This document shows, piece after piece, positions 1 to 64,000 of a DNA stretch of 64,000 nt (positions within the stretch are counted from its first letter, which is position 1; each line of letters opens with the position of its first letter). The stretch spans positions 248,001 through 312,000 of IMG/VR virus record IMGVR_UViG_3300049793_000366; one strand, given 5' to 3'. The translations under genes were made by a program, and so were the position numbers. The notes below the pieces were generated by a model. That model was not told the origin of the DNA. It ran no database searches and saw nothing but the letters and a program-made list of their open reading frames with translations.

Positions 1-812
1 GATTGATGTGCCTCATCACAAGCTACTGTATGAAACTGTTTAAAGAATTCTTTTGGCCATTTCTCTAATGATTGATAGCATCCAATATAAATATTAGGAT
101 CACTAACGCCAGAATATTTACGTGGCTTATCAGACATTATCTCTTCTATCCTAAGGTCACATACTGGATATTTACTATCGTTTATTATAGCGTCTATTTT
201 AGAGTCTCTAACGGCTTGCATATTATTCTCACCATAATTGTATTCCATAATATTATCATAGAATTGTGTAACAAGTGATATAGACGGAACAATAATTAAT
301 ATTTTAGCATTTGGGTCAATCTTATGAAGTGTGTATAGAATAACAATTGATATTACTAATGATTTACCACCTGATGTAGCAACCTCAGCCATACAGTACC
401 TATTCTTCATTATCTTATAGGCAGTTTCTATCTGGTAGTCATATGGTGTGAATGACTTCCACTCATTTGTTTTCTTATCTAAAACTTTGTGATTTTTGAA
501 AAATTCAGTACAAAATTCTTGCACTGATTCGAGTGTGATATCTCTATTAAGCGGGAAGTCTTTTTTATTTTCAATGTCGAATTTAACACCTATTTCCTTA
601 GCAGCTAATAAGCATTCCTTCCATAATCCGAGATTAACCTTACCGGCATCGAAGTATGTTATATTACCATCCCACACGCCCATCTTAACAGCGGGCATGA
701 ATTTCCAACCTTTGGGTTTTCTCGTCAACCAAATATCCAACTGGTGGTACTCGATTCTTGTTGCTGACGATAAGATTAATTTTTCTTTTTCTGCATCATA
801 TCTGAATATCAT
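1..812 (-). CDS. uvsW: UvsW-like SF2 DNA helicase, N-terminal part (runs off the window start)
   Basis: Not in the ORF track; translated by hand from ATG at 812: MIFRYDAEKEK...GVWDG...PYDYQ (Q motif)...ATSGGKS (Walker A)...IIVPSISLVTQ (Ia)...CDEAHQ (Walker B). Confidence 0.9.
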   Translation of the reverse strand, partial: MIFRYDAEKEKLILSSATRIEYHQLDIWLTRKPKGWKFMPAVKMGVWDGNITYFDAGKVNLGLWKECLLAAKEIGVKFDIENKKDFPLNRDITLESVQEFCTEFFKNHKVLDKKTNEWKSFTPYDYQIETAYKIMKNRYCMAEVATSGGKSLVISIVILYTLHKIDPNAKILIIVPSISLVTQFYDNIMEYNYGENNMQAVRDSKIDAIINDSKYPVCDLRIEEIMSDKPRKYSGVSDPNIYIGCYQSLEKWPKEFFKQFHTVACDEAHQ

Positions 813-820
813 TAAGTTAC

Positions 821-847
821 TTATATCATTTTAAGTATATATTGTTT
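821..847 (-). promoter_or_regulatory. Putative phage middle promoter (AAAC-N16-GATATAA) for uvsW
   Basis: Matches the RAAC-N15/16-nnTAnAA motif recurring upstream of replication genes. Confidence 0.6.
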
Positions 848-909
848 TTGTTCAGTTTTATACGAGGGAGAAGACTATTACGGATATATAAAAGAAAAAT
901 CTAAAAATC

Positions 910-1305
910 ATGGAATTTTTAAAGAAAATAGCGAAATGGTGGAACGAAGACGTTAGAGGAAAAAAATGCACGGATGCTACGAAGTGTACCGAAAGTACAA
1001 CTTGTTGTGCTGAAGTTAAGTTAGAAGCTCCTGTTGCTGAAACTCAAGTTGTTGAAGAAATCAAAACTGGGTTACCTATCGAGAATTATATTCCACAGGT
1101 AGAAGATGAGGCTAAGGAAGTTATCACGATGTCTCCTGTTTCTGTAACTGAAACACCGGCTGCTGAGAATGAATTATCTCCTGCTGAGAAAGTAGAAAAG
1201 AAGAAATCAGCTTCTCCTGCTAAAGCACCAGCTAAAAAGAAGAAGCCTTCTAATAAGAATAAGGCTAAGAAATCCCCTACACCTAAGAAGCCAAAAGCAG
1301 AATAA
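910..1305 (+). CDS. Hypothetical protein with acidic middle and Lys/Pro-rich histone-like tail
   Basis: ORF; low-complexity KKKK/PAK tail; GATATATA at 883-890. Confidence 0.65.
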   Translation: MEFLKKIAKWWNEDVRGKKCTDATKCTESTTCCAEVKLEAPVAETQVVEEIKTGLPIENYIPQVEDEAKEVITMSPVSVTETPAAENELSPAEKVEKKKSASPAKAPAKKKKPSNKNKAKKSPTPKKPKAE

Positions 1306-2793
1306 TTACTCTGCTTCTGCTTCGGCGGTAGGTTCTGGTACAGGAACTTCCTCAACGGAAGTTTCCATGTCCGGGCTCAATGCTGTTTCTAACGTTGTTA
1401 GTGCGGTATCTAACCAAGTAGATGCTCTACTTCTCCTTCGAGTAGTTCTTGCTGGTCGAGCTTGTTCTTGAGACCTTTCATATTCTATCTCATTAGTTCT
1501 TTGCTCAAGGTAGCTTGTCATTATTGATATGATATCACTACGCTCGTGTATGGTTCTATAATGATTATTTAAGATGTCAATAATCTCACCTTCAGTGATG
1601 ATTTTATTTTCAATCTTTTCCAATTCTTCTTTAACAACCTTATCACGATTTTTGATAGCATCAAGTCTTTGATTTATCAATTCTCGGTCATTGAATTCTT
1701 CGAAGTTTTCATTGAAAATGTAATCATCAAATTCTCTGATGAATTCAGAATCATCACGCAATAAATAACAATCATTTATAGAAGACCAGTATAAATTGCA
1801 CTCTGCTGTATTAAACGGTTCTTCTTTGGATTTATAGTGAAGATTTTTCAGCAAATCTTTATGCTCATAGGCATCTGTTAGACTATCTACACCCAATGAT
1901 CCTGCGTATCGATTAACAGAACCATCACCAGAGATAAGAACTTTAATGTTGTTCTCGTTATCTGGTTTGTAGTTGAATAACTCACCAGTCTCAGTATTTA
2001 TCCATTTGAACGTATCAACATATGGATAGTATTCAAATGAGAAATTCTTAAGCTTAAGTGAAAGTTTTTGACGAACTTGTTTACCATTTGATTCTAAATG
2101 ATAAGTCCAGTTCCAATTCTGTTTGGCTTTGTATAGAAACCCATTCTTATTAGCCCATTGTTTGAAGTAATAAGACCACTGTTCATCATTGATAGTGTAA
2201 ATTCTATCCATGACCTTATGTGATTCTAATTCCCACAATAACGCTCTACCAATTAACTTATCATCAGAGTCGAGAGCTATTAGCATTTTAACTGACTCTG
2301 GATTCTGTGTGTATAGTTCTAAGAATTTACCACAACCATCGTGCTTCATACAAGACTGTCCTAATGTACCAGCCTGGTCAGCATATGATGTATAGTGATA
2401 GAATTCCGGGATTTCATCGCCAGAAACAACCTTGAATTGTAAGTCTCTTTGTCCTACTACTGAACGTAATAGGTTTGAAAACTTTTCAACTTCTCTGTTA
2501 TCGAAGCAGTTGAAAATTTTATTTACGAACGAACCATATTTTGTATGGTATCGCGATGGTGATGTCCAAACATCTTCATCATTCTTCTGAATCTTCTCAA
2601 CACGTTCTGGTGTTAAGTATGATATTTTATACGGGTCGTCATTAGAGATAGATAAAAAATCAATATGATTTTCTACTAATCTACTCGCATCTATATTCTG
2701 AGAAGCGAGTAGGGCGGCAATCGGTGAATCTTCTTTTATTTGCTCTAAGTAGCGGTGAAAAGAATCAGAAATGTAAATGTGCTTAGACTTCAT
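1306..2793 (-). CDS. Conserved jumbo-phage hypothetical protein (SCM / GRALLW / MDRIY / YPYxDT motifs)
   Basis: Long ORF; start moved to ATG 2793 because the track TTG lies inside the -7 promoter box. Confidence 0.75.
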   Translation of the reverse strand: MKSKHIYISDSFHRYLEQIKEDSPIAALLASQNIDASRLVENHIDFLSISNDDPYKISYLTPERVEKIQKNDEDVWTSPSRYHTKYGSFVNKIFNCFDNREVEKFSNLLRSVVGQRDLQFKVVSGDEIPEFYHYTSYADQAGTLGQSCMKHDGCGKFLELYTQNPESVKMLIALDSDDKLIGRALLWELESHKVMDRIYTINDEQWSYYFKQWANKNGFLYKAKQNWNWTYHLESNGKQVRQKLSLKLKNFSFEYYPYVDTFKWINTETGELFNYKPDNENNIKVLISGDGSVNRYAGSLGVDSLTDAYEHKDLLKNLHYKSKEEPFNTAECNLYWSSINDCYLLRDDSEFIREFDDYIFNENFEEFNDRELINQRLDAIKNRDKVVKEELEKIENKIITEGEIIDILNNHYRTIHERSDIISIMTSYLEQRTNEIEYERSQEQARPARTTRRRSRASTWLDTALTTLETALSPDMETSVEEVPVPEPTAEAEAE

Positions 2794-2799
2794 ATTTGA

Positions 2800-2831
2800 C
2801 AAATGTATATAATTTAATCCTAATTACCAAA
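2800..2831 (-). promoter_or_regulatory. Bacteroidota sigma-A type early promoter TTTG-N20-TACATTTG
   Basis: -33/-7 consensus with 20 nt spacer, 6 nt before the ATG. Confidence 0.8.
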
Positions 2832-2833
2832 TT

Positions 2834-3178
2834 TTACGGACATAAAACTGGTTCAAATTTTCCCTCAATGACTGCTCCCTTCTCTACTGATAGCTGAGAA
2901 GCGGATATTGTTCCTTTTATTTTAGCTGTTGATTTTACCACTAAAAGTCCTGAAACACAGATAGTTCCGTCAAATAGTCCGGAAATCTCTGCTTCGCCAC
3001 TTTTTAGTGATCCTTCGTAACTACCTGATTTACCGATGGTTGACTTTCCGACTATATCGGCTTTCCCGATGAATGACCCGTCCAGTCTTATATTTTCCCC
3101 AGTTAACTCACCACTAATGTGTGTACCTTCACCGAAGATGTTTACTGAGATATTTTTTGATGTTGCTTTTGTGAACAT
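2834..3178 (-). CDS. Bactofilin (CcmA / polymer-forming cytoskeletal family)
   Basis: Beta-helix Gly/hydrophobic pattern IFGEGTHISGEL...IRLDG...IKGTISASQLSVEKGAVIEG. Confidence 0.85.
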   Translation of the reverse strand: MFTKATSKNISVNIFGEGTHISGELTGENIRLDGSFIGKADIVGKSTIGKSGSYEGSLKSGEAEISGLFDGTICVSGLLVVKSTAKIKGTISASQLSVEKGAVIEGKFEPVLCP

Positions 3179-3190
3179 ATTTTTTGGTTT

Positions 3191-3655
3191 TTATTCTGAA
3201 AATGTTAATATTCTAACTTCTTTATTGTGGTGTAGTTTCTTGATTAAGAAATACAATTCTTTACCATTTTTCGTTAAGTCCTTGAAGTCAGCATACCATA
3301 GGGTATAGTCACGCTTCTCAAAGATTGCATCAATCCATCCAACACAAATTGCTGTTTGCATGGGTACTGATTCTTGGTTTTCCTCATGCGGGAAATATAG
3401 TTTGTCATATTGTTGGTATTGTTTTTCTAAATCAAGAATATCATCTACCTCACTTATATTTTTACTAATTGGTCTGGACATAACATCGTCTGATACAAAT
3501 GTACCAACACGATTGACATGAATATTTGCTGTCTCTGTCCATCTGTCTTTTGCGTTGAGTGTATCAAAAGCACATATGTATATCATGGTTCGACCTTGGT
3601 CAACCCTGTTTATAGACGGATTATTCACTGGGAATTTTACAAAGCCGTTATTCAT
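3191..3655 (-). CDS. Hypothetical protein
   Basis: ORF in a tightly packed minus-strand operon. Confidence 0.7.
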   Translation of the reverse strand: MNNGFVKFPVNNPSINRVDQGRTMIYICAFDTLNAKDRWTETANIHVNRVGTFVSDDVMSRPISKNISEVDDILDLEKQYQQYDKLYFPHEENQESVPMQTAICVGWIDAIFEKRDYTLWYADFKDLTKNGKELYFLIKKLHHNKEVRILTFSE

Positions 3656-3902
3656 CTACGACTTTTTTAATTAATTCATCGCGCTTATCACTCTTATAAG
3701 TTTTTTCATCATAAACTTCAATAATGAATCCATCTATTGTGAATTCACTAGCCCAGCAATCCCAGGTTTTATATTGTGGATGCTCGTTGAGTGCCAATTT
3801 CTTGGCTTTGTCTTCACTTTCTGCTACATAAGTAAATGATGGTAATGATTGGTGCCACCCGCCATCATTAAATGTAACTTTCCAAATTTTCAGTGCGCTC
3901 AT
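3648..3902 (-). CDS. Hypothetical protein with C-terminal R-tag (KRDELIKKVV)
   Basis: Overlapping operon ORF; shared motif. Confidence 0.7.
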   Translation of the reverse strand: MSALKIWKVTFNDGGWHQSLPSFTYVAESEDKAKKLALNEHPQYKTWDCWASEFTIDGFIIEVYDEKTYKSDKRDELIKKVVDE

Positions 3903-4303
3903 GTTATTATATTTAGAATCTTGTTATCTCTTAAATCCGTATATCCCTTAAAGCAGAATAGGTCTATTCTAATGATAACCTGTGAAAATCCATAATACAA
4001 GCTATCGACTATTCTCTGTACTGGTACACTCGTTGTTCCGTTCTTTCTCGTAATGGGACCAGATATTATCTCTAAGTAACAATTGAGTTCATCTGTCCAA
4101 TCTCCAACTTCATCTATCTCGTATTTGTGAAAAGGTTTAAGTTTGCTGTATGCGTTCTTAAAGTTTTCTCTATCTTCTTCGTCATTGAATCTATTGATGT
4201 GATACTCTGTGAACCACTTATCTATAAATTCGATATCATTTATCTTTTCATTGAAGATGATGTATTTACCGTCAAATATGTAATCATTCGGATTAATCAC
4301 CAT
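3899..4303 (-). CDS. Hypothetical protein with C-terminal R-tag (LRDNKILNII)
   Basis: Overlapping operon ORF; shared motif. Confidence 0.7.
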   Translation of the reverse strand: MVINPNDYIFDGKYIIFNEKINDIEFIDKWFTEYHINRFNDEEDRENFKNAYSKLKPFHKYEIDEVGDWTDELNCYLEIISGPITRKNGTTSVPVQRIVDSLYYGFSQVIIRIDLFCFKGYTDLRDNKILNIIT

Positions 4304-4685
4304 CTTCTTTATTTAAAATATCACCAAGTCTTTTATCTCTCATGTATTGATTGGCATTGTTAAACCATTCAATACTTCTACTTTCTACCCAAGCTTCGTT
4401 CTTACCTTTACAGTGTATTGTAGAAAGACAATCATTCTCATTTGATGATGTATTTGGATATACCTTAACTATTCTTACTTTAGTGTGTGTACCAGCTATT
4501 TGTAGTTCTTCTACTTCGATGTAACCCTTTGAGCTATATCCACTGACGTTTATGATACCAAATCTACCAGTACCTCTTTCTTCCCATAAAGTCTTAACGA
4601 ATTGAATCTTCTGTTTAGTCATTAGACTCCAGACGATAAATCCGCCAAAGACTGCTCCGCATATGATATAAATAATTTCGGTCAT
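4293..4685 (-). CDS. Membrane-anchored hypothetical protein with C-terminal R-tag (MRDKRLGDIL)
   Basis: N-terminal hydrophobic helix; first gene after an early promoter. Confidence 0.75.
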   Translation of the reverse strand: MTEIIYIICGAVFGGFIVWSLMTKQKIQFVKTLWEERGTGRFGIINVSGYSSKGYIEVEELQIAGTHTKVRIVKVYPNTSSNENDCLSTIHCKGKNEAWVESRSIEWFNNANQYMRDKRLGDILNKEDGD

Positions 4686-4693
4686 ATTTTAAA

Positions 4694-4725
4694 CAAAGAT
4701 AATCTAATTATTGGACTTTTCCAAA
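4694..4725 (-). promoter_or_regulatory. Bacteroidota sigma-A type early promoter TTTG-N20-TATCTTTG
   Basis: Consensus -33/-7 boxes, 20 nt spacer. Confidence 0.8.
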
Positions 4726-5988
4726 TGTTTTTTCTAATCTATTATTAAATATGGACTCAATTTCGGACTTCCACTTCTTAGGAAATACAATAGAATCGTG
4801 AATTGTAAACAACTTAACATCCGGATATTTGGTCATTATTTCTTTAATTACCTCATTGAAAATAAACTGAGACTCAGCACGTTGAAGCTCGTGAGCTAAA
4901 GTACGGTGGTTCTTATTAAGATTCTTATAAGTCTTGATGAAATCGTGGATGGTTGGGAAGACTTTATGGAATAAATTATCTTCTTTTGCTTTTCTGTGGT
5001 TAGTTCCAAAGAAAACCTTGTAAATCAGAGTTTTAACTTCTTTCTTATCTTTAATACCCAAGCAATCCATCAAATGTTGATATAATAATCCTTCGTGTGT
5101 TAAAAATTTAAATAGTTCGTATTCCCTTGAGCTTATTACTAAGTTAAGCTCGTGAGCATCAATAATTTTGGTTAGAAATAACGGTTGTGAGTTTGAAATA
5201 TCTACTTCACAAACTTCTTCACCATCTATCATAAGATGCGTCTTTCTAATATATGATTTGAGTCTGGTAAAGTTTGTATGAAATCTACCATATTCATCAA
5301 AATGATAATGTATGTGTTTTTCGTGAATACAATCTATTGCATATCGGTTACTGTTATAAACATCAATATCCCTTCTTAATTTATCAACATAGTCATCAGC
5401 TTGTTCTTTATCAATTGATATGTAGAATAAATCATTTACTAATTTCTCCTGTATATGTTTCTCAATATTAGACTCAATGGTATCGTTCTCATTAGATACA
5501 TTGATTTTATATTTCTTAAGTAATGTACTATCGTAGTTTTTAAATCGCTTGCTTGTGCCTACAAATAGCTCTGGTGATAATTCAAATGTTTTACAACGTG
5601 AGCGTTGCTTACAATAATTGTGTATTAGTTTCAATACACCACTTTGATTTAGGTATTCGAGATAGTGATTATAGTCAGTGCCATATTTTTCTCTTAGAAT
5701 TTCAGATGAAAGTCTTATGGCTAATTTCTTTTCGTAGTAATATTTGAACATCAAACCACTTGTGATGTCTATTAGATATGAAACTTTTAGTCGAACTTCT
5801 TTGTCAATCTGAGCTTTCTTTTTCCTTGAGTATATACTTCGTTTTAAGAAGACATATTTCTGTGACGAAATAGATTCAAGTTGTGGTGGTAATAATTGTA
5901 ATAAGTACTTTTTGCTTTTTAATTTATTCTTTGTGTCTAAAGCATGAGCGGATGTTTTTACTGTTGGTCTTTCAAGTTCGAGTAGCAT
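4708..5988 (-). CDS. Minimal family-A polymerase-fold protein with no exonuclease domain
   Basis: GRFHT, EVDISNSQP (motif A), KTLIYKVFFG (motif B-like), LQRAES, IHDSI (motif C); start set at ATG 5988, downstream of the promoter. Confidence 0.65.
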   Translation of the reverse strand: MLLELERPTVKTSAHALDTKNKLKSKKYLLQLLPPQLESISSQKYVFLKRSIYSRKKKAQIDKEVRLKVSYLIDITSGLMFKYYYEKKLAIRLSSEILREKYGTDYNHYLEYLNQSGVLKLIHNYCKQRSRCKTFELSPELFVGTSKRFKNYDSTLLKKYKINVSNENDTIESNIEKHIQEKLVNDLFYISIDKEQADDYVDKLRRDIDVYNSNRYAIDCIHEKHIHYHFDEYGRFHTNFTRLKSYIRKTHLMIDGEEVCEVDISNSQPLFLTKIIDAHELNLVISSREYELFKFLTHEGLLYQHLMDCLGIKDKKEVKTLIYKVFFGTNHRKAKEDNLFHKVFPTIHDFIKTYKNLNKNHRTLAHELQRAESQFIFNEVIKEIMTKYPDVKLFTIHDSIVFPKKWKSEIESIFNNRLEKTFGKVQ

Positions 5989-6011
5989 TAAAATTGATAA
6001 TTCTTTTTTAG

Positions 6012-6038
6012 TTCTATGTAAAAAAGAAATCAAAGTTC
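6012..6038 (-). promoter_or_regulatory. Putative middle promoter GAAC-N16-CATAGAA
   Basis: Recurring motif. Confidence 0.6.
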
Positions 6039-6058
6039 ATACAACATCATGATATATT

Positions 6059-6250
6059 TTAACCTAATAAATCATCTATTTTAGAGTCACGTTTCATCAT
6101 TTTTTCAATCATTTGGTATTCCTTGATTAGTCTGGTTTCTTCCGCTGCATAGTCTATGTATTTGAAGTTTTTTAAATCTTCAATCATCTCCGGTGTCCAT
6201 ACTGCGTTGACTTTAAAGGTACCAACCATACCATTCTCATCGACACTCAT
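6059..6250 (-). CDS. Small protein: gp23-like major capsid fragment plus C-terminal R-tag
   Basis: KVNAVWTPEMIEDL...ID.AAE resembles the gp23-family KLKA.WT/S.ELAQDL...DAEAEL segment; ends KRDSKIDDLLG. Confidence 0.65.
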   Translation of the reverse strand: MSVDENGMVGTFKVNAVWTPEMIEDLKNFKYIDYAAEETRLIKEYQMIEKMMKRDSKIDDLLG

Positions 6251-7593
6251 TATTGTTGAAATCCTTTTTCTTCACCACCTAATTTATCATCTTCCATATC
6301 CTCCATACCCTCTTTTCCTGGTACGCCTTTTTTCTTCTTATCCTGTGGTGTTTGAAACTCTCTATATACATCTGGGTAAACATTATCCTCAGCATCTACA
6401 TCATATTTTATTTCGAAGAAATCCCCGAAATCAAGTAATCCTGATTTAGCAAGTGTTACTTCGGTGTGCTTTCTTAAAGATAAATCGATAATCTGTGATA
6501 TTTTATCAACGAATGCATTAAATAAACCAATTGTAGAATCGTTAAATACACCGATTGGTTTCTTTCTTTTTTTGTTGAATGAACCCAAAATAACTTTAAA
6601 TAAATATTCAATCTTAGGGTCTTCTATAAGTAAATCTTTTGTAACCTTATTCTTAATTAACTCTACGTTAATCTTGAATTTTTCCTTATCAAAGAAATCT
6701 GGAATAGAGAACTGAAATTCTAAAATATCATCCTTAGCATCTGACATATACATATTGAATAATTTTGAAATCAATGATATATAAGCGGTATCTCTTCTTG
6801 TTTCTTTTATCTTAACATCATCTACGTTTATAGATTGACAGTAATTCATAAAGTTCAATAAGATTAGAGAATATACTTCAACAAACTCAGTAGTGTTTGT
6901 ATCAGATATACGTCTGTATAATGGATTGAATATCTCGAATGATAAATCCTTGTCTTGTAATCTGATGATAATCTTCTCAGTATTTTGCTGAAAGTCATCC
7001 ATCAAGAAAGAATTCTTAGAATATGGGTTAAGTAGCTTATAGAAGAAAAACGCAAAGTTCTTTTCACCAAAAACATATTCTAAATCATCAGGAGATGTAT
7101 TTATGAAGTATTTTATAGCTTGTACTTGGTCTTGCCCTAAATTACCCTGAAATATAACTGGTAAGTGGTCTACATCAAATAAGCGAGAAAACTCAATAAG
7201 CTCATCAAGTGAGTAATCAAATTTGTTACCTTTACACATACCCGTCAACACTAAGCCATTTTTTGGCATACGCTGATATTGAATATTTGCTGGTTGATTA
7301 TCTGGGAAGTATTCGAATATGAACCACCATTTCTTTGGCATTAGTGATTTAACTCTATCATCAAATTTATTGAAATAGTCAAGAGCCGCATTATAGAAGT
7401 TCTGTAATGCTAGATCAATCTGATTAATTGGTTCTGACCCAAGAGATTTTGGTTTTATTCTGAACTGAGAGCCATCCCAGTTGACATATATTTTAGATCC
7501 TTGTACATCTTCATATACAATTATTTCATTCTCGAAAAGCTCATTTAAAAGCTGTTTATCACTATCGTGATTAAGGGTTATAAGTTTACTCAT
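6250..7593 (-). CDS. RNA-ligase (Rnl2)-like fold protein, catalytic Lys apparently absent
   Basis: YEDVQGS in place of EKxDG; FIFEYF, LPVIFQG, EKIIIR; late motif at 7622-7629. Confidence 0.45.
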   Translation of the reverse strand: MSKLITLNHDSDKQLLNELFENEIIVYEDVQGSKIYVNWDGSQFRIKPKSLGSEPINQIDLALQNFYNAALDYFNKFDDRVKSLMPKKWWFIFEYFPDNQPANIQYQRMPKNGLVLTGMCKGNKFDYSLDELIEFSRLFDVDHLPVIFQGNLGQDQVQAIKYFINTSPDDLEYVFGEKNFAFFFYKLLNPYSKNSFLMDDFQQNTEKIIIRLQDKDLSFEIFNPLYRRISDTNTTEFVEVYSLILLNFMNYCQSINVDDVKIKETRRDTAYISLISKLFNMYMSDAKDDILEFQFSIPDFFDKEKFKINVELIKNKVTKDLLIEDPKIEYLFKVILGSFNKKRKKPIGVFNDSTIGLFNAFVDKISQIIDLSLRKHTEVTLAKSGLLDFGDFFEIKYDVDAEDNVYPDVYREFQTPQDKKKKGVPGKEGMEDMEDDKLGGEEKGFQQ

Positions 7594-7621
7594 AAGTATT
7601 TACGTTTTTTATACTATATGG

Positions 7622-7665
7622 TATATATTAAATTTTGGTTTTGTTCAAACAATATTTAATATATA
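7622..7665. promoter_or_regulatory. Divergent pair of putative late promoters (AATATATA)
   Basis: AATATATA on minus at 7622-7629 and on plus at 7658-7665. Confidence 0.6.
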
Positions 7666-7669
7666 CATC

Positions 7670-8032
7670 ATGGGTAAGGAAATTAAGAAGTTTAAGGAAT
7701 ACAGTAACCTGTCATCAGACGCGGAATCTGAGACTTTTGACATGGATGGAAATAAAATTTCGGGTCCACTTGAGATAGAGTCAATAATTGACGTATTTAC
7801 TGACCCTTCTGAAATCCCAGGAGTTAGCGAATCCGCATCTGGTATTAGTTTCAATACGGATCTCTCTGTTAAAGAGGTTAAAAGAGGTGATAATATTTGG
7901 ATAACTGCTCTTTTGAGAAAACCAGGTACAACATCGTTCAATTCCCCAGCCGTACAAGGTGTTATAAAAGTTAGAGTTGTTGATATATACTACGGATTGC
8001 AATACTTAAATAAAGTAATTAATAATGGCTAA
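7670..8032 (+). CDS. Late protein with N-terminal capsid-targeting-like sequence
   Basis: Starts MGKEIKKFKEY; late motif 4 nt upstream. Confidence 0.7.
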   Translation: MGKEIKKFKEYSNLSSDAESETFDMDGNKISGPLEIESIIDVFTDPSEIPGVSESASGISFNTDLSVKEVKRGDNIWITALLRKPGTTSFNSPAVQGVIKVRVVDIYYGLQYLNKVINNG

Positions 8033-8549
8033 GAAAATACACGGTAAACAATTATTAGATAATACTATCGTGAAAACGATAAATGGTGTGACTTATTCAC
8101 ACCAAGGTATTACGTCATCTAATGACAGTAATGTTACTCTTAGTATTGTATCTGGTCAGACACATTCATTTAATCTTGGTTGGACTGGTGTATTACCAGT
8201 TAGTAGGGGTGGTTTGAGTAATTCAACATTCACTGCTTCACAGATTTTGATTATTGATTCAATGACATCATCTGTTATTAGTTCTGGTTATCTTTTTAAT
8301 GATGCTGGAACATCTGCTTTTGATGTGTGGTCAGCAAATAAGATAATTTCTTATACATCAATGATAAGTGGTTCTGGTTTATCAGCATCGTTAGCAGTTG
8401 GTAATAATGCTGGAACATATTCGATTGATATGAACCAAAATAAGATAATGAATGTAGCAACTGGTTCAAATAGATTAGACGCGACTAACTACGGTCAAAT
8501 GTATGATATGAGTGTTGAGATGTTAAAAATAATAAGCCTAAGAGTATGA
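8025..8549 (+). CDS. Virion or tail-fibre-associated protein
   Basis: Ser/Thr/Gly-rich; LPVSRGG, WSANKI and NVATG..DATNYGQ fibre motifs. Confidence 0.65.
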   Translation: MAKKIHGKQLLDNTIVKTINGVTYSHQGITSSNDSNVTLSIVSGQTHSFNLGWTGVLPVSRGGLSNSTFTASQILIIDSMTSSVISSGYLFNDAGTSAFDVWSANKIISYTSMISGSGLSASLAVGNNAGTYSIDMNQNKIMNVATGSNRLDATNYGQMYDMSVEMLKIISLRV

Positions 8550-10627
8550 TAATTTTAAATGCGACAACTAAATTATTGGAAATATCAGTCGATTCTGCAC
8601 CATCAGTAAATATTGATTGGGTATCGAATTGGATTGATATGGGTCAAGCATCTTTCGTACCGATGGCTTATAGTGGTGCTTTAGGTCCTTTGCTAACCTC
8701 TGATGTAGTAGTTCCAGCGCCAATATCCAATCATCAACATCAATTAAAATATCTATCGATATACAATTCTGATAGCACGGCTTTAACTTTTAATGTTTTC
8801 TATAATGATAATGGTACACTTAGAACTATTACTAAGATAACATTAGATTCAGGTGATACCTTAAGATATATTGATAGTGATGGATTTAGTGTTTTATTAT
8901 CAAATGGTGCTATTAAAACTGGTGTTGTTGGTCCTGCTGGTGCTACGGGTGCTGGTGCTGATTTCACAATTAATAGTTTAACATATTCAGCTCAATATTT
9001 AACATCATCTAATGATACGAATGTTAAATTAAATATAGTATCTAGTGTTGATACACATTCGTTTAATGTAACTTGGAATGGACAACTTCCTGTAAATAGA
9101 GGTGGTTCTAATAATGCTACTTTCTCTAACTTGGAATTACTTAGAATGAATTTAGCTGGGACAGCTTTTGAAAGTTCAGGATTAACATCTGGTCAGATAT
9201 CGGTAGTTGGTCATACTCATAACGCAATCGATACAATAGGATTCACATCATCTACAAGGGGTGTGTTAAGTGCTACTTTGCCTATTTTATATAGCTCATC
9301 TACTGGTATAATATCAAGTCAACAATCTACTTCAACACAGTCTGGTTATTTATCGACTACTGATTGGAACACATTTAATAACAAACAGTCATCTTTAACA
9401 TTCACTAATGGAGTGACGAATAATAGTGGAACTGTATCATTAACAACGACTGGTGCTACTGCTGGTGCGTATTCATTCGTAAATGCTACAATAGATGCAT
9501 ATGGTAGAGTAACAAATATATCAAGTAACCCTGCTTCGTCTTCAACACAGTCTGGTTATTTAACAACAACTGATTGGAACACATTTAACAACAAGCAATC
9601 AGTATTGACATTTGTGAATGGTGTGACTAATAACAGTGGAACTGTTTCATTAACAACTACTGGTGTTACACCAGGTACATATACATTTTCAACATTTGTA
9701 GTTGATACTTATGGTAGAATCTCATCAGCTTCTAATGGTTTGCAATCATCTTCAACACAATCAGGTTATTTAACAACAACTGATTGGAACACATTTAACA
9801 ACAAGCAATCAGCATTAGTATTTGTAAACGGTTTAACAAACAATGGTGGTACTGTTTCATTAACAACTACCGGAGCAACTGCTGGTTCTTATACATTCTT
9901 GAGCGCGACTATTGATGCCTATGGTAGAGTAACTGATATATTCAGCAATCCTGCTTCGTCTTCAACACAATCAGGTTATTTGACATCAACTGATTGGAAC
10001 ACATTTAACAATAAACAATCAACACTTGCTTTTCCTGATGGTGTTCAGAATGTGGGTGGTACTGTTTCGCTTACAAATACTGGTGTTACTGCTGGTACAT
10101 ATACAAATACAACTCTTACAGTAGATGCTAATGGTAGAATAACTTCTGCTTCAAATGGTTTAACGCAATCAGCATCTAATGTGATGTTCACTAATAATGA
10201 ATGGTTATCTACGGTAGTTGGTTCTGGTACAACAGCAATTGTAAACTCACTTGCTACTGATGGTAGATTATATACGAGATATACTGCGGCAAGTGGTGGT
10301 GGGCAATCTTGTACATTTATTTTTCAATCTCGTATACCAAGAGACTTTGTTGGATTCCCTTCTAATAACGTATTTATCGATTCGTATAAATCTACTGGTA
10401 CACCAACTTTCACATTTGAATTTTTGAATCCAAGTGGTGTTGTATATCAAACAACAAGTATTTTACCAGGTTCTAATACAACATGGACTAATAATAATTT
10501 TAGTTTAACTGGTACGTGGTCATCTGGTGATATAATAACATTCAGAGTTACTATATCGAGTCCATCGAATACGGCTGAACACCGAATTGATAGATTTGAA
10601 TTACAGTATAATAGTAAGATAGGGTAA
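8546..10627 (+). CDS. Tail fibre protein with 70-aa repeats
   Basis: Four copies of TQSGYLxTTDWNTFNNKQ with TGxTAGxY..T.DAYGR motifs; short collagen-like GPAGATG. Confidence 0.8.
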   Translation: MIILNATTKLLEISVDSAPSVNIDWVSNWIDMGQASFVPMAYSGALGPLLTSDVVVPAPISNHQHQLKYLSIYNSDSTALTFNVFYNDNGTLRTITKITLDSGDTLRYIDSDGFSVLLSNGAIKTGVVGPAGATGAGADFTINSLTYSAQYLTSSNDTNVKLNIVSSVDTHSFNVTWNGQLPVNRGGSNNATFSNLELLRMNLAGTAFESSGLTSGQISVVGHTHNAIDTIGFTSSTRGVLSATLPILYSSSTGIISSQQSTSTQSGYLSTTDWNTFNNKQSSLTFTNGVTNNSGTVSLTTTGATAGAYSFVNATIDAYGRVTNISSNPASSSTQSGYLTTTDWNTFNNKQSVLTFVNGVTNNSGTVSLTTTGVTPGTYTFSTFVVDTYGRISSASNGLQSSSTQSGYLTTTDWNTFNNKQSALVFVNGLTNNGGTVSLTTTGATAGSYTFLSATIDAYGRVTDIFSNPASSSTQSGYLTSTDWNTFNNKQSTLAFPDGVQNVGGTVSLTNTGVTAGTYTNTTLTVDANGRITSASNGLTQSASNVMFTNNEWLSTVVGSGTTAIVNSLATDGRLYTRYTAASGGGQSCTFIFQSRIPRDFVGFPSNNVFIDSYKSTGTPTFTFEFLNPSGVVYQTTSILPGSNTTWTNNNFSLTGTWSSGDIITFRVTISSPSNTAEHRIDRFELQYNSKIG
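9331..10150 (+). repeat. Tandem 210-bp (70-aa) coding repeat, about 4 units
   Basis: TCxGGTTATTT...TGATTGGAACACATTTAA at 9341, 9551, 9761 and 9971. Confidence 0.9.
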
Positions 10628-10648
10628 AAAATAAAAAATATATAGGAC

Positions 10649-13600
10649 ATGGCATTTTTAGGTAAGTATAAGATATATCAACCAGTTGACTTTGGAACTA
10701 CAATTGATCCAAACTATGTAATACAAACATCACTTGATAGTCAAGTATTTGATGATATTACGAGTTTGGAAAATTTTGATAATGTTATTGGTAGAATCAG
10801 TGGTACGGTTGGATATTATTCTAATATACGTAATGAGATGTCTTTGCTTATTGATAACTTTGGTGGATTCTTAGACCTTAGTACTGCTGAACAAGAAATT
10901 GTTTCAAGACATTTCTTAGTTTCTAAAGCTGATAGAGATACAATACATACAAGTGATGAACAAATAGCAAACGCAAAAAGAATACAAGCATTATTAGCAA
11001 AGGAAAATGAGGATGCTGGTTATAACTATAATGCTGTTGTATATGCTGATAGTAATTTAATAGCTGATGTTACCGATTATCAATCAATTGACTATTTATA
11101 TACACCACATTTAACTGTTGGTAGTATTTCATTTGGTGCTAGCGGCCCAACTGGTGGTTCTGATTTATATGCTACAATTTCAACTAAGGTTGATACAACT
11201 GATAATAGACTACACTACCAGAATGTTCTTAAAGTTAAGAAAAATCCTGGTGTTGGTGAATATTCAAGTATTAATGCCGCTTTAGCTGCTATTACTGATA
11301 ATAGTACAACTAATAGATATAGTATTACTGTTTATCCAGGTAAATATACTGAGAGTACAATTTATACTAAGCCTTTCGTTGAGATATCGGGTATAGCTAA
11401 CTTCAACACAATAATTGAAGTTAATGATTATACTAAAGATGTTGTTGTGTTATGTCCTAATACATCATTTAATAATTTCTTATTAACGGGAGCAACAGCA
11501 ACAGGAGCAGCTGCTTTCGCGGTAACTGCTTCTTTTGGACCTGGTGCTTCTTGTGAAATTAATAACATATCATTCCTAACAGTTAATACTATTTTTAGGT
11601 CTGCTCTTAGTGTTGGTCAATTTGCAATAGTTGGATTTTTAAATTCTAATGTTTCAACGTTTTCTAATGTTAAGAAAGGTATTGATATAAGTGGTGCTGG
11701 TTATACAATATTATCGTGGGCTAACTCTAAGAACAGCGTTGTTTCAACTATTAGTGATTTTGCTGAATTGAGAGGTTCTAATAATCGATTAATATTTACT
11801 GATTTTGGTTTGATTACACAACCTGCTTTGGGTGGTACAATGTCCAATTTCGTAAGAATATATGATGGTGCTACTATTGACTTAGTTGGTGTTTCTATTG
11901 ATGGTGCTGGGACAGCACTTAATAACGAAAATACTGGTTCTGGTGTTAACATACGTGCGAATGGATTTAATATTATTAATTCATTAACGAGTGATGTTGT
12001 AATTGGTCATCCATCTACAGTTGGTAACTTACAGGGTATTGTTGATTCATCAAAAGTTACAATAGATTCTACTAATTTTAGATTATCATATTCAGAACCA
12101 ACTGGTGGTTTCGTAATTACAGGTGATTTCACACTTGGTCAATCACAAGGTACGTTGGTTGAAATGGGTGCTATCATCGAAAGAGCATTAACTATGGGTG
12201 TTTATGAAGGTGGTGATATAGCTACTGTTTCAGCAAGTGGTTTTACCGTTTCGGTTGAAGCTGGTTTTGGTTACCTATGTGATGATGGTGAAGCAGACCA
12301 TACTATTAGAAAGATTTTCTGGGATAATGATTCAATTGCGGTATCACCATATACTAGTGAGTTCTTATATTACAACTCAAGCGGTACTTTATTAAAGTCA
12401 GCAACTAGATTAGAGTCTCAACATTATATATTCTTAGGTAGAACTGTTACTGATAGTAGTTCTATTGTTTCAATCATACCATCTAAATTATATGGTATGC
12501 ATTATAGCAATGATGTTGATACATTATTGAGAGATGGTTTTGGTTCTATTTATAAGAGTGGTTCATTGGTAAGTGAAGGAACATCTGATAGAACATTAGA
12601 TGTTACAAGTGGTGTTTATTACAATACCCAATATAAATACACACCTTCTGGTGGACTTCCAATTACATTTGATGCGTTTTATAAAAATGGTAGTGGTGGA
12701 TTTACAATAAGTCGTAATCAACAAGTATTACCTAATAGTACATATGATAATGGTTCGGGTACTTTAGTAAGTGCTACTGCTGGATATTATATGAAGTTCG
12801 CACTATACGTAGTTGGTGATGGTGCCAATGAAAAATATTTCATAGTACACCCACAAGAACAACATCTTACCCAGTTAGCAGCGGAACAAGGTAGTATTCC
12901 AATTGCTCCTTCATATTTTGATGCAAGTATTACATTGATAGCGAGTATCGTTGTTCAACAAGGTAATAGTAGCATAGTTAGTATATTTGATAATAGACCA
13001 ACATTATCATTTAAGGCAGAAAGTGTAACAGCATTATCTACACATGGTAACTTAGCTGGTCTATTAGAAGATGACCATCCTCAATATTTATTAGGTAATG
13101 GTACAAGAGCAATGAGTGGTAACTTAAACTTAGGTAACAATAATATTACCAATGTTGCTAATATAAATGGTATTAGTATTGCTACACACTCAAGTAGACA
13201 TTTACCAAATGGTGCTGACCCTCTTACAACTGGTACACCATCTACGGTTGGTACATCAAATCAAGAAGGTATTGGTAATGCTTTCTCAAGACAAGACCAC
13301 GTACACGCACATGGTTTTCAGACAAATGAATTACATCATGCCTTATCAACAACAGTATCACATGGTTTCATGTCATCTGTTGATAAGTATAAACTGGACT
13401 ATATACCAGGCAGTAGTGCAAGCTATTTCTCAGAACCTTTATATGTTAATGGTTTAACGGTTTCTGTTTTTCAAGCTACATCAACTCAATCTGGATATCT
13501 ATCTACGACTGACTGGAATACATTTAATAATAAGCAATCAACATTAACATTTACGAATGGTTTAACAACATCGTCTGGTACTATATCGTTAACGACTACT

Positions 13601-16231
13601 GGTGTGTCATCTGGTAGCTATACATTCTCTAATGTGACTGTTGACCAATATGGTAGACTTACTTCTGTTTCTAATGGTAGTCAAGCTACATCAACTCAGT
13701 CTGGATATTTATCTACGACTGACTGGAATACATTTAATAATAAATTAGGTACATCACTTACTTCATCTTATATACTTGTTGGTAACGGTTCTAATGTTGC
13801 TGTTGGTGCTACTGTAAGTGGTGATGCTACATTATCAAACACTGGTGTATTGACATTAAATAGTTCTGTTGTGAATGATAGTAAAATAGCATCACATACA
13901 TCTACTAAGATTACAATTACTAATAAGAGTCAATTAAATACAAGTGTTGTATATTCTGACCAAGGAAATACATTTAGTGTTGCTAAACAATCTTTCCAAT
14001 CAGATGGTACTTATGCTCCAATTAAACTTGGTGGTTTAGCATCTGACCCATCTTCATTAGAGGCTGGTGACTTTTGGTATAACTCAGCAGATCCTTCACT
14101 TAAGTTTAGAACTGGTAGTAATACTACACGCATTGTTGTTGATACCAGATTATCACAAACATTGTATAATAAGACTCTTGAATCACCAATGATTGCTACT
14201 ATTAGTAATGGTGGTGGTAGTATATCTGTACCATCTATATCAGTAATTGATACAATGGTTCTTAGAAATACTGCGGAGACATTGACAAATAAAACGTTAA
14301 CTGGTCCAACTATATCTTATATTTATAATACCGGAACAGTAACATTACCGACATCGACTGATACATTAGTTGGTAGAAATACAACAGATACATTGACAAA
14401 CAAAACGTTAACTGGTCCGACTATATCTACTATTTATAATACCGGAACATTGACACTTCCTACCACAACAGATACGTTAGTTGGTAGAGCTACTAGTGAT
14501 GTATTAACAAATAAGACAATTAGTGCTTCTGGTAATACAATCAGTGATGCTTCAATAGCAACTGGTGATTTATTGAAATCAAACGGTTCTAAATTCGTTA
14601 GATTTGGAATGGGTTCACCTTTACAAGTATTACGTGTTAATGCTGGTGGTACTGATTTAGAATATGCTAATCCATCTGCTGGTTCCGGAACTGTTACGAG
14701 TGTTGGTATGACAACATCGGGTGTCTTATACAACGTTAATACAACAATAACAACAAGTGGTACTTTCTCACTGACCTTATTAACACAAAATGCTAATTTA
14801 ATATTTGCTGGTCCATCTACTGGTGGTGCTACTACTCCATCATTTAGGTCATTGGTTACGGCTGATATGCCATCAACTGTTGTATTAAATAATCAATCAA
14901 ATACAATAACAAACACTGCTAATACATCAGTATTATCATTGGTTAGTAGTAACGCTTCATTCACGGGTGACGCATTAACTGTAAATGTTAGTGGTAACTC
15001 TGTATCACCATATAACCTATTTAAATTAACATCTACTTTATCTGGAACAAGTACTGATAAGTTAGTTGTTAGTAAAGAGGGTATGTTGAGAGTTCATGTT
15101 GGTACTGCTTCAATGATAACGGCACCAACATATTCTATTGCTCACTTTGTATCAAACATTGGTGCGAGCGCGAGCGTAATTGTCACTGATACGTATGGTA
15201 CTATTGGTGCTGGATATATGGGTCGTAGAGCAAGAGGTACATCTGATGCTCCAACAGCAGTTCAAACAAATGACATATTGACATCATTTATTGGTAGAGG
15301 TTATGGTGCTACTAATATGAATACATCAGATGGTTATATTAGGATTGTGGCAAGTCAGAACTTTACCGACACAGCACATGGTACTTATATTTCCTTCTAC
15401 ACAACTGGTACATCCAGTATTGTTGCTTCTGAGAAAATGAGAATAGGAGATGATGGTACTATCACATTAACAACTGCTCTACCTATTACGTCTGGTGGTA
15501 CTGGTCAGATAACACCGAATGATGCATTAAATGCTTTATTCCTATCTGCTACTGCCTCTGGTACAGATACATACACAGTTACATTAACTGGTATTACATC
15601 CATAACAACTGGTACAATTATTAGAATTGGCTTTACAAATGCCAATACAAGTACTGCTACACTTAATGTTAACTCATTGGGTGCAATAGCCATTGTAAAA
15701 GAAGGTGGTATAGCATTGAGAGCATCTGACATTGGTCCTGGTTCAATACATCACTTGATGTACGATGGTGTAAGCTGGACTATTGTGGCATCAAGTATGA
15801 CTCTGAAGTCTATTGTATTCTTCTCACCATCACAGGTTACTTCTGGTACAGCATTCACGCTTACTTTAGTTTCTAATGATAGAGTTGTTAGAACTTTATC
15901 TGGGTCTAACGTAACCAACACATCATATACTGAGATTGCTTTACCAGCAGATTTCATATCGTTTCCAACAGGAGCTTATAGAGTTGATTCGAATAGGTCT
16001 GGTAACGGTACTCTTACGGTTACTATTGGTAAAGGTGGAGTAGCAGATGCTACGATGAATGCATTAAGCTTAGTTGCTACTGCTACCAACTCAACTTGGG
16101 AGACCAAAAGTGGTACACCAACTAGTTCATATACTGCTGGTGATAGATTGTTAATTACTATGACTACAACAACTTCTGGTAACACAACAACGGCTGTTGG
16201 TAACGTAATACTTCAATATTATGGTAGATAA
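10649..16231 (+). CDS. Large tail fibre / tail spike protein (1860 aa)
   Basis: YSSINAALAAI..I.VYPGKY.E beta-helix cap, DDHPQY, RQDHVH, TLTNKTL repeats, two 70-aa repeats; AATATATA at 10637-10644. Confidence 0.8.
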   Translation: MAFLGKYKIYQPVDFGTTIDPNYVIQTSLDSQVFDDITSLENFDNVIGRISGTVGYYSNIRNEMSLLIDNFGGFLDLSTAEQEIVSRHFLVSKADRDTIHTSDEQIANAKRIQALLAKENEDAGYNYNAVVYADSNLIADVTDYQSIDYLYTPHLTVGSISFGASGPTGGSDLYATISTKVDTTDNRLHYQNVLKVKKNPGVGEYSSINAALAAITDNSTTNRYSITVYPGKYTESTIYTKPFVEISGIANFNTIIEVNDYTKDVVVLCPNTSFNNFLLTGATATGAAAFAVTASFGPGASCEINNISFLTVNTIFRSALSVGQFAIVGFLNSNVSTFSNVKKGIDISGAGYTILSWANSKNSVVSTISDFAELRGSNNRLIFTDFGLITQPALGGTMSNFVRIYDGATIDLVGVSIDGAGTALNNENTGSGVNIRANGFNIINSLTSDVVIGHPSTVGNLQGIVDSSKVTIDSTNFRLSYSEPTGGFVITGDFTLGQSQGTLVEMGAIIERALTMGVYEGGDIATVSASGFTVSVEAGFGYLCDDGEADHTIRKIFWDNDSIAVSPYTSEFLYYNSSGTLLKSATRLESQHYIFLGRTVTDSSSIVSIIPSKLYGMHYSNDVDTLLRDGFGSIYKSGSLVSEGTSDRTLDVTSGVYYNTQYKYTPSGGLPITFDAFYKNGSGGFTISRNQQVLPNSTYDNGSGTLVSATAGYYMKFALYVVGDGANEKYFIVHPQEQHLTQLAAEQGSIPIAPSYFDASITLIASIVVQQGNSSIVSIFDNRPTLSFKAESVTALSTHGNLAGLLEDDHPQYLLGNGTRAMSGNLNLGNNNITNVANINGISIATHSSRHLPNGADPLTTGTPSTVGTSNQEGIGNAFSRQDHVHAHGFQTNELHHALSTTVSHGFMSSVDKYKLDYIPGSSASYFSEPLYVNGLTVSVFQATSTQSGYLSTTDWNTFNNKQSTLTFTNGLTTSSGTISLTTTGVSSGSYTFSNVTVDQYGRLTSVSNGSQATSTQSGYLSTTDWNTFNNKLGTSLTSSYILVGNGSNVAVGATVSGDATLSNTGVLTLNSSVVNDSKIASHTSTKITITNKSQLNTSVVYSDQGNTFSVAKQSFQSDGTYAPIKLGGLASDPSSLEAGDFWYNSADPSLKFRTGSNTTRIVVDTRLSQTLYNKTLESPMIATISNGGGSISVPSISVIDTMVLRNTAETLTNKTLTGPTISYIYNTGTVTLPTSTDTLVGRNTTDTLTNKTLTGPTISTIYNTGTLTLPTTTDTLVGRATSDVLTNKTISASGNTISDASIATGDLLKSNGSKFVRFGMGSPLQVLRVNAGGTDLEYANPSAGSGTVTSVGMTTSGVLYNVNTTITTSGTFSLTLLTQNANLIFAGPSTGGATTPSFRSLVTADMPSTVVLNNQSNTITNTANTSVLSLVSSNASFTGDALTVNVSGNSVSPYNLFKLTSTLSGTSTDKLVVSKEGMLRVHVGTASMITAPTYSIAHFVSNIGASASVIVTDTYGTIGAGYMGRRARGTSDAPTAVQTNDILTSFIGRGYGATNMNTSDGYIRIVASQNFTDTAHGTYISFYTTGTSSIVASEKMRIGDDGTITLTTALPITSGGTGQITPNDALNALFLSATASGTDTYTVTLTGITSITTGTIIRIGFTNANTSTATLNVNSLGAIAIVKEGGIALRASDIGPGSIHHLMYDGVSWTIVASSMTLKSIVFFSPSQVTSGTAFTLTLVSNDRVVRTLSGSNVTNTSYTEIALPADFISFPTGAYRVDSNRSGNGTLTVTIGKGGVADATMNALSLVATATNSTWETKSGTPTSSYTAGDRLLITMTTTTSGNTTTAVGNVILQYYGR
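13471..13745 (+). repeat. Two further copies of the 210-bp repeat unit
   Basis: TCAAGCTACATCAACTCA..CTGGATAT at 13471 and 13681. Confidence 0.85.
14270..14520 (+). repeat. 111-bp (37-aa) TLTNKTLTGPTI coding repeat
   Basis: ATTGACAAAyAAAACGTTAACTGGTCC at 14281 and 14392, plus a degenerate third copy. Confidence 0.8.
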
Positions 16232-16246
16232 AAATTAGAGATATAA

Positions 16247-16873
16247 ATGAAGATAGCGAAATATAAAACAGAACAAGGCTGGGATTTAAGCAATAACATC
16301 GATAAGAATTATACGCTTGTTAGCTCAGTCAATACGGAGACTCAAGATGATTATACTAATGTTATGACATGGGTTTCAATTGTCTATAATTGTGTTTTTG
16401 ATTACACTAAGATGAGAGATTTTGCTAAGTCTGAATTTCTTCCTAATTGGGATAACTTATCATTAGATGAGAAGCGAGTTTTAGCTATACATTATATCTA
16501 TCCTCTTACTATATCACAACAAGATTTTGATGACTTAATAACACCAGAAACACAATTAAATGTATGGGTTAAATTAGCAAGAGATACTAAAACTTGTCGT
16601 GAAAAAAGGTGGGAAGCCGCTAGAAGAAAGATAAGTTTTTATTTAACCGAGGCTCAAACACTTGATTTGTATTTGGCTACCAAAGATTACTCTGTTGAAT
16701 ATAAAGATGCTAATATACCTAAGTTGAGTTGTTGGATAGCAAGTTCGGCTTATGCTCCGCTTGGTATTGACTTTACGGCTACTGGATTTTCTCAGAAGTC
16801 TTACTACACAACAACATTGAGAGATATACTTCTCGATATCTTGATTAATGGAAATTATGAGAGAACAATTTAA
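16247..16873 (+). CDS. Tail-fibre-associated protein, paralogous to the N-terminus of the 1860-aa fibre
   Basis: IAKYKTEQGWDLSNNIDKNY vs LGKYKIYQPVDFGTTIDPNY. Confidence 0.7.
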   Translation: MKIAKYKTEQGWDLSNNIDKNYTLVSSVNTETQDDYTNVMTWVSIVYNCVFDYTKMRDFAKSEFLPNWDNLSLDEKRVLAIHYIYPLTISQQDFDDLITPETQLNVWVKLARDTKTCREKRWEAARRKISFYLTEAQTLDLYLATKDYSVEYKDANIPKLSCWIASSAYAPLGIDFTATGFSQKSYYTTTLRDILLDILINGNYERTI

Positions 16874-16888
16874 AAATTAACAATTTAT

Positions 16889-17509
16889 ATGAATTCATTC
16901 GTGTCAAAAAAATATAACGATAGTAGAGATACTATACAAAATGGAGATATTATTCTTTACAGGGGTAGTAGCTTGATGGCACATTCAATTCAATATCTTG
17001 ATAAAGCTTATTATAATCATGTTGGTGTTGTATGGAAGGTTGAAGATCCAGACACTAAAGAATACAGACTATTAACGATGGATATGTGGACTAAAGGTTT
17101 ATGTCTTGTTCCACTTTCTGAAAGAATGTCTGAATATGATGACTTCTGTATCATCAGACCAGTTGTTAAAGATGCTGTTACTGATTCTGCTATATTTTCT
17201 TCACTAAAACAATGGGAGGGTAAAATCGGTTATGACTATATGTTATTATTGAGAATCGCGCTTATTAAGAAAATGGGTGTTGATATAAGCAATCTTGGTA
17301 AGTCTGATAAATATATTTGTTCAGAGTTCGCTCAATATTATTGTTCATTGTTAAATATAACAACATATGATAACATTAAGCTAATCACACCAGAAGATTT
17401 CCGAAGATTCATTGATTCTAACTTTAATATAATGCTGGATGATGCTCCATCGGTTAAATATCACAATACTAAGAAAGTTTGGAGCTTAAAGGGTACCTAT
17501 AATATTTAA
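16889..17509 (+). CDS. Permuted papain-like NlpC/P60 (YiiX/YebB-type) amidase
   Basis: GDIILYRG, YNHVG, GYDY, YICSEF, ITPED. Confidence 0.8.
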   Translation: MNSFVSKKYNDSRDTIQNGDIILYRGSSLMAHSIQYLDKAYYNHVGVVWKVEDPDTKEYRLLTMDMWTKGLCLVPLSERMSEYDDFCIIRPVVKDAVTDSAIFSSLKQWEGKIGYDYMLLLRIALIKKMGVDISNLGKSDKYICSEFAQYYCSLLNITTYDNIKLITPEDFRRFIDSNFNIMLDDAPSVKYHNTKKVWSLKGTYNI

Positions 17510-17527
17510 AATTTTATATATAGTACT

Positions 17528-18292
17528 ATGGGAATTAAGTCTTATAACAACTATATTGTGGAGGAATTCGAAGAACAAGACTTCGAGCCTATTAAATCGT
17601 TCAAGATACACAATACATTGAATGATTCTGTATGGGATGGTGATAAAATTAAACCGGAAATAAAGAAGTCTCTTATCAATGTAGCACAAGATTATTTCGA
17701 TTATATCGAAGTTAAAGCTGATATAAAAGATATCTACTTTACTGGTTCTCTTGCTAATTACAATTACTCCGAATATTCTGATTTTGATATACATTTAGTG
17801 ATTGACTTTACTGATGTTAATGATGACGTTGAACTTGTTCAGAGATATTTAGACTTTGCTGAGAAGTTATGGAAAGAACAACACGATATTAAAATAGAGG
17901 GATATGAAGCTGAATTATACTGTCAGGATATTAATCACAAAATGATTGCTACTGGTATATACTCGTTGATGAGCGATGAGTGGATAAGAAAGCCATCTAA
18001 AATTGACTGGGAACCAGACGATGAATTAATTAAGAAGAAAGCTTCTAAGTTAATGAGTGCAATCGATGAGCTAATAGAAACATCGGAAGATGAGCATATT
18101 GATTATCACGAATTGAAAGATAAGATGAAGAAGACCTGGAAAAAGGTTAAAGGTATGAGACAAGCTGGGCTTGACTCTAAAGAGGGTGAATACTCTACTG
18201 AGAATTTAGTTTTTAAATTACTCAGAAGAAATGGTTATATTGGAAAATATATGGCACTCAAAAGAAAAATGTTCGATAAGAAATATGCTTAA
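17528..18292 (+). CDS. Pol-beta superfamily nucleotidyltransferase with N-terminal capsid-targeting-like sequence
   Basis: FTGSLANYNYSEYSDFDIH (GS..DxD); MGIKSYNNYIVEE; TTATATATA at 17514-17522. Confidence 0.8.
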   Translation: MGIKSYNNYIVEEFEEQDFEPIKSFKIHNTLNDSVWDGDKIKPEIKKSLINVAQDYFDYIEVKADIKDIYFTGSLANYNYSEYSDFDIHLVIDFTDVNDDVELVQRYLDFAEKLWKEQHDIKIEGYEAELYCQDINHKMIATGIYSLMSDEWIRKPSKIDWEPDDELIKKKASKLMSAIDELIETSEDEHIDYHELKDKMKKTWKKVKGMRQAGLDSKEGEYSTENLVFKLLRRNGYIGKYMALKRKMFDKKYA

Positions 18293-18950
18293 AATATCAG
18301 AGGTTGACCAATTATTTAAAAGTATATTCGAAGAAGCGAAGGTTCTATCGGTTGAATCTGTATTTGAGACCGAAGCTGAATTTGATAAACTTGTTATTTC
18401 AATACATGAGATAACAATGGATGACATTGGTATTATTCATACTAAGTTTATTTTTATGGTTAATAAAGAAAGAACTGAATTGGTTGAAGACTCGTTCATT
18501 TACTTATTTGATATAAACTGTGTATATCACAAGGTTAGCATTGGTGATTTAGAAGAACTAAGAACTAAGATTAAAGATATTTTTGAATCAGTATCATTTG
18601 GTGATGATATTACTGCACTGTCTGACTTCCTTGAAGCACCAGCTATGTTTTTAAACTACTATATGATGAAAGCTGATGTAACTGGGTATTCTGTGTTTAA
18701 TGTTAAATACACACCGAAGTTTAAATTGGCTCCTTGCTCAGAAACGACATTTGATTTCGAAATTTCAGTTAATAACTCATATAATATTCATTTGAGTATT
18801 AAGAAGGTGAGTACACAAGATTCTCCTTCTATGTATAAATTACAATTCAGATTCTTAGACCATTCGGAAAATATAGAACTTGATTCGTTGAAAAATATTC
18901 ACATGAAGATAGGTTCTGGTATTGCTGAAATACTTGATAAATATTTATAA
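18285..18950 (+). CDS. Hypothetical protein
   Basis: ORF; start adjusted to ATG 18285, which overlaps the upstream stop. Confidence 0.7.
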   Translation: MLKISEVDQLFKSIFEEAKVLSVESVFETEAEFDKLVISIHEITMDDIGIIHTKFIFMVNKERTELVEDSFIYLFDINCVYHKVSIGDLEELRTKIKDIFESVSFGDDITALSDFLEAPAMFLNYYMMKADVTGYSVFNVKYTPKFKLAPCSETTFDFEISVNNSYNIHLSIKKVSTQDSPSMYKLQFRFLDHSENIELDSLKNIHMKIGSGIAEILDKYL

Positions 18951-19339
18951 TGAAATACCTAGAGAAATATAACGACACTTATTTAGCTAATGCTCCAAAA
19001 GAGGATATAGTTAAAGATTGGTTTATGGCTGAATTTGAAGGTAATAAATACTGTGATGTAGAGAATATCACGGTTACCAGAGGTGCCTATAATATGAGAA
19101 AGGGTATAAGATTTTACCAATATAAAGTAATACTGTTACAAGACTTTAGTAAATCCTCAGATATTCTTGCGAATAAAAGTACTAAGAGTGTAGAAAATTT
19201 TAATGATATCACTCTTAATAAGATGGAAAGAAAGTATAGTATAATAATCAATGAACATATGGTTAAGTTTAAATCATATAGTGAAGTAGAAACTACAATT
19301 AGCTTCTACTTCAGTGATCCTATATCATTTCATAACTAA
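18950..19339 (+). CDS. Hypothetical protein with capsid-targeting-like N-terminus
   Basis: MKYLEKYND; TAATG coupling. Confidence 0.65.
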   Translation: MKYLEKYNDTYLANAPKEDIVKDWFMAEFEGNKYCDVENITVTRGAYNMRKGIRFYQYKVILLQDFSKSSDILANKSTKSVENFNDITLNKMERKYSIIINEHMVKFKSYSEVETTISFYFSDPISFHN

Positions 19340-19340
19340 A

Positions 19341-21032
19341 TTATTGAACTTCTTCTATATTAGAGAAGATATCTTTATTAATTCTTATAATCCTATCAAA
19401 ATACTCCTGACTCAAAATAGAGTGATGTACTAAGAAGATATTGATGTTATAATCATTAGCAAACGCACGTAATAGCTCCAATATTGAATAAATACCCTCA
19501 ACATCAATTGAAGCGAAAACCTCATCTAAGAATAGAATATTAATGTGTCGCTTAGTTCTTATTAACTTTAAATAGGCAATCATAATTGCAATATTTACTT
19601 TCTTAGTTTCACCAGTTGATAGACTTTCATGTTCTACTTCACTTGACAATACTTTAATAGTAGCCGTGAATGTATCATCCAATATTACTTCAAATGGTAG
19701 ACCCATTTGCTTAATGTTCTCAGCAATGAAGTGGTTAATCGGTTTAATGATTGACGATATAATAGACTTCTTAACACCATCTTCTGAGAAGATTTTAGAA
19801 AGTTCTTTGTAGTATAATTCCTTATCCTTACAGTTATAAGAGTTATCCTGTGATATAGTCTTCTTCTCAGTTAATTCTACAATAGTGTTTTTAAATTCTG
19901 CTGTATTATCACTTGAATTGTCTTCATTGATTGACTCTTGTTGTTTCTGTAATTGCTCTAATTTAGTTTTAAGGTTGCGTAAGTAATAAGTCATATCATT
20001 ATAGACTTTATTGGTCTCATTAGATATACCAGTCAATTTATTCTGACGTTCTCTTATTGCTTTAATATTATTCTCAAGCTCAATTCTCATAGCATCCAAT
20101 GATGCTTTCTTCTCAACCAAACTATCTTTAAATTCGCTATGAATAGCATCAGTTAAATCGGATTGACAGGTAGGACACTTACCCAACTCATATAAGTCAA
20201 GTTGCTTCTGAACGTTCTTAATTTCATTCTGGATAGTGATGAATTCTTTCTTCTCTTTATCAATCTCATCGGTCAATTCTTTTTCCTTAACCTTTATTCT
20301 TTCAATCTTATCCTTTAAAGTTTGATACTCATCTTTCTTAGATGATATGTCTTCCTTAATTTGTTCTATCTCTACTTGCTTTGATTCTTTCTCTTTCTGA
20401 ATCGCTGTTTCGATTGAACGCTTGATAGAGTTTATTGAATCTTCGAGAGTTCTTATCTCAGAGTCTAATCTTACTATCTGTGCTTTATTCTCTTTATTGA
20501 TATCTTTTAATATTGAATTTAATATATTGATAACTTCTAAATTGAATAACTTATCCAATAACAATTGCTTTTCTTCTGTTGATAATGATATGAAGTTTTT
20601 GAAGTCGTTTATACTCATTGATATGAAAGACTTGAAAGTTTCTATATCTACCCCAACATACTTTTGTATCTTATCTTCAAGATTTGATTTACCAGCTTTG
20701 TCATTAGGTATACCATTTTCGATTAGGGTTAAAACATTCGGGTTTAGACCACGTTGTATTTCAACTTCTGTTCCGTTTGAAACAAATTCAATTTTAGTGA
20801 ATAATTCGTTGTTGATTCTGTTTGGTAGAGTTGCTTGTGTAACCCATTTTTTCCTTTTTCCTCTAACTTTACCGTAGAGTGAATAATCGATTGATTCTAT
20901 CAGAGAAGATTTCCCGTTACCGTTCTGCCCGACTAATAATATTAGTTCGCCTTTTTCTGTATTTAATACTAAGTGTTGTTCGTTGTTTCCAAATGATTTG
21001 AAGTTACGTAGACTGATGCCTTTTATAATCAT
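19341..21032 (-). CDS. gp46: gp46/SbcC/Rad50-like recombination ATPase
   Basis: GQNGNGKSS, CPTC hook, coiled coil, LSTGE, FLDEVF, VHH. Confidence 0.95.
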   Translation of the reverse strand: MIIKGISLRNFKSFGNNEQHLVLNTEKGELILLVGQNGNGKSSLIESIDYSLYGKVRGKRKKWVTQATLPNRINNELFTKIEFVSNGTEVEIQRGLNPNVLTLIENGIPNDKAGKSNLEDKIQKYVGVDIETFKSFISMSINDFKNFISLSTEEKQLLLDKLFNLEVINILNSILKDINKENKAQIVRLDSEIRTLEDSINSIKRSIETAIQKEKESKQVEIEQIKEDISSKKDEYQTLKDKIERIKVKEKELTDEIDKEKKEFITIQNEIKNVQKQLDLYELGKCPTCQSDLTDAIHSEFKDSLVEKKASLDAMRIELENNIKAIRERQNKLTGISNETNKVYNDMTYYLRNLKTKLEQLQKQQESINEDNSSDNTAEFKNTIVELTEKKTISQDNSYNCKDKELYYKELSKIFSEDGVKKSIISSIIKPINHFIAENIKQMGLPFEVILDDTFTATIKVLSSEVEHESLSTGETKKVNIAIMIAYLKLIRTKRHINILFLDEVFASIDVEGIYSILELLRAFANDYNINIFLVHHSILSQEYFDRIIRINKDIFSNIEEVQ

Positions 21033-21058
21033 GCATATTCGTTAATTTTTCTCTTGTA

Positions 21059-21093
21059 TTCTATGCTTTTATTGTTGAATTGTTTAATATATA
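21059..21093. promoter_or_regulatory. Back-to-back middle (minus, AAAC-N16-CATAGAA) and late (plus, AATATATA) promoters
   Basis: Motifs at 21059-21085 and 21086-21093. Confidence 0.6.
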
Positions 21094-21097
21094 GTAG

Positions 21098-21883
21098 ATG
21101 CGTTTGAAAAAATTCGATACTTTTAATGAGAGCTGGTATTCAGTAGCCGCTAGAATGGTTAACTCTACACCAAGTAAAGATAGAATTATGGATTTCAGTA
21201 AGCCAAGTAATAACGACTTTAGAGTACCAAGTGCTAAAATTATATATCCAGACAACGCAATTATTGAATTTGTCATACAGGAAAATATATACTCAGACAT
21301 CGAAACTTACAAATTATTAGAGCCAAAAATGGCAATGAATGGTGATAGAAGATGTTATAGTACGGCGCTTATGTATTATACATTATTTGGTAGTGGTCTT
21401 CAATTTGATAACTTTGAAGAATATACATTGGTTAGGGGATATTTAAATAAAGCTGACGTAAATGAACACACATTTGATGGTTATATCGTGGGTGATAATG
21501 GATTTTATGAAACTGGTATAAGATTATCTACGAAAGAAGCGGGAAATTACGTATATTCACCTCTTGATGATGGTCTTATACAAATATTAACTAGTAATAA
21601 AGATACTTTTCACTATTTACGAAAGAATGTATCTGTTGGTAAGAAGTTACTTTATAAGGTAAAGGATCACATTTTAGATGATAATGAAATAGATTTAAGA
21701 ACAGAAATTGGTGGCGTACCAGCGGTTTTAATATTATATAGCAATATAGCATTTAACTGGGATTATAAACAAGCAGAAGCTTGTAAAGCCATTCTAAACT
21801 ATGCTGGATTAGCATCATTTAGAGGTATAAACATTGCTTCGATAAAAGGATTTAGTGATTTAGGAGAACTATTCTATGTATAA
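21098..21883 (+). CDS. Late protein with capsid-targeting-like N-terminus
   Basis: MRLKKFDTFNES. Confidence 0.7.
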   Translation: MRLKKFDTFNESWYSVAARMVNSTPSKDRIMDFSKPSNNDFRVPSAKIIYPDNAIIEFVIQENIYSDIETYKLLEPKMAMNGDRRCYSTALMYYTLFGSGLQFDNFEEYTLVRGYLNKADVNEHTFDGYIVGDNGFYETGIRLSTKEAGNYVYSPLDDGLIQILTSNKDTFHYLRKNVSVGKKLLYKVKDHILDDNEIDLRTEIGGVPAVLILYSNIAFNWDYKQAEACKAILNYAGLASFRGINIASIKGFSDLGELFYV

Positions 21884-22619
21884 TAAAATATATGAATTCT
21901 GCGCGGTTAGAAACCTTGGTGGTGTTTTTAAAAACAGTGCTGATGAACCAACACCAAGAGTTAAATTTATAATGAATCTTCTGAATTCAGAGGGTATCGA
22001 ATTCACACTTGATAAGTTTGTCTCTAATGAAACTACGTGTTATAATATCATAATGAAAGGTACATCAAATAGAATGGTTGTAGCTCATCATGATGTTGCT
22101 AACCCTGCTGTTGATAACGCTAATGATAATAGCTGTTCTGTTATAAATGCTATAATGGTTAAGAAGTTATTACCGGCTATGAATGTAGTTCTAACGGATG
22201 GTGAAGAATACGGTGGTATAGGCGCAAATTATTTGTCTGCTCAGATAAACAACGGTGATTTCGGAGCTATTGAATGGGTTCTTAACTTGGAATTAACTGG
22301 TATTGGTGGTAAGAATTTCTTCATAGGAAATTACACTGGTAAATTATACGACCACATCAAATCACTATTTGAATGTCCAGTTTTAAATACACCATTTAAT
22401 GATTCTGTTATTTTCAGAAAAAACAATATAGATTCGGTTGTTATAAATCCGTTACCAATATTATTAGACGGAGAATCACCACTTAAATACAATGGTGTTT
22501 TCTTAGACCATAAAATACTATACAGATGTCACACACCACAGGACACTGTTGATAAAATAAGTACGGGCGAAATGAAAGAGTTCGTAGAAGAAGTGGTTAT
22601 AAAAATACTAACATCGTAA
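21876..22619 (+). CDS. M28 family metallopeptidase
   Basis: VAHHD, ANDN.S, DGEE.G, NLE, C-terminal H(TPQD). Confidence 0.85.
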   Translation: MYNKIYEFCAVRNLGGVFKNSADEPTPRVKFIMNLLNSEGIEFTLDKFVSNETTCYNIIMKGTSNRMVVAHHDVANPAVDNANDNSCSVINAIMVKKLLPAMNVVLTDGEEYGGIGANYLSAQINNGDFGAIEWVLNLELTGIGGKNFFIGNYTGKLYDHIKSLFECPVLNTPFNDSVIFRKNNIDSVVINPLPILLDGESPLKYNGVFLDHKILYRCHTPQDTVDKISTGEMKEFVEEVVIKILTS

Positions 22620-22766
22620 ATGAAGTATATTAGGTTATATGAAGAATTTGTACTTAGTGGAGTAGAAACAGAAGAAGATGAATTACAGGATGTAAAAATC
22701 CTGAATAACGAAGTTACCCAGGATTCAAATGGTGTAATAAACATTAAAGGTTGGTCTAAGTATTAG
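22620..22766 (+). CDS. 48-aa acidic protein with capsid-targeting-like N-terminus (missing from the ORF track)
   Basis: MKYIRLYEEFVLSGVETEEDELQD...GWSKY*; ATG abuts the upstream stop. Confidence 0.6.
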   Translation: MKYIRLYEEFVLSGVETEEDELQDVKILNNEVTQDSNGVINIKGWSKY

Positions 22767-23112
22767 ACTGAGTACCAACTGTAATCTCAGATTCATCAAT
22801 ATGTTCACCGAAAATTAAATCTTGTGGTACATATTTACTCAAATCTAAATCATCGATAGAATTAATCATCTGTGCGTGTGGTACTGTTAGTTTCTTAAGC
22901 TGAACCAGTAATCCCTCGTAGTGAGAATGTTCTTCAATATCTGATACATTTAGTTTATCTTTTAATGCATCTGTTATAGTAACAACACACTTTTCGTTGT
23001 TATACCAGTAAGTGATATCATAAGCAGTGCTATCTATCACTAAAGTCACTAATGTTAATATACCATCACCGACTCTACCCATGTAGTCTTTTATAGAAAT
23101 GTTCCAATTCAT
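22756..23112 (-). CDS. Hypothetical protein
   Basis: ORF in operon. Confidence 0.7.
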   Translation of the reverse strand: MNWNISIKDYMGRVGDGILTLVTLVIDSTAYDITYWYNNEKCVVTITDALKDKLNVSDIEEHSHYEGLLVQLKKLTVPHAQMINSIDDLDLSKYVPQDLIFGEHIDESEITVGTQSNT

Positions 23113-23116
23113 AATT

Positions 23117-23314
23117 TTATTCTTCTTTTAATAATTCGTCTATTTTAGTTTCTCTGTTTGACATTTTAATTCTGCTTATCAATTCATCAGATGTACTATT
23201 TAGATATTCTGTATATGAGATGCTTTTATCCAACTCTTTTGCTATATACTCAGAATAGTCAATTTGTGCATTTAATGCTTCCATAACATATTCTTGGTAG
23301 CTAATTGTGTTCAT
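23117..23314 (-). CDS. Small protein with 14-aa YxEY repeats and C-terminal R-tag (NRETKIDELL)
   Basis: ISYQEYV / IDYSEYI / ISYTEYL. Confidence 0.7.
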   Translation of the reverse strand: MNTISYQEYVMEALNAQIDYSEYIAKELDKSISYTEYLNSTSDELISRIKMSNRETKIDELLKEE

Positions 23315-23516
23315 CTATGACAATTTTTATTTTTTCATCTCGTTTTCTACTACCGAAAGTAGATACTATTTCATTTAACTCAGATAAATCATCTGGTATT
23401 GAACCAGCGTTATACCAATTGCCATCCAAAAACACACATATTATACTTTCATCTGCGTTAAAAAAACAATCTCCATGTTGTGGGTTCTTAATAGGACCTG
23501 ATAACCAATTTAGCAC
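23301..23516 (-). CDS. Small protein with fibre-like P..GD.FFN...W motif and C-terminal R-tag (KRDEKIKIVI)
   Basis: ORF after a middle promoter. Confidence 0.65.
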   Translation of the reverse strand: MLNWLSGPIKNPQHGDCFFNADESIICVFLDGNWYNAGSIPDDLSELNEIVSTFGSRKRDEKIKIVIDEHN

Positions 23517-23521
23517 TTTGG

Positions 23522-23548
23522 TTATAGTAAATTCATCTATGTTTGTTT
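23522..23548 (-). promoter_or_regulatory. Putative middle promoter AAAC-N16-ACTATAA
   Basis: Recurring motif. Confidence 0.55.
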
Positions 23549-23552
23549 AAAT

Positions 23553-23581
23553 AAAAAAAGCGACCATTTAAGTCGCTTTTT
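23553..23581. terminator. Intrinsic terminator
   Basis: AAAAAGCGAC-loop-GTCGCTTTTT. Confidence 0.85.
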
Positions 23582-23582
23582 A

Positions 23583-23948
23583 TTATTGTCCTCCGCCATC
23601 TGGTGGCAATGGTGGTTGTGGTTCCTCAATCGGTGGAGTTGGTGGTGTAGGTGGTGTATTAGTTAATACATCCTTCTCACCAGACTTCTTCAAACCTAAT
23701 AATACAAGGTGATGTGATAGAATCATACCGAAGATAACAATGTGTGGAGTTGGTACTTCATACGTTTCTCCACCACCTTTATTCCAAGTAACAATAGCGT
23801 TTCCTATTTCAATACCAGCGAATACTATTCCAGCGAATAGAATACTAGCTAATATATAATATGAAGAAACTCTGATGTGTGAAACCTTCCCAGCAGCGTT
23901 AAGCACAGATTTAGCAATGATGCTAAAATTTTTCTTTAAAAAATCCAT
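23583..23948 (-). CDS. Two-TM membrane protein with Pro-rich tail (holin-like candidate)
   Basis: Two hydrophobic segments; late motif at 23970-23977; own terminator. Confidence 0.55.
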   Translation of the reverse strand: MDFLKKNFSIIAKSVLNAAGKVSHIRVSSYYILASILFAGIVFAGIEIGNAIVTWNKGGGETYEVPTPHIVIFGMILSHHLVLLGLKKSGEKDVLTNTPPTPPTPPIEEPQPPLPPDGGGQ

Positions 23949-23985
23949 AGTTTTCCAGTTATTTTATAGTATATATTATTCTATA

Positions 23986-24015
23986 AAACAAAGAAGCCCT
24001 CAACTGAGGGCTTCT
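23986..24015 (-). terminator. Intrinsic terminator
   Basis: AGAAGCCCTCA-AC-TGAGGGCTTCT followed by a T-rich tract on minus. Confidence 0.8.
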
Positions 24016-24016
24016 A

Positions 24017-24541
24017 CTATTTCTTTTTCTTAGTCTTACCTAAGTTTTTAACCTTTTTGTCGTCTATCTTTTCGTCTTTATCTTTAGACTTTTTAGTATC
24101 GATGACTTTCTTCTCAGATAATACAGCACTTCCTACTAAGTCCATTACTCTATTTACTGCGTCTTCGATATCACCAGCAACTACTGGGATTTTCTTAGTA
24201 CCAGTATTCGCGCCTTTGACTAAGAATCCGTCAAATTCTGCTACATACTCAATTCTGGTACCATCTTGTTCAATTGTATTACCCATTGGTTCAACACCCA
24301 ATGCTTCTGCTAACTGTTTCATAGCTCTGTCACCAATATAACCAGTTTCTCCTTCATATTCATCTACAACATCAGTAGAAGCTTCTGGTGCTATTTCTGG
24401 TGAATTACCTTCGTGTGGTACTTCTTGTGTATCATCTGGCGTAGAAGCCTCTAAATTAGCATCCTCGTCATTTATAATTGAATCTTGGAATTCCTCGTTT
24501 TTCTTGATAAATTCGCCATATCCTTTAATAATTCTGTTCAT
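24017..24541 (-). CDS. Acidic late protein with capsid-targeting-like N-terminus and Lys-rich tail
   Basis: MNRIIKGYGEFIKKNEE. Confidence 0.7.
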   Translation of the reverse strand: MNRIIKGYGEFIKKNEEFQDSIINDEDANLEASTPDDTQEVPHEGNSPEIAPEASTDVVDEYEGETGYIGDRAMKQLAEALGVEPMGNTIEQDGTRIEYVAEFDGFLVKGANTGTKKIPVVAGDIEDAVNRVMDLVGSAVLSEKKVIDTKKSKDKDEKIDDKKVKNLGKTKKKK

Positions 24542-24565
24542 AGTAAAAATATTTTTTAGTAAGTC

Positions 24566-24587
24566 TATATATTATAAATTATATATA
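24566..24587. promoter_or_regulatory. Divergent late promoters
   Basis: AATATATA on minus at 24566-24573; TTATATATA on plus at 24579-24587. Confidence 0.55.
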
Positions 24588-24591
24588 CATT

Positions 24592-25053
24592 ATGAAACAC
24601 TTGAAGTCATTTAAGATATTTAATGAGTCTTATTCAACAAGGGCTAACTTTAATCCACTTGAACCTGTTCATATGCCACACTCTGATAATGTTTATGGTT
24701 ATAGAATGCCTGGTGAGGGTGGTGATGATAGCGTTGTTGGTGATGAGTTTAGCAAACTAATGGTTTCTAAGTTAGTTTCTGAGGATGACATTCGTTGGTC
24801 TACTTATAATGCTGTTAAAATAGCACTTGATTATTGGGATGCGATAAGTGATGAAGAATGGATAGAAGTTGACGAAGAATTTAAGCAACGTGTAATAGAA
24901 AATCCTGAGAACCCAGCACCAGCTATAATTAAATTTCTGAAAAGATATGATAACTTAGATGAAGAGTTACTAAGACTCAAAGCTAAGATTGAAGGATTTA
25001 TCGAGAAGGATAAAGGATTCTTCGGTAGATTGAAAGACCGTTTTAAAAAGTAA
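24592..25053 (+). CDS. Late protein with capsid-targeting-like N-terminus
   Basis: MKHLKSFKIFNES. Confidence 0.7.
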   Translation: MKHLKSFKIFNESYSTRANFNPLEPVHMPHSDNVYGYRMPGEGGDDSVVGDEFSKLMVSKLVSEDDIRWSTYNAVKIALDYWDAISDEEWIEVDEEFKQRVIENPENPAPAIIKFLKRYDNLDEELLRLKAKIEGFIEKDKGFFGRLKDRFKK

Positions 25054-26290
25054 AATACTCATCTTGCTTTGCATACTTTCTCTGTTCGTGTATTATCTTA
25101 CGAGCTTTCAAAGACATGAGTAAAACATCATCATCTGATATATCAGCATTTGATATCTTACACACTCTCAATATACCGTTTGTTGTTTCAGTATCAGTGA
25201 GTTCTTCTAATTTTTTAATAACCAATATTTGCTCATTGAAGTTTAATCCTTCTAACGTTATTTCAATCTGTTGTATGTTTGTATAATATTTGTTTAACAG
25301 TTCAATATCTGAGTCAGATGTAGTTGATGTTAAATATTCCTTATCTCTTGACCACATATGACCGAACTTATCCCACATACGTTCTCTTACAGGGCTATCG
25401 AATACATTTCTAATATAGAAATCCAAATCATTCAGAGAATGTAGATGTCTAACACCAGTATAACCAGATGTAAGTAAAATCTCTGATAATAGATCCTGAT
25501 TCCTGGTTCTATCAACCGTGTTGAATGTCCATAGCTTACCATTTGTCTCACCCTTCCAACCAGCGTCTTTCCATTCATCCGTATCAACAGATTGTAGTAT
25601 GATATTATATTCGGCTAATTCTTCAATCCACTCGAACTTAATCATATTCATATATTTCTCACCAAAGTAATGTCTGATGTAATTTTCAAAGCCTTGTTTA
25701 CGAGCTATTGTTAAATATTTAAATTCGATTTTCTTATTTAACTTAGCACCTAACTCATCTCTCTTCTTAAGAATTCTAACAAGTGTATGAGATGGTGTAT
25801 TGGCACAAACTACTTTCAATTCACTCGTTTTTATGAATTCATCGAAATGTTTTGAGTAAAACAATTCACCAGTTTCTAAATCATAACCAACTTGTGTACA
25901 GTTTATATCAAATGATTCGATTATCAGATTAGGGTCACATATGTTTGATGTATATGTAACCGTATTCAAAAGACCATCTCTGGAATGTTCTTCTATGCGA
26001 TAGAATTTATTATGACTTGACTCGTATTTAATACCAGAATATGTATCAATCTTCCTGGCCTTTTCTTTTTCAATCCAAGTATATTTTTTGTATCTATCCT
26101 TATCTAAAGATGAAGACTCAATGAATCCACCATAAACAAAAATATCAATGTCGTTGACCGGTATTGATTTTCCTGTAACCTTTTCCCAGATTTTATTTGC
26201 GATGGCACCACCGGCTAATAATCCTTGCTTTGGTAATTGTTGTAATTGGTTTAGTTCGTTGATTATCTCTGGAACATATTTAGTCCACAT
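25043..26290 (-). CDS. Nucleotidyltransferase (CCA-adding / poly(A) polymerase head-like)
   Basis: LLAGGAI...NDIDIF...SFDINCTQ. Confidence 0.7.
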   Translation of the reverse strand: MWTKYVPEIINELNQLQQLPKQGLLAGGAIANKIWEKVTGKSIPVNDIDIFVYGGFIESSSLDKDRYKKYTWIEKEKARKIDTYSGIKYESSHNKFYRIEEHSRDGLLNTVTYTSNICDPNLIIESFDINCTQVGYDLETGELFYSKHFDEFIKTSELKVVCANTPSHTLVRILKKRDELGAKLNKKIEFKYLTIARKQGFENYIRHYFGEKYMNMIKFEWIEELAEYNIILQSVDTDEWKDAGWKGETNGKLWTFNTVDRTRNQDLLSEILLTSGYTGVRHLHSLNDLDFYIRNVFDSPVRERMWDKFGHMWSRDKEYLTSTTSDSDIELLNKYYTNIQQIEITLEGLNFNEQILVIKKLEELTDTETTNGILRVCKISNADISDDDVLLMSLKARKIIHEQRKYAKQDEYFTF

Positions 26291-26292
26291 AA

Positions 26293-26841
26293 TTAAATTT
26301 TATTAAGGTTGATAGTTCGTGTTATATGTTTGCATATCTCATCTGCTGCTAAATGGATATCGTCTTTTTCAATATTATATTCTATGTAAGGAATTTTATT
26401 ATCAGTCAATAGTTTTTTGTATTCACTATCTACTTGTAATGCACCTTCTAATGTTTGTGTTCTACCGTTTGGATTGTATTCAGTAGAACGACATAAATGA
26501 TAGTTTACTGTGTTTAATTTAAAAAACTCATATAGAACTAAGTCTTTTAAATATGTGTTATTTGTTTCATCATATATGATTGAATTAATCAAAGGTGAAT
26601 CAGTAATAACAACATCTACTTTACCATTTAATCTATATAATCGACTGTGTTGTTTTCCGAAAATATAAATTTGATTTTTAAGCTTATGAAAACTCTCTTC
26701 CCAAACAACATCCTTTGCATATTCTAATGCCATTTCGCAATCGATATTTCTCTTCTTTAATATTGCGAATATTTCAGCACAGAAGGTACTTTTGCCAGTA
26801 CCAGGTCCTCCAAATAAATTTACAAATAATGTTTGTTTCAT
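26293..26841 (-). CDS. NadR/Ttd14-type AAA kinase-like protein
   Basis: NLFGGPGTGKST, EYAK, ITDSPL, GRTQ. Confidence 0.8.
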   Translation of the reverse strand: MKQTLFVNLFGGPGTGKSTFCAEIFAILKKRNIDCEMALEYAKDVVWEESFHKLKNQIYIFGKQHSRLYRLNGKVDVVITDSPLINSIIYDETNNTYLKDLVLYEFFKLNTVNYHLCRSTEYNPNGRTQTLEGALQVDSEYKKLLTDNKIPYIEYNIEKDDIHLAADEICKHITRTINLNKI

Positions 26842-26855
26842 GTTTCTCTCTTGTA

Positions 26856-28301
26856 TTATAGTCCACCGAATATATCCATAATCACGGTCAATCTTGATGT
26901 TATCTCAGGCATACCTAATGGATCAATAATTGAATTGATAGGTGATAAGATACATTTAAAAAATTGTGTGTCGTAATCAATTTCTGGAGCATACTCTACT
27001 GGATGCGATCCTCTTATGTATGCGAATACGTTATTGTCACCCTTACAATAGTAATATTTAATCTTAGTACCAGATTTGATAAATGTGTATTTATCTTGAT
27101 ACTTTTGATTCTTATATAGTAAGTGATTATATAACGCCGCTGCTTTTACTGCAAAGTGCGCTCCACTCACGAATTCTAGTTTCTCTTTATCATCAAGAAC
27201 TTTCTCGTTGTAGTTAGAACATGATGACTGCATTGCTATCTCATCGATATCTGCTAATTCAAATTCTTTACGTAAGCCTTTTACTAACTTTAATAATTCT
27301 TTGATGTTGAATGATTCTGGATTTGTAAATAAATATTTTACAATATCTACAATCTTCTCCCTTGCGAAAGCTGGTGTTGATGAACGTACAAGCTCTACAC
27401 CTTTTGGATATAAGTACTTGAAACGTTCGTGTGGAATACCATCCTCCCAAGATACGTGTTGTATGTATTTCTTCTTAGCGATGTTTATAATAGACTCTGA
27501 TACACGCTCTAACTCGAAATCTTCCTTATTGTCTACACCGAATGAACCAGCGTATTCTTCTAATGAATCTCTAAAGAATTGTGCTATTCTGAATTTATCA
27601 ACAGCGTGTACAAAATCTAACTCTCTGAAAAAGTTAGGGATAATCTTAGTAGTAACATCTTTTAAATCCTTACTACCAACAAAGTAGCCATCAATAACTA
27701 ATGTTTCTATATTATTATCAGCTATAACATTTTTAATGTTTTTTAAGCCACCTATACCAAAGTTATCATACTCTGCTATGTAACCAATGAAACTTGGATT
27801 ATCAATTTCAATATCAATTTCATTTCTAAGTAATATTGCAAATGGTTTATCGATAGTTGATAAGAACTCATCATTGATTACTTGATTTTTCCAATCACAT
27901 CTTTTTATAGCTGGACCAAATCCAACAAACACTGAGTCGGTATCAGCGTAGATACTAACTTCTAAATCGCCTGGTTTTTCTGGGTCTATTGGTGTTAATG
28001 GTTTTACATTTTTAATATAAAGCATATTATGTAAATCAGTATCAAGATGCCATTGATTCCACCAATAATCTTGAGTTTTCTTAGACATGGTTTTAGTTAA
28101 ATCACGTCCTTGTGCTGTTATCGTACCAGCTACTTGGTTATTGAATAATATGAAGTGTTGATTAGCGAAGGCTCCATATGAACCATTTAGTACGAGTTTA
28201 AGAGCTAATTGCAAGGCATTATAATAATCCACTTCTTTTTTAAGTGTATTAGCCTTGTTTTTAAGTTCTTCTATTTTATTTATCTTTTCCGTCCTTGTCA
28301 T
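26856..28301 (-). CDS. Family B DNA polymerase, C-terminal subunit (split gp43B-like)
   Basis: KLVLNGSYG (motif B), YADTDS (motif C), AKKKY, KGVE..RSSTP; no exonuclease or motif A. Confidence 0.9.
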   Translation of the reverse strand: MTRTEKINKIEELKNKANTLKKEVDYYNALQLALKLVLNGSYGAFANQHFILFNNQVAGTITAQGRDLTKTMSKKTQDYWWNQWHLDTDLHNMLYIKNVKPLTPIDPEKPGDLEVSIYADTDSVFVGFGPAIKRCDWKNQVINDEFLSTIDKPFAILLRNEIDIEIDNPSFIGYIAEYDNFGIGGLKNIKNVIADNNIETLVIDGYFVGSKDLKDVTTKIIPNFFRELDFVHAVDKFRIAQFFRDSLEEYAGSFGVDNKEDFELERVSESIINIAKKKYIQHVSWEDGIPHERFKYLYPKGVELVRSSTPAFAREKIVDIVKYLFTNPESFNIKELLKLVKGLRKEFELADIDEIAMQSSCSNYNEKVLDDKEKLEFVSGAHFAVKAAALYNHLLYKNQKYQDKYTFIKSGTKIKYYYCKGDNNVFAYIRGSHPVEYAPEIDYDTQFFKCILSPINSIIDPLGMPEITSRLTVIMDIFGGL

Positions 28302-28309
28302 ACAATTAA

Positions 28310-28335
28310 TTATACTCAGAAGAGTGTGATTGTTT
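28310..28335 (-). promoter_or_regulatory. Putative middle promoter AAAC-N15-AGTATAA
   Basis: Recurring motif directly upstream of the polymerase subunit. Confidence 0.6.
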
Positions 28336-28341
28336 AATTTT

Positions 28342-29292
28342 TTATGATACTAATTTTTCCAAATTATTTATCCGCTTCCATTCTTTAGTTCCCATAAATA
28401 TTAGCTCATATTCTTGTAGAAAAGCTGCATAACTACCCATAACTTTTATGGCATCTTCTGCCCATTTGGAATCTCTGTTTGGTACTAAGTGATATGGAAT
28501 CCATTGTTTGACGTATATGTTTTTATCATCATAAACAAGGTCTTTGAAATGATTCTCACCATTAGGAGTACCGAGTATTGTTATCTTAGTGTTTTTTCGC
28601 GCTATTGCTGTTAGTTGATATACTTGACTGAATCTTCTTACAGCAGTAGGTGATAAGTGACCATAACCATCTACAATAGTAAAATCATAAGTCATACCCA
28701 AAGTTGAACCAGCACTGCCGTAGAATGTTCCTATTTTAATACATGAGCCATTATCGAATACTATTCTACTATTTGACATACTGAGTATACCAAGTTTAGC
28801 ATAGTAAGGTAAATTCTCATATAGAATTTTAATTTTTTCTAAAATTCTTTTAGCACCATCTATTTTATTATCCGTTATAAGTATTTTCTTATCATCCTGA
28901 TATGCATAGTGTAAAGCTTGTAATGCCAATATCAATGTCATTCCACTTTGTCTGGAATTGATTATAGTGTTAAACCTATTTGATTTGTAATTTTGTAAGG
29001 CTTGTGCTTGATATGGACGAAGTGAGACTGATGCGTAGCCTAAGTTACCAGTTAATGTTTTTGTAAGAGATAATAAATACTCAGGATCATCTTGTATTTT
29101 AAGTTTAGATGCTATTTCTTCTTCTGTGTAGTCGAATATAATACCAGATGCGCGATGTGCCTCATTTCTCCTATAATATGGTTGTGTGCGTGGGTATTCT
29201 GGTTCAATACCTAATAAACCTCCTAATTTCTTATCTCGGTTCTTTTGTTTCTCACTTCTACATTCTAATAATTCTGTTGACCAATTACTCAT
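28342..29292 (-). CDS. Degenerate terminase large-subunit ATPase domain (gp17-like) with R-tags at both ends
   Basis: LRPYQ, SRQSGMT (K>M), IVDGY (DE>DG), GTPNGENHF, FLQEYEL; no nuclease domain. Confidence 0.8.
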   Translation of the reverse strand: MSNWSTELLECRSEKQKNRDKKLGGLLGIEPEYPRTQPYYRRNEAHRASGIIFDYTEEEIASKLKIQDDPEYLLSLTKTLTGNLGYASVSLRPYQAQALQNYKSNRFNTIINSRQSGMTLILALQALHYAYQDDKKILITDNKIDGAKRILEKIKILYENLPYYAKLGILSMSNSRIVFDNGSCIKIGTFYGSAGSTLGMTYDFTIVDGYGHLSPTAVRRFSQVYQLTAIARKNTKITILGTPNGENHFKDLVYDDKNIYVKQWIPYHLVPNRDSKWAEDAIKVMGSYAAFLQEYELIFMGTKEWKRINNLEKLVS

Positions 29293-29854
29293 TTATAAAA
29301 TCGCGTACTATTTTCTCTGCTTCAAGCAGTGCAATATCTAAATCACGATTTAGTATTTGATAGTCGAACTTATCTGCTGTTTTTAGTTCAGTTTCCGCTT
29401 TATCTAAGCGTCTTTCTATACTCTCAGGTGTTTCGGTTCGTCTTAACTTCAATCGTTCTTCTAAGTCTTTAATAGAGGGTGGTAATACTATTATTGATAT
29501 GGCTTTATCACCAAATTGCTTTTTAAGATTTAAAGCACCAATAACATCCATATCAAATATCACATCTTTACCATTTTCCCATATTCTATTCACTTCTGAC
29601 TTTAATGTACCATAGAAATTATTGGTATATACCTCTTCCCATTCAACAAATTCTTCTTTTTCAATTTTATTTTTGAACTCATCAATTGATAGAAAATGGT
29701 AGTCTTTACCATCGATTTCGCCCCTTCTTATTGGGCGACTCGTTGCTGATATAGAAAATGATATTTCATTACTTAAAATACTCAGCAAATGCTTTACTAT
29801 CGTGGTTTTACCAGCTCCAGATGGTGCCGCAAATATTATTAATTTACCCTTCAT
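29285..29854 (-). CDS. gmk: Guanylate kinase
   Basis: APSGAGKTT, SATSRPIR.GE.DG.DYHF, YGT, DMDVIGA. Confidence 0.95.
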   Translation of the reverse strand: MKGKLIIFAAPSGAGKTTIVKHLLSILSNEISFSISATSRPIRRGEIDGKDYHFLSIDEFKNKIEKEEFVEWEEVYTNNFYGTLKSEVNRIWENGKDVIFDMDVIGALNLKKQFGDKAISIIVLPPSIKDLEERLKLRRTETPESIERRLDKAETELKTADKFDYQILNRDLDIALLEAEKIVRDFINE

Positions 29855-29874
29855 AGACTTAATTACTTTAGAAC

Positions 29875-29909
29875 TTATATTCATAAAGAGATGATTGTTT
29901 CAATATATA
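29875..29909. promoter_or_regulatory. Back-to-back middle (minus, AAAC-N15-AATATAA) and late (plus, AATATATA) promoters
   Basis: Motifs at 29875-29900 and 29902-29909. Confidence 0.6.
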
Positions 29910-29913
29910 CTAC

Positions 29914-30390
29914 ATGATTAATTTTTTAAAAATGTTGAAGTTGATTCTCAGGTCTAAAATAAATCATTTCATATCTATTGATTCTGCTACTTACTTTAAG
30001 TGGCGTTATTTGATACAGATATTAATAAGACTAAATAAGAACTACGTAGCGTGTGAGGTATTCAGAACGCGATACAAGGGACTAAGGAATATTGTGATTA
30101 TTGGTTTAAAGTGGAATGGTAAGAATGTAAAGAGAAGAACAAATGGGTACGCAAAGCAGTGGATATTAAGACATAAGAAGTATAACTGCCCTTATTGTGA
30201 ACAAAAGCTAACACCAGTTAATGCTACTAGTGACCATATTGTACCAATATCAGTTGGTGGTAATAATTGTCAAGTAAATATAATAGTTTGTTGTAAAGAT
30301 TGTAATGGTGAGAGAGGTGATAGAGAATTCTATTCCTACTTAAGATATAAGAATAAAAAATATGCGAATATTAAATTCCCATTTTTATAA
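29914..30390 (+). CDS. HNH endonuclease
   Basis: CPYC...DHIVP.S.GG.N...N...CKDCN. Confidence 0.9.
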   Translation: MINFLKMLKLILRSKINHFISIDSATYFKWRYLIQILIRLNKNYVACEVFRTRYKGLRNIVIIGLKWNGKNVKRRTNGYAKQWILRHKKYNCPYCEQKLTPVNATSDHIVPISVGGNNCQVNIIVCCKDCNGERGDREFYSYLRYKNKKYANIKFPFL

Positions 30391-31087
30391 GTGCTAACTC
30401 TCTTGATACGCTTTTCATCTCATTATATTGCTCTTCGTTTACGATGACACTAAGCTCTTTCAATTTACCAACTTCGTGTAGATTGTAACCACCTCTTATT
30501 TCAACCTTGTCATCCGTTACTGATGCGTCAACAACTGATAATTCAAGTATTGATGATTTTTTACCGAATAAAATTCGAGTATCGAAATAATTTATATATG
30601 GGTCAACATAGAGTGGTATATTATTCCATCTACCGACTACATCTATTATACCAGCACTACCATTTCTAATTCTTGCATCTGGTGTGTAATACATTGAATC
30701 TTGTAGATATGAACCAATTTGTGCATTTGTTATAATAAAATCAGCTTCTCTGGTTTCATACGCTAACCTTATATCTAAATCTCTAAGTATATCTTTATAT
30801 TCAAATGATATAACGCCATTTATATGACTAAATACAAATCCTGCTTTTTCAGCACTGTCATAAATTGTTTGACATAGTTTCCTTTGAATTTGTGTGATGT
30901 ATTGTTCTATTATAGCAGTAGTAAATCGTCCTTCACCAACTGAATCGAATGCTGGGTCGTTTCTATTTATAGCTATGCTAATACCAATCTCTTCTGATAG
31001 TGTATTTACTTTTGGTGTAGACCAATTAAATATTTCTATTATCTTTAACTTGTTTATTAAATTTGCTGTTATATTTTCTTTTAGCAT
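30371..31087 (-). CDS. Truncated gp23-like major capsid paralog with degenerate R-tag (start uncertain)
   Basis: ADFIITNAQIGSYL...VGRWNNIPLYVDPY...ILFGKK resembles the gp23 C-terminal half; ends SRELALIKMGI. Confidence 0.6.
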   Translation of the reverse strand: MLKENITANLINKLKIIEIFNWSTPKVNTLSEEIGISIAINRNDPAFDSVGEGRFTTAIIEQYITQIQRKLCQTIYDSAEKAGFVFSHINGVISFEYKDILRDLDIRLAYETREADFIITNAQIGSYLQDSMYYTPDARIRNGSAGIIDVVGRWNNIPLYVDPYINYFDTRILFGKKSSILELSVVDASVTDDKVEIRGGYNLHEVGKLKELSVIVNEEQYNEMKSVSRELALIKMGI

Positions 31088-32234
31088 CCGGATTGTACTC
31101 TTTTTTTTGCTTAGGGATCCACACCGCATCGTATTGGTCTCTAGAGAAAAACTTTGGTAAGTCTAACTTCTTATATGGGTCACCACCTGTAAGCTGTGCT
31201 AACTTATTTAAATCTTTTATAGCTGATATCCTTTGTAAGTAAGTAAATGGGTCTGATGGCTTTTTCTTCTCTATTAAATTATCAAACAATTTCTTCCAAA
31301 GAAATACAGAGAAGCCTTCTTTTAATTTCATTGCTGAGTTCTTATGTCCTGTACCATCATTATCAAAGAAATATTGCATATCGAGATTGGCTTCTATGAA
31401 TCTCATGTCAGTATTAACACCAACAACACCAATAGAATTAGGATAGAACAATGAGTCGAGATATCCTTCGAATACTGTTACTTTTTCCATAACATCGATA
31501 TTTAAAATACCAAAATAATAAGATAGCTTATTATATAGTACCAATTCGTTTAAGTCAAAGTCTGCTAATTTTTCCTCACCATATAACCATTTGTATAAAC
31601 TCTCATAATTATAGATTTTGAAAAATCTGGCTCTACCATCTTTCATATTTCTAATCTGCATCCCTAATACTTTACCACCTCTTCTATTCAGAAGACATAT
31701 AATACCTTCTTTTGATTCAGCATTTCTCCAATAGTTACCTTCATAAATATTACTAATTACATCTTCTGGTATACCTCGTTTTGTAACCAGGTAGTGATAT
31801 GTTGGTGAACCTTTTTCTACTGGTTTAAAATCTGTTATTGGTGTTTCGTATGTATTGAATAGCTTAGTCAATTCTTCCAAAGAAAGAAGTTTACTCATCT
31901 GTGTCTCAACCGCATTGTCCTCGAAGTCTGAATAAGTTACATTACTTGCTATGTGTTCTATGATTTCCAATTTAACACCAGGGTCCAATTGTTGATTGAA
32001 ATCTCGACACATCTTATCAAACGATGTTCTGTGGTCACAGTTAAAGCAAACGAATATTAATTTATTCCACCATATATTTCCTCTCTTGGCATTTCGGTCA
32101 GTAGAAGAGTCACCACAATATGGACAAGCAAAATTCATCCTATCGTGGTAGTCATATATACGTCTCTTCTCAACCAATTTAAATTGGGTGTTAAGTATGT
32201 CTTGAAGACTATTTTTTATATATGATTTGTCCAT
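31026..32234 (-). CDS. gp61: DNA primase (gp61-like)
   Basis: CPYCGDS...CFNC zinc domain; Toprim FEGYLDS, FFDND. Confidence 0.9.
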   Translation of the reverse strand: MDKSYIKNSLQDILNTQFKLVEKRRIYDYHDRMNFACPYCGDSSTDRNAKRGNIWWNKLIFVCFNCDHRTSFDKMCRDFNQQLDPGVKLEIIEHIASNVTYSDFEDNAVETQMSKLLSLEELTKLFNTYETPITDFKPVEKGSPTYHYLVTKRGIPEDVISNIYEGNYWRNAESKEGIICLLNRRGGKVLGMQIRNMKDGRARFFKIYNYESLYKWLYGEEKLADFDLNELVLYNKLSYYFGILNIDVMEKVTVFEGYLDSLFYPNSIGVVGVNTDMRFIEANLDMQYFFDNDGTGHKNSAMKLKEGFSVFLWKKLFDNLIEKKKPSDPFTYLQRISAIKDLNKLAQLTGGDPYKKLDLPKFFSRDQYDAVWIPKQKKEYNPDAKRKYNSKFNKQVKDNRNI

Positions 32235-32236
32235 AA

Positions 32237-32298
32237 TTTGGATTTTAAGCCTAAATTTATTATCTTTACATATTGTATTATTTTTTTAGAAATGGTTT
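32237..32298. promoter_or_regulatory. Face-to-face early (plus, TTTG-N20-TATCTTTA) and middle (minus, AAAC-N15-AATACAA) promoters
   Basis: Motifs at 32237-32268 and 32273-32298. Confidence 0.65.
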
Positions 32299-32300
32299 AA

Positions 32301-32612
32301 ATGAAGTATGGAACATTCTTAATAATTGAAGCTTGTGAGAAGCTTGGGTTTCCTGTTGTAATAAACAAGACTGATAAAATAGTGACTATAACTGATGTGT
32401 ATAATGATATCACTTATACATTTAGCGTGATTAATGTTGATAATTTCACCAAAGAGTTTTACGAGAACTCTGGTAGAATTAAATATCGCAATCAATCTAT
32501 ATCCGCGTATGTACACAAAGAGATTAAAGAGCTTAGAAAAGATCCACATTTCGATAAAAGATGGAATACCATAAGACTGAGAAACAGCAACTTAGCTCAG
32601 TTATTAGGATAA
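32301..32612 (+). CDS. Early hypothetical protein with C-terminal R-tag (LRNSNLAQLL)
   Basis: ORF; motif. Confidence 0.7.
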   Translation: MKYGTFLIIEACEKLGFPVVINKTDKIVTITDVYNDITYTFSVINVDNFTKEFYENSGRIKYRNQSISAYVHKEIKELRKDPHFDKRWNTIRLRNSNLAQLLG

Positions 32613-32625
32613 AAATGATCCAAAA

Positions 32626-32657
32626 TTTGGTAGTCCGGTATTTATTTACTATATTTG
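32626..32657 (+). promoter_or_regulatory. Early promoter TTTG-N20-TATATTTG
   Basis: Perfect Bacteroidota consensus. Confidence 0.85.
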
Positions 32658-32685
32658 TATCAAATAAATCTAAAAACTGAAAAAC

Positions 32686-33849
32686 ATGGCTATTAGAACA
32701 CGCAGAAATTTCAACGAAAGAAAACCTTTCAATAAGCAAGAACTGTTTAAGTTCATTGATAAATTTGAAATCGAAATGGATGGTGATTTGCTTATCACTA
32801 AGTTTGACGGACGTATTGTTAAGTCTGTTAGTGTTTCAAATAGATATGAAATATTTGATTTCCGTAGTTACTTAAAAGATAAGATTGCTCTTATCTCTGA
32901 GAATTTCGAAATCACTGAGTACAGTCACTACTTCACTGGTGGTATTCAAGAAATTCGTTTGTTCTCTGATAAAGTTACAATCGGTGAAGACGTTTATGAG
33001 AAGTGTTTCTACTTCCTTAACTCAACCGATAAGACAAGAGTTCTTAACATGAACCTTGGTTTTTACAACCGCACGAAAGATGTGTATTTCGCATTCTCTA
33101 AGTCAGAGTTCTCTCTTCGTAAGAAACACTTAACGGGTGTTACTGAAGCTGCTAACAGTTTGACTATCAAGTTTTCTGAGCAACCATTTGATGAAGAGAT
33201 TAAAGCGATGAAATCTCTTTTGAATCACTCAGTTAAGCTTTCTAAAATTCAAGAAATTCTTGTACAAACAGAACGCGAGTCTGACACAAATTCATCAGGG
33301 CATTTACGTTTCGATGCTTTCAAAACAGCACTTGAAAGACGTATGCGTACAAACAAAAATGAGCAAAACATTTTACGCACAAGTTCTGAGAGTTTAGAAA
33401 AGAAATACAGTGGTAAAGACGGTGATAGATATGACTTCTACGTAGATGCTTATGATACATTCGTTATCTATACAAGCTTATTCGCTTACCGTGACTCATA
33501 TACCATCGCAAAAGAAACTGAACGCATTTTGAACATCACACAACAGATGATTCGTAATACAAAGCTTGATGCTTTATTCTCTTTACTTGATGAAAAGCTT
33601 GACCCATCTGAAATCGTTAAGACTAAGAGAGAAAACAGAAGTGTAGAAGAATTCGATGGATTCAAAGTGGGTGATAAAGTAACTTGGATGTTGCGTTCAG
33701 CTAAAACCAAGATGCGCGGTAAGATTACAAACCTACGAGCATATAAAGGTGATACAAGCAAGATGATTGCTAAAATCAAAACAAAGGATGCTACTTATGA
33801 AGCATACGTATCTAAATTAGTAAAAGAAGAATCGAAAGTAGTAGCATAA
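32686..33849 (+). CDS. DUF932-like protein with internal R-tag and C-terminal KOW/SH3-like domain
   Basis: FLNSTDKT...LGFY..RKKH; IRNTKLDALF; FKVGDKVTW. Confidence 0.5.
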   Translation: MAIRTRRNFNERKPFNKQELFKFIDKFEIEMDGDLLITKFDGRIVKSVSVSNRYEIFDFRSYLKDKIALISENFEITEYSHYFTGGIQEIRLFSDKVTIGEDVYEKCFYFLNSTDKTRVLNMNLGFYNRTKDVYFAFSKSEFSLRKKHLTGVTEAANSLTIKFSEQPFDEEIKAMKSLLNHSVKLSKIQEILVQTERESDTNSSGHLRFDAFKTALERRMRTNKNEQNILRTSSESLEKKYSGKDGDRYDFYVDAYDTFVIYTSLFAYRDSYTIAKETERILNITQQMIRNTKLDALFSLLDEKLDPSEIVKTKRENRSVEEFDGFKVGDKVTWMLRSAKTKMRGKITNLRAYKGDTSKMIAKIKTKDATYEAYVSKLVKEESKVVA

Positions 33850-34076
33850 TGGTAGAACGTCCTTGGAAGAAAAGTAAAAACACAAATAATAACGATAAGA
33901 TTTACTCACCAGAAGATTATTCTGGTGAGTTTAATCATTTAATAATGGAGAAGGAAGTTATAACACAGCTACTCTCTTTAACTAAGGATTATAATCAAAC
34001 AGCATACGGGCTTAAAATCTCAAAGAGAACTCTGCTGAGAAGAATCAAAGCACATCAAATACAAGTAGATGTATAA
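33849..34076 (+). CDS. Fis-type HTH protein
   Basis: NQTAYGLKISKRTLLRRIKAHQI. Confidence 0.7.
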   Translation: MVERPWKKSKNTNNNDKIYSPEDYSGEFNHLIMEKEVITQLLSLTKDYNQTAYGLKISKRTLLRRIKAHQIQVDV

Positions 34077-34461
34077 GAAAATGACCACCGATTTACTCAC
34101 AGCTTATGATTTAATCTGGGAGTCAAAGTACACGACAGTTATACTTGGTGTTGGTACGCAGATAGATGAAGGAGTGACTGAGCTTGTTATCGATTATGTA
34201 GAAATATCAAAGTCTAAAATACCTCTTAGAGATAAAGAGGTATTTGGCGTTTCAGATGATTGTATAACGCTATCTGACTTTATATCAGATGTTTACTATC
34301 CGCAAAGACAGGCACCGGATGATTCCTGTGTAAAGGATGTTAATAAAACTTTAGGTAAATGGTGGGTTAATAATCAACTATTTAAGATTGTGAGTATAGA
34401 AGAATATCTAAACTGGAAATCAGAACAACGTAATAACACCATTGATACAATAATAGAATGA
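34069..34461 (+). CDS. Hypothetical protein with C-terminal R-tag (QRNNTIDTII)
   Basis: ORF; motif. Confidence 0.7.
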   Translation: MYKKMTTDLLTAYDLIWESKYTTVILGVGTQIDEGVTELVIDYVEISKSKIPLRDKEVFGVSDDCITLSDFISDVYYPQRQAPDDSCVKDVNKTLGKWWVNNQLFKIVSIEEYLNWKSEQRNNTIDTIIE

Positions 34462-35054
34462 TGAAAGTAGCTATAACTGGTGAAATGGGAGCAGGTAAAT
34501 CCTTCTGTGCGGAATTATTCGCAAAGCTTGGTGTACCTGTTTTTAACTTTGACAAAGCGGTTAAGGAGCAACAGAATATAAATAAAAAACTAAGAGCGGA
34601 GATTATCGAAGCATTTGGAAATGTTTATATTGATGATAGGCTTAATATTCCAGTTGTTAGAAAATTAGTATTTGAAGACTCTGATGAATCAAGAAGTAAT
34701 CTGAAAAGACTAACAAAAATATGCTCTCCTTATGCACAAAACGCTTTTGATGAATTCTCTGAACAAAATTCAAAACACCCTTACACACTCGCTGAATCTG
34801 CTATCTTATTTGAGTCCGGACTTAATCGCTCTTTCGATAGGATTATTTATGTCACCGCAGATGCGGAATTAAGGCTAAAGAAAGCCATTGAACGCGATGG
34901 TATAACAGAGTTTGAATATAAACAGAGAATGAAAGACCAAATGGATTCTGAAATGAAGAAGAAGGGTTCTCAATTTATTATTACAAACGACTACACTGAT
35001 AATCTATTAACTCAGGTTGAGTCTTTACATAAAAGATTAGTATCGCTATGTTAG
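34458..35054 (+). CDS. coaE: Dephospho-CoA kinase
   Basis: AITGEMGAGKS, ESAILFESG, RDG, RMKDQM, IITND. Confidence 0.9.
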   Translation: MMKVAITGEMGAGKSFCAELFAKLGVPVFNFDKAVKEQQNINKKLRAEIIEAFGNVYIDDRLNIPVVRKLVFEDSDESRSNLKRLTKICSPYAQNAFDEFSEQNSKHPYTLAESAILFESGLNRSFDRIIYVTADAELRLKKAIERDGITEFEYKQRMKDQMDSEMKKKGSQFIITNDYTDNLLTQVESLHKRLVSLC

Positions 35055-35425
35055 AAGCCAAAATGCTCTCATATAAAAAGTTTGCACTGGTATTAGACCT
35101 ACCAGTTATGTCTACTGAGAAAGCCGCTAAGTATGGTGATATAACAGAGCATAGATGGACTACGATTGAATATATGATTCGATACCGTATTCCTGTTTCT
35201 GTTGTTTCTAATAACTATATCAATCCTTGCGATGATAAGAAATCGATAAAGCAATTTTTCGATAGCAAATTCAAAGGTCGTTATAGAATTGTATCTGAGA
35301 ATAAATCTGTTAGACTACCAGATGGTAGAATAATGAATGTATATTTACCAACAAACATAAAAGTATTTAAAAGTTTACAAGAGTTGAGAGATATCTCAAT
35401 TGAATCACTATTAGAGGAAGATTAA
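35048..35425 (+). CDS. Hypothetical protein with C-terminal R-tag (LRDISIESLL)
   Basis: ORF; motif. Confidence 0.7.
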   Translation: MLEAKMLSYKKFALVLDLPVMSTEKAAKYGDITEHRWTTIEYMIRYRIPVSVVSNNYINPCDDKKSIKQFFDSKFKGRYRIVSENKSVRLPDGRIMNVYLPTNIKVFKSLQELRDISIESLLEED

Positions 35426-35426
35426 T

Positions 35427-35888
35427 ATGACAACACGACCATTTATTTTATATTTTAGCTTCATGCTTACATTTTTAGCACTCGCTATATTTGTACACCC
35501 GTTATACACGATAGGCTGTGCTGTACCGGCAGTTGTACTCACTATTATGGAGTTTATAATATGCTCTGATTCTGATGATAGTAAAATTTTTGCGTTTGTC
35601 TATATTGGTAAACTAAAAAGGGTGAAAACAGAATTTAGTAGATTCTATGTAACCGTCAATAATAAAAAACGTTCTGTTTTATATCAAGATAAGTTTTTTT
35701 ATATGAAAAGTATATCATATACAGGTTTTGAAAATATGGATAAGCTAAAGGAGTGGGTGAAGCATAATGTTGAATATACTTGTTCAAACATTAAAGCTAA
35801 ATCAGATTTAAAGAAGGAATTGATGTTATGGAATGGCCACATTGATAAACAGGTCGAAAGAAATGAAAAATTAAACGAAGTATTATGA
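35427..35888 (+). CDS. Membrane protein with C-terminal R-tag (ERNEKLNEVL)
   Basis: Two N-terminal TM segments; motif. Confidence 0.7.
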   Translation: MTTRPFILYFSFMLTFLALAIFVHPLYTIGCAVPAVVLTIMEFIICSDSDDSKIFAFVYIGKLKRVKTEFSRFYVTVNNKKRSVLYQDKFFYMKSISYTGFENMDKLKEWVKHNVEYTCSNIKAKSDLKKELMLWNGHIDKQVERNEKLNEVL

Positions 35889-37159
35889 AGGTAGATGTAC
35901 TATTAGGATTGCAATGGGGTGACGAGGGAAAAGGAAAACTTGTTGATTTTATAACTCCGAATTACGATATAATCGCGAGATTTCAAGGTGGTGCTAATGC
36001 TGGTCATACACTTATATTCAATGGTGAGAAACACGTATTACATTTGATACCATCTGGTATTTTCAGAGATAATTGTGTGAATGTTATTGGTAGTGGTGTA
36101 GTTATCGATCCTATATCATTAAAAGAAGAAATACAAACATTAGAATCATTTGGTATAGATGTTAAATCTAAACTTCTGATTTCAAGAAGAGCGCATTTGA
36201 TATTACCGACACATAGACTTTTAGATAAAGCTTCTGAGCAATCAAAAGGTAAAAGTAAAATTGGTTCAACACTTAAGGGAATTGGACCAGCTTATATGGA
36301 CAAGACTGGTAGAAATGGAATTCGCGTTGGTGATATAAAGAATGATAGTAAATTAAATTATCAGAAGTTAGTTCAAAAACATTTGGATTTATTATCTATC
36401 TATGAAGATTTTGAAATTGATGCAAATCAATATGAAGCAGAAGAATTAAAATGGTTTGATGCTATTGAGTTCATTAAATCATATAATATTGTTGATGCTG
36501 AACATTATATTAATAAAGCACTGAGTAATAGAAAGACTGTACTTGCTGAGGGCGCACAGGGTTCTATGTTAGATGTTGACCATGGTACATATCCATTTGT
36601 TACATCTTCCAACACAACAATCTCTGGTGTTTGCTCTGGTCTTGGTGTATCACCACACGCAATTGGTAACATAACTGGTATATTCAAAGCGTATGCTACT
36701 CGCGTTGGTTCTGGTCCATTTCCTACTGAGCTTGATAATGAAGTAGGTGAAAAGATGAGAAGTATCGGTGGTGAATTTGGTGCTACGACAGGTAGACCAA
36801 GACGCTGTGGTTGGTTAGACCTACCAGCATTGAAATATGCTATAATGATTAACGGTGTTACTGAGTTAAATATGATGAAACTTGATGTACTCAGTGGATT
36901 TGAAACTATACAAGTTTGCACTGGGTATCAAATTGGTGATGAAATATTTACAGAAACAATTCCATTTGATTTAAGCACTGAGATAAAACCAATATTGAAA
37001 GAATTCAAAGGTTGGAATGTGGATATCACGGCTATTAGAAATTTCGAAGACTTACCTCAACTTGCTAAGGATTATATTTCATTTATACAATTGGAAACCA
37101 ATAAACCAATCACTCGTATATCTGTTGGTCCCGACAGAACACAGACTATTATGAGATAG
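35885..37159 (+). CDS. purA: Adenylosuccinate synthetase
   Basis: QWGDEGKGK, RFQGGANAGHT, EGAQG..LD.DHGTYPFVTSS, GATTGRPRRCGW. Confidence 0.97.
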   Translation: MKVDVLLGLQWGDEGKGKLVDFITPNYDIIARFQGGANAGHTLIFNGEKHVLHLIPSGIFRDNCVNVIGSGVVIDPISLKEEIQTLESFGIDVKSKLLISRRAHLILPTHRLLDKASEQSKGKSKIGSTLKGIGPAYMDKTGRNGIRVGDIKNDSKLNYQKLVQKHLDLLSIYEDFEIDANQYEAEELKWFDAIEFIKSYNIVDAEHYINKALSNRKTVLAEGAQGSMLDVDHGTYPFVTSSNTTISGVCSGLGVSPHAIGNITGIFKAYATRVGSGPFPTELDNEVGEKMRSIGGEFGATTGRPRRCGWLDLPALKYAIMINGVTELNMMKLDVLSGFETIQVCTGYQIGDEIFTETIPFDLSTEIKPILKEFKGWNVDITAIRNFEDLPQLAKDYISFIQLETNKPITRISVGPDRTQTIMR

Positions 37160-37163
37160 TATT

Positions 37164-37189
37164 AAACTTTTTGATTTTACATCATAGAA
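37164..37189 (+). promoter_or_regulatory. Putative middle promoter AAAC-N15-CATAGAA
   Basis: Recurring motif. Confidence 0.6.
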
Positions 37190-37213
37190 GTAAAATAACT
37201 TAAATTTTACTAT

Positions 37214-38374
37214 ATGATTATTAACTTAAAATCAAAAACAGATTTATCTGGTATCTACGTTGTTTACACTGGGTCTACAAACTTAGAAAAAGCAGGATGG
37301 TACGGACTATCACATTTAATGGAGCATTTAATGTGTAAAACTTTCGACCATTTACAAGAAGAATTTGACCAAGACGGTATCGACTGGAATGCTTGGACAT
37401 CTGACAACGAGATTGTATTTTATCTAACTGGTTTAGATAAGAAAATCGAGAAGTGGAAATATAAATTTGTAGAGTTACTTGGTAACTTCACAATTACTGA
37501 TGAACAGCTTCAAAACGAAAAGCGAATTGTACTTGAAGAGTATATGGATTCGTTTAACGGTCAAGCTGAAGCACACTTTCAGAATCTATCAAGAAAAAAG
37601 TTCGGTCACTACTCACCAATTGGTTTGAGAAAAGACATCGAGAACACAACTCTTAAAGACTGTAAAGACTTCTTCGACTTACAGTATGCTAAGCCAACTA
37701 AAATTATCAATGTATCAGCTAAATCTAAATTTGATGCTGATGTAGAGTTTTCAACAACTGAAATAGCACCAGATTATAAATTCGGTGATTATGATGTAGA
37801 ACTTGAGTTAAATAACGACTTCAAAGACAAAACATCAATTATCATGTTAACACCATTAATCGAAGAAGACTTCGCTTATGTTAACATCATCACTGCTATG
37901 TTGGGTTATGGTTTGAACTCACCTTTATATCAAGAAGTTCGTGAGAACAGAGGATTGTGTTATTACATATCAACTTATCAATCAAGAATGTTTGATAAAG
38001 GTATCGTTAGTATCTCAACAGTAACATCTAATGCAAATGCTCAAGCTGTTATTGACACGGTTAAAATGGTATTAGCAGATCCGGATAAATATTTGACAAA
38101 AGAAAGGTTGAATACGATTATCGAGAACATGAAAGTTCGTAAGAAGAAATCAAAAATCAATCGTTATAACAATGTTTATAAATGGATTGGACCGAGTGAG
38201 TGGTCAAATGATGATATAATTGATACCATCAAATTAAAAGACATCAAGAAAGTATATAAAAAATACTTCAACCCTGATATGTTATACATATCAAATGATA
38301 AAACCGAATTCACTACACCAAAAGAATCAAAAGCTAAAAAGGCACCAGCTAAAAAAGTTAAAAGTGCCCAATAG
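37214..38374 (+). CDS. M16 (insulinase) zinc peptidase
   Basis: HLMEH, NAWT, EKRIVLEE, SPLYQEVRENRGLCY. Confidence 0.9.
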   Translation: MIINLKSKTDLSGIYVVYTGSTNLEKAGWYGLSHLMEHLMCKTFDHLQEEFDQDGIDWNAWTSDNEIVFYLTGLDKKIEKWKYKFVELLGNFTITDEQLQNEKRIVLEEYMDSFNGQAEAHFQNLSRKKFGHYSPIGLRKDIENTTLKDCKDFFDLQYAKPTKIINVSAKSKFDADVEFSTTEIAPDYKFGDYDVELELNNDFKDKTSIIMLTPLIEEDFAYVNIITAMLGYGLNSPLYQEVRENRGLCYYISTYQSRMFDKGIVSISTVTSNANAQAVIDTVKMVLADPDKYLTKERLNTIIENMKVRKKKSKINRYNNVYKWIGPSEWSNDDIIDTIKLKDIKKVYKKYFNPDMLYISNDKTEFTTPKESKAKKAPAKKVKSAQ

Positions 38375-38594
38375 TTTTAACTACTCATACACCGCGTGTA
38401 AATGTGGTACAGTACCAGTAAAGGGCGATATATTTAGGTATATATCGCCCTATGGTTCTGAGTATGAAGCAACAGTAAAATCAATAGAGGGTTCTAGTAT
38501 TGTATCTGAAAAGGGTATTAAATATGCTTGTAGTGAGGTAATAATTATTACCAAAATAAAAGAAAGGCAAAAAAAGTTGGACAAATTGTTATAA
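38364..38594 (+). CDS. Small SH3/KOW-like protein with C-terminal R-tag (ERQKKLDKLL)
   Basis: Probable GTG start at 38364; motif. Confidence 0.6.
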   Translation: MPNSFNYSYTACKCGTVPVKGDIFRYISPYGSEYEATVKSIEGSSIVSEKGIKYACSEVIIITKIKERQKKLDKLL

Positions 38595-38607
38595 TGTCCT
38601 ATATTTG
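38576..38607 (+). promoter_or_regulatory. Early promoter GTTG-N20-TATATTTG
   Basis: Consensus boxes, 20 nt spacer. Confidence 0.75.
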
Positions 38608-38610
38608 CAT

Positions 38611-38889
38611 ATGAATCCGAGTGAACTTTGGTTATTAAAACAAACCATTAAAAACGGCACATATAAATTTAAGGTTGGTGACGTAGTTGTTGTTTCACAT
38701 AGAAACAATAAAGGTTATCCTAAAAAACTGCACGATGATGTTGACTATAAAATAGTAGCAATTGAAGGTGAGTCAGTGAGCCTTGTGAGTGACGGCTTGG
38801 ATAAGTATAATGCTATTAAAGTAAATAGATACTACGTTATGCCAAAAGGTATAATACGTGATATAAAACTTGATTTAATATTTAAATAA
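38611..38889 (+). CDS. Small SH3/KOW-like protein with C-terminal R-tag (IRDIKLDLIF)
   Basis: FKVGDVVVV; motif. Confidence 0.7.
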   Translation: MNPSELWLLKQTIKNGTYKFKVGDVVVVSHRNNKGYPKKLHDDVDYKIVAIEGESVSLVSDGLDKYNAIKVNRYYVMPKGIIRDIKLDLIFK

Positions 38890-38891
38890 TT

Positions 38892-39323
38892 ATGAATACA
38901 ATTGACTCCTTTGACGGAGAATATAGATTTTTATCAAACTTCTGGCCATGTGTGGTTGTTTATGATGGTATTACATATCCATCTACTGAACATTATTATG
39001 TAGCAATGAAAACCACTGACCCTTCATTAAGAAAGCAAGCTTCTCTTGTGTCAACTTCTGGTCAAGTTAAAAAGTTCGGAAGAACTCTTGAGTTACGTCC
39101 TGATTGGGATGATGTTAAACTTCAAGTAATGGAATATGCCTTAAAACAAAAATTTGCTGACCCTGAATTACGTGCTAAACTAATAGCAACTGGTGACGCT
39201 GAATTAATTGAAGGCAATTGGTGGGGTGATGTATTCTGGGGCGTTTGTAAAGGTAAAGGTGAGAATCACCTTGGTCGTTTATTAATGAAACTTAGAAAAG
39301 AAATTACTTCAAATTCTCAATAG
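38892..39323 (+). CDS. NADAR (YbiA-like) family protein
   Basis: FLSNF, STEHYY.A.K, KKFGR, L.QKF, LIEGN.WGD.FWG, GENHLG.LLM. Confidence 0.92.
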   Translation: MNTIDSFDGEYRFLSNFWPCVVVYDGITYPSTEHYYVAMKTTDPSLRKQASLVSTSGQVKKFGRTLELRPDWDDVKLQVMEYALKQKFADPELRAKLIATGDAELIEGNWWGDVFWGVCKGKGENHLGRLLMKLRKEITSNSQ

Positions 39324-40047
39324 CAAAGTTATAGTGTTCTTCTTTTAGTTCACTACCTATATAATCTCTACCCATCTTAATACAACCTTTAGCTGTTGTT
39401 CCAGAACCCATAAATGGGTCATATATTAATGAACCTACTGGGAAGTAAACATCAATTAACTGACAAACTAAATCTGTTGAATATAGAGCTTTCAATGGTG
39501 CCTTATTTTGGTCATTGTTTGGTGCTTCAATATAATTAAGATAGTTTTTATAGAACTTCTGTTTAGTCTTTTCGTTTATTTTAGAGATAGTCTTATTAGC
39601 AGTGAAATTAGTAAGATGTTTCTTCTGAACAAAAACATACACTGGTTCAACTATTCTGGATAGCTTAGTTGGGCTTGTTTGAAATGGAATTGCATTCGAT
39701 TTCTTCCAGTAAATAATATCTGCTAATGTAAGATCCGTTTCTTGGTGAACCTTTGCTACTAATAGATTAGGTAGTACCGGATTTTCGTGTGTATATGAAA
39801 GATTATATAATACAACTCCGGTATCTTTCACTACTCTCTGAAACTCTTTAAACTCACTTAATCTAACAGATAGATATTCCTCTTCGGTTAGATTATCGAA
39901 CTCAGCATATCCCGTATTATAATACATATCACTACGAGTGGTTGATATATTATAAGGCGGTGAACAAATGACACCATCGATGAAATTATCGGGCATTTTG
40001 TTCATAGTATTTAAACAATTCTCGTGGAATATGTTGTTTCTAAGCAT
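39304..40047 (-). CDS. DNA amino-methyltransferase (beta class, SPPY, probably N4-cytosine)
   Basis: CSPPY before DPFMGSGTT. Confidence 0.9.
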   Translation of the reverse strand: MLRNNIFHENCLNTMNKMPDNFIDGVICSPPYNISTTRSDMYYNTGYAEFDNLTEEEYLSVRLSEFKEFQRVVKDTGVVLYNLSYTHENPVLPNLLVAKVHQETDLTLADIIYWKKSNAIPFQTSPTKLSRIVEPVYVFVQKKHLTNFTANKTISKINEKTKQKFYKNYLNYIEAPNNDQNKAPLKALYSTDLVCQLIDVYFPVGSLIYDPFMGSGTTAKGCIKMGRDYIGSELKEEHYNFAIENLK

Positions 40048-40053
40048 ATTAAC

Positions 40054-40118
40054 TTATATGTTAAAAACGAAGTTGGTTGATAACTTTGCTTAAACTTTTT
40101 CAGTGATATCAGATACAA
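40054..40118. promoter_or_regulatory. Divergent middle promoters
   Basis: CAAC-N15-CATATAA on minus (40054-40079); AAAC-N16-GATACAA on plus (40092-40118). Confidence 0.55.
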
Positions 40119-40123
40119 CTTCA

Positions 40124-40387
40124 ATGAAAGTTATGTGTATTCAAAACAATTTGGATAATAAACCAGTGAAAAATATCACTGTTGGTAAAGTTTATGTAGC
40201 TCAGGATGTGACAGATATGAAAAAACAATTTGCACATCAATCAGAAAGTCCGTATATTTTCAATATTCCTGATAAGGACGTATATCAGATACCAGATGAT
40301 GCTGGTGGTAGATATAGTCTTTATGATATTAGGTTATTTAAACCGATATCAGAAATAAGGTATGAAAAACTAAATTTGTTGTTATGA
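40124..40387 (+). CDS. Small SH3-like protein with C-terminal R-tag (IRYEKLNLLL)
   Basis: MKVMCI...ITVGKVY; motif. Confidence 0.7.
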   Translation: MKVMCIQNNLDNKPVKNITVGKVYVAQDVTDMKKQFAHQSESPYIFNIPDKDVYQIPDDAGGRYSLYDIRLFKPISEIRYEKLNLLL

Positions 40388-40950
40388 GTAATGAAGAAAT
40401 ACAAGCAATTTTAAATAAGTGGTCTATTAAAATGACCATCGAAGATATTATTAAATGTTGGTCTGAATCACATAGACACTTTCATACAACCAAGCATTTA
40501 TATGATTTAATTGACAAAATAAATCAACGAAAAAACTCTATATCAGTAAACGATTATGAGAAGCTTATTATAGTTGCTTTATTCCACGACATAGTTTATG
40601 ACCCTAAATCACCAACAAATGAAGAAGACTCAGCCAGAGTGTTTATCAATTCTTTAACTAAAGAAGATGCTGGTACTAAAGAAATATATCAAGCTATTCT
40701 TGATACAAAGACACACGAAGCAAATACATTCATATCAAAAATATTCTGTTCACTTGATATGTCAGTAATCGAGGGTAATTTCAATGATTTACTTGAGTGG
40801 GAAAAAGGAATATGGGGTGAGTATCAAATATTTGGTAAAGAAGCCTATAAAATGGGTAGATTGAAATTTCTAAATACTTTACCAGCCGAATATCCGCAAA
40901 ATGCTGATAATTTAAATAAGCTCATTAAATGGGTTGAAGAGAATTATTAA
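40384..40950 (+). CDS. HD-superfamily metal-dependent phosphohydrolase
   Basis: RHFHT..H, ALFHDIVYDP, NEEDSA. Confidence 0.85.
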   Translation: MSNEEIQAILNKWSIKMTIEDIIKCWSESHRHFHTTKHLYDLIDKINQRKNSISVNDYEKLIIVALFHDIVYDPKSPTNEEDSARVFINSLTKEDAGTKEIYQAILDTKTHEANTFISKIFCSLDMSVIEGNFNDLLEWEKGIWGEYQIFGKEAYKMGRLKFLNTLPAEYPQNADNLNKLIKWVEENY

Positions 40951-41552
40951 TTCTGATTCGCTTGGTCTAATTCCTTAGATAATGGTGTGTTAAGAAAGCT
41001 ACCTAAACCTAAATCAGTTAATACATCTTTAAGTGTGATATCAATTACACCGTTTATCAATTCTTCGAACGGTAAATCTTCATACACTTCAATTACTGCC
41101 TTAGTTTCATCATATTCATTTGGATTAGAACCTTTGATTATGACTAAATTTTCTTCGGTCATTTCTAAGTCGTATCTTCTGTATAATATCGTAGATAAGA
41201 AAGAGCCTTTTGCTTCTTTCTCAATCGAAAGAACAACAAGCCAAATACCATCAGAGAAATAGTATTTAAATATACCATTTTCATCTTTACCAGCACCACA
41301 AGCTTTTGGGTTATTAGATATCAAGCATTGTTCTAAGAATGTATGGAAGTGTGCTAATTTATCGTGAAATATAACAAATTGAGAATCGGTATCGATGCCA
41401 GTTGGAGTTGATGCTAATTGTTTGAAGTCTATCAATCCCTGTAAGATTGGAATTTCCATTCTGGATTTTATATCATCAGTGTCAAACAATTCGTTAAACT
41501 TCTTTAATCTACTATTCAATCCAAAGGATTGTCTACTATTTAATCTTGACAT
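40947..41552 (-). CDS. Late hypothetical protein (RLKKFNELF near N-terminus)
   Basis: Late motif at 41573-41580. Confidence 0.65.
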   Translation of the reverse strand: MSRLNSRQSFGLNSRLKKFNELFDTDDIKSRMEIPILQGLIDFKQLASTPTGIDTDSQFVIFHDKLAHFHTFLEQCLISNNPKACGAGKDENGIFKYYFSDGIWLVVLSIEKEAKGSFLSTILYRRYDLEMTEENLVIIKGSNPNEYDETKAVIEVYEDLPFEELINGVIDITLKDVLTDLGLGSFLNTPLSKELDQANQN

Positions 41553-41578
41553 CGAATATACCTATTTTTAAGTATATA

Positions 41579-42316
41579 TTAATAGTTCATTATAAGAATT
41601 TCGTCACGAGTACCCTTTCTGGTATGCCATTCCCATCTATAAGAATCAGTAGGATATAGTTCTTCTAACATTCTGTTATAATAATAGCTTAAACAGAATT
41701 TACCATCAATATTTGATAGAATGTTGCTCAATTCGCGATGTCTCTGTCTATCGAAGTTATGAAAGTGATAATAATTTTCAGTATTGAAATATGGTGGGTC
41801 AACATAGAACAATGTATTCTCCGAATCATATTTATTGATACAATCAATGAAGTCTAATCCTTCTATATCAGAAATGTTTGCTATTTTATCACTAAATCTT
41901 TTCTGATTGATGTGTATCTTATATGCTTGCCAACCGCCAGCTCTGAATGAGCCGCTTAATATAGTTTGTTGTGATAAGCTATTAGCTAAAACATATGCCC
42001 ACCTCATAGCCATTTCGAAATTAGGTGCAGTGAAGATATCTGTTATTTCAGATTGATATTGATAATATAATTTCTCGGATGTTGGTATTTCACTTATGAA
42101 GTCAGCAAATGCTGGGTCTTTCATACACAGAAATAAATTGTAGTTTAGTGGATTGATATCATTATAGACTGCTTTGATATCATTTCTGAATAATGAAAAA
42201 TAAGTGGAGTACATTCCACCAAAAGGTTCAATGAATGTATTCCACGATTCATCAGGGGGTAAGTTTCTAAGTATAAATGGACTTAGTTTAACTTTATTTC
42301 CAATATATGGTAGCAT
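41579..42316 (-). CDS. Dam-like DNA adenine methyltransferase (D12 family)
   Basis: PYIGNK, EPFGG, YND, YVDPPY. Confidence 0.9.
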   Translation of the reverse strand: MLPYIGNKVKLSPFILRNLPPDESWNTFIEPFGGMYSTYFSLFRNDIKAVYNDINPLNYNLFLCMKDPAFADFISEIPTSEKLYYQYQSEITDIFTAPNFEMAMRWAYVLANSLSQQTILSGSFRAGGWQAYKIHINQKRFSDKIANISDIEGLDFIDCINKYDSENTLFYVDPPYFNTENYYHFHNFDRQRHRELSNILSNIDGKFCLSYYYNRMLEELYPTDSYRWEWHTRKGTRDEILIMNY

Positions 42317-43110
42317 TAAATATTAAGTATTAAGTCCGTTTTAACGTATTCGTATTCTTCAAATATCTCACCAAAGTAAGTGATGCACTCTTGTACAAAG
42401 TCTTCGTATTCTACTTCACCTTCAAATATGTTTTCATGTTGAAGCTCGTGAAACACACCTTTTAAATCAATTTTAAATTGTAAAGTTGCCTCATCCTTTT
42501 GTACAAATTGTGATAGTTGCGATATTGCATCATCATCTAAATCTTCTAACATCGGTATATGTTTCCAATAGAACATATCATCAATTCCCTGAAATACTAA
42601 TTTTTTGTATTCTTCAACGCTTGGGAAAACCACTGAGTTTGCTAATTTACCATATTTAGTTTTATGATAACCATACGCATATCTCATAGTTGCTTCTGCT
42701 ACTAAATCATCAGGATTATGACCACCGCCACCACCAAATTCAAATTTGTATTTCTTCTGACCAGTCAGTGACTCACAATACATAAGATATAAATCTACTA
42801 ACCCATTCATTTGACTAATAGGGTGAAGGTCTTCTTCAAACTCTTCATCTATGTCAACATATCTTGTTACATCTTCTTCTGATTCGAATAGTTGAACTAC
42901 GGTTGACTTATCCCAACCCTTAGCTAACATACGTTGTTTGAATAAATTCAAATCTGAGTTTGGATCTCTATTTGTCTTAGCAAGTTCATTACCATATAAT
43001 GATATTTGTGACCCAAACTTCGCACAAACGCTGTATAAATCAATTACAAACTTTTCCAACGTTGGATTAGAGCTTGATTCTTTGTATAGATTGTATTTCT
43101 TTATAATCAT
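42316..43110 (-). CDS. Late acidic protein with capsid-targeting-like N-terminus
   Basis: MIIKKYNLYKES; AATATATA at 43115-43122. Confidence 0.7.
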   Translation of the reverse strand: MIIKKYNLYKESSSNPTLEKFVIDLYSVCAKFGSQISLYGNELAKTNRDPNSDLNLFKQRMLAKGWDKSTVVQLFESEEDVTRYVDIDEEFEEDLHPISQMNGLVDLYLMYCESLTGQKKYKFEFGGGGGHNPDDLVAEATMRYAYGYHKTKYGKLANSVVFPSVEEYKKLVFQGIDDMFYWKHIPMLEDLDDDAISQLSQFVQKDEATLQFKIDLKGVFHELQHENIFEGEVEYEDFVQECITYFGEIFEEYEYVKTDLILNI

Positions 43111-43132
43111 AGTTTATATATTAAAAATTGTC

Positions 43133-44098
43133 TTAAAATTTACGCTCATTTAAATATTTTAAGAAGTTAAAAGACATATCTTCTTTACCGGCAATCATTT
43201 CCCTTGTAATCTTTATCTCTTCTACATTATCCCATGTTAGTCCTTTTTCTATGAAATGTTCAGCCGCATCTTTAGCTACTTTTGATTTAACGGTTTTACA
43301 GGCAATTCCATACATAGCAAAGAATCTTTGTAGAACCTTAGCACATCTTAAACCAGCCTGGTCATCATCCGCCCATATTGTTATGCTTTTTGGGTAATAT
43401 TCTATCACTTTTAGTAACTGTGGACCTGACCACATCGCTGATGATACTGATATTGCTTCTTTACCTTGTTTAATGAGTGCCATCATATCAAATAGACCTT
43501 CACAGATGAAGATTTCATGTGATTTGAGGTTATTTATATTCCAAACCGACAAATCCGGACAAGCTAAACCATATTTTAGCTTACCAATGTCTGATAATTT
43601 ACGAATAGCGCAATTTACAAGCTTATTATTCTCAAATAGTGGAATAAGTATGCCACCACCTTCTAAGCCATCGGATAATATTGGTGCTAAAAGCGGATGA
43701 ACAGTGCAATTAAGTATCTCTAATGCTCTGTGGTCGGTTATATAGCTCATTCCACCAAGTTTGTATGTATCAATCATACTATTATCTATACCACGAGCAT
43801 TTAACCAATTTCTTTCTAAATCTGATATATTTTTATGGGCATCCAATACTAAATCAGTCAAATTGCTTAAATCCAGTGGTTTAACTAAGACATCAGGTGC
43901 GTTCATATCTATTTGACTCTTCTCCACCTCAACCATTCTATCTTCTTGATAGATGTTCTGAACCCATTCTATTTTACTCTCGATATCGTCCAGTAAATCC
44001 CAATTTAAATCACTTGGTACGAAATTCTGTACAACACCTTCTACTGAGCGATTATTGTATAAAATGAAAGCTAATTCATCCGTTTTCCACTTCTTCAT
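43133..44098 (-). CDS. Second Toprim primase-like protein lacking the zinc-binding domain
   Basis: WLNARGI, ILIPL, ICEGLFD, WADDDQAG, KDAAE. Confidence 0.8.
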   Translation of the reverse strand: MKKWKTDELAFILYNNRSVEGVVQNFVPSDLNWDLLDDIESKIEWVQNIYQEDRMVEVEKSQIDMNAPDVLVKPLDLSNLTDLVLDAHKNISDLERNWLNARGIDNSMIDTYKLGGMSYITDHRALEILNCTVHPLLAPILSDGLEGGGILIPLFENNKLVNCAIRKLSDIGKLKYGLACPDLSVWNINNLKSHEIFICEGLFDMMALIKQGKEAISVSSAMWSGPQLLKVIEYYPKSITIWADDDQAGLRCAKVLQRFFAMYGIACKTVKSKVAKDAAEHFIEKGLTWDNVEEIKITREMIAGKEDMSFNFLKYLNERKF

Positions 44099-44116
44099 AG
44101 GTCATGTTATTTTGTA

Positions 44117-44157
44117 TTGTATTTATTTGGATATTCAATGTTCATTTTGTATATTTG
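44117..44157. promoter_or_regulatory. Overlapping divergent middle (minus, GAAC-N16-AATACAA) and early (plus, TTTG-N20-TATATTTG) promoters
   Basis: Motifs at 44117-44143 and 44126-44157. Confidence 0.7.
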
Positions 44158-44179
44158 TGGACTAATCCATAAAATATCT

Positions 44180-44626
44180 ATGAACTACGGGAAAATTGAT
44201 AAGCTTATTGGTAAACACATGAGATCCAACTTCGGAAAAAGTTCCGAAAGACGAGATTATTTTAAAATGGAGCGAGAAGATAAGCGCGGTGGTTTCAAAG
44301 GGTATGGTGAGAAGAATGGCATTATGTATTTAGCCGATGTAATGAATTCTTACTACATCGATGTGAACATAATGCCTAAGGTTGAAGAAAAAGATGCAAC
44401 AGAGGGTACTGTTAAGATGGTATTTCGTGCTGACGATGATGATTTGATAAGAATATACTTTAACTTCAAAGACACGAATGAAATAAATGTAAAATATTTT
44501 ATGGAGCTTGTGTGGGAATATTTACAGATGGAGAAAAGATGGCACAGCAAAGTTCACGAGTTCTCGAATGGAATCTTATCACCGGAATTCTTGAGAAATA
44601 ATCAAATAGAAAATATTTTAAAATGA
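44180..44626 (+). CDS. Early hypothetical protein with C-terminal R-tag (LRNNQIENIL)
   Basis: Start at ATG 44180 after the promoter. Confidence 0.7.
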   Translation: MNYGKIDKLIGKHMRSNFGKSSERRDYFKMEREDKRGGFKGYGEKNGIMYLADVMNSYYIDVNIMPKVEEKDATEGTVKMVFRADDDDLIRIYFNFKDTNEINVKYFMELVWEYLQMEKRWHSKVHEFSNGILSPEFLRNNQIENILK

Positions 44627-45363
44627 GAGCATTATTAGAAAAAAACGAACTTAAAGAATGGATTGATGATTTCGTTTATATGTCGAAGTCTAAATTTATG
44701 GATTTGGGTGTAGAAGTTATTGCTTTCAATGGTGATAACTTAAAAACACTCGAAGCTTTAAACCCATCAAAGAATGATATTCTAATTGGTTCTGTTGAAG
44801 CAACCGAAAGGTTTTTCAATCTGATTGGTGTACCTGTTCCGAATTATATCGGTTATCCTGAGTCTTTAAAGAAATATCTACACCGCAATATTGAAACTAT
44901 GAAGTTCAGTGAACTTGATGGTAAAACATTTCCTTATTTCGTTAAACCGAAGAACGGTGTTAAAGCATTTACTGGCTCACTTGTTCAGAATGAAACACAG
45001 AAGAGTTTTCTTGTTAGTTTCGATAATGTTATTAGTGATACTGAGTTATACGTTAGTGATCCTATCAATTTCATTACTGAATACAGATGCTTTGTGCATA
45101 AGAAAGAACTGAAGGGTATTCAGTATTATTTGGGTGACTTTAAAAAGTTTCCAAGCATAGAAACAATTGAATCTATGATACGCGACTATGATAACTGTAA
45201 TGTATCATATACGCTTGATGTTGGTGTGCTTGAGAACGGTGAAACTGCTTTGGTTGAAGTCAATGATATGTGGGCTATTGGTTCATATGGGTTTGATGCT
45301 AAAACATATGTGAGAATGAGCATTGATAGGTTTGTGGAGATTTATGCTAAAGCCAAAGTATAA
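44623..45363 (+). CDS. ATP-grasp domain protein (DUF4343/R2K-like)
   Basis: FVKP...K.FTG, EYRCFV, YTLDVG, LVEVND. Confidence 0.8.
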   Translation: MRALLEKNELKEWIDDFVYMSKSKFMDLGVEVIAFNGDNLKTLEALNPSKNDILIGSVEATERFFNLIGVPVPNYIGYPESLKKYLHRNIETMKFSELDGKTFPYFVKPKNGVKAFTGSLVQNETQKSFLVSFDNVISDTELYVSDPINFITEYRCFVHKKELKGIQYYLGDFKKFPSIETIESMIRDYDNCNVSYTLDVGVLENGETALVEVNDMWAIGSYGFDAKTYVRMSIDRFVEIYAKAKV

Positions 45364-45661
45364 TATAGGCGACTTCATTGTTAATGACTCTGATGATTGG
45401 GCATCATTCTATCCACACTGTCAGAGATTCAGACAAATAGGACATATCGGTGTTATAATAGATAGAAAAGTAGAAACTAATCCTTTATGTCCACTATATG
45501 GTACTTGGGGTTATTTAATTGCTTTTAATGTTGGTGTGTATTGTAGCAAAGCAGAAAATCAAATTAGAAGAGATAATAGGATTTTAGAATCAAGTAAAAT
45601 AAAACTCGAAGCTATTAAATTAATAGAATTGAGAGAGATAAAATTGAATGAATTATTATGA
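45344..45661 (+). CDS. Small SH3/KOW-like protein with C-terminal R-tag (LREIKLNELL)
   Basis: KYNIGDFI; motif. Confidence 0.65.
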   Translation: MLKPKYNIGDFIVNDSDDWASFYPHCQRFRQIGHIGVIIDRKVETNPLCPLYGTWGYLIAFNVGVYCSKAENQIRRDNRILESSKIKLEAIKLIELREIKLNELL

Positions 45662-46434
45662 AAGATGTTTATGTACTCGGTGACATACATTGTAACTTTG
45701 CAGTTATAGCAAACTGGATTATACAAAATCAAATAACAAACACCATACTTATACAGGTTGGTGATTTTGGTATTGGGTTTTCAAATCTACAAGCAGATGT
45801 TATGAAGAAGCTTGATGATTTGCTTGCTAGTACGAATAATATATTATATGTTATCAGAGGCAACCACGACAATCCATCGTGCTTTGTTTATTCTACTAAC
45901 GTGGTAATATCATTATATGATAGAAATGGTGAAGTAGATTGTAGTGACTTAGAACAAGTCATACGTAATCTTAAACAGATACATTTATTACCAGATTACA
46001 CAGTTCTTGATATCAATGATGAGAAGTGGTTGTTTATTGGTGGTGCTATTTCAATTGATAGAAAGGTAAGAGTGCTTGGTACATCTTATTGGATTGATGA
46101 AAAGTTTATATACGATGAAGAGAAAGTATCTACGTTTGAAAATATAGATAGAGTAATAACACATTCATCACCGGACTTTTGTCCACCAGTTAAACTTACA
46201 CCAATTGTTTATTCTTTCGCGAAGCACGATGGTTCATTGATATCAGAGCTATTATATGAGAGAAAACAATTCACAGCAATGTTTTCTAAGCTACAAGAGA
46301 AAAACAAAATAAAGAGTTGGTACTTCGGTCACTTTCATCAGCATTCACATATCTATCACGGTGTAACTGAGTTTATTGGTTTAGATATAGATGAATTCAA
46401 ACAAGTATTATCTAAGGACGACTATGTACATTAA
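45658..46434 (+). CDS. Calcineurin-like metallophosphoesterase
   Basis: GDIH, GDFG, RGNHD, THS, GHFH. Confidence 0.9.
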   Translation: MKDVYVLGDIHCNFAVIANWIIQNQITNTILIQVGDFGIGFSNLQADVMKKLDDLLASTNNILYVIRGNHDNPSCFVYSTNVVISLYDRNGEVDCSDLEQVIRNLKQIHLLPDYTVLDINDEKWLFIGGAISIDRKVRVLGTSYWIDEKFIYDEEKVSTFENIDRVITHSSPDFCPPVKLTPIVYSFAKHDGSLISELLYERKQFTAMFSKLQEKNKIKSWYFGHFHQHSHIYHGVTEFIGLDIDEFKQVLSKDDYVH

Positions 46435-46744
46435 AGGCAACGCTACATGGAAGTGTAAAATTACAATGTCTTCATCACCAAGAATGGAGAATGCAATATG
46501 GAAACAAGATTTTATAAAAGATAAATGGTACGATGTAGAATATGAGATTCATTCAAATCCTGAAACAGCGAGAATAAATGGTGGTTACAGAAAGATATGG
46601 GTGGTTAATGAGTCTGGTAAAAGAGTTGAGTTTGGTTCTACGCACATTAGGATTATGTTCCATAACGAATACAACAAAACTGATATGAGGGAAAGTCAAA
46701 TTGATAATATTTTAAACGACGATGGACACAGCGAGAATACTTAA
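46424..46744 (+). CDS. Hypothetical protein with C-terminal R-tag (MRESQIDNIL)
   Basis: ORF; motif. Confidence 0.65.
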   Translation: MYIKGNATWKCKITMSSSPRMENAIWKQDFIKDKWYDVEYEIHSNPETARINGGYRKIWVVNESGKRVEFGSTHIRIMFHNEYNKTDMRESQIDNILNDDGHSENT

Positions 46745-47792
46745 ACAATTAAAGCTTGAAATACCTGATGATAGCATAAGACAAACATATCTTATGATGT
46801 TACTATCAAAATCATCCGGTAGTGATTCATTTAAAGGTGTTACTGATTCAGTATTGTTATCAATGGAAGATATGTTCAAAGATAAAGATGGTATATTCAA
46901 TGATATGTATAATGATATACTAAGAGAAAAGCAATCACGTAGAAATAATAAGTTAGAAAGTCTAAATTTAAAGAGTATGAAAAGATTTGAATTCAACGCA
47001 AACAATATGGTTGATGCTTCTCATTATATTTATAACCGAGCTATTCAGTTATTGAAATATGGTGTTAAACTAAAGTCTATGGACGAAGTTGGCTTCGGTG
47101 TTGATGCTACATTCATCTATAATGGTGAAGAATATCATGGTATATACATACTCGAAGAATTCAGAGGTAAAAAGCTCTATGATTCTTATGTCAAAACAAA
47201 TGACTATAAAGTAATCACACATATCGATTGTCAGATAGAAGATTATTTGAAGAAACATAATATTGAATATGTTTGTTTAGGTGAATTTGAACAAACACCG
47301 GAGTATAAATGGATGCAAAGTATTTATGGTGATGATAGAGCTAAACGTTCTGATGTTTACTTTATGAATCATGTAGATGAAGGTCTTGCTGTATTAGAAT
47401 GGATTGGTGCCTCTGATGTTGCGAAAAGAGCATATACTCTTCATCCTATTTTTCAATCTGATGAAGACTTGAAGAATAATTACAATGCTGATTATAAGGA
47501 TATAGATGCTAAAGTAATTGTTGCTTCAATGGAATATCGTTCTGTTGCTAATGAATATTTATCAACCAGAAGCATCAATGATATATCAGAGATTAGACTA
47601 TCACCATTGAAAGATGTGAATGATATGTTAATTGCTGATAAGGTTCAGAATTACAAAGACTTCGAACAATATCACATGGGTAAACACATTCGTTCTATTG
47701 AATTGAATGAATATTTTATCAATTGGTTAATGAAATTAGGCGTAAGAATGAATTACGAAAAATGGAAAAGAGACTTACAAATAAAATTCTAA
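46722..47792 (+). CDS. Fusion of an R-tagged 85-aa module, a GNAT-like segment and a SpoT/Mesh1-like HD-fold domain
   Basis: RRNNKLESL; IYILEEFRGKKL; RAKRS..YFMNH, AYTLHP, LIADKVQN. Confidence 0.55.
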   Translation: MDTARILKQLKLEIPDDSIRQTYLMMLLSKSSGSDSFKGVTDSVLLSMEDMFKDKDGIFNDMYNDILREKQSRRNNKLESLNLKSMKRFEFNANNMVDASHYIYNRAIQLLKYGVKLKSMDEVGFGVDATFIYNGEEYHGIYILEEFRGKKLYDSYVKTNDYKVITHIDCQIEDYLKKHNIEYVCLGEFEQTPEYKWMQSIYGDDRAKRSDVYFMNHVDEGLAVLEWIGASDVAKRAYTLHPIFQSDEDLKNNYNADYKDIDAKVIVASMEYRSVANEYLSTRSINDISEIRLSPLKDVNDMLIADKVQNYKDFEQYHMGKHIRSIELNEYFINWLMKLGVRMNYEKWKRDLQIKF

Positions 47793-48127
47793 AAAAGAAT
47801 TTAGAAATACATATTTTAGAATCAGAGATTGCCTTTTCATATATGCTACGTAAGAGAGAAGCATATGAAAGAGGTTCTGATGTTGATCCATTTCAAGTAT
47901 TTACTTATAATGAAATTATAACTAAGTTAGATAGACCATTGTGTGTAATGAAGAATGCAATGCAATTGGACTTAGAAGATGATAAAAATTATAGTAATAC
48001 TTTTTCATATATCTGTATGTCAATGTCTGAGAGGGGTAATAATGAATTTAAAGCAAATGATTTTAAGAGTTATAGAGATAGTTATATAAGAGAAAATAAA
48101 ATAGAAAGCATATTAAATGATATCTGA
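47762..48127 (+). CDS. Hypothetical protein with C-terminal R-tag (IRENKIESIL)
   Basis: ORF; start uncertain. Confidence 0.65.
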   Translation: MEKRLTNKILKKNLEIHILESEIAFSYMLRKREAYERGSDVDPFQVFTYNEIITKLDRPLCVMKNAMQLDLEDDKNYSNTFSYICMSMSERGNNEFKANDFKSYRDSYIRENKIESILNDI

Positions 48128-48545
48128 AATTAAAGACATACTTAAAGAGGGTAAGATAGAAACGTTGGAACAATTTAAGCCCATATTTATGGGATTTGCT
48201 GATGTCACTTATTCATATTGTGGTTATATAAGAACATCTGTTTATGTAAAGGCAAAAGAAGCTGGTGAGTTAGAATATTATAAAGAGAAATCAAATCAAT
48301 GGGAAGTGTTTATGCGAGGTCATGTTGATTTGTTTATTGATATGTATGAGCAAGACCGTTATATGTCAGTTTATAACAATAGTAATCTAGAAATGTTATT
48401 TAATCAAGTGGGTACAGTATGGCAAAATGTATCACAACTATCAGAAGAAGCTAACTACCGATTGGATCTTAATTTACTCACTTTTATGAATTATTACAGA
48501 GATTTAATCAGAGTGGATAAGCTTAATAATTTATTAAAAGAATAG
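48117..48545 (+). CDS. Hypothetical protein with C-terminal R-tag (IRVDKLNNLL)
   Basis: ORF; motif. Confidence 0.7.
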   Translation: MISEIKDILKEGKIETLEQFKPIFMGFADVTYSYCGYIRTSVYVKAKEAGELEYYKEKSNQWEVFMRGHVDLFIDMYEQDRYMSVYNNSNLEMLFNQVGTVWQNVSQLSEEANYRLDLNLLTFMNYYRDLIRVDKLNNLLKE

Positions 48546-48547
48546 TA

Positions 48548-48573
48548 GAACTTTCATCCCAATAGCTATATAA
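48548..48573 (+). promoter_or_regulatory. Putative middle promoter GAAC-N15-TATATAA
   Basis: Recurring motif. Confidence 0.6.
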
Positions 48574-48596
48574 ATGGATAAATCAAATGTATCCAT

Positions 48597-49160
48597 ATGA
48601 ATATAGTTTTAATTGGGAAACCAGGTTCCGGTAAGGGAACAGCTTGTAAGCAGATAGCAGATGAATTCGGTCATACAGTTGTAGTAGCTGGTGATTTATT
48701 AAGAACTGAGAGAGCATCTGGTTCTAAACTGGGAAAGAGAATACAATCTATAATTGATAGAGGTAACTTAGTTCCGAACGACATGATTAATGAAATCATG
48801 GAACAAGAATTCAAAAAAGAATCTAACAATCCAAACTTTTTAATTGATGGTTACCCAAGAACTGTTATGCAAGCAATTTCGCTTGACCAAATGGTTAAGG
48901 TTGACTTAGTACTTTACTTCGATGTTGCGGATGATATAATTCTTAAACGAATTGAAGAGCGTGGTAAAGTATCTGGTAGAGCAGACGACCAGGACATCGA
49001 AATAACCAAACAACGTTTATCAAATTATTATACTGAGACTTACCCAGCAGTTGAATATTACAAAAAGCAAAATAAGCTTAAAACTCTTGATGCTTCGAAA
49101 TCGGCAGAAGATGTTTATGTTGATATACTTGATATATTAGGTCAAGTTGAAAAAAATTAG
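48597..49160 (+). CDS. adk: Adenylate kinase (short LID)
   Basis: GKPGSGKGT, GDLLR, G.LVP, IDGYPRT..QA, GRADD. Confidence 0.95.
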   Translation: MNIVLIGKPGSGKGTACKQIADEFGHTVVVAGDLLRTERASGSKLGKRIQSIIDRGNLVPNDMINEIMEQEFKKESNNPNFLIDGYPRTVMQAISLDQMVKVDLVLYFDVADDIILKRIEERGKVSGRADDQDIEITKQRLSNYYTETYPAVEYYKKQNKLKTLDASKSAEDVYVDILDILGQVEKN

Positions 49161-49169
49161 TATATTAGT

Positions 49170-49619
49170 GTGGGATTTAACAAACGGTTCGTGAATAAAG
49201 AAACAATATTAATAGCATTAAAAGAAGAAGGAGTAAAGGGACTTATACAAGTACTTAATGCTGATGCTTTGATAACCGATGAGTGGGCAAGTCTATTCAT
49301 TGATGATTACTCAAAAAACACGAAGGGGTTTTTAAAAGCAAGAACATTAATAGAATCTGAAACTAAATTCTCATCAACGCATAGTGTTATCTATGGTCAC
49401 AAGTGTTGGAATGATATTGAATCACCAGCTTGTTTATTGGTTATGATGTACACTGACCCAAGCTGGACAGAAGTACTTAAATCTATCGAAATGTTTAACC
49501 CAATTATAGATAAAGATGATGTTGGTAAATTCGACAGATTAAAAGTCAAAGCAATCAAATCTGCAACTCAGTACTTCGATTTAAAAGTAAGAACTGAGAA
49601 TTTAGAAAAACTTATTTAA
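49170..49619 (+). CDS. Hypothetical protein with C-terminal R-tag (VRTENLEKLI)
   Basis: GTG start; motif. Confidence 0.7.
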   Translation: MGFNKRFVNKETILIALKEEGVKGLIQVLNADALITDEWASLFIDDYSKNTKGFLKARTLIESETKFSSTHSVIYGHKCWNDIESPACLLVMMYTDPSWTEVLKSIEMFNPIIDKDDVGKFDRLKVKAIKSATQYFDLKVRTENLEKLI

Positions 49620-49651
49620 AAATAGAGGCTGGTATATTGAATATATAATTA

Positions 49652-50374
49652 ATGGATTTTTCTGTTAATTATTACCTAGTGTTGGGTGTCTCCAATAAAT
49701 CTACGGATAAAGAAATAAAGCTTGCTTATTACGATAAGTCAAAGACGCTTCACCCAGATAAAGGTGGGGATCCGGAAGAGTTTAAAAAAGTAGCTGAAGC
49801 CTACAAAGTATTATCTTCAAAAGAAGGTCGATTAGAATATAATAAGAAATCAAAATTCGGAAGTGATTACGAAGAATTGTGGGACTTATTAAACTTCGAG
49901 TTCTCAAACATCAACAAAGTTTACGATAAGGATGGATTAGATAAATTCAAGAAGAACGAAATTCTTGATATTGTCTATACAATCGATGATACCTTCAATG
50001 GTAACATAGAATATGAGCGTTGGATTACTTGTAAAACGTGCAATGGTTCTGGTGGTGTCGAAGGTAAGTTCGCGATTAAAGATGCGTCAGGTAAAGTTAT
50101 AACCAATTTACAGACAGGTGATGAATGTGACTTCTGTGAAGGTTCTGGTAAACAAATGTGGGATGGTCAAGAGTGTTCATATTGTAATGGTAAGGGTAAA
50201 TTCAGCTCTGTCGCTTGTAGTTCGTGTAATGGCCAGAAAAGAATTCTATTTAAAGAGCGATTTAAAATATCACCCAATAAGATAAGTTCGGACAAATTTA
50301 GGGTGGATTTCCGAGGAAATCAGTCTAAAGATGGTAAAATAGGTCACCTTTGGTTGGTTAAGAAGAAACTTTAA
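49652..50374 (+). CDS. DnaJ-like co-chaperone (J domain and zinc fingers)
   Basis: LHPDKGG; four CxxCxGx repeats; AATATATA at 49640-49647. Confidence 0.9.
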   Translation: MDFSVNYYLVLGVSNKSTDKEIKLAYYDKSKTLHPDKGGDPEEFKKVAEAYKVLSSKEGRLEYNKKSKFGSDYEELWDLLNFEFSNINKVYDKDGLDKFKKNEILDIVYTIDDTFNGNIEYERWITCKTCNGSGGVEGKFAIKDASGKVITNLQTGDECDFCEGSGKQMWDGQECSYCNGKGKFSSVACSSCNGQKRILFKERFKISPNKISSDKFRVDFRGNQSKDGKIGHLWLVKKKL

Positions 50375-50426
50375 TTGACTGATAATCAGCATTTTAGCAA
50401 TTATTTTTAATTTTAGGACGAAAAAA

Positions 50427-50458
50427 TTTGGTAATCCGAGTATTTCATCCTATATTTG
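50427..50458 (+). promoter_or_regulatory. Early promoter TTTG-N20-TATATTTG
   Basis: Perfect consensus. Confidence 0.85.
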
Positions 50459-50492
50459 TATTATAAATTAATAATAACTTAAATCAACTACT

Positions 50493-51065
50493 ATGAAAAT
50501 GCTAAAAAGTCTACTTATCGTTTTAATGACAGTTTTAACTGTTAATTCATTCTCTCAGACTGTTCATACTTTTAACTATACCGACAATGGTATGACTTTC
50601 ACTTGTAATTCCGGTGATACCGTATTATTCTATAATAATAGTGGTGTTAATGTGTATGCAATATCTGTTGATGGTGGTTCTCCTATAACTGGTGTGACCT
50701 CGAATGGTTCATTTGCTACTTATAAGTATGTAGTTCCAGTAACAGCATCAATGACTCACACGTTAGTAATGGCTACCGCTGGTGGTAATAGCACATCATA
50801 TTGGAATGTCACTTCTATTACAACGGGTATTAGTTCACATAGTTCTCTTGAAACTAATATTAGAGTGTTCCCTAATCCTGTTATTGACTTCTTAAATATA
50901 ACAACTCCTATTGACGCTACTCTTAAATTATACAATATCAATGGTCAATTAGTTATGACTGAGAAAGTAACAGAGGGTGATAATAAAATTTTTGTTGAAA
51001 ATTTAGCATCTGGTATCTATATCGCTACGGTGAATAGTAAAGTTGTTAAGTTAGTCAAGCCGTAA
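50493..51065 (+). CDS. Secreted protein with T9SS type-A C-terminal sorting domain
   Basis: Signal peptide ending SFS-Q; VFPNPV..FLNI...LYNINGQLV...LASGIYI...KLVK. Confidence 0.9.
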   Translation: MKMLKSLLIVLMTVLTVNSFSQTVHTFNYTDNGMTFTCNSGDTVLFYNNSGVNVYAISVDGGSPITGVTSNGSFATYKYVVPVTASMTHTLVMATAGGNSTSYWNVTSITTGISSHSSLETNIRVFPNPVIDFLNITTPIDATLKLYNINGQLVMTEKVTEGDNKIFVENLASGIYIATVNSKVVKLVKP

Positions 51066-51093
51066 TGAGTGTGTGTATCGTGTATGTCAAAGA

Positions 51094-51124
51094 CAAAAAA
51101 GGGAGATAATATCTCCCTTTTTTG
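51094..51124. terminator. Bidirectional intrinsic terminator
   Basis: CAAAAAAGGGAGAT-AAT-ATCTCCCTTTTTTG between convergent genes. Confidence 0.9.
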
Positions 51125-51130
51125 TTTCTG

Positions 51131-54100
51131 TTATTCTGGTATTATGAAAACTGCTATCTCTATTTCTACATCTATTGGATTGAAACCACCACCACTTCCT
51201 GGTGCTGATACTATCGAGTCAGTACTTAATACGACATTATCAATGAATGAGAAGTTCTGGTTAGTATAATCAATATATGGAGCTACCGCAGTGTATGGTA
51301 TCTGTAAACCATAGTTAATATTAGATGCTGTCGCATTCGTATATTTATAGAACGGTATCATGTCTACCTCATAGAACTTTAGATTATCTAATACAGCAGA
51401 GAAAGATCCACCGATGTACATATCCATATCAACTCTATTATAGAAATATTCCATTTTTTTCATTGTTGGATCTGGATTACTTCTCACTGGATTATGCTGA
51501 TACATATACGCACCATCTATATCAGCATTGAAGTATAAATTTTCCAATGGACCTATTGGTATTACAACTTCAAATCCTAATATTATAATGGTTATAAATT
51601 CAACTCTATTACCATACATATCACCACCATATATTCCAGCAGTACCAGACCAAGTATAACTATCAAACTCAACCATTGTGTATCTACCAATTTCTAAACT
51701 ATCCAATATAGAATCATGTGTTAGTATTGCTAAGTTACTCTCATCAGTTGAGAAAGATACTCCTTTTGGTTTTGTATTATTTGGATATCCATCCATTATG
51801 AATAATGCTGGTTCGCTAATACCATCCACTAACGATGGATTAGTTACATCTTGATATAATGCCTTACTAAGAGTACCATAAACATTAGATACTGTCCAAC
51901 CATACGTGTAGATGTTTGGTCTGTTGAATTTGGAAGCTCTATCAATAAAATCGACATATGTATTATACTTATAACCTAAATTATAATCTCTAAATGTGAG
52001 TGAATTACTATCACGCATATTAGATACTGATTCTAAAATATCACTTGTAATTAAACCTTGATAGTTTGTTCTAGTATATTCATTACCACTATCATCTAAT
52101 ATAATTTGGTCAAAGAAAATATTAGATACATACTTAGTATCATAATTGATATCCATCCAAGAATTATATAAATGTGTTGTTGATGTTGTAGCAACGTCCA
52201 TATCTTTGAACTTCATCTTCTGAATAACAGATGTAGAAACAGTTCCAGTTTGAGTAGCTATAAATCTACCACCTTCGAAGCTACCATCTATCCAGTGTGT
52301 CTTATCCATCACTGTTAAGAAAGGGAATCCAGCAAATAACCCTGAATTCCAAATACCAGTAAACTTACCATTTAAGAAAGCACCTGATAACCAAATATTC
52401 TTACTGACATGAATTTTATGACTCTCTGAATCTTTAACAATTTCATGTATAGGGAAATTAACCATTGCTTCAACAGTTAAACTTCTCGATGTTGGATTAG
52501 AAACAATTGTATAGTAACCTCTTATTAGTTTTCTTCTCTCATTAATATCATGTGATGTGACGTTACTAATAGAAACAACATCACCAGCAGTTAAACCACC
52601 GAATGTTGCACCAGTAACAGTAAATTGCCATCTACTGCGTGTTATTTGAATACAGCGAGTAACATCATCTAATTCAATATATGATGATGCAGTAGCGTAT
52701 TGTACACCGCCTATTATGCTTGTAGTATCAACTCTCCATCCATTATTCCAAACACCATTTTCCCAAACACCACCTAAGAATCGGCCATTACCAGCTTTTG
52801 TTCTGATACCTTTACCACTAACTGTTGCTGAGTATGTCCAGCTACCATAGCTTGGTAATGGACCAACTGTACCTACAATTGAACCAGAACCATAAACGAT
52901 TGGTGTGTTCAATATGGTATTATTCAGTGTACTATATGTGCCTGTTGTGTTGAACGCATTCCATAAGTGTAAATTGGTATTTGTTGCCGAAGTATCAATT
53001 TTTACGTAGTTTAATATTTGATGCGCTCTTAATAATAACTCAGTTGTTTCTTTTGAGTATGTTCCAATATTTCCACTGCCGTTTGATACGCTACCAACTA
53101 TATAGTCAGAGCCATACCAGTTACCATTTTTCCATGTACCATCTTTCCACACTATATTCCTTGCGAAACCATACCACCAAACACCATCTTTCCAGAAAGC
53201 ACCAGACATTGTACCATTTTTCCATAAACCATTCTCCCAACATGAATATGCGAATTCACCATCATTCCATATACCGTTATTCCAGTAACAAGATTGTGTA
53301 CCATATTCAAATGTACTCATTGTAGCATTGTTAGCTTTATATGAGTAACCATCAGAACCTAAGTATGTATCTACACGATAGTCAGTTCTTGACAACGGTG
53401 TTGGTAGTAAACCACCCGCTGTACCGTAAATATAATTTAAACTCAATGGGCGAAGAACAAACGGATTGAAATAACCATTTGTCCATGTACCATTCTTCCA
53501 AACACCATTCATCCACATAGAGTTAGTGAACTCAGCATTAGAGTGGTCTACTGTACCATTTATCCATTTGACATTTTCGAATAAAACTTTGTTGTTATTC
53601 TTAACTTCATCCTTACGTCTAATTAATGTTGTGAATAATTTCTTATCCTTATTTAATTTTCTTGTATCATCGATTACAGTTCCATTTACCCAAAGACCTC
53701 TGAAAGAAGCAGTAGGATTCAAGAAGAAGTTATTGAATTGTGTCTTACCAGCAACAGCAGAAAAAGTAGCTGCGTTACTTGTAAATGTACCTTTCATAAA
53801 TACACCATTCTTCCAAACTTTACCTTGAAATCTACCATCGTTAAATGAACCATCAGCCCAAGATGAATCAAATACACCATTGTTGAAATTACCATTATGC
53901 CAGTTAGTAATAAAGTTATGTCGAACTTCATCAAATGGTGCATATGTTAATTCACCTTGTGTAATAATCTGTGCGTGGTCGAAGCTATAGCCATCGGCTC
54001 CGAAGTAACCATTATTGAAGTTACCATTCATCCAGAACGCGGCATTTCCTTGAAAATAACCACCATTAAAGTTACCGTTTTTCCAAACAGCGAAATTCTT

Positions 54101-57100
54101 AAATATGGCCCCACTTTCCATAACAGATGAATTACCAAATGGTAAATCAGTTATTACTACTGAATATGTTCCTGTCTTCTGAACACCTGTAATTACAGCC
54201 GCATCATTATATGATGTGTTTAATGAATCAGAGAATTTATTAATGAATATTTTAGATCCGGTTCCGTAAACACCATTATCAACATTTGTAGAATCATTAA
54301 TAAATAATCCTAAATTACCAGACACATAACTTGTGTCAATCCAATAGACTGGTGCTGGTGAATTTCCTTGAAATATACCATCATTAAATTCTCCATTCTC
54401 CCAAATAAATGTATCTAACCACGTAGAACCCAGTGTAGCATTTCTAGCAACACCATTATACCAATGACCAGATAACATAGAATTCTTCTCTATGCTAAAT
54501 CGAGTATCACCGAATTCACCATTATAGTGATTACCAAAATACCAATATGTATTATAAATTTTACCATTTAGCTTATCACCATTATACCAAATACTGTTGT
54601 ACATTTCTCCATTTTCGAATGTACCGTTATGCCATGTATAACCATAAGGAGACTGCATCCAGCTTCTATATAAGACAGGATTTACCGGATTAGTAGTCCA
54701 AGTCCATACGATTGGTTCAAAGTCACCAGTAGCGTTCTGATTCGTTGAGTCAGCGAAAATACCGTTCTTAAATATACCACTATTCCACATAGATTGCTTT
54801 ATCAATCCATTTGTAAATGTACCCTTAACCCAATATGAGTCATAAACTATACCACTTGTAAATGTTGGATAGTCGAATACACAATTGTAGAAAATACCTG
54901 ATTTGATATTGGTATTATTACCAAGTCTTGTTTGCTTGAAGTATGTGCCATTAACTGCATCATAATATTGAGAGTCAACATCAGTTACATCAGATGTGAA
55001 TAAGAAATTAATTACTTTAAGTGTATCAACATTAGTTCTAACAAGTGATGTATCAAAATTATTAAAGTTTCTATTCGCTATCGTAGAGTTTTTGAAGAAT
55101 GTTCTTGCAAATACACCAGACTGTACAGTTGACTTGTTTATTTTTACTTTACTAATACTTAAGAAGTTTGGCATATTCATACCGAAGTAACTACTTATGT
55201 TACTAGGGTTTGTAGTAGCATCATATGTATAGAAGAAGCCTGAGTTAAATCCATAATTAGTTTGGATTAACAATCTTGTGTTATACATAGTATTTAAGTT
55301 AGTAATTGCCTCAGAATCTAAAGCATCTAAATATAAAACTCTCGTTGAGCCAGAGAATGCCATTGTTGTAACAGTATAAGCACCATTCAATGAATATGCT
55401 TGTGTCGTTTCAGACATAGTAGCAGACATAGGATCAGGACTTGAAACTGGAATCCAAACAATATTATCTAAATAAATAACATCACCTGGTGTGAAGTTAT
55501 TATCTAACCAACTCGTATTAAGAGCTGAATATTTTAAATTTATCTGTAATGATTGTGTTGAACCAACTGAAATATCCAATTGATTATTAGCATTCTGACT
55601 AACTTGATAGTTGTAGTTATTAATTAAGTTACCATACTCCCATGTTGAGTTATCCATGTAGCCAGATTCATACTCAGCATCAATAATATATGGTGTTTCA
55701 ATTACATCAAGTCTATTGAATTTCAATACCCAATCATACCACTGTTTAGCAGTAGTAATTGATGCTATGAATCCTGGGAAATTATATTCCATAGTGATAT
55801 CCAATGACGGCTTCTCTATGTCAGCAACCTGTGTTGTAATTGGTAATACAAGTCCTATTCCAAAGAATGTGAAGTACGCAAATGTAGTTTCATCTCTCAC
55901 TGTGTTTTCAGCCGCAGTTTTAACAACGCAGTTAATTTCACCAGCCATTGAAGCACCACTGAACATTTTTATTTCTTCGTTGTACTTATTTAAGTAAAAT
56001 ACATTTTCGAACTTATCGAATGTTGCATCCTTGTCAAATTTAATACCCTTTAAATAGAAAGATTCAAGGTTTGATAATTTATGAATATCTGTTTCATTGA
56101 TGTATAGCTTATATCGAACTGTTTGCTTACCGTCTATCGTTGTGTAAAAGAATTTACTAATATCAGTTATAACAATAGATGAATCGGCTTTGAATTTTGA
56201 ATTAGATAAAACTGATTTAGAAATATGTGAATTCAAAACACTTGAATTTGAAAACTTACCTTCTAATACATTAGTTGATTGAACCTTTACGTTTGAATAG
56301 TTACCATTGTAAATAAATGAATCAGCTATTTTACCACTTTTGATAGTAACATCAGTTGAGAATGTAGTTCCTGTTATATAATTTGGTACAGCAGAAGCAG
56401 TGTATGATAATTTACCCAACTGTGCGTTAATGAAGTTACCATTAGTAACTACACTTGATTGTATAGAACAGTCAAGGAAATAATTATAACCATTCCCTCT
56501 ATTATTTGATTTATCTGTTGTTTGTTTTGCTAATCCATTATCAATAGTTGAATAGTAGGAGTCCTGTACAATAGAATCTGATAATGATTGAATATCACCT
56601 GATATCCAGTTAGTATTAACAGCAACACCAGATTGCCAAAGACTCTTTTCGTTTTTCTTCCAATTAATTCTATTATCATATGAACCATATACACCATCTG
56701 ACCAAGAACCATTAAATTCACCTCTTCTGAAATTTGATTTGGATATTATTGCTTCTCTGTATGTATGATTAACCTTCCATGTCGCAGTAGGTGAATCAAA
56801 TTCATATACAAACGATGTTTTATAATCAGTAGCATTACCACTACCATTGATATGCGTAAAATCATTACCCATAACAACTACGTTACCAGATTGACTTGCT
56901 GAAACATATGTATTGATATTATTAATATCGTATATGTTAGTCATATTAAACCAAGAGTATGTTCCTGGTGTAGGCTCATTCAATACATAAAATCCAACAC
57001 CTACGTTTCCGAATATTGTTGAGTATGTACCATTTGAGTATAAGATGTTATCTAATCCAATTTCAAATCTGTATTGTTCAGTTGATGTTGAATTTACTCT

Positions 57101-57526
57101 CACTTGAGATAAATATAAAGCTTCACTATCAGAAAAACAGCTCCAAACTTTAATGTGTTCATCAAATTTAGTTTCATTCCAAGGTAGTGCGTCATTATAA
57201 TCCAAGTCAATAGTGATTGCACACTTATCAATTTTTAAGATTCTATAACCATCGTTACCTGCTCTATATCTGTCTTTCTTGACCTTATCATTAGAATCGT
57301 AGTTACCATTTATAATGAATACTCTGTCACCAACTACTAAGTTGGTATTTACTTCAGTATAAATCTTAGTTTTAGCAAATCCACCAATTTCATCCGGTTC
57401 TATAAAGTTTATTAATCTTGATGAAAACTTTCTCGATTTTCCTGATATAGAAGTTAGTGATGCAATTGAGGCGGATGCGCTTAATATTAGATTTCTAAGA
57501 GAACTTGAATTAAGTGTAAGAGCCAT
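51131..57526 (-). CDS. 2131-aa putative virion protein with G-x-[WF]-x-[NDG] pentapeptide repeats
   Basis: Many W.NG.F.NG / W.NG.W.NG runs; TTATATATA upstream at 57547-57555. Confidence 0.7.
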   Translation of the reverse strand: MALTLNSSSLRNLILSASASIASLTSISGKSRKFSSRLINFIEPDEIGGFAKTKIYTEVNTNLVVGDRVFIINGNYDSNDKVKKDRYRAGNDGYRILKIDKCAITIDLDYNDALPWNETKFDEHIKVWSCFSDSEALYLSQVRVNSTSTEQYRFEIGLDNILYSNGTYSTIFGNVGVGFYVLNEPTPGTYSWFNMTNIYDINNINTYVSASQSGNVVVMGNDFTHINGSGNATDYKTSFVYEFDSPTATWKVNHTYREAIISKSNFRRGEFNGSWSDGVYGSYDNRINWKKNEKSLWQSGVAVNTNWISGDIQSLSDSIVQDSYYSTIDNGLAKQTTDKSNNRGNGYNYFLDCSIQSSVVTNGNFINAQLGKLSYTASAVPNYITGTTFSTDVTIKSGKIADSFIYNGNYSNVKVQSTNVLEGKFSNSSVLNSHISKSVLSNSKFKADSSIVITDISKFFYTTIDGKQTVRYKLYINETDIHKLSNLESFYLKGIKFDKDATFDKFENVFYLNKYNEEIKMFSGASMAGEINCVVKTAAENTVRDETTFAYFTFFGIGLVLPITTQVADIEKPSLDITMEYNFPGFIASITTAKQWYDWVLKFNRLDVIETPYIIDAEYESGYMDNSTWEYGNLINNYNYQVSQNANNQLDISVGSTQSLQINLKYSALNTSWLDNNFTPGDVIYLDNIVWIPVSSPDPMSATMSETTQAYSLNGAYTVTTMAFSGSTRVLYLDALDSEAITNLNTMYNTRLLIQTNYGFNSGFFYTYDATTNPSNISSYFGMNMPNFLSISKVKINKSTVQSGVFARTFFKNSTIANRNFNNFDTSLVRTNVDTLKVINFLFTSDVTDVDSQYYDAVNGTYFKQTRLGNNTNIKSGIFYNCVFDYPTFTSGIVYDSYWVKGTFTNGLIKQSMWNSGIFKNGIFADSTNQNATGDFEPIVWTWTTNPVNPVLYRSWMQSPYGYTWHNGTFENGEMYNSIWYNGDKLNGKIYNTYWYFGNHYNGEFGDTRFSIEKNSMLSGHWYNGVARNATLGSTWLDTFIWENGEFNDGIFQGNSPAPVYWIDTSYVSGNLGLFINDSTNVDNGVYGTGSKIFINKFSDSLNTSYNDAAVITGVQKTGTYSVVITDLPFGNSSVMESGAIFKNFAVWKNGNFNGGYFQGNAAFWMNGNFNNGYFGADGYSFDHAQIITQGELTYAPFDEVRHNFITNWHNGNFNNGVFDSSWADGSFNDGRFQGKVWKNGVFMKGTFTSNAATFSAVAGKTQFNNFFLNPTASFRGLWVNGTVIDDTRKLNKDKKLFTTLIRRKDEVKNNNKVLFENVKWINGTVDHSNAEFTNSMWMNGVWKNGTWTNGYFNPFVLRPLSLNYIYGTAGGLLPTPLSRTDYRVDTYLGSDGYSYKANNATMSTFEYGTQSCYWNNGIWNDGEFAYSCWENGLWKNGTMSGAFWKDGVWWYGFARNIVWKDGTWKNGNWYGSDYIVGSVSNGSGNIGTYSKETTELLLRAHQILNYVKIDTSATNTNLHLWNAFNTTGTYSTLNNTILNTPIVYGSGSIVGTVGPLPSYGSWTYSATVSGKGIRTKAGNGRFLGGVWENGVWNNGWRVDTTSIIGGVQYATASSYIELDDVTRCIQITRSRWQFTVTGATFGGLTAGDVVSISNVTSHDINERRKLIRGYYTIVSNPTSRSLTVEAMVNFPIHEIVKDSESHKIHVSKNIWLSGAFLNGKFTGIWNSGLFAGFPFLTVMDKTHWIDGSFEGGRFIATQTGTVSTSVIQKMKFKDMDVATTSTTHLYNSWMDINYDTKYVSNIFFDQIILDDSGNEYTRTNYQGLITSDILESVSNMRDSNSLTFRDYNLGYKYNTYVDFIDRASKFNRPNIYTYGWTVSNVYGTLSKALYQDVTNPSLVDGISEPALFIMDGYPNNTKPKGVSFSTDESNLAILTHDSILDSLEIGRYTMVEFDSYTWSGTAGIYGGDMYGNRVEFITIIILGFEVVIPIGPLENLYFNADIDGAYMYQHNPVRSNPDPTMKKMEYFYNRVDMDMYIGGSFSAVLDNLKFYEVDMIPFYKYTNATASNINYGLQIPYTAVAPYIDYTNQNFSFIDNVVLSTDSIVSAPGSGGGFNPIDVEIEIAVFIIPE

Positions 57527-57575
57527 TAAATTAAACTACTTTTTCTTATATATAAATAAAGTTATTCTATCAATT

Positions 57576-58337
57576 ATGTTTATAGCTACCAACCTAAAAA
57601 TATTTCTAATGGCACTGTTACCGGCTATAACATACGGTATGGTTATCTTTATATCATCTCGATATAAGTCAATTTCAATCAAAAAAGGCTTAGGTTACTT
57701 TGCACTCGGTGCTATTTCGGTCACTTTCGTTAATGCCTTTCAATTTACTTTCCCGTACTATCAGGATTGGGTTTTAAGCGAATCCATGCCTATTACAACA
57801 CTATTATTCAAAGCTATATTACAAGTAGCGTTATTAGAAGAGCTGTGTAAATTAGCATCATATAGATTCATTGACTCAGTAAGGCATCGAATTGAACTCA
57901 GACGAGATAAACCAGTAGCTACTATGTTCTATGCGTGTATGGTGTCTGCTGGGTTCGCGGTTATAGAGAATCTTCATTATGTGATGGCTTTCTTTGATAA
58001 AGTAGCACCAAGTGAGTTATTATTAACAAGAGCTTTGAGTGCTGTAATTGTACATATGGTTTGTGGGTTATTTATGGGCTATTTTATAGCACTTGGTAAT
58101 TTAAAGGGTGATATTGATATTTCCGCTATTTCAATCATTCTAAGAAAGAATCCTAGGTGGAGAAAAACACTATACACGACAATTGGTGTCAGTGTTGCTA
58201 TTCTATATCACGGTATATACGATTTTATGGCTTTCTTGGGTGCCAATTTGTTTAATATCATAATTGTCGGACTCTTGATTGCTTATATAATGCATAAACA
58301 ATTGAATTCCATATCAGGTGTCAGAAAACTTCGATAA
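57576..58337 (+). CDS. PrsW family intramembrane glutamic protease
   Basis: Multi-TM; LEELCK, GFAVIEN, VH...G, HGIYD. Confidence 0.85.
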   Translation: MFIATNLKIFLMALLPAITYGMVIFISSRYKSISIKKGLGYFALGAISVTFVNAFQFTFPYYQDWVLSESMPITTLLFKAILQVALLEELCKLASYRFIDSVRHRIELRRDKPVATMFYACMVSAGFAVIENLHYVMAFFDKVAPSELLLTRALSAVIVHMVCGLFMGYFIALGNLKGDIDISAISIILRKNPRWRKTLYTTIGVSVAILYHGIYDFMAFLGANLFNIIIVGLLIAYIMHKQLNSISGVRKLR

Positions 58338-58343
58338 TTTTTA

Positions 58344-58374
58344 TTTGGTTTGATTTAAATTTTTAATATATTTG
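58344..58374 (+). promoter_or_regulatory. Early promoter TTTG-N19-TATATTTG
   Basis: Consensus boxes. Confidence 0.8.
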
Positions 58375-58378
58375 TATT

Positions 58379-58954
58379 ATGATAATATGGACAATTATAT
58401 CAGTTAACGTCTTAGTAAGTACGTTTTTATTGATAAAGGTTTTGAGAATGAAGGAAATTACAATAAAGGAAACTATTATTAAAGAAGTTCCAGTTGAAAG
58501 AGTAGTTTATAAAGCACCTGACTATTTACTAAATAATCCACAGGTATTATTCAGAATGCCAGAGTTTACTATGTCAGAAAAAGACATATTCAATATAGTT
58601 AGGTCTTTGGAAGAAGATATTGACAAATGGGCATTCTCACTGAGTACACTTGGTGGTGATTCTTTCTTTGTAGAACGTACAACCGCAAGTAATAAAAGAA
58701 TTCAGTTATATATCGATGGTTTAAGTAAAAAGGACGATAAGGATTTAAGAGTCAGAATGCTTCAACCTATAAACATGGATATTGACAAGAAATGGAATGA
58801 TACTTTCAAACATCTTTTGTTTCCAGAGTTTAGAACACTTTATAATAAAAAAGTAAAAGCTGAAATGGACAAAAGCTCAGAATTGAGTGAGGATATCAGT
58901 GGTTTATTAAGTAAAACTCAGAAAAGAGACGACACTCTAAATAAGTTATTATAA
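58379..58954 (+). CDS. Membrane-anchored early protein with C-terminal R-tag (KRDDTLNKLL)
   Basis: N-terminal TM segment; motif. Confidence 0.75.
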   Translation: MIIWTIISVNVLVSTFLLIKVLRMKEITIKETIIKEVPVERVVYKAPDYLLNNPQVLFRMPEFTMSEKDIFNIVRSLEEDIDKWAFSLSTLGGDSFFVERTTASNKRIQLYIDGLSKKDDKDLRVRMLQPINMDIDKKWNDTFKHLLFPEFRTLYNKKVKAEMDKSSELSEDISGLLSKTQKRDDTLNKLL

Positions 58955-59334
58955 TGCGATATTCATTTGATTTCGACTGTACTTTAGGAGAGCCAATTAT
59001 ACAAAAGTTGGCTTCTTTTCTTATTGCAGGTGGTGCAGAACTTTGGATAATAACGACCAGATGTAGCGATTCTGATGGTAGAAAACCAGAATTCGGTAGA
59101 AATAGTTCTGTTTATAGCGTTGCTAAAAGACTTGGTATACCAGAAGACAGAATAATTCTTACAGAGGGTGATTTCAAGTGGAAAAAGGTCAAAGAACTTA
59201 ATATAGACATACACTTCGATGATGTTCCAGAAGAAGTAGAATTTATCATCCAAAATGGCGGAAACGCCATGTTAATCTGGGATGATACGTGTAAATTATC
59301 AATAAAATCAGAGCATTTCGGTACACTTGCATAA
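58954..59334 (+). CDS. HAD-superfamily hydrolase
   Basis: SFDFDCTL, ITTR, K, HFDD. Confidence 0.75.
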   Translation: MRYSFDFDCTLGEPIIQKLASFLIAGGAELWIITTRCSDSDGRKPEFGRNSSVYSVAKRLGIPEDRIILTEGDFKWKKVKELNIDIHFDDVPEEVEFIIQNGGNAMLIWDDTCKLSIKSEHFGTLA

Positions 59335-59357
59335 TTGGAATTTTATCCGTACATTTA
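59326..59357 (+). promoter_or_regulatory. Early promoter variant CTTG-N20-TACATTTA
   Basis: Near-consensus, 20 nt spacer. Confidence 0.55.
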
Positions 59358-59375
59358 CGGTAAATTAAATCAAAA

Positions 59376-59891
59376 ATGGTAATAAAATTATCCCCTGCTA
59401 AATTAGAGTTTGTTTTGAATAAAGCAATTGCTCACTTTGAGGCTGGTAGTTCGATTAAGATAGATACCCCAATTTATAGTGATACTGAGTACAAATTCAG
59501 TGGTGAAGAAACGATTGATATGCCACTAAAACCAAATGAAACAGGTTATGTAGCCGGTACTTCTAAAACAAAGAGGAAGCAATTTCATTTCAGTTATTGT
59601 ATATCCATAAAGGATAATAAGTTAACCAGAATCAGAGTGAATAGTGATGGTGACATAACATATGTATTCGATGGTACTGAGAGTAAGAAGTTAACATCTG
59701 ATTTTATTAAGCGTTTCTTTCTCAAGATATATGAAATTGAGAATGCTGAATTTAAAAAGGTTTACGCATCCTATGACGATACAGAAGAGCGAAATGAAAA
59801 ATTATCGGAATTACTTGGTAGCACAGAAGGAGAAGAAAAGAAAGAAATTATAAACAATAAAGAAGTCGCCAAGAAGAAATGGTGGCAATAA
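59376..59891 (+). CDS. Hypothetical protein with near-C-terminal R-tag (ERNEKLSELL)
   Basis: ORF; motif. Confidence 0.7.
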   Translation: MVIKLSPAKLEFVLNKAIAHFEAGSSIKIDTPIYSDTEYKFSGEETIDMPLKPNETGYVAGTSKTKRKQFHFSYCISIKDNKLTRIRVNSDGDITYVFDGTESKKLTSDFIKRFFLKIYEIENAEFKKVYASYDDTEERNEKLSELLGSTEGEEKKEIINNKEVAKKKWWQ

Positions 59892-59898
59892 AAAGAAA

Positions 59899-60441
59899 AT
59901 GAAATATATTATATTAGACCTTGAAGCAACCTGTTGGGAGCAAAAAGGACACGGAAACAAAAACGAAATCATCGAAATTGGTGCATTATGTATCAACGAT
60001 GATGGTAAGATTGAGAGTGAGTTCTCTGAATTCATTAAACCAACATTAAACCCTATTTTATCAGACTTCTGTAAGAGTTTGACCAGCATCAAGCAAGAAG
60101 ATGTTGATTATGCTGATAAATTCGATAAAGTGATTGAACGCTTTAAGAGTTGGATTGGTGATAATGACTATGTGTTATGTAGTTGGGGATTTTATGATAA
60201 GACTCAGTTCGAATCAGACTGTAACATACATAAATTAGATACTAAGTGGTTGAGGAATCATATTAGTCTGAAACATCAATACACGGGCATTAAGGGTCTT
60301 AAAAAGCATATTGGGATGTCTGGTGCGTTAGCCTTAGAAAAGCTTATGCTTGAAGGTACACATCACAGAGGTATTGATGATGCCAGAAATATTGCTAAGA
60401 TATTCGTTAAACAATTTAATAATTGGAAATTCAATGTGTGA
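59899..60441 (+). CDS. DEDDh 3'-5' exonuclease (ERI1/KapD-like)
   Basis: LDLEATC, EIIEIG, SWG.YD, HHRGIDDA. Confidence 0.9.
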   Translation: MKYIILDLEATCWEQKGHGNKNEIIEIGALCINDDGKIESEFSEFIKPTLNPILSDFCKSLTSIKQEDVDYADKFDKVIERFKSWIGDNDYVLCSWGFYDKTQFESDCNIHKLDTKWLRNHISLKHQYTGIKGLKKHIGMSGALALEKLMLEGTHHRGIDDARNIAKIFVKQFNNWKFNV

Positions 60442-60856
60442 TTATAGAGTTTTATTAGTTAATGACAAAGAAGAATGCTTTGTTATTGATAAGGGTTTAA
60501 AATTCTTCTCCAAAGAAGAACCTAAAGATAAAAACTCATTTGTTTGGTATTCACCAACCACTAAGGTTTTTAACCTTACAATCAGAGTTAGAATGAATGC
60601 TGATTGTCAAAATTGGTTGAGTATAAACAATACTGAATTAAGTGTTTATGTTTATAATAAAGAAAGTAAGAAATGGTTAGGTTATGCTGAGACCACTCTT
60701 AAAAGAAGGGGTTTATCTAAGACAACTGAATGGACAATAGAAGATGTGATGCTGAAGTATAAAAGTGAAGTTAGTATGACATCCGATTTAATTGAAAGCT
60801 TGGATTCATTCACTAAACAAGTATTGCGAGATTCGACTTTAAATGAACTATTATAG
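60434..60856 (+). CDS. Hypothetical protein with C-terminal R-tag (LRDSTLNELL)
   Basis: Start adjusted to ATG 60434. Confidence 0.7.
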   Translation: MCDYRVLLVNDKEECFVIDKGLKFFSKEEPKDKNSFVWYSPTTKVFNLTIRVRMNADCQNWLSINNTELSVYVYNKESKKWLGYAETTLKRRGLSKTTEWTIEDVMLKYKSEVSMTSDLIESLDSFTKQVLRDSTLNELL

Positions 60857-61265
60857 GTTATTCGAAAGAATTGGCTTTAAGAGAAAGAAGGAAGCTATGC
60901 TACCTGGTTCTGAGTATGACTATACTAACAGAAAGGGAACATATGTTCTTAAAAATCACATTCTAAGCGAAGTGAAAGGCTATGAATCTACACATAGATA
61001 TTACACAAGCTGGGAATATAAAATTAATGATGAATTGTCAATTTGGATTAATACATTCAAAATGTCTTCATTCACTGCTTACATCATCGACACAAGACCA
61101 AACGATAAATATAACATCGTTAATCAAATAATACTTGACAAGTACGATAGGTCACAGTCTTTGTCACCAAATATATGGGAAGCAATACTATTATCTCTAC
61201 CAGAGAGATATTCCTATGTGTCCAATCAATTATTAAGAAAAATACAGTTAGATAGACTTTTCTAA
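60843..61265 (+). CDS. Hypothetical protein with C-terminal R-tag (LRKIQLDRLF)
   Basis: ORF; motif. Confidence 0.7.
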   Translation: MNYYRLFERIGFKRKKEAMLPGSEYDYTNRKGTYVLKNHILSEVKGYESTHRYYTSWEYKINDELSIWINTFKMSSFTAYIIDTRPNDKYNIVNQIILDKYDRSQSLSPNIWEAILLSLPERYSYVSNQLLRKIQLDRLF

Positions 61266-61474
61266 GCTTCCGCAAGCTTTATGAATAGCTGTGAGTAGTG
61301 TAAAACACTCACTGGTACAACCATAAAAGTACCATCATCCAAATAAGCCTGAAATGGCTCATTGAAGTAGGTCACTGTGTAATCCTTCAATTTTTCGTAT
61401 TCTTCCTCGGTCACATCAAGTGTCTCGCACTTGTATTGTCCAAACTGTGTATGTAGTTCTAAAAACACTTTCAT
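61262..61474 (-). CDS. Hypothetical protein
   Basis: ORF filling the gap. Confidence 0.6.
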   Translation of the reverse strand: MKVFLELHTQFGQYKCETLDVTEEEYEKLKDYTVTYFNEPFQAYLDDGTFMVVPVSVLHYSQLFIKLAEA

Positions 61475-61551
61475 AAGCTATTTATTAATTTATTTTCTAA
61501 AGTTTACAAAACAAAGTGAAAATAAAGACATATAGAAATGATATATAATTT

Positions 61552-62193
61552 ATGAAAAACCTTAGCTCAAGATTTAAGAAGTTCAATGGCGAGTTCATTC
61601 CAGATATTGTAGAATATCTACGGACTTACATCGAAAGAGACCCAACTGTAACAATTTCAGTTGGTTGTGACTCAATTCAGAAACGTAGAAGAACAATTTA
61701 CGCTGTGACGATTATGTTGTATAACACGGATATTCGTAATGGCGCCCATGTAGTCTTCTTCCGTGAATCTTGTATTAAGATCCGCGATACCAACGAAAGG
61801 TTGGATAGAGAAGCTATGCTTGCTTATGAAGTAGCAGAAGAGTTAAATGCATTATTAGAACCATTTTATTCAAGAAGTGACCTAAACGTTTCTAGTAGAA
61901 GAGCATATAAGTATCACTTAGCCAAATGTATGGGTGAATATGCTAATGTTGCACTAATTGATGAACAAAAAGTTGTTGAAAATATTTCTTTATCTGAGGA
62001 TGAAAAAACAAGGGAATATCGATTAATTGACTTACATTTGGACTTTAATCCAAGTGCCGGACTTAGCGGACGCAATCGTTCAAATGCGGCTTATAAAAAA
62101 CACACACCTTGGTTAAGAGGATGTCTGTATCGTGTATGGTGTAAACCACTAGCATACGCTGCTACATCTGCTGCTGATTTATTGTTACAATAA
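61552..62193 (+). CDS. RNase H-like YkuK family protein
   Basis: VGCDS, RLDREA, HLDFN, AATSAAD. Confidence 0.75.
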   Translation: MKNLSSRFKKFNGEFIPDIVEYLRTYIERDPTVTISVGCDSIQKRRRTIYAVTIMLYNTDIRNGAHVVFFRESCIKIRDTNERLDREAMLAYEVAEELNALLEPFYSRSDLNVSSRRAYKYHLAKCMGEYANVALIDEQKVVENISLSEDEKTREYRLIDLHLDFNPSAGLSGRNRSNAAYKKHTPWLRGCLYRVWCKPLAYAATSAADLLLQ

Positions 62194-62203
62194 TAATTAA
62201 AAA

Positions 62204-62797
62204 ATGAAAAAAGTATTAGTAAATGTATTGGGACTATCTTATAGTCAAACGCAAAGCGGAGCTTATGCTGTTGTATTGTCTGAACCCAAAGGTAACAGGA
62301 AGTTACCAATTATCGTTAACTCAACCGATGCACAAACAATTGCACTTAGGTTAGAAGGTATTAAAACACAACGTCCACTGACACATGATTTGTTTAAGTC
62401 ATTCACAGAGGTCTTTAATGCGGATCTTGTTGAGGTTAGTATTTATAGCTTAGTAGAAGGTATCTTTATGACTAAGTTAGTATTTAATGATGGTGTTCAA
62501 GATATTGAACTCGATTGTACAATTGGTGATGGTATAGCACTTGCTATGATTTACCAAAGTCCAATCTATGTCGCTGAGTTTGTAATCAGCTCTGCTGGTA
62601 TTGTTGTTGATGAAGACGATGTTGCTCGATATGAAGATGGTGAGGACGTTGACGATGCCGAAATTATTGAAGAAAAACCAAGAAGAAGCACTGTCGAAGA
62701 GTTGGAAATTATGTTACAAAAAGCACTTGATGATGAACAGTATGAAGTCGCTGCTCAAGTGCGTGATAAAATAAATTCGTTAAAAGAAAATCGCTAA
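62204..62797 (+). CDS. Bifunctional nuclease (DUF151) with C-terminal UVR domain
   Basis: LPII...AQTIA...RPLTHDL; ALDDEQYEVAAQVRDKI. Confidence 0.9.
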   Translation: MKKVLVNVLGLSYSQTQSGAYAVVLSEPKGNRKLPIIVNSTDAQTIALRLEGIKTQRPLTHDLFKSFTEVFNADLVEVSIYSLVEGIFMTKLVFNDGVQDIELDCTIGDGIALAMIYQSPIYVAEFVISSAGIVVDEDDVARYEDGEDVDDAEIIEEKPRRSTVEELEIMLQKALDDEQYEVAAQVRDKINSLKENR

Positions 62798-62838
62798 AAC
62801 GTAATATCCATAAGGAAAATTATTATATATAGGATATT

Positions 62839-63054
62839 ATGACCTCTATTATTAAGATATACTGCTTACGTATTCGATTACGAAAACTCAAAAAAAGAAG
62901 AGACGAGGCGATGGCCAAACTCATTTCAGCTCACCCAAGTAGGGCCGCTAAAATGGATAGACCTGAGGACTTAGACTCGAAATTATTTGAGGAAATAGAC
63001 AGACAGATAGTAAAGTATAAAAGACTTATAGAAAAAGCAAAAAAAGAGAGTTAA
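62839..63054 (+). CDS. Small basic late hypothetical protein
   Basis: TTATATATA at 62823-62831. Confidence 0.55.
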   Translation: MTSIIKIYCLRIRLRKLKKRRDEAMAKLISAHPSRAAKMDRPEDLDSKLFEEIDRQIVKYKRLIEKAKKES

Positions 63055-63070
63055 TTAACTCTCTTTTTTT
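63039..63070. terminator. Bidirectional terminator (32-bp perfect palindrome)
   Basis: AAAAAAAGAGAGTTAATTAACTCTCTTTTTTT between convergent genes. Confidence 0.8.
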
Positions 63071-63641
63071 ATAGTAGCATATTTAAGCTTATAATTCTTT
63101 CCAGTGATGCTATCTCATTTCGAATATCTTCTCTATCTATAACAGGAACACGACTAGTATTTTGATGGAAAATATTACCACCTGGATAAGCATATCTTGT
63201 ACTCTTCACTAAATCCTTTTCTATTTTAGGATATAACTCTCTGAATAAATCGAGAGCATTATGTATTTTAATGTAGTCAGTTAGTATTTGAAAAAAATCA
63301 ACATCGTGTTTACTAAATGTATCGTGTATCTTTGGATTCATAGCGTATGTTTTAACCGCATTTAATATATCCTCTTTGACTATCTCTTCACCTCTCTTAT
63401 TGAGTAAGAGAAGTCTTCTATCTGGCTTAGAGAAGTTTTTTACAAAATAAAATGGCTTATCTAATTTATGTAGATGTGTTATTATTTTCTTAATCTCGGT
63501 ATAGTACCCAATGTCAAAATTTATAAGATAGCTATCGGAATTTGATTCGTATCTAAGTATTGGTCTTGTGTGTATATTGAAACAATACAAACAATCATCC
63601 TTTATACTCCAGCTATTATTTAATATTAATTTATCAAGCAT
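63069..63641 (-). CDS. Hypothetical protein with C-terminal R-tag (ERIISLNMLL)
   Basis: ORF; motif. Confidence 0.7.
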   Translation of the reverse strand: MLDKLILNNSWSIKDDCLYCFNIHTRPILRYESNSDSYLINFDIGYYTEIKKIITHLHKLDKPFYFVKNFSKPDRRLLLLNKRGEEIVKEDILNAVKTYAMNPKIHDTFSKHDVDFFQILTDYIKIHNALDLFRELYPKIEKDLVKSTRYAYPGGNIFHQNTSRVPVIDREDIRNEIASLERIISLNMLL

Positions 63642-63723
63642 CTATATTTTACTACTAAAAGTAAGAATGTTTAAATATAATAATAATATATAGTAATAAG
63701 AAATAAAAATACTAAAATACTAG

Positions 63724-64000
63724 ATGTCAGGAATAATTCAGGGTAAAAATGATATAAACGCTGTTGAGGTGCCTACTGATAAGTATCACATTGTTGTGGA
63801 TTTAGATGGTAAGCTTAAGAAGAAGTCATTCGATGGATCAATTGTTGATTTAGAGACTGGTGCCGCATATACAAGTGTTGAGAAGGTTTTCGAGTGTAAT
63901 ATAAACTATGATTTTGATGCAGGATTCACCGCAACAAATCTAACGAGTTTAATGGAACATAAGAATAGTCACATAGGTGCAAGTTTTTCTCATTATCAGA
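63724..64000 (+). CDS. Late, probably virion, protein (partial; runs off the window end)
   Basis: MSGIIQGKNDIN... open to the window end; AATATATA at 63685-63692. Confidence 0.6.
   Translation, partial: MSGIIQGKNDINAVEVPTDKYHIVVDLDGKLKKKSFDGSIVDLETGAAYTSVEKVFECNINYDFDAGFTATNLTSLMEHKNSHIGASFSHYQ

What the first reader, a model, noticed from the sequence alone, without database searches (positions are those of the whole stretch)
183..63641. One C-terminal peptide tag (R-x-x-K-[IL]-x-x-[IL]-[IL]) on about 25 unrelated phage proteins: candidate undescribed docking system
SEEN: unrelated ORFs end in the same 9-residue amphipathic motif. The instances are RDELIKKVV (3648), RDNKILNII (3899), RDKRLGDIL (4293), RDSKIDDLL (6059), RETKIDELL (23117), RDEKIKIVI (23301), RINNLEKLV (28342), RNSNLAQLL (32301), RNNTIDTII (34069), RDISIESLL (35048), RNEKLNEVL (35427), RQKKLDKLL (38364), RDIKLDLIF (38611), RYEKLNLLL (40124), RNNQIENIL (44180), REIKLNELL (45344), RESQIDNIL (46424), RENKIESIL (47762), RVDKLNNLL (48117), RTENLEKLI (49170), RDDTLNKLL (58379), RNEKLSELL (59376), RDSTLNELL (60434), RKIQLDRLF (60843) and RIISLNMLL (63069). 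That is close to a third of the genes. The Arg is invariant but its codon varies (AGA, CGT, CGA, AGG), so selection is on the peptide, not a DNA repeat. The tag occurs on soluble and membrane-anchored proteins, mostly behind early or middle promoters. It is absent from the host-like metabolic enzymes and from proteins with the N-terminal capsid-targeting motif. INFERENCE: a variable domain plus a constant docking helix is the design of an adaptor library feeding one hub. Candidate hubs are (a) the phage sliding clamp, (b) a protease or unfoldase, making these substrate adaptors or degrons, and (c) a compartment-targeting receptor. I know of no description of this motif but cannot search the literature.
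Basis: partly seen in the sequence, partly recalled or inferred. Interest (0 to 1): 0.95.

Follow-up and report, generated by a model that had tools for sequence, protein, structure and literature searches.

The report
Shared C-terminal peptide tag in huge phages
About a fifth of the proteins of this 0.5-Mb phage, mostly small, fast-evolving early proteins of unknown function, end in the same short Arg-plus-Leu/Ile helix, which is kept by selection on the peptide and looks like an undescribed address tag for a partner that I could not identify.

Summary
All 25 peptides exist at or near a stop codon. The window belongs to a 508-kb huge phage related to the Bacteroidetes-infecting "Mahaphage" genomes.

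- **Enrichment:** 147 of 732 genes end in R-x3-[ILV]-x2-h-h, against 7-10 expected from internal, shuffled, N-terminal and reversed controls.
- **Selection on the peptide:** Arg is invariant and Lys is not enriched. All six Arg codons are used at about background frequency.
- **Carriers:** they are largely unrelated, lack Pfam or PHROG matches, sit in early-type operons and turn over fast. Only 13% have an ortholog in a sister phage, against 43% of other genes. The tag persists where the protein body has diverged.
- **Distribution:** LR745206, LR756502 and LR756504 are also tag-rich. LR756501 has few R-tags and carries a different tag, DPYGEE-x-W. LR756500 has none.
- **Structure:** one AlphaFold model shows a confident domain, a linker and a less confident tag helix.

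The docking-tag reading is therefore plausible, but no hub was identified. No clamp gene was found, and the PolB tail resembles the tag only in two genomes. A phage ClpP and a ClpC-like unfoldase exist, but no evidence links them to the tag. I found no description in the literature. Verdict: a genuine, apparently new feature whose mechanism is unresolved.

The parts
3657..3683 (-). tag RDELIKKVV, 2 aa before stop of gene 3648-3902
3905..3931 (-). tag RDNKILNII, 1 aa before stop of gene 3899-4303
4314..4340 (-). tag RDKRLGDIL, 6 aa before stop of gene 4293-4685. This is a membrane-anchored family with 334 library representatives in which the tag Arg and Lys are among the five best-conserved positions.
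6065..6091 (-). tag RDSKIDDLL, gene 6059-6250
23129..23155 (-). tag RETKIDELL, gene 23117-23314. The body of this protein resembles the repeats of the prohead protease/scaffold protein.
23316..23342 (-). tag RDEKIKIVI, 4 aa before stop of the gene ending at 23301
28348..28374 (-). C-terminal tag copy RINNLEKLV of the terminase-ATPase-like protein 28342-29292, conserved in 6 orthologs
29212..29238 (-). second, N-terminal tag copy RDKKLGGLL (residues 19-27) of the same protein, conserved in 6 orthologs
26868..26894 (-). tag-like tail RLTVIMDIF(GGL) of the C-terminal half of the split family B DNA polymerase (26856-28301). A weak match: 5.8 bits, at the lower edge of the tagged class.
32580..32606 (+). 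tag RNSNLAQLL, gene 32301-32612
34429..34455 (+). tag RNNTIDTII, gene 34069-34461. This ORFan has no homolog among 5.8 billion proteins.
35387..35413 (+). tag RDISIESLL, gene 35048-35425
35859..35885 (+). tag RNEKLNEVL at the stop of gene 35427-35888 (two membrane segments)
38565..38591 (+). tag RQKKLDKLL at the stop of the gene ending 38594
38857..38883 (+). tag RDIKLDLIF, gene 38605-38889
40358..40384 (+). tag RYEKLNLLL, gene 40103-40387
44594..44620 (+). tag RNNQIENIL, gene 44117-44626
45632..45658 (+). tag REIKLNELL, gene 45323-45661
46688..46714 (+). tag RESQIDNIL, 9 aa before the stop
48089..48115 (+). tag RENKIESIL, 3 aa before the stop
48510..48536 (+). tag RVDKLNNLL, gene 48117-48545
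49590..49616 (+). tag RTENLEKLI, gene 49170-49619
58925..58951 (+). tag RDDTLNKLL, gene 58379-58954 (N-terminal membrane anchor)
59790..59816 (+). tag-like RNEKLSELL, 24 aa before the stop of gene 59376-59891, so sub-terminal
60827..60853 (+). tag RDSTLNELL at the stop of the gene ending 60856
61236..61262 (+). tag RKIQLDRLF, gene 60843-61265
63072..63098 (-). tag RIISLNMLL at the stop of gene 63069-63641. A weaker match that lacks the polar positions 1, 3 and 5.

Best explanation
**What it is.** The motif is a portable recognition helix selected at the peptide level. It is about 9-14 residues long. Its hydrophobic face is formed by positions -1, 4, 7 and 8, flanked by an invariant Arg and a Lys/Gln. 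It sits at the cytoplasmic C-terminus of very many otherwise unrelated proteins, mostly small, early-expressed and rapidly replaced. It occurs in a clade of huge phages predicted to infect Bacteroidetes.

**How it most likely works.** The helix acts in trans. It hangs on a short linker and docks its carrier onto one shared partner. This makes the carriers a library of variable modules with one common handle.

**What is shown.** Peptide-level selection, unrelated carriers, clade-wide conservation, early-gene bias, and a linker-plus-helix model in one case.

**What is inferred.** That it binds a single partner, and which partner.

**My guess for the partner.** I favour a transiently acting processing machine over a stable scaffold, because about 150 clients share the motif. 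The candidate I can name in this genome is the phage's own Clp system: ClpP, plus a ClpC-like unfoldase that lacks the usual N-domain and carries an acidic N-terminal extension. Tagged proteins would be either adaptors or timed-turnover substrates.

**Probabilities.** About 0.55 that it is a trans-acting docking or recognition tag for a shared partner. About 0.2 that the partner is the Clp machine.
For: - **Enrichment and controls:**
- **Codon variation at background frequencies:**
- **Unrelated carriers without family matches:**
- **Clade-wide presence with drifting consensus:**
  - LR745206 has 136 tagged of 896 genes.
  - LR756504 has the consensus [YH]-R-K-x-I-I-x-[DE]-L-[LI].
  - LR756502 has at least 14 tags in its first 10 kb.
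  - LR756501 has a small R-T-x-L-I-D-K-h-L set.
- **Fast turnover of the bodies with a stable tag:** only 19 of 147 tagged genes have a reciprocal best hit in LR745206, against 249 of 585 untagged genes. Tag state is concordant or near-concordant in those pairs.
- **Deep conservation in one family:** it has 334 library representatives with 27% mean column identity. The tag Arg and Lys are two of its five most conserved positions, always at the C-terminus.
- **Early-gene bias:** 16 tagged against 165 untagged genes behind the putative late promoter TTAATATATA, compared with 44 against 97 behind host-type promoters.
- **AlphaFold model:** a three-helix bundle with pLDDT above 89, a 9-residue linker, then the tag helix at about 68.
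- **The motif also works as an internal or N-terminal element:** it is conserved in both places in six orthologs of the terminase-like protein.
- **Clp candidates:** ClpP. The ClpC-like unfoldase has a UVR motif, a GVGF loop and no Clp_N domain.
- **Precedent for interchangeable C-terminal docking tails on unrelated phage proteins:** T4 gp43, gp55 and gp33 (PMC2988020).
Against: - No partner was identified, and no binding was or could be tested.
- The Clp link rests on presence alone. LR756501 has R-tags but no ClpP. The LR756504 unfoldase has neither the acidic extension nor the GVGF loop. The unfoldase family is common in viral contigs whose flanks carry few tags, although the LR745206 locus is also locally tag-free, so that test is uninformative.
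- A helix at a variable distance (0-10 aa) from the carboxyl end is unlike pore-recognised degrons.
- It is hard to see why selection would hold a pure degron on about 150 separate proteins.
- The second AlphaFold model was too poor to use.
- My gene calls are crude greedy ORFs.
Confidence: 0.55

Rival explanations
1. Sliding-clamp docking motif (PIP-like). The tag plugs positions 4, 7 and 8 into the clamp's hydrophobic pocket, as the C-terminal tails of T4 gp43, gp55 and gp33 do, and so recruits carriers to phage DNA.
For: - The spacing h4-x-x-h7-h8 near the C-terminus equals the PIP-box spacing (established knowledge) and fits the hydrophobic-acidic T4 tails.
- The PolB C-half in this genome and in LR745206 ends R-L-[ST]-V-[IV]-M-D-I-F, which fits the pattern including the Arg.
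- A gp44 clamp-loader homolog is present.
- T4 provides a precedent.
Against: - No clamp was detected with PF02916, PF09116, PF00705, PF02768 or T4 gp45.
- The gp55 homolog has no tag.
- In tag-rich LR756504 the PolB tail has Lys and Thr where the tag has its invariant Arg and Ile. It ranks in the lower part of the PSSM distribution (82% of proteins score at least as well).
- The PolB match in this genome is weak (5.8 bits).
- About 150 mostly tiny early ORFans are implausible clamp clients.
- T4-type motifs are acidic and hydrophobic, not Arg- and Lys-bearing.
Confidence: 0.12
2. Self- or mutual-association helix. The tag pairs with other copies of itself to dimerise or oligomerise small effector domains, or to gather them into one assembly.
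For: - The terminase-like protein keeps one copy at each end in all six orthologs.
- Arg at position 0 and Asp/Asn/Glu at positions 1 and 5 could form inter-helix salt bridges (inference).
- An amphipathic helix on a linker fits this reading.
Against: - Nine to fourteen residues is short for a stable coiled coil.
- Indiscriminate heteromerisation among 150 proteins would be costly.
- Strict Arg specificity with no Lys tolerance is unusual for zipper-type contacts.
- Nothing was tested directly.
Confidence: 0.13
3. Constant structural element of one hyper-diverged superfamily. The carriers descend from tandemly duplicating small genes whose bodies diverged beyond recognition. The last helix stays because it is needed in cis, for folding or stability.
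For: - Tandem arrays of recognisable tagged paralogs occur in LR756504 and in this genome.
- When homologs are detectable they are usually tagged too (44 tagged against 15 untagged partners).
- Many small carriers start with a similar Gly-Asp-hydrophobic beta-barrel-like segment.
Against: - Carriers range from 60 to over 300 aa. Predicted classes differ: an all-helical bundle, a beta domain with a membrane anchor and a terminase ATPase fold.
- The tag helix has the lowest confidence in the good model and is separated by a linker.
- The motif also occurs at an N-terminus.
Confidence: 0.1
4. Targeting signal to a place rather than a protein machine: the prohead interior, the membrane or a phage-made compartment.
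For: - C-terminal capsid-targeting peptides are known (my knowledge of the HK97 protease and of encapsulin cargo).
- A small tagged protein in the window resembles the scaffold/protease repeats.
- In LR756501 the other tag, DPYGEE-x-W, sits on a prohead-protease-like protein, though below the Pfam cut-off.
Against: - The tag is depleted from late-promoter genes and enriched in early operons alongside nucleotide-metabolism and replication genes.
- The main protease/scaffold proteins carry no tag.
- Arg invariance argues against plain membrane binding.
Confidence: 0.07
5. A nascent-peptide or mRNA effect tied to translational coupling. The last codons serve re-initiation of the overlapping downstream gene in a host that lacks Shine-Dalgarno pairing.
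For: - Tagged genes are followed by a tightly coupled same-strand gene in 69% of cases, against 37% for untagged genes.
- They use TGA stops (ATGA overlaps) three times as often.
- The tag codons are A/T-rich.
Against: - All six Arg codons are used at about background frequency, so there is no RNA motif.
- The distance to the stop varies from 0 to 10 residues.
- Operon-terminal genes are tagged too.
- The motif is conserved at an N-terminus.
- Coupling is expected anyway in arrays of small early genes.
Confidence: 0.03

Closest known systems
T4-family sliding-clamp-binding C-terminal epitopes (gp43, gp55, gp33)
   Same: A short motif at the extreme C-terminus sits behind a variable linker on unrelated phage proteins and is interchangeable between them. 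The hydrophobic spacing is similar. A T4-like replication and late-transcription core is present in this genome (gp44 and gp55 homologs, PolB).
   Different: The T4 motif is acidic and hydrophobic (S-L-D-F-L-F/Y) and sits on a handful of replication and transcription proteins. Here there is an invariant Arg plus Lys, on about 150 mostly unknown early proteins. No clamp was found, and gp55 is untagged.
Adaptor or degron tails of Clp-type proteases (ssrA tag; SspB C-terminal ClpX-binding peptide; MuA C-terminus)
   Same: C-terminal peptides address otherwise unrelated proteins to one AAA+ machine. A phage ClpP and a ClpC-like unfoldase are encoded here.
   Different: The sequences are not similar. 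The tag is helical and tolerates 0-10 trailing residues. The unfoldase lacks the N-domain that normally receives adaptors. No co-variation between the tag and the unfoldase was seen.
Poxvirus ankyrin proteins with a C-terminal PRANC/F-box-like domain (my knowledge)
   Same: A large viral family of variable binding modules carries one constant C-terminal handle that plugs into a single host hub. This is the logic of an adaptor library in a large DNA virus.
   Different: In poxviruses the handle is a folded domain, the variable part is a single repeat family, and the hub is eukaryotic SCF. Here the handle is a 9-14-residue helix on unrelated bodies in a bacterial virus.
C-terminal translocation signals of type IV secretion effectors (Legionella Dot/Icm; my knowledge)
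   Same: One loosely defined C-terminal signal sits on hundreds of unrelated, fast-evolving ORFan-like proteins.
   Different: Those signals are compositional (Glu-rich, with small polar residues) rather than a sharp motif with an invariant residue. No secretion apparatus is implied here.

Membership tests
T4-type clamp-binding C-terminal epitope | Hydrophobic-acidic consensus S-L-D-F-L-[FY] at the extreme C-terminus | tested here: not met
   The T4 gp43 and gp55 tails were read from the T4 record. The tag consensus has Arg, Lys and Asn with Leu/Ile and no aromatic preference.
T4-type clamp-binding C-terminal epitope | Present on the DNA polymerase and on the late transcription factors gp55 and gp33 | tested here: inconclusive
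   The PolB C-half tail is tag-like in this genome and in LR745206 but not in LR756504. The gp55 homolog is untagged. gp33 was not identified.
T4-type clamp-binding C-terminal epitope | A cognate gp45-type clamp is encoded | tested here: not met
   PF02916, PF09116, PF00705, PF02768 and T4 gp45 gave no match in the 508-kb record. A gp44 homolog exists. The record was cut from a 712-kb contig, so a divergent clamp, or one outside the record, is not excluded.
PIP box (PCNA-interacting peptide) | Q-x-x-[LIM]-x-x-[FY]-[FY] | tested here: not met
   The spacing of positions 4, 7 and 8 fits. Position 1 is Asp/Glu/Asn rather than Gln, and positions 7 and 8 are Leu/Ile (Phe in 2 and 16 of 147).
ssrA-like pore-recognised C-terminal degron | Fixed register to the free carboxyl end and an unstructured tail | tested here: not met
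   The motif ends 0-10 residues before the stop, is predicted helical and is also conserved near an N-terminus.
Adaptor docking peptide for a Clp unfoldase (SspB-type) | A folded domain, a flexible linker and a short terminal peptide that binds the unfoldase's N-domain | tested here: inconclusive
   The architecture fits in one model. The phage ClpC-like unfoldase has no Clp_N domain. Binding cannot be tested with these tools.
Capsid-targeting C-terminal peptide (HK97 protease or encapsulin cargo type) | Carried by proteins made late and packaged into the shell | tested here: not met
   The tag is depleted behind the putative late promoter, with 16 tagged against 165 untagged genes. The protease/scaffold proteins are untagged. 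No virion proteome is available.
Membrane-targeting amphipathic helix (MinD/FtsA type) | Basic plus hydrophobic periodicity, with Lys and Arg interchangeable | tested here: not met
   Arg gives 147 hits against 6.9 expected, while Lys gives 9 against 11.5. Acidic or amide residues are preferred at positions 1 and 5.
Type IX secretion C-terminal domain (Bacteroidetes) | A 70-100-residue beta-sandwich domain behind a Sec signal peptide | tested here: not met
   The conserved part is 9-14 residues. No Pfam domain was found. The membrane-anchored carriers place the tag on the side with the positive charges, which I infer to be the cytoplasm.

The most novel reading that the evidence does not exclude
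This clade of huge phages may run an adaptor-library system. Hundreds of rapidly evolving small early proteins would each bind a different host or defence target, and all would plug through one invariant-Arg helix into a single phage or host machine, for example a Clp-type protease. That would give a bacterial virus a programmable targeted-degradation or recruitment platform, analogous to the ankyrin/F-box families of poxviruses. Sister lineages would have swapped in other tags, such as DPYGEE-x-W in the 735-kb phage.
Probability: 0.2. Interest if true: 0.95.

Novelty: categorically new. Interest (0 to 1): 0.86.

Why it matters
Most genes of huge phages are ORFans with no route to a function. 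One peptide handle shared by a fifth of the proteome gives a single experimental entry point. Finding what binds the tag would assign about 150 proteins per genome to one pathway.

It would also be the first proteome-scale short linear motif system described in a bacterial virus. The tag offers a simple sequence marker for a functional class of early genes in metagenomic phage genomes. If the partner is a protease or recruitment hub, the tag would be a compact portable module for synthetic biology in Bacteroidota.

Related phages carrying a different C-terminal tag suggests that tag-and-hub systems may be a general feature of very large phages that has been overlooked.

Tried and rejected
- **DNA repeat or RNA element.** Rejected. 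Codons vary and follow background usage.
- **Composition artefact.** Rejected by tail shuffles, internal windows, N-termini and the reversed motif.
- **One paralog family.** Rejected at the sequence level by BLASTP and 3-round jackhmmer with the tails removed.
- **Known domain.** Pfam and PHROG scans of about 60 tagged proteins were almost all empty. One ESM Atlas look-up and one Foldseek search were uninformative.
- **M16 peptidase (window 37214-38374) as an Arg-rule processing enzyme.** It is present in LR745206, LR756504 and LR756501 but absent from LR756500. Since LR756501 has few R-tags, this does not discriminate, and the cleavage-site rules do not fit. Dropped.
- **Co-occurrence of ClpP or the ClpC-like unfoldase with the tag.** It looked promising across five genomes. 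It dissolved because architectures differ. The 80 IMG/VR loci test was uninformative, since the same locus in tag-rich LR745206 is also tag-free.
- **Terminase-flank loci from IMG/VR.** Uninformative, because that neighbourhood is also tag-poor in this genome.
- **Clamp search.** Five queries, all negative.
- **PolB-tail and tag co-variation.** It holds only for two orthologous genomes.
- **Cultured relative.** Tenacibaculum phage PTm1, 100-150 kb, has no tags.
- **Literature.** Six full-text searches and a reading of the huge-phage paper gave no mention of the motif.

Full report
**1. What the window is**

The window is bases 248001-312000 of a single 507,910-bp viral record with 33% G+C. CheckV rates it 97% complete. 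Two of its proteins are on record from a 711,805-bp contig, so the record was probably trimmed.

Its large terminase is 58-62% identical to that of the uncultured phages LR745206 (635 kb) and LR756502 (642 kb). It is about 43% identical to LR756504 (636 kb) and LR756501/3 (735 kb), and 29% identical to LR756500. The phage genomes above 634 kb described by Al-Shayeb et al. fall in the Mahaphage clade and are predicted to infect Bacteroidetes (PMC7162821). Bacteroidetes-type -7 boxes (TAnnTTTG) occur upstream of genes here.

Yes. All 25 peptides lie in open frames. Twenty-four end 0-9 residues before a stop and one ends 24 residues before it.

Genome-wide, 147 of 732 ORF-called genes of at least 60 aa carry R...[ILV]..[ILVMF][ILVMF] within 10 residues of the end. 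The controls give far fewer:

| Control | Genes matching |
|---|---|
| Expected from the internal rate | 6.9 |
| Tail-shuffled | 9.5 +/- 2.9 (max 18) |
| N-termini | 10 |
| Reversed motif | 13 |
| Random internal windows | 7.4 |

Relaxed patterns suggest about 160-180 true carriers. Arg is specific: every other residue at that position, including Lys (9 observed, 11.5 expected), is at background.

The logo is K(-4)-x-x-h(-1)-R-[DEN]-x-[KQ]-[IL]-[ND]-x-[IL]-[ILF], followed by 0-2 polar residues.

All six Arg codons and four Leu codons are used. Codon frequencies inside the tag are close to the genome background, apart from a mild preference for A-ending codons at position 7. Selection therefore acts on the peptide.

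**3. Who carries it?**

- **Size.** Carriers are small, with a median of 106 aa against 150 aa for all genes.
- **Relatedness.** They are largely unrelated. With tails removed, 16 of 147 have a BLASTP paralog. In an iterated jackhmmer search over about 1,500 proteins of this and related genomes, 31 of 185 cluster. The tagged clusters have nine members or fewer.
- **Family matches.** About 60 tagged proteins were scanned against Pfam or PHROGs, and almost none matched. The exceptions are a terminase-ATPase-like protein, a protein with an L7/L12 C-terminal-domain segment, a DUF6011 protein and an ankyrin protein whose tag is doubtful.
- **Enzymes are untagged.** The recognisable enzymes of the window are guanylate kinase, dephospho-CoA kinase, adenylosuccinate synthetase, an M16 peptidase, two DNA methylases, a Toprim protein, an ATP-grasp protein and a phosphoesterase. 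None carries the tag.
- **Membrane anchors.** About 9% of carriers have a membrane-anchor-like segment. In one such family the positive charges follow the anchor, so I infer that the domain and tag face the cytoplasm.

**4. Timing**

An upstream motif, TTAATATATA, is the most enriched 8-10-mer in front of genes. I take it to be the late promoter, but that is an inference.

| Promoter class the gene lies behind | Tagged | Untagged |
|---|---|---|
| TTAATATATA (putative late) | 16 | 165 |
| Host-type TAnnTTTG | 44 | 97 |
| CGTATAT | 21 | 36 |

Tagged genes lie in tight arrays. A coupled downstream gene follows 69% of them, against 37% of untagged genes.

**5. Conservation**

*Across genomes:*
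- LR745206, scanned whole, has 136 tagged of 896 genes against 6.9 expected.
- LR756504, from a 100-kb sample, has 36 of 189. Its consensus is shifted to T-h-x-E-[YH]-R-K-x-I-I-x-[DE]-L-[LI], and it has many looser R-K-x-R-I-[DE]-N-L variants.
- LR756502 shows at least 14 tags in its first 10 kb, many ending L-G-I.
- LR756501, scanned whole, has only about 13, all R-T-x-L-I-D-K-h-L.
- LR756500, scanned whole, has none: 4 observed against 3.4 expected.
- A 50-kb sample of the cultured Tenacibaculum phage PTm1 has none.

*Between this genome and LR745206:*
- Only 19 of 147 tagged genes have a reciprocal best hit, against 249 of 585 untagged genes.
- Tagged pairs are less similar than untagged pairs (37% against 48% median identity).
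- Most apparent tag losses are near-miss variants such as L-G-I endings.

*In one deep family:*
- The family containing window gene 4293-4685 has 334 representatives in a 1.8-billion-protein library.
- In 40 diverse members with 27% mean column identity, the tag Arg and Lys are two of the five most conserved positions. The tag is always terminal.
- A 2-kb contig from an unrelated run carries a family member, and the ORF just upstream of it is also tagged.

The tag is thus far more stable than the proteins that carry it.

**6. Structure**

An 87-aa carrier, modelled with three paralogs in the alignment, gives a confident three-helix bundle (pLDDT 87-97). A 9-residue non-helical linker follows, then the tag helix (residues 74-86). 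The last block has pLDDT 68. This is what a tethered docking helix would look like, but it is one model. The second model had a mean pLDDT of 48 and is unusable. Foldseek found no significant analog.

**7. Which partner?**

*(a) Clamp*
- T4 has interchangeable C-terminal clamp-binding tails on gp43, gp55 and gp33. They read S-L-D-F-L-F/Y.
- The tag shares the PIP-like spacing of positions 4, 7 and 8.
- Window gene 26856-28301 is the C-terminal half of a split family B polymerase. The N-terminal half lies at about 103 kb in the genome. Its tail, S-R-L-T-V-I-M-D-I-F-G-G-L, fits the tag pattern, as does its LR745206 ortholog.
- Against this, the match is weak (5.8 and 2.6 bits).
- The LR756504 tail has Lys and Thr at the two key positions. 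On that genome's own PSSM, 82% of proteins score at least as well.
- The gp55 homolog is untagged.
- No clamp could be found, although a gp44 homolog exists.

*(b) Protease or unfoldase*
- The genome encodes ClpP (E = 6e-68). It also encodes a 709-aa ClpC-like protein with two AAA modules, a UVR motif, a GVGF loop and no Clp_N domain, which has an acidic 50-residue N-terminus instead.
- Across five genomes, the unfoldase seemed to track the tag, but its architecture differs between tag-positive genomes.
- LR756501 lacks ClpP.
- The IMG/VR neighbourhood test was uninformative.

*(c) Place*
- Prohead targeting is disfavoured by the timing data, and the main protease/scaffold proteins are untagged.

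*(d) Self-association*
- The terminase-ATPase-like protein (window 28342-29292) has its Walker A Lys replaced by Met, Ile or Ser across orthologs. It carries a conserved tag copy at residues 19-27 as well as at its C-terminus, in all six orthologs.
- So the motif does not need a free carboxyl end, and two copies may pair or bind bivalently.

**8. Verdict**

The feature is genuine, strongly selected, clade-wide and, as far as six literature searches show, undescribed.

The best-supported reading is a trans-acting recognition helix shared by a large, rapidly renewing set of early proteins (about 0.55). The partner is unknown. My ranking of the more specific readings is:

| Reading | Probability |
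|---|---|
| Clp-type machine as partner | about 0.2 |
| Self-association helix | about 0.13 |
| Sliding clamp as partner | about 0.12 |
| Cis-acting structural element of one diverged superfamily | about 0.10 |
| Targeting to a place | about 0.07 |
| Translational-coupling effect | about 0.03 |

**Limitations**
- Gene calls are greedy ORFs.
- Promoter classes are inferred from motif enrichment.
- LR756502 and LR756504 were only sampled.
- No binding could be computed.

Noticed in passing
LR756501.1 (whole record, assembled from loci L110, L111, L132-L163): A different C-terminal tag, [IV]-F-S-x-x-D-P-Y-G-E-E-x-W-[DN], ends about 40 proteins of 65-843 aa. Codons vary, so selection is again on the peptide. 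It was not seen in the window's genome, in the first-sampled 150 kb of LR745206, or in the sampled parts of LR756504 and LR756500. One carrier is a small prohead-protease-like protein (Peptidase_S77, 24.7 bits, below the cut-off).
   Followed up: partly
window 26856-28301 (-) and genome 103256-103684 (+); window 29914-30390 (+): The family B DNA polymerase is split into two genes about 170 kb apart. An HNH endonuclease gene lies close to the C-terminal half.
   Followed up: partly
window 28342-29292 (-): A paralog of the large-terminase ATPase domain without a nuclease domain. Its Walker A Lys is replaced (G-M-T here, G-I-T, G-S-T or G-S-S in orthologs), so it is probably catalytically dead. 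It is conserved in at least six metagenomic relatives. The real terminase is at genome 74253-76424.
   Followed up: partly
genome-wide; for example window about 48560 (upstream of gene 48597-49160): TTAATATATA is strongly enriched just upstream of about 100 genes and is probably the phage's late promoter. T4-like TATAAATA also occurs. Host-type TAnnTTTG and a CGTATAT motif mark other gene classes.
   Followed up: partly
genome 189407-190066 (-) and 442219-444348 (+): The phage encodes ClpP and a ClpC-like double-AAA unfoldase. The unfoldase has no Clp_N domain and an acidic N-terminal extension. Relatives carry one to three ClpP genes, or none.
   Followed up: partly
genome 93393-95666 (+); window 23117-23314 (-); L191:8546-10669; L133:3913-6336: The prohead protease/scaffold fusion protein (about 700-800 aa) contains a long run of 13-residue repeats (Y-S-E-Y-[IL]-A-E-N-[LV]-D-K-N-I). 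Two 65-aa tagged proteins, one of them in the window, are made of the same repeat.
   Followed up: no
LR756500.1, for example 11601-15898 and 182153-188061: Paralog families end in N-A-D-D-F-G-F-F-D-N or G-N-Y-K-F-E-W. These are recognisable paralogs, not a tag on unrelated proteins.
   Followed up: no
genome 426700-427353 (+) (L020:1700-2353): A 217-aa tagged protein contains a segment matching the ribosomal L7/L12 C-terminal domain (E = 1.3e-6).
   Followed up: no
window 10649-16231 (+) and 51131-57526 (-): Two giant ORFs of 1860 and 2131 aa. The first has paralogs nearby and at genome 21-25 kb. They were not characterised.
   Followed up: no
whole record: The 507,910-bp record is labelled provirus, but its proteins are on record from a 711,805-bp contig. 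The phage genome may therefore be about 0.7 Mb, and some genes (clamp, protease paralogs) may lie outside the record.
   Followed up: no
LR756502.1 1-10000 (L293) and LR745206 orthologs: A tag variant ends L-G-I instead of L-L (for example K-L-N-K-L-G-I). My strict pattern misses it, so tag counts are underestimates.
   Followed up: partly

Follow-up and report, generated by a model that had tools for sequence, protein, structure and literature searches.

A precedent for protein-docking motifs inside inserted catalytic-domain loops comes from phage T4 DNA ligase, which binds the sliding clamp gp45 through an LDFLF motif (PMC6212786). This motif forms an amphipathic alpha helix in a flexible and dispensable 26-residue loop inserted in the NTase domain and absent from homologues; the peptide binds with a Kd of about 10.7 uM. 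Other T4 proteins (gp43, gp33, and gp55) carry the same type of motif at their C-termini; in the T4 record, gp43 ends in SLDFLFG and gp55 in SLDFLYEAND. More broadly, PIP-box and PIP-like motifs of PCNA partners (Q-x-x-h-x-x-a-a) are degenerate short linear motifs found at C-termini, N-termini, or internal disordered segments, often with flanking basic residues, that plug a hydrophobic pocket of a ring-shaped hub, and helicases such as Pif1 (PDB 6e49) and Srs2 (PDB 3v62) use this route. A different use of short tags on many unrelated proteins is found in C-terminal degrons (ssrA-type LAA and others) read by Clp proteases. Here, we describe a short tag carried by about a sixth of the proteins of a huge phage, a copy of which also sits in an inserted loop of the phage's UvsW helicase.

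The DNA stretch we analyzed (hereafter the window; 64,000 nucleotides, G000:C1:248001-312000) is part of G000, a single virus record of 507,910 bp and 33% GC, whose nearest record in the phage collection searched is an unannotated 634,780-bp uncultured phage (LR745206.1). Gene content is T4-like and includes UvsW, a split family-B polymerase, primase, a gp46-like SbcC, a gp44 clamp loader, and a gp55-like late sigma factor. The ORF at window 3..812 (-) contains the first 270 codons of the UvsW-type SF2 helicase and runs off the left edge of the window; the full gene (G000:C1:247196-248812 (-)) encodes 538 aa. The protein matches T4 UvsW (2oca) by phmmer over residues 21-510 (E 1.4e-44), Pfam DEAD, ResIII, and Helicase_C, and phrog_16, although Pfam UvsW_N alone falls below its cut-off (19.9 against 25.3 bits). 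A Foldseek search with its AlphaFold2 model (mean pLDDT 92.8) returned 2oca as the top hit (E 6.5e-30), as well as 1rif (TMt 0.80). Motif I (ATSGGKS, about residues 144-150), motif Ia (IIVPSISLVTQ, about 172-183), and DEAH (266-269) are read directly in the sequence.

An earlier note had pointed out that the helicase, just after motif Ia, contains a segment almost identical to one in a nearby 63-aa ORF, and we confirmed this observation. Window 183-209 (-) encodes RDSKIDAII, residues R202-I210 of UvsW, while the 63-aa ORF at window 6059-6250 (-), which has no Pfam or PHROG match, ends in KRDSKIDDLLG (motif at nt 6065-6091). Six residues are identical and three are conservative. The arginine codons differ (AGA in UvsW, CGT in the 63-aa ORF), so this is not a recent DNA copy. 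Two large proteins of 447 and 426 aa flank the 63-aa ORF (window 6250-7593 (-) and 4708-5988 (-)); neither has a family match, but both are conserved in the related records G001 and G002 (61-62% and 42-44% identity) and in G009, a record from a more distant clade. The window also contains two very large ORFs of 1860 and 2131 aa (10649-16231 (+) and 51131-57526 (-)), the second of which has distant relatives in G001, G002, G009, and G014.

C-termini across the phage genome share the consensus K-x-x-x-R-[DEN]-x-[KQ]-[IL]-[NDE]-x-[LI]-[LIF], in which we number the arginine as position 0. Using a position matrix built from 116 seed tags, we found that 125 of 775 crude ORFs carry the tag at or near their C-terminus, compared to 0 in shuffled proteins. 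The tag ends 0-12 residues before the stop, most often 1: it ends one residue before the stop in the 63-aa ORF (score 24.3), exactly at the stop in a 159-aa ORF (window 60377..60856 (+); ...RDSTLNELL, score 23.8), and 9 residues before the stop in a 117-aa ORF (window 46391..46744 (+); ...RESQIDNILNDDGHSENT, score 23.0). Tagged proteins are small (median 104 aa) and cluster at 425-508 kb and 0-25 kb. With the tag removed, 130 of 139 tagged proteins have no BLAST relative among the others, indicating that the tag sits on about 130 unrelated protein bodies. Nearly all are ORFans: Pfam and PHROG searches with about 30 tagged or internally tagged proteins gave almost nothing, the exceptions being a weak ribosomal L7/L12 C-terminal-domain match (PF00542, E 1.3e-6) in a 217-aa protein with a strong C-terminal tag (G000:C1:426700-427353 (+), score 18.1), DUF6011, and a TerL-like ATPase.

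Because the tags lie at gene ends in tightly packed arrays, we considered whether the conserved element might be a DNA or RNA signal such as a promoter, terminator, or coupling site, with the peptide as a by-product. This possibility is effectively refuted. Arginine is encoded by AGA, CGT, CGC, CGA, AGG, or CGG in genome-wide proportions, Leu and Ile codons likewise follow genome-wide usage, hydrophobic positions interchange L, I, F, V, and M, third codon positions carry little information, and nothing is conserved past the stop. Furthermore, an in-frame copy is conserved inside UvsW. The tag is thus conserved as peptide rather than as DNA.

The tag is not confined to C-termini. Above a matrix score of 14, the proteome has 12 sites located more than 14 residues from the stop, compared to 1.05 in shuffled proteins and 0 in reversed proteins, and four of these lie within the first 35 residues. 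Among the 83 ORFs of the window, there are 19 C-terminal and 5 internal sites. In addition to UvsW (score 17.3), these include an internal tag 24 residues before the stop of a 171-aa ORF (window 59376..59891 (+); R139, nt 59790-59816; score 17.7), an internal tag in a 387-aa ORF (window 32686..33849 (+); R290, nt 33553-33579; score 16.5), and an internal tag-like site in a 356-aa ORF whose C-terminal half matches phrog_21276 (window 46722..47792 (+); R74, nt 46941-46967; score 15.6). A 316-aa TerL-ATPase-like protein (window 28342..29292 (-); phrog_5989 and PF03237) is tagged at both ends, near the N-terminus (R19, nt 29212-29238; score 17.2) and at the C-terminus (R307, nt 28348-28374; score 15.8). 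This is a stand-alone paralogue and not the true terminase, which lies at G000:74253-76424; it shows 31% identity to the true TerL and 31% identity to TerL of G001. G002 has the same paralogue with an internal tag.

We next asked whether the UvsW segment is an insertion, as the earlier note had proposed. In the alignment to T4 UvsW, residues about 199-225 face gaps, and 38 of 43 diverse homologues have no counterpart to the segment. In 80 viral loci fetched with ±10-kb flanks, the distance from Walker A to DExH is 120-129 aa in most loci at 57% identity or above (range 110 to 162, with deletions and a larger insertion), 104-109 aa in loci at 43-49% identity, and 95-98 aa in T4-like loci at 35-39% identity. 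The tag therefore lies in a lineage-specific insertion of 15-25 residues between motif Ia and the next strand, which T4 UvsW and every homologue at or below about 50% identity lack. The inserted loop (window 150..236 (-), about residues 193-221) follows the helix after motif Ia in RecA-like domain 1 and is modeled as two short helices (195-202 and 206-210) and a coil (211-221) before strand 222-225, with a pLDDT of 70-80. Surface exposure of this segment is inferred from its being an insertion, its variable length, and the local dip in model confidence. The condition under which the earlier note would have abandoned its reading, alignment to a buried core helix shared with tag-less phages, did not hold. 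One sublineage (L057:3746-5470 and L058:10001-11725, two of the relatives' loci) has a further insertion of about 60 residues at the same site, with a Walker A to DExH distance of 162 aa, but it contains only a partial tag-like string, RNKELDKF.

The tag's key positions are retained in most of 120 UvsW homologues at 61-86% identity. Position 0 is R in 108, position 1 is D/E/N in 117, position 3 is K in 74, position 4 is I/L/V in 107, position 5 is D/E in 106, position 7 is I/L/V in 117, and position 8 is L/I/V in 83. By contrast, positions 2, 6, and 10-14 and the upstream linker (0 or 6 extra residues) vary freely, which is the pattern of a short linear motif on a loop. A minority of homologues (P0155, P0169, P0223, P0247, and a group with the string FRDPNLE..IQ) have lost the motif or the whole loop. 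We considered whether the segment could be an amphipathic helix that packs on the helicase and only resembles the tag by coincidence, since the model shows short helices here and amphipathic helices are common in AT-rich proteomes. This appears very unlikely: about 0.001 hits scoring 17.3 are expected in a 538-aa protein, the polar tag positions (R0, D/E1, K3, and D/E5) are conserved as well as the hydrophobic ones, and the insertion exists only in a tag-bearing lineage. We are thus confident that RDSKIDAII is an internal, selected copy of the tag in an inserted loop.

Tags and the UvsW insertion co-occur at the level of clades but do not track each other strictly. Whole-record scans identified significant C-terminal tags in G001 (21 of 468 ORFs) and G002 (9 of 260), both from the same clade as G000, and in G009 (15 of 578), from a clade at 46% identity. 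The UvsW loop motif scores 22.8 in G001 but has decayed in G002, and G009 has no insertion. G009 (330 kb, 24% GC) is unusual in that 441 of its 578 ORFs are 200 aa or shorter, which may mean another genetic code, and its tags have a K-rich variant consensus (R-K/N-x-K-L-K/N-K-L-L). No tags were found in the flanks of 44 T4-like loci. Within the clade, loci whose UvsW motif scores high have 17 tags in about 200 flanking ORFs, compared to 6 in about 162 for loci whose motif scores low, which is only a trend. In 140 kb of the 142-kb fragment G005, the helicase keeps the loop but not the motif and the only hit in 172 ORFs is a polymerase tail (see below), although this fragment is 56% complete and may sample a tag-poor core region. 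These data indicate that the tag system is older and wider than the UvsW insertion, which arose inside a tag-bearing lineage, and that the UvsW copy is an optional, lineage-specific addition.

The earlier note had interpreted the internal copy as evidence for a binding motif rather than a free-carboxylate degron, and our data support this reading. Nonetheless, the phage encodes ClpP (G000:C1:189407-190066 (-), E 1.2e-68) and a 709-aa two-ring ClpC-like ATPase (G000:C1:442219-444348 (+)) that lacks the N-domain and has a short UVR-like middle segment and a VGF loop. ClpP lies next to UvsW in several relatives (loci L003-L005 and L043), and tags are concentrated on small proteins in early-gene-like arrays. 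The tag might thus be read by the phage's own unfoldase and ClpP, or by a host AAA+ protease, possibly through an adaptor, giving timed turnover of early proteins and control of UvsW levels. We consider this unlikely, as tags at N-termini, in internal loops, and up to 12 residues from the stop suggest that no free carboxylate is needed, and a degron inside a folded domain of a late-acting repair helicase is awkward. The ClpC-like gene, which G001 also encodes together with ClpP, is present in the records G014 and G018, where we found no tags in the parts scanned (the first 60 kb of G014 and the UvsW flanks of G018), and was not found in tag-bearing G002, which is 90% complete; most of these records are fragments.

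The evidence instead points, with moderate confidence, to a portable amphipathic docking helix of roughly 13 residues, resembling LxxLL or PIP motifs, which in UvsW rides on a flexible surface loop where it can be presented without disturbing the ATPase core. We infer that this loop recruits UvsW to the same partner that reads the C-terminal tags. The tag core, [IL]-[DN]-x-[LI]-[LIF], has the h-D-x-h-h spacing of the T4 clamp motif, with hydrophobic residues at i, i+3, and i+4 and an acidic residue at i+1. It differs from LDFLF in that the middle aromatic residue is replaced by a polar residue, an arginine (fixed in the seed set) lies four residues upstream, lysines are found at -4 and +3, and about 125 proteins carry the motif, against a handful in T4. 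The I4, L7, and L8 positions of the tag likewise match the h4, a7, a8 spacing of PIP boxes, but there is no glutamine and there are no aromatic residues, and the likely conformation is an alpha helix rather than a 3-10 turn.

We looked for a sliding clamp. Searches with PF09116, PF02916, PF00712, phrog_223, and T4 gp45 (phmmer) detected none in this genome or in 14 relatives. An hhalign screen of 59 ORF families singled out a 263-aa protein encoded 2.9 kb right of the window end (P0336; G000:C1:314862-315653 (+); L198:2862-3650) with a probability of 64.6% (next best 1.9%), but this fell to 8.6% with deeper alignments, and only a fold search settled the question: its AlphaFold2 model (pLDDT 90.3) matches PCNA and T4 gp45 (3u61_F, 6drt_A) at E about 1e-10, and the Pif1 and Srs2 structures mentioned above were also among the hits. 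A 114-aa gene with one of the best tags (score 22.6) overlaps the stop codon of this clamp gene, and the clamp loader is a gp44 homologue (phrog_168, 8e-56). In G001, G002, and G005, the clamp orthologue lies next to the polymerase. Some relatives' contigs also encode a translation initiation factor IF3 homologue (IF3_N and IF3_C) near the polymerase and helicase region (L003:1-534 and L044:15059-15562).

The family-B DNA polymerase of this phage is split into an exonuclease part (G000:C1:102467-103699 (+)) and a polymerase part (window 26856-28301 (-); PF00136 and phrog_262) encoded about 170 kb apart. The polymerase part ends in ...SRLTVIMDIFGGL, and this tail (R-L-[ST]-V-h-x-[DS]-[IL]-F) is conserved in six related genomes. 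It shares R0, h4, h7, and h8 with the tag, a skeleton with a chance rate of 0.0038 per protein that is matched by only 3 of 133 large proteins, but it lacks the polar positions and scores just 3.8 on the full tag matrix. Furthermore, the gp55-like protein and the ligase fragment carry no tag. A complex prediction of the clamp trimer with the 63-aa tagged protein gave no answer (score 0.00, partner pLDDT about 36) and counts neither for nor against binding. A clamp-binding motif on 16% of a proteome would have no precedent, and the tagged ORFans show no sign of DNA-related function. The spacing of the tag core, the polymerase tail, and the T4 ligase precedent make the phage's own PCNA/gp45-fold clamp our most likely partner, but only tentatively; UvsW would then be tethered to clamps left on replicating or recombining phage DNA.

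Alternatively, the hub could be an unidentified phage or host protein, or a localization or assembly platform, to which UvsW and the TerL-like ATPase would be brought together with about 125 small proteins. The very large number of tagged ORFans, their concentration in small-gene arrays, and the low matrix score of the polymerase tail fit this scenario, as would the state of G005 if a dedicated hub had been lost while the clamp and the polymerase tail persisted. However, we identified no candidate for such a hub, the caveat regarding G005 applies, and the tag core has the spacing of the T4 clamp motif, and the polymerase tail shares the skeleton of the tag; we regard this alternative as possible but less likely than the clamp. 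At its most far-reaching, and doubtfully, the tag could constitute a proteome-wide addressing system that tethers more than 120 unrelated proteins, UvsW, and the TerL-like ATPase to a single hub, most plausibly the clamp, such that clamps loaded on phage DNA would act as a large tool-belt marking "self" DNA for a sixth of the proteome. Full-text literature searches yielded no description of this tag or of a UvsW-clamp contact, and the scale of the tag system appears to be undescribed.

The internal UvsW copy is the most informative instance of the tag, as it supports the view that the motif works without a free C-terminus and indicates that selection keeps it on a core DNA-repair enzyme across most of 120 related sequences. 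It thereby turns an anonymous C-terminal signature on about 125 ORFans into a candidate protein-protein docking system with one named client. If the partner is the clamp, UvsW would join T4 ligase as a second case of a clamp motif evolved inside a catalytic-domain loop, and huge phages would have the largest known viral set of clamp clients. If the partner is something else, the tag points to an undescribed organizing hub in huge phages.

Follow-up and report, generated by a model that had tools for sequence, protein, structure and literature searches.

A 508-kb soil megaphage carries about 85 copies of a putative two-box promoter and encodes an ECF-type sigma factor that probably reads it

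The genome of a 508-kb T4-like megaphage of Bacteroidota, recovered from soil, carries about 85 copies of a two-box promoter motif, lying mostly in front of DNA-replication genes, and also encodes an ECF-type sigma factor that probably recognizes it. Together with two further promoter classes and a gp55-like late sigma gene, this suggests a three-step sigma cascade, inferred from sequence alone. The starting point was a first-pass annotation of a 64,000-nt window (positions 248,001 to 312,000 of IMGVR_UViG_3300049793_000366), which described 12 copies of the motif RAAC-N15/16-nnTAnAA with fixed spacing as marking a replication regulon, and inferred from the AAC in the -35 element that middle transcription uses a phage-encoded or hijacked ECF-like sigma factor. 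Our analysis confirms that the motif and its 12 sites are real, and the inference of an ECF-like sigma factor is supported by the remainder of the genome, which that annotation did not cover.

A conserved two-box motif in front of genes

All 12 sites exist within 1 nt of the positions given, and a weight matrix trained genome-wide recovers each of them, plus a 13th that lies outside the range the first-pass annotation covered. The motif is referred to here as class M, and the sites in the window are as follows.

820-847 (-), weak M-class site, 12.9 bits, 13 nt before the ATG of the uvsW-like helicase (3-812); it overlaps an L-class box (see below) at about 843, so its class is ambiguous
6011-6038 (-), M-class promoter (GAAC, N18, TAGAAC), 17.2 bits, before an ORF without assigned function (4708-5988)
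21058-21085 (-), M-class promoter, 15.9 bits, before the Rad50/gp46-like gene (19341-21032); the motif is kept upstream of the orthologue in related contigs
23521-23548 (-), M-class promoter, 17.7 bits, with its TATAAC box 4 nt before the GTG of a 71-aa ORF (23301-23516, -), a leaderless-type layout
28309-28335 (-), M-class promoter, 16.8 bits, before the family-B DNA polymerase ORF (26856-28301)
29874-29900 (-), M-class promoter, 16.1 bits, before guanylate kinase (gmk), whose likely true start is the second Met (ATG at 29854), 25 nt after the first T of the -10 box
32272-32298 (-), M-class promoter, 16.7 bits, before the primase-like ORF (31026-32234)
37164-37190 (+), M-class promoter, 17.6 bits, before the M16 peptidase (37214-38374)
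40053-40079 (-), M-class promoter, CAAC variant, 15.3 bits, with its -10 box 5 nt before the ATG of the DNA methylase (39304-40047), a leaderless-type layout
40092-40119 (+), M-class promoter, the best in the window at 18.9 bits, with its -10 box 4 nt before the ATG of an 87-aa ORF (40124-40387); it faces away from the 40053 site
44116-44143 (-), weak M-class site, 12.6 bits, before the Toprim-domain ORF (43133-44098)
48548-48574 (+), M-class promoter, 13.4 bits, before adenylate kinase (adk, 48597-49160)
63646-63672 (-), the additional M-class promoter, 17.1 bits, with its -10 box 4 nt before the ATG of a 190-aa ORF (63069-63641)

The sites at 821 and 44117 are the weakest of the original 12. 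Family searches support the labels given to the uvsW-like helicase, Rad50/gp46-like, PolB, primase, gmk, M16 peptidase, DNA methylase, Toprim and adk genes, but the label "PolA-like" given to 4708-5988 has no support, as no Pfam or PHROG hit was found.

The refined motif is tAAAC(ttt), followed by 17 or 18 nt and then TAtAAt, with the information carried by the two boxes. The spacing is fixed as claimed; measured from the C of AAC to the T of the -10 box it is 17 nt in 44 sites, 18 in 39, 19 in 3 and 20 in 1, out of 87. Whether the motif is any more frequent than in random AT-rich intergenic DNA had been named beforehand as a test. The pattern as originally written is too loose to stand out over the whole window, where 23 + 8 matches (31) were observed against 17.6 + 9.5 (about 27) expected from dinucleotide shuffles. 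The signal is in where the matches lie. Genome-wide, 90 of 263 pattern matches fall in the 7% of DNA that is intergenic, and within intergenic DNA there are 69 matches against 15.4 ± 3.8 in shuffles. At 14 bits or more the matrix gives 71 intergenic and 17 coding hits, compared with 22 in total for a Markov-1 random genome. The matrix was trained on this genome and its scores within the genome are therefore partly circular, whereas the pattern-based test and the tests in relatives are not. The gene calls are crude, being the longest ORFs chosen greedily.

The placement of the sites is that of a bacterial-type promoter. Of 83 intergenic sites, 78 point at the gene they precede (null expectation 57%, p = 5e-14), and the distance from the -10 T to the start codon is bimodal, with 26 sites at 7–13 nt, none at 14–20 nt and 32 at 21–36 nt. 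A transcription start about 11 nt after that T would give this pattern, since very short leaders are avoided. This is indirect support only, as the sequence was found in a single DNA run, from a soil metagenome, and in no RNA run.

Conservation in related phage contigs is consistent with this reading. The motif sits upstream of Rad50/gp46 orthologues in 25 of 39 related contigs at 12 bits or more and in 36 of 39 at 9 bits or more, including a clade with only 36–38% protein identity, and upstream of the gp55-like gene in 47 of 51 distinct relatives, against 1 of 80 shuffles. In both cases the two boxes are kept while the spacer sequence varies.

The regulon is genome-wide and wider than replication. 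Replication genes dominate the downstream set, which holds DNA polymerase, helicase, SSB, topoisomerase II, SbcD, Rad50, exonuclease, primase, methylase, gmk and adk, but it also includes proteases, thioredoxin, a glycosyltransferase and both sigma genes. The window itself is not specially enriched, holding 13–14 of about 86 sites in 12.6% of the genome.

Candidate sigma factors and an inferred three-step cascade

The genome encodes exactly one clear sigma-70 family gene (genome 112758-113378, outside the window), and its 206-aa product is ECF-type. It has regions 2 and 4 only (Pfam r2 at residues 28–96 and r4_2 at 142–190), scores 92.8 bits on TIGR02937 against a cut-off of 42.9, and has B. 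subtilis SigW as its nearest solved relative. Region-2 homologues occur in 4 of 5 large related contigs. An M site lies upstream of the sigma gene here, although it is only moderate (14 bits, CAAC variant), and also in the relatives designated L009, L010 and L012–L015 (13.7–20.4 bits); self-activation is typical of ECF sigmas (PMC5758882). The -35 box with its T-tract matches the published ECF form tgaAACntttt (PMC5758882). However, the -10 box, TAtAAt, is not the CGT-type box (CGTA or CGTC) of characterized ECF sigmas (PMC5758882, PMC9723704), so that the assignment of factor to motif rests on the -35 box, the spacing, self-regulation and elimination. No anti-sigma gene was recognized beside the sigma gene, whose downstream neighbour is a thioredoxin with its own M site.

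M is one of three promoter classes in the genome. Class E (TTTG, N20, TAtaTTTG) resembles the host sigma-A promoter, matching the Bacteroidota sigma-A boxes with TAnnTTTG at -12 to -5 (PMC9723704), whereas M lacks both the TTTG at -33 and the TAnnTTTG at -7. Class L, TTTAATATATA, is a single -10-type box without a conserved -35 box, found before the portal, gp23-like capsid and sheath genes. A gp55-like late sigma gene is present (phrog_234, E = 1.4e-7) and is itself preceded by an M promoter. No RNA polymerase beta subunit, AsiA or MotA was detected in the genome; the searches for MotA and AsiA (PF09114 and PF09010) returned nothing, but their positive controls did not register either, so this absence is weak evidence.

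We consider it probable that the host RNA polymerase core reads M promoters when loaded with the phage's own ECF-type sigma. In this model, region 4 would bind the AAAC/T-tract box and region 2 would open the TAtAAt box. Host sigma-A would first read E-class promoters, including the one at 109573 that opens the strand block holding the sigma gene; the phage sigma would then boost its own gene through an M promoter and turn on replication, recombination and nucleotide-metabolism genes together with the gp55-like late sigma gene; and the late sigma would read class L in front of virion genes. The term "middle" fits this wiring. About a third of M promoters place the -10 box 4–5 nt before the start codon, so those mRNAs would be leaderless. 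Our analysis establishes the motif, its placement and orientation, its conservation in relatives, and the presence and type of the two sigma genes, whereas which factor reads which class, the timing and the positions of transcription starts are inferred.

A broader reading, which we regard as about as likely as not, is that a whole clade of T4-like megaphages of Bacteroidota, reaching to 25%-GC genomes of about 500 kb, runs a conserved relay of host sigma-A, phage ECF sigma and gp55-like sigma, in which the ECF-type sigma has taken the place of MotA/AsiA. One distant 25%-GC relative carries all three promoter classes. In this view the sigma would have an unusual hybrid specificity, pairing an ECF-like AAC/T-tract -35 box with a TATAAT-like -10 box, and all three tiers would often produce leaderless mRNAs, which are rare in the host phylum (5.5% in F. 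psychrophilum, PMC9723704).

Comparison with known systems

The closest counterparts are bacterial ECF (group 4) sigma promoters such as those of B. subtilis SigW/SigV (tgaAACntttt, about N16, CGTA; PMC5758882), which share the AAC-containing -35 box followed by a T-tract, a comparable spacing, a small sigma with regions 2 and 4 only, and a promoter of the same class in front of the sigma gene itself. The phage system differs in its -10 box, in the lack of an anti-sigma neighbour, and in that the sigma is phage-encoded and would drive about 85 promoters of a developmental programme rather than a stress regulon. In phiEco32, similarly, a phage sigma loads onto host core polymerase to switch from host-type early promoters to phage-specific ones (PMC12276001, PMC13401047), but its promoters have a single AATGTA box at -11.5 and need gp79 (PMC12276001), whereas here there are two boxes with an ECF-like -35, a separate gp55-like factor for late genes and a Bacteroidota host.

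T4 middle promoters, which combine a MotA box with a sigma-70 -10 box and use AsiA and MotA, occupy the same place in the programme, in front of replication and recombination genes and the late sigma gene, and the present genome is T4-like, with gp23, gp20, gp46/47, uvsW and gp55 homologues. However, the M box is AAAC rather than the TGCTT MotA box near -30, no MotA or AsiA was detected, and the -10 box differs from that of the host, so the mechanism looks like a replacement sigma and not appropriation. This suggests that T4-like phages solved the middle switch in at least two ways, by sigma appropriation in T4 and by a replacement ECF sigma here.

Group 2 jumbo phages (Iyer et al. 2021), which include Lak-type Bacteroidetes megaphages, also lack a phage RNA polymerase and carry a minimal gp55-type sigma plus a fuller sigma (PMC7824862), and a 2026 review expects such sigmas to read phage-specific promoters (PMC13282480). 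In the passages of these papers that we consulted the sigma genes are listed without promoter motifs; the motif, its regulon and the wiring are worked out here. Megaphages of this size are almost all uncultured, with gene-expression programmes that remain unknown, and a sequence-only map of three promoter classes gives a provisional early, middle or late label to each gene they precede, many of the 760 genes called in this genome having no family match, and the same map carries over to relatives. The sigma-promoter pair would be a compact, probably orthogonal expression part for Bacteroidota, and its TATAAT-like -10 box would be an informative case for how ECF region 2 reads DNA.

Alternative readings

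The alternative that survives best, although we consider it unlikely, is sigma appropriation as in T4, where host sigma-A still reads the -10 box while an unrecognized phage activator or adaptor binds the AAAC box and replaces -35 recognition, the ECF sigma serving some other purpose. The AAAC box is centred near -31/-32, close to where T4 places its MotA box (PMC2988021), and an activator could be hidden among the many phage ORFs without annotation. However, the M-class -10 box (TA.AA) differs from the E-class and host sigma-A box (TAnnTTTG; PMC9723704), and an unchanged host region 2 would not be expected to prefer it; no MotA or AsiA homologue was found; and the conserved, self-preceded ECF sigma would be left without a promoter set.

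Slightly less likely still is that M promoters mimic the target of a host envelope-stress ECF sigma activated by infection, with the phage sigma redundant or reading something else. Bacteroidota carry many ECF sigmas, for example 7 in F. psychrophilum (PMC9723704), and the window encodes a PrsW-family membrane protease. That family includes the B. subtilis enzyme that releases SigW from its anti-sigma. Against this, the phage sigma is conserved across the clade and carries an M promoter upstream, and known Flavobacterium ECF promoters have a CGT -10 box, not TAtAAt (PMC9723704).

It is very unlikely that M is read by some other phage factor or that the class assignments are swapped, for example with the ECF sigma reading L or E. 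The links between factors and classes are inferred, and E contains CGTA, which looks like an ECF -10 box; however, L has no conserved -35 box, which ECF sigmas need, E has the sigma-A boxes at the sigma-A spacing and lacks AAC, and the gp55-like protein has only a region-2-like segment, which suits a single-box promoter such as L and not the two-box M.

Finally, that the motif is a composition artefact of AT-rich spacers, or a binding site for a replication or packaging protein, draws only on the lack of enrichment of the loose pattern over the whole window and is already disfavoured by the intergenic enrichment against shuffles, the strand bias towards the downstream gene, the bimodal distance to start codons and the conservation of the two boxes, but not the spacer, in relatives.

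Genomic context and the likely host

The record is 507,910 bp long, and the window covers bases 248001-312000. It has 33% GC, and the standard genetic code fits. A megablast search with 8 kb of sequence against 50,697 phage records returned no match, and the only public sequencing run found to hold the window was a DNA run from a soil metagenome, probably the source sample. The phage is T4-like, as indicated by a gp23-type capsid, a gp20-type portal, a tail sheath, a uvsW-like helicase, Rad50/gp46, SbcD/gp47, a family-B polymerase, SSB and topoisomerase II. The host is almost certainly a member of Bacteroidota. This is supported by a promoter class carrying the special sigma-A boxes of that phylum (PMC9723704), by a window protein (50493-51065, +) with a type IX secretion C-terminal sorting domain (45.7 bits), and by the near-best NCBIfam match of the phage sigma factor to the Bacteroidetes-named subfamily model TIGR02985, although the score is below the cut-off of that model. 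The window also encodes a bactofilin (2834-3178, -; 68.7 bits).

Outside the window the genome carries 60 tRNA genes, one of them with an amber-suppressor (cta) anticodon, together with two further tRNA-like calls of uncertain anticodon and a tmRNA; these lie at genome 319.6-322, 391.7-394.4, 407.4-412.9 and 419.6-421.3 kb. Three of the tRNA arrays, near 319.8, 391.5 and 419.4 kb, are preceded by near-identical composite promoters in which an E box pair and an M box pair (classes described below) interleave, with -10 boxes 13 nt apart.

Position, specificity and conservation of the two-box motif

The observation made in the first-pass annotation, 12 fixed-spacing copies of a promoter-like motif, holds, with all 12 sites lying where it had placed them. 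Genes were called crudely (760 ORFs, 93% coding) and a two-block weight matrix, seeded with the originally proposed pattern, was trained on upstream regions only, since refinement over the whole genome had drifted into coding DNA. The matrix converged in two rounds on 87 sites with the consensus tAAAC(ttt), then 17 or 18 nt, then (a)TAtAAt. Scanning the window with this matrix returned each of the 12 sites within 1 nt and added a 13th at 63646-63672 on the minus strand. Of the genes previously placed behind these sites, the small ORF at 23516 is real, with a GTG start and 71 aa, and the guanylate kinase most likely starts at its second Met, which puts the promoter upstream of the gene rather than inside it. 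A strong TTGT-N16-GAAC dyad that was also recovered turned out to be tRNA T-arms and not a promoter.

As a bare pattern over the whole window the motif does not exceed chance, with 31 matches against about 27 expected. However, the condition set beforehand for rejecting it concerned AT-rich intergenic DNA, and there the motif passes, with 69 matches against 15.4 +/- 3.8 in shuffles. At 14 bits or more, 71 hits lie in the 7% of the genome that is intergenic and 17 in the 93% that is coding, while a Markov-1 random genome gives 22 in total; within-genome matrix scores are partly circular. Of 83 intergenic hits, 78 point at the gene downstream (null expectation 57%, p = 5e-14). The distance from the first T of the -10 box to the start codon is bimodal, with 26 sites at 7-13 nt, none at 14-20 nt and 32 at 21-36 nt. 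A transcription start about 11 nt after that T would produce this pattern, in which case the mRNA would be either leaderless or have a leader long enough for a ribosome.

The motif is also found in sequences outside this genome. Relatives of the clade to which this phage belongs number in the hundreds of contigs. Upstream of Rad50/gp46 orthologues, 25 of 39 usable related contigs reach 12 bits or more and 36 of 39 reach 9 bits or more, including a clade with only 36-38% protein identity, and the AAAC (sometimes TAAC) and TATAA boxes are kept while the spacer changes. In some of the relatives (loci L029, L052, L053, L054 and L058) the Rad50/gp46 match starts only at residue 42 and the DNA just upstream reads as coding sequence ending in an S-H-N-S-like motif, suggesting an intein or similar insertion in the P-loop region. 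Upstream of a highly conserved 121-aa gene, 47 of 51 distinct relatives reach 12 bits or more, against 1 of 80 shuffles. In 400 kb of a distant 25%-GC relative, all three promoter classes described below recur.

Three interleaved promoter classes

The commonest upstream motif in this genome is not the one first reported. Three classes were distinguished by computation alone:

Class L, tTTTAATATATAC, about 158-174 copies, a single box with no conserved -35 box; in the window at 7629(-), 7658(+), 17515(+), 21086(+), 41580(-), 43122(-) and 57554(-).
Class E, ATTTGG...TCCGTATATTTG, about 82-93 copies, consisting of TTTG, 20 nt, then TAtaTTTG; in the window at 2810(-), 4704(-), 32647(+), 38597(+), 50448(+) and 59347(+).
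Class M, the two-box motif first reported, about 86 copies.

Class E has the Bacteroidota sigma-A arrangement (PMC9723704), matching its -33/-7 boxes with an extra TCCG. The three classes are interleaved throughout the genome and the window. The window holds 13-14 of about 86 M sites in 12.6% of the genome and is thus not specially enriched. Some of the RAAC boxes first reported are also the reverse complement of the GTTT in the L box of a divergent neighbour, read as TATATATTAAAC; five such compact back-to-back pairs exist, and the M sites there still score well on their own strand. All three classes have a large subclass in which the -10 box ends 3-5 nt before the start codon (window examples 23521, 40053, 40092 and 63646). 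This implies many leaderless mRNAs, which are only 5.5% in Flavobacterium psychrophilum (PMC9723704).

Class M precedes genes for DNA polymerase, helicase, SSB, topoisomerase II large subunit, SbcD, Rad50, exonuclease, primase, a Toprim protein, DNA methylase, gmk and adk, and also for an HNH endonuclease, a Lon-like protease, an M16 peptidase, a glycosyltransferase and thioredoxin. The earlier label of a replication regulon is therefore fair but narrow. The family-B polymerase ORF of the window (26856-28301, -) matches only part of the Pfam profile, and a second DNA polymerase ORF of 505 aa located 170 kb away (genome 102182-103699, +) is also preceded by an M promoter, such that the polymerase may be split or there may be two. 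Directly downstream of the M-preceded gmk gene, on the same strand and among replication genes, lies an ORF with terminase large-subunit similarity (28342-29292, -; phrog_5989, 85.8 bits). Class L precedes genes for the portal, the gp23-like capsid, tail sheath and a tail-fibre-like protein and the giant unannotated ORFs, the 1860-aa and 2131-aa ORFs being among the genes behind it; it is probably the late promoter, read by a gp55-like factor. Class E, probably the early class, precedes mostly genes for unknown proteins, peptidases, NAD-dependent ligase and a NAMPT-like enzyme.

Candidate sigma factors and the inferred regulatory order

Family searches of the genome detected no RNA polymerase beta subunit (PF00562), and AsiA, MotA and phrog_12791 also gave no match; the absence of the last three is weak evidence, since these searches gave no hit in any control genome. 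The genome has exactly one clear sigma-70 family gene, at genome 112758-113378, encoding a 206-aa protein with regions 2 and 4 only, which scores 92.8 bits on TIGR02937 'sigma70-ECF' against a cut-off of 42.9 and whose nearest solved structure is B. subtilis SigW. A weak region-4 hit at genome 326998-327057 was rejected as a second sigma, being most likely an HTH-plus-HNH endonuclease, as judged by reading its ORF translation only. Region-2 homologues are present in 4 of 5 large related contigs, and the exception is only 46% complete. Published ECF promoters read tgaAACntttt, about 16 nt, then CGTA or CGTC, and ECF sigma genes have self-activating promoters (PMC5758882). Class M shares the AAC, the T-tract and the spacing; however, its -10 box is a misfit, as TAtAAt is not the ECF CGT type. 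Consistent with self-activation, the sigma gene is preceded by an M site in this phage (14 bits) and in relatives (13.7-20.4 bits). The interpretation offered in the first-pass annotation, that an ECF-like sigma factor serves these promoters, is thus supported on computational grounds, the link between factor and motif being inferred from resemblance, self-regulation, co-occurrence and elimination.

The wiring and timing of the three classes are likewise inferred. The sigma gene sits in a plus-strand block opened by an E promoter at 109573, so that host sigma-A could start its expression. A 121-aa protein at 89597-89962 has phrog_234, 'late sigma transcription factor' (the T4 gp55 family), as its only PHROG match (E = 1.4e-7); a PDB sequence search with this gp55-like protein found nothing meaningful. 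Its gene is preceded by an 18-bit M promoter that is conserved in relatives. A single-box L promoter suits a gp55-type factor, while a two-box M promoter suits a sigma that has region 4. This gives the inferred order E, then M, then L, which parallels the early, middle and late classes of T4, with a replacement sigma doing the job of MotA/AsiA.

Phage sigmas that redirect the host core polymerase are established for SPO1 and phiEco32 (PMC13401047, PMC12276001). Comparative work noted that T4-like jumbo phages, including Lak-type megaphages, encode a minimal and a fuller sigma (PMC7824862), and a 2026 review expects these to read phage-specific promoters (PMC13282480). In the papers we found, no description was seen of the promoter motifs themselves or of the wiring proposed here.

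A repeated AACGGCAAT element sits in the leader and right at the ATG of the ECF sigma gene (genome 112714, 112748 and 112768) and at the ATG of the SSB gene (230606); it is conserved in the relatives L009, L010 and L013-L015 and may be a translational operator. The window also encodes a PrsW-family intramembrane metalloprotease (57576-58337, +; 72 bits), which is of interest given the SigW-like phage sigma, as the founding member of this family releases SigW from its anti-sigma in B. subtilis.

Follow-up and report, generated by a model that had tools for sequence, protein, structure and literature searches.

The minus-strand open reading frame (ORF) at 6059–6250 of the window, by which we mean the whole 64,000-nucleotide stretch of viral DNA analysed here, is a genuine conserved gene whose product reproduces, as a separate protein, a single segment of the T4-type (Gp23, HK97-fold) major capsid protein. 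This mini-protein is a derivative of the Gp23 family and no capsid subunit; by homology it derives from a known family, and as a stand-alone tagged fragment it is new. The family that it represents is large and previously unnamed, its members measure 50–75 aa, and it has no dedicated entry in Pfam or in PHROGs. Literature searches for such small capsid-segment proteins, or for the C-terminal tag that accompanies them, found no description. Together with the other tagged fragments encoded by this phage, the mini-protein points to an undescribed class of head-assembly helpers.

The phage and its head genes

The window comprises bases 248001–312000 of a virus record of 507,910 bp and 33% G+C, and a search of sequencing runs found its sequence in one soil-metagenome DNA run and in no RNA run. 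A protein database places the proteins of the window on a contig of 711,805 bp, and the 507,910-bp record may have been cut down from a larger genome. The record carries a provirus label. At the DNA level the closest public genomes are those of uncultured huge phages of 634–735 kb, and the window may come from a phage of about 0.7 Mb, like these relatives, rather than from an integrated element. An alternative genetic code was considered for the phage and rejected, table 11 already giving about 92% coding.

The phage has a T4-type head module that consists of a Gp23-family capsid protein, a T4-type portal and, encoded between them, a fusion of protease and scaffold. The major capsid protein (558 aa; genome 95750–97426) matches PF07068 with 92 bits, and the portal gene lies just upstream of the capsid gene. 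The fusion (757 aa; genome 93393–95666, plus strand) begins with a protease-like N-terminus, continues with about 12 tandem scaffold-type repeats of 14 residues (of the YSEYLAENLDKNIA type) and then passes into an acidic region. Compared by eye with T4 gp21, its N-terminus looks like a gp21-like protease; a search of the fusion with the PF03420 profile gave no match.

The mini-gene and its locus

The mini-gene, identified in the ORF listing, runs from an ATG start to a TAA stop that is included in the coordinates above, and encodes 63 aa. The capsid-derived segment occupies residues 9–52 of the product (6095–6226, minus strand) and is defined by BLASTP, the family HMM, hhalign and AF2. It is followed by the C-terminal tag RDSKIDDLL at residues 54–62 (6065–6091, minus strand), which is supported by a tag census and helical in the AF2 model, and then by one Gly. 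A preliminary description of this DNA had pointed to a 63-aa ORF that joins a capsid-like stretch of 35 residues to RDSKIDDLL, and both strings are indeed present at this place on the minus strand. It had also proposed that the mini-ORF is translationally coupled to the upstream ORF at 6250–7593, which encodes a 447-aa protein. Read on the minus strand, the sequence TAATG at 6248–6252 forms a stop/start overlap, in which the stop of the 447-aa ORF and the ATG of the mini-ORF have one base in common, and this bears the proposal out. The one-base overlap (a gap of −1) is repeated in most orthologous loci. A scan for sigma-70 promoters and terminators found no terminator in the mini-gene operon, and the scan was uninformative.

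Directly after the mini-gene, at a distance of 25 nt, lies a conserved ORF of 411–441 aa (4708–6033, minus strand) that has no Pfam or PHROG match. Its product contains DISNSQP and HDS motifs, which we take to recall, loosely, the palm motifs of polymerases.

Capsid homology of the mini-protein family

Taken alone, the window mini-protein has no match in Pfam (E ≤ 1) or PHROG, is not among the candidates returned by a genome scan with PF07068, and retrieves itself only in a word-based search of 5.8 billion proteins. An HMM of the clade's capsid proteins (119 clade members) scores it at −0.1 bits, while a Foldseek search of the PDB with its model and an Atlas search yielded nothing informative. 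The pairwise comparison with the phage's own capsid protein that the preliminary description had suggested gives a marginal result: BLASTP aligns residues 9–52 of the mini-protein with residues 312–357 of the capsid protein at E = 0.034, with a shuffle p of 0.039.

The relatives of the window copy were reached through the upstream gene of 440–447 aa (alignment A3), which served as the anchor for locus retrieval and led to 80 related loci. In two related genomes a small ORF stands at the same place after the homologous 440–446-aa gene, and 49 of the 80 loci have a homologue of the mini-protein within 1.5 kb of this ligase-like gene. Thirty distinct syntenic orthologues and the window copy make up alignment A4. 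A gp23 motif is plain to see in many of the orthologues, and 29 of the 31 members individually match PF07068, with a best E-value of 4.4e-15, the two exceptions including the window copy. The HMM check against gp23 thus gives no match with the window copy alone and a clear one with its family, and had the finding been judged, as the preliminary description proposed, by whether this one copy aligns with gp23 profiles, it would wrongly have been dropped.

When an HMM of the 30 orthologues, with the window copy left out, was run without any filter against all 4474 ORFs of the genome, the focal ORF came first (32.8 bits, E = 1.9e-8), followed by the capsid protein of the phage itself through residues 307–363 (18 bits, E = 7.7e-4). 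The order recurs when the A4 profile, which includes the window copy, is searched against six-frame translations of the relatives LR745206 and LR756502, each of which returns its syntenic mini-protein first and its capsid protein second. Applied to T4, the orthologue-only HMM scores residues 258–301 of gp23 at 31.8 bits and gp24 at 17.5 bits, and an hhalign comparison of the family with the clade's capsid proteins aligns 63 columns at E = 1.9e-5 and a probability of 78%. Among 1.84 billion representative proteins the A4 profile finds 1244 matches at E ≤ 1e-3. Full-length proteins lower in this ranking, at E of about 1e-9, were confirmed as Gp23 capsid proteins, and 105 of the best 149 of the 1244 matches are 80 aa or shorter; the strict tag pattern is present in 61 of these 105 small representatives. 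In the tag columns of A4, R54 is invariant and I58 nearly so, and the pattern reads R-x-x-[KS]-I-x-x-[IL]-[FL]. The PHROG matches of the mini-protein's relatives fall only in the generic 'major head protein' family.

With some 30 syntenic orthologues the capsid homology is unambiguous, and it is these that carry the gp23 capsid-segment identity put forward in the preliminary description, the evidence for it coming only from the family. By its sequence, the window ORF is the most diverged member of this large family. The lesson is a practical one: a single diverged copy searched against profiles produces a false negative, and orthologues anchored by synteny are needed. The view that the protein is too short for an HK97 subunit also holds, as its 63 aa correspond only to about positions 131–197 of a profile of 376; the full set of features of a complete HK97 subunit (an N-arm, P and A domains and a length of about 400–600 aa) is not found in it.

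The copied segment

An AF2 model of the mini-protein computed with A4 (pLDDT 86) has an extended N-terminus, a helix at residues 20–27 (PEMIEDLK) and a second helix at residues 34–62 that includes the tag. As modelled, this layout would mirror the P-domain strand, the short acidic P-domain helix and the spine helix of gp23. The capsid-derived segment takes in the extended stretch, the short helix and the first part of the long one, and has its counterparts at about residues 258–301 of T4 gp23 and about residues 307–357 of the phage's own capsid protein. In T4, capsomers touch each other near the quasi-threefold axes, where a short negative P-domain helix meets positive P-domain strands (PMC9546572). 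The T4 head-length mutations A268V, A275T, D285V and D287V/N form one cluster beside this short helix, and mutations that bypass the chaperonin fall in the spine helix (PMC9546572). All four mutated head-length positions (268, 275, 285 and 287) lie within the stretch 258–301 to which the family aligns.

The T4-like charged residues are better kept in most orthologues than in the clade's own capsid protein. This follows from the scores of the orthologue-only HMM given above (T4 gp23 over own capsid protein) and from a phmmer alignment in which K262, R264 and K267 of T4 stand opposite G, I and S in the capsid protein of this phage. In the window copy, F12 and N15 stand where T4 has R264 and K267, the positive strand residues are mostly gone, and the strand is more like that of the own capsid protein. 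Given this loss, a simple model of charge complementarity does not fit this particular copy.

The C-terminal tag

The tag follows the motif (hydrophobic)-R-[DEN]-x-K-[IL]-x-x-[IL]-[ILF] and recurs across the genome. It occurs within the last 18 residues of the products of 56 out of 736 non-redundant genes, where shuffled tails lead one to expect 0.36; the first 18 residues of the same 736 products contain no match, and only eight matches are internal. In the whole genome of LR745206 (634,780 bp) the same strict pattern marks 82 of 935 genes against an expectation of 0.55, so that about 8–9% of proteins are tagged in each of the two phages. An origin of the tag at the level of DNA was rejected: codons for the invariant Arg differ (AGA, AGG and CGN), and so does the distance to the stop. 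The mixture of Arg codons argues for selection on the peptide and not on the DNA.

The tagged proteins are small, with a median length of 100–110 aa, and the 18 that were searched for Pfam domains had none. Their N-terminal parts are mostly unrelated to each other, and in some of them these parts are hydrophobic, membrane-like segments. In LR756501, a more distant phage of 735 kb, none of 121 genes in the 100 kb sampled (1–50000 and 600001–650000) is tagged, and its genome returned no match to the mini-protein; tag and mini-protein may be confined to one sub-clade. An internal tag-like sequence, AVRDSKIDAII, is found at residue 200 of a 538-aa protein (window about 180–215, minus strand) whose ORF runs off the start of the window. 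The equivalent in LR745206 is EMRDKKIDHIL at residue 199 of a 536-aa protein, and this internal site appears to be conserved.

Other fragments of capsid and scaffold proteins

When the tagged proteins were stripped of their tags and searched against the complete proteome of each phage, they resembled no large proteins other than the capsid protein and the protease-scaffold fusion. A sister of the mini-protein, detected by BLASTP (65 aa; 23117–23314, minus strand; tag RETKIDELL), consists of about three copies of a 14-residue repeat with 45–57% identity to the repeats of the 757-aa fusion; LR745206 has an 83-aa equivalent at 460435–460686. LR745206 also encodes a 75-aa protein made up of capsid residues 494–539 and a tag, of which no homologue was found in the genome studied here. 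The fusion itself has a tag-like stretch, MSNDSKINDLF, just after its protease core. A PSSM ranks this stretch 21st of 139,605 internal sites; its Arg is missing, and since that residue is invariant in the tag we treat the stretch as a lead only.

Further pieces of the capsid protein are scattered over the genome. They include a 118-aa protein that resembles the N-arm and Gol region and has an internal tag (genome 82932–83288, minus strand), a 174-aa protein like the N-terminal propeptide of the capsid protein with a C-terminal tag (genome 447–971, minus strand), a piece resembling the pre-cleavage region (genome 144451–145347, plus strand) and one resembling the A domain (genome 199835–200626, plus strand). 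The internal tag of the 118-aa protein scores within the range of true tags, and a search for related loci with this protein returned mainly capsid genes. Within the window, residues 129–191 of a 252-aa ORF (30371–31129, minus strand) align with the C-terminal portion of the capsid protein, at E = 2.4e-8 with the clade HMM and at a probability of 95% in hhalign; this ORF overlaps the start of a 402-aa ORF at 31026–32234. The clade commonly reuses segments of its capsid protein.

Comparable ORFs are seen in other metagenomic phages, where small ORFs join a spine segment of gp23 to a segment of the N-arm (Gol region), as in L154:588–1498, L155:7742–8585 and L136:238–600. In L154 and L155 the preceding ORF contains the C-terminal strands of gp23, and in L155 it lies just after a Mom-like gene. 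Such fusions of spine and N-arm beside ORFs for the C-terminal strands indicate that gp23 derivatives restricted to the P domain are a wider phenomenon.

Proposed role and alternative explanations

The role that we put forward, tentatively, as the likeliest of several and yet as slightly less than an even bet, is that of an accessory to head assembly, a modulator or adaptor that presents the inter-capsomer contact element of the capsid protein; we infer a 'mimic' role, as the preliminary description did. In T4 the counterpart of the segment sits at the periphery of the capsomer near the quasi-threefold axes and makes the charge contacts between capsomers. A free copy could then dock on capsomer edges, or on a partner that reads the same surface, such as scaffold or core, and once docked it might cap, wedge or bridge the inter-capsomer contacts while a very large shell is being built; the tag would be its tether to a partner shared with other tagged proteins. 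As small proteins derived from scaffold repeats and from capsid segments bear the same tag, which in one of them is internal, they suggest that the phage encodes a series of adaptors, each of which joins a fragment of a head protein to the tag. We count against a role in head assembly that the mini-gene is near the ligase-like gene in only 49 of the 80 loci. A complex prediction with residues 1–400 of the ligase-like protein, the 118-aa protein and the mini-protein gave no answer (score 0.00) and counts neither way. A more ambitious version of this proposal, which we regard as speculative and on balance unlikely, is that the tag is a sorting or docking code and that the tagged capsid and scaffold fragments are trans-acting wedges or adaptors that help to set the geometry of the giant capsid. 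The C-terminal helix would in that case bring 8–9% of the proteome to a single receptor, for which the assembling prohead (its shell or its protease-scaffold core) is the most plausible candidate. The tag system may be something new altogether.

Two other readings, each of them rather improbable in our judgement, take the conservation of the capsid-like part or the spread of the tag as their starting point. The mini-protein could be an immune decoy, a free version of the best-conserved capsid motif that titrates a capsid-sensing host defence (Lit/Gol- or CapRel-like) without activating it. The Gol peptide is a stretch of T4 gp23 at about residues 93–122 that activates Lit, and the segments found as free ORFs are strongly conserved gp23 motifs, among them the Gol-region-like piece of the 118-aa protein; the better preservation of the canonical T4-like motif in the family than in the clade's capsid protein (31.8 versus 18 bits) would also suit a decoy. 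A capsid sensor, however, leaves the small scaffold-repeat protein with the same tag unexplained, the locus has no defence or anti-defence neighbours, we know of no sensor for the spine-helix segment of a capsid protein, and if the protein copied an activating epitope faithfully, one would expect the sensor to be triggered rather than blunted. The tag could alternatively mark passive cargo, sending some 56 small proteins to one and the same place, such as the interior of the prohead, from which they would be ejected, with the capsid-like part having no role in binding. Its place at the extreme C-terminus of nearly all tagged products (56 of 736 in this phage, 82 of 935 in LR745206) would agree with this, as would the nature of those products (small ORFans devoid of Pfam domains) and the high-ranking tag-like motif after the protease core of the fusion. 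That motif lacks the invariant Arg, however, and some tagged proteins have membrane-like N-terminal segments. More than 100 cluster representatives preserve the capsid-like part, with residues important to gp23 among those kept, and this is hard to understand if that part is inert.

It is improbable to a still greater degree that the mini-protein is a partner or regulator of the upstream RNA-ligase-like protein and has nothing to do with capsid assembly. The one-base overlap, here and in most orthologous loci, and the adjacency of the two genes in 49 of 80 loci could be read in this way; yet 31 of the 80 loci keep the ligase-like gene with no mini-gene nearby, and nothing ties a capsid spine segment to a ligase fold. 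We give almost no credence to the idea that the ORF is the decaying remnant of a capsid duplication, or that both the ORF and its likeness to the capsid protein arose by chance. The marginal similarity of the window copy to the own capsid protein (E and shuffle p as above) and its missing Pfam match are what such an ORF would display. The length, start, synteny and tag of the ORF are nevertheless kept across a wide clade, the orthologue-only profile recovers the window copy at the E-value of 1.9e-8 already given, the family has hundreds of members in metagenomes, and no frameshifts or stops were seen in the orthologues at the 49 loci with a match.

Comparison with known systems

Homology with T4 gp23 and gp24 (PF07068) extends over the P-domain strand, the short acidic helix and the spine helix. 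Unlike these proteins, the mini-protein has only 50–75 residues across its family and is without the A domain, insertion domain, N-arm and P-loop, and it therefore cannot be a shell subunit. It differs from gp23 further in adding a C-terminal tag and in being encoded far from the head gene cluster.

A possible analogue is CpmB of the SaPIs, which together with the scaffold of 80alpha is presented in the summary given by PMC9546572 (citing Dearborn 2017) as a case of size-redirecting, competing scaffold proteins. Like CpmB, the mini-protein would be a small helical protein that reuses a motif of a major head-assembly protein to alter capsomer assembly, and the same analogy might be drawn for the small scaffold-repeat protein at 23117–23314. 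Here, in contrast, it is a piece of the shell protein that has been copied, and the copy belongs to the phage and not to a satellite. An accessory at or near the quasi-threefold inter-capsomer contacts would also recall T4 Soc and lambda gpD, which are likewise small. Searches with Foldseek (PDB) and Atlas found no similarity of sequence or fold between the mini-protein and Soc or gpD, and these two, unlike the mini-protein, are not derived from the capsid protein and bind on the outside, after expansion.

The tag can be compared with the T4 capsid targeting sequence and with the cargo-loading peptides of encapsulins, which are also short terminal peptides borne by many unrelated small proteins. 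The T4 capsid targeting sequence differs in being N-terminal and cleaved off, and the sequences are unrelated. The T4 core proteins gp67, gp68 and gp22 are likewise small or helical head-assembly proteins of a T4-type phage, and they are internal to the head. Kinship of the mini-protein with these core proteins was rejected, the family HMM scoring gp22 at 0.7 bits and gp67 at −1.4 bits and not listing gp68.

T4 heads can change between isometric, prolate and giant forms through point mutations at three sites, of which the copied segment is one. A conserved free-standing copy of it, along with tagged scaffold fragments, provides a testable handle on the assembly of giant heads in phages of 0.5–0.7 Mb. 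If the tag is a targeting signal, a destination could be assigned to a large share of the 'dark' genes of huge phages, and the tag might be usable as a loading peptide. Should the interpretation of the tag as a sorting code prove true, it would amount to a new phage protein-targeting system and to a new way of controlling capsid size, by free copies of a contact element.

The upstream RNA-ligase-like gene and a putative late promoter motif

The gene upstream of the mini-gene (6250–7593, minus strand) encodes the 447-aa protein that we call RNA-ligase-like, a name based on Atlas, AF2 and Foldseek. The protein has no Pfam match; an Atlas feature search with it returned PF09414 clusters at 0.94–0.96. 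Its AF2 model has a pLDDT of 70, and Foldseek aligns this model with T4 Rnl2, T4 Rnl1 and Trl1 at E-values of 7.7e-5 to 1e-3 and a probability of 1.0, with a TM-score of only about 0.3. On the strength of the model, the protein would have an RNA-ligase-like nucleotidyltransferase fold. RNA ligases accept AMP on the lysine of motif I (KxxG). In our reading of the motifs, the family of the 447-aa protein has an invariant E28-D29-x-Q31-G32, in which Asp takes the position expected for that lysine. T4 Rnl1 (gp63) has a second role in tail-fibre attachment; the 447-aa gene is divergent from a fibre-like operon. In two related contigs (L018:1488–2717 and L020:3901–5130) the ligase-like gene is followed not by a mini-gene and instead by a 409-aa gene, whose product resembles, by eye, the large subunit of RuBisCO.

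A promoter-like 9-mer, TAATATATA, is located at 7622–7630 (minus strand), 37 nt ahead of the ATG with which the 447-aa gene begins, and a second copy of TAATATATA, on the plus strand, serves the divergent fibre-like operon. The motif came from an analysis of k-mer enrichment, in which the 7-mer ATATATA was 10.9-fold enriched upstream of genes; TATAG.ATA.AAAA, taken at one stage for the shared promoter, proved wrong. The form [AT]AATATATA lies upstream of 115–159 genes, mostly 10–14 or 25–35 nt before the start codon, and the promoter-like motif stands 13 nt before the ATGs at 7670, 10649 and 21098 (plus strand) and 43110 (minus strand). AATATATA itself stands upstream of 115 genes, the capsid and portal genes among them; within the window the motif precedes the 447-aa and fibre-like genes and is absent before the gene for DNA polymerase B. 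The 447-aa gene and the mini-gene would therefore fit a structural or late promoter class, in keeping with the description of 6250–7593 as a late gene. The late-type promoter motif is sparse in the regions that contain most of the tagged genes, and a specific tie of the tag to the head is therefore not obvious.

A second motif, TATCCGTATAT, occurs upstream of about 22 genes and is concentrated at 460–508 kb, where small tagged genes cluster. The fibre-like genes occupy 8025–16231 of the window (plus strand) and include one with a 693-aa product that has four near-identical repeats containing SSSTQSGYLTTTDWNTFNNKQS; the ORF that follows this gene encodes 1860 aa.
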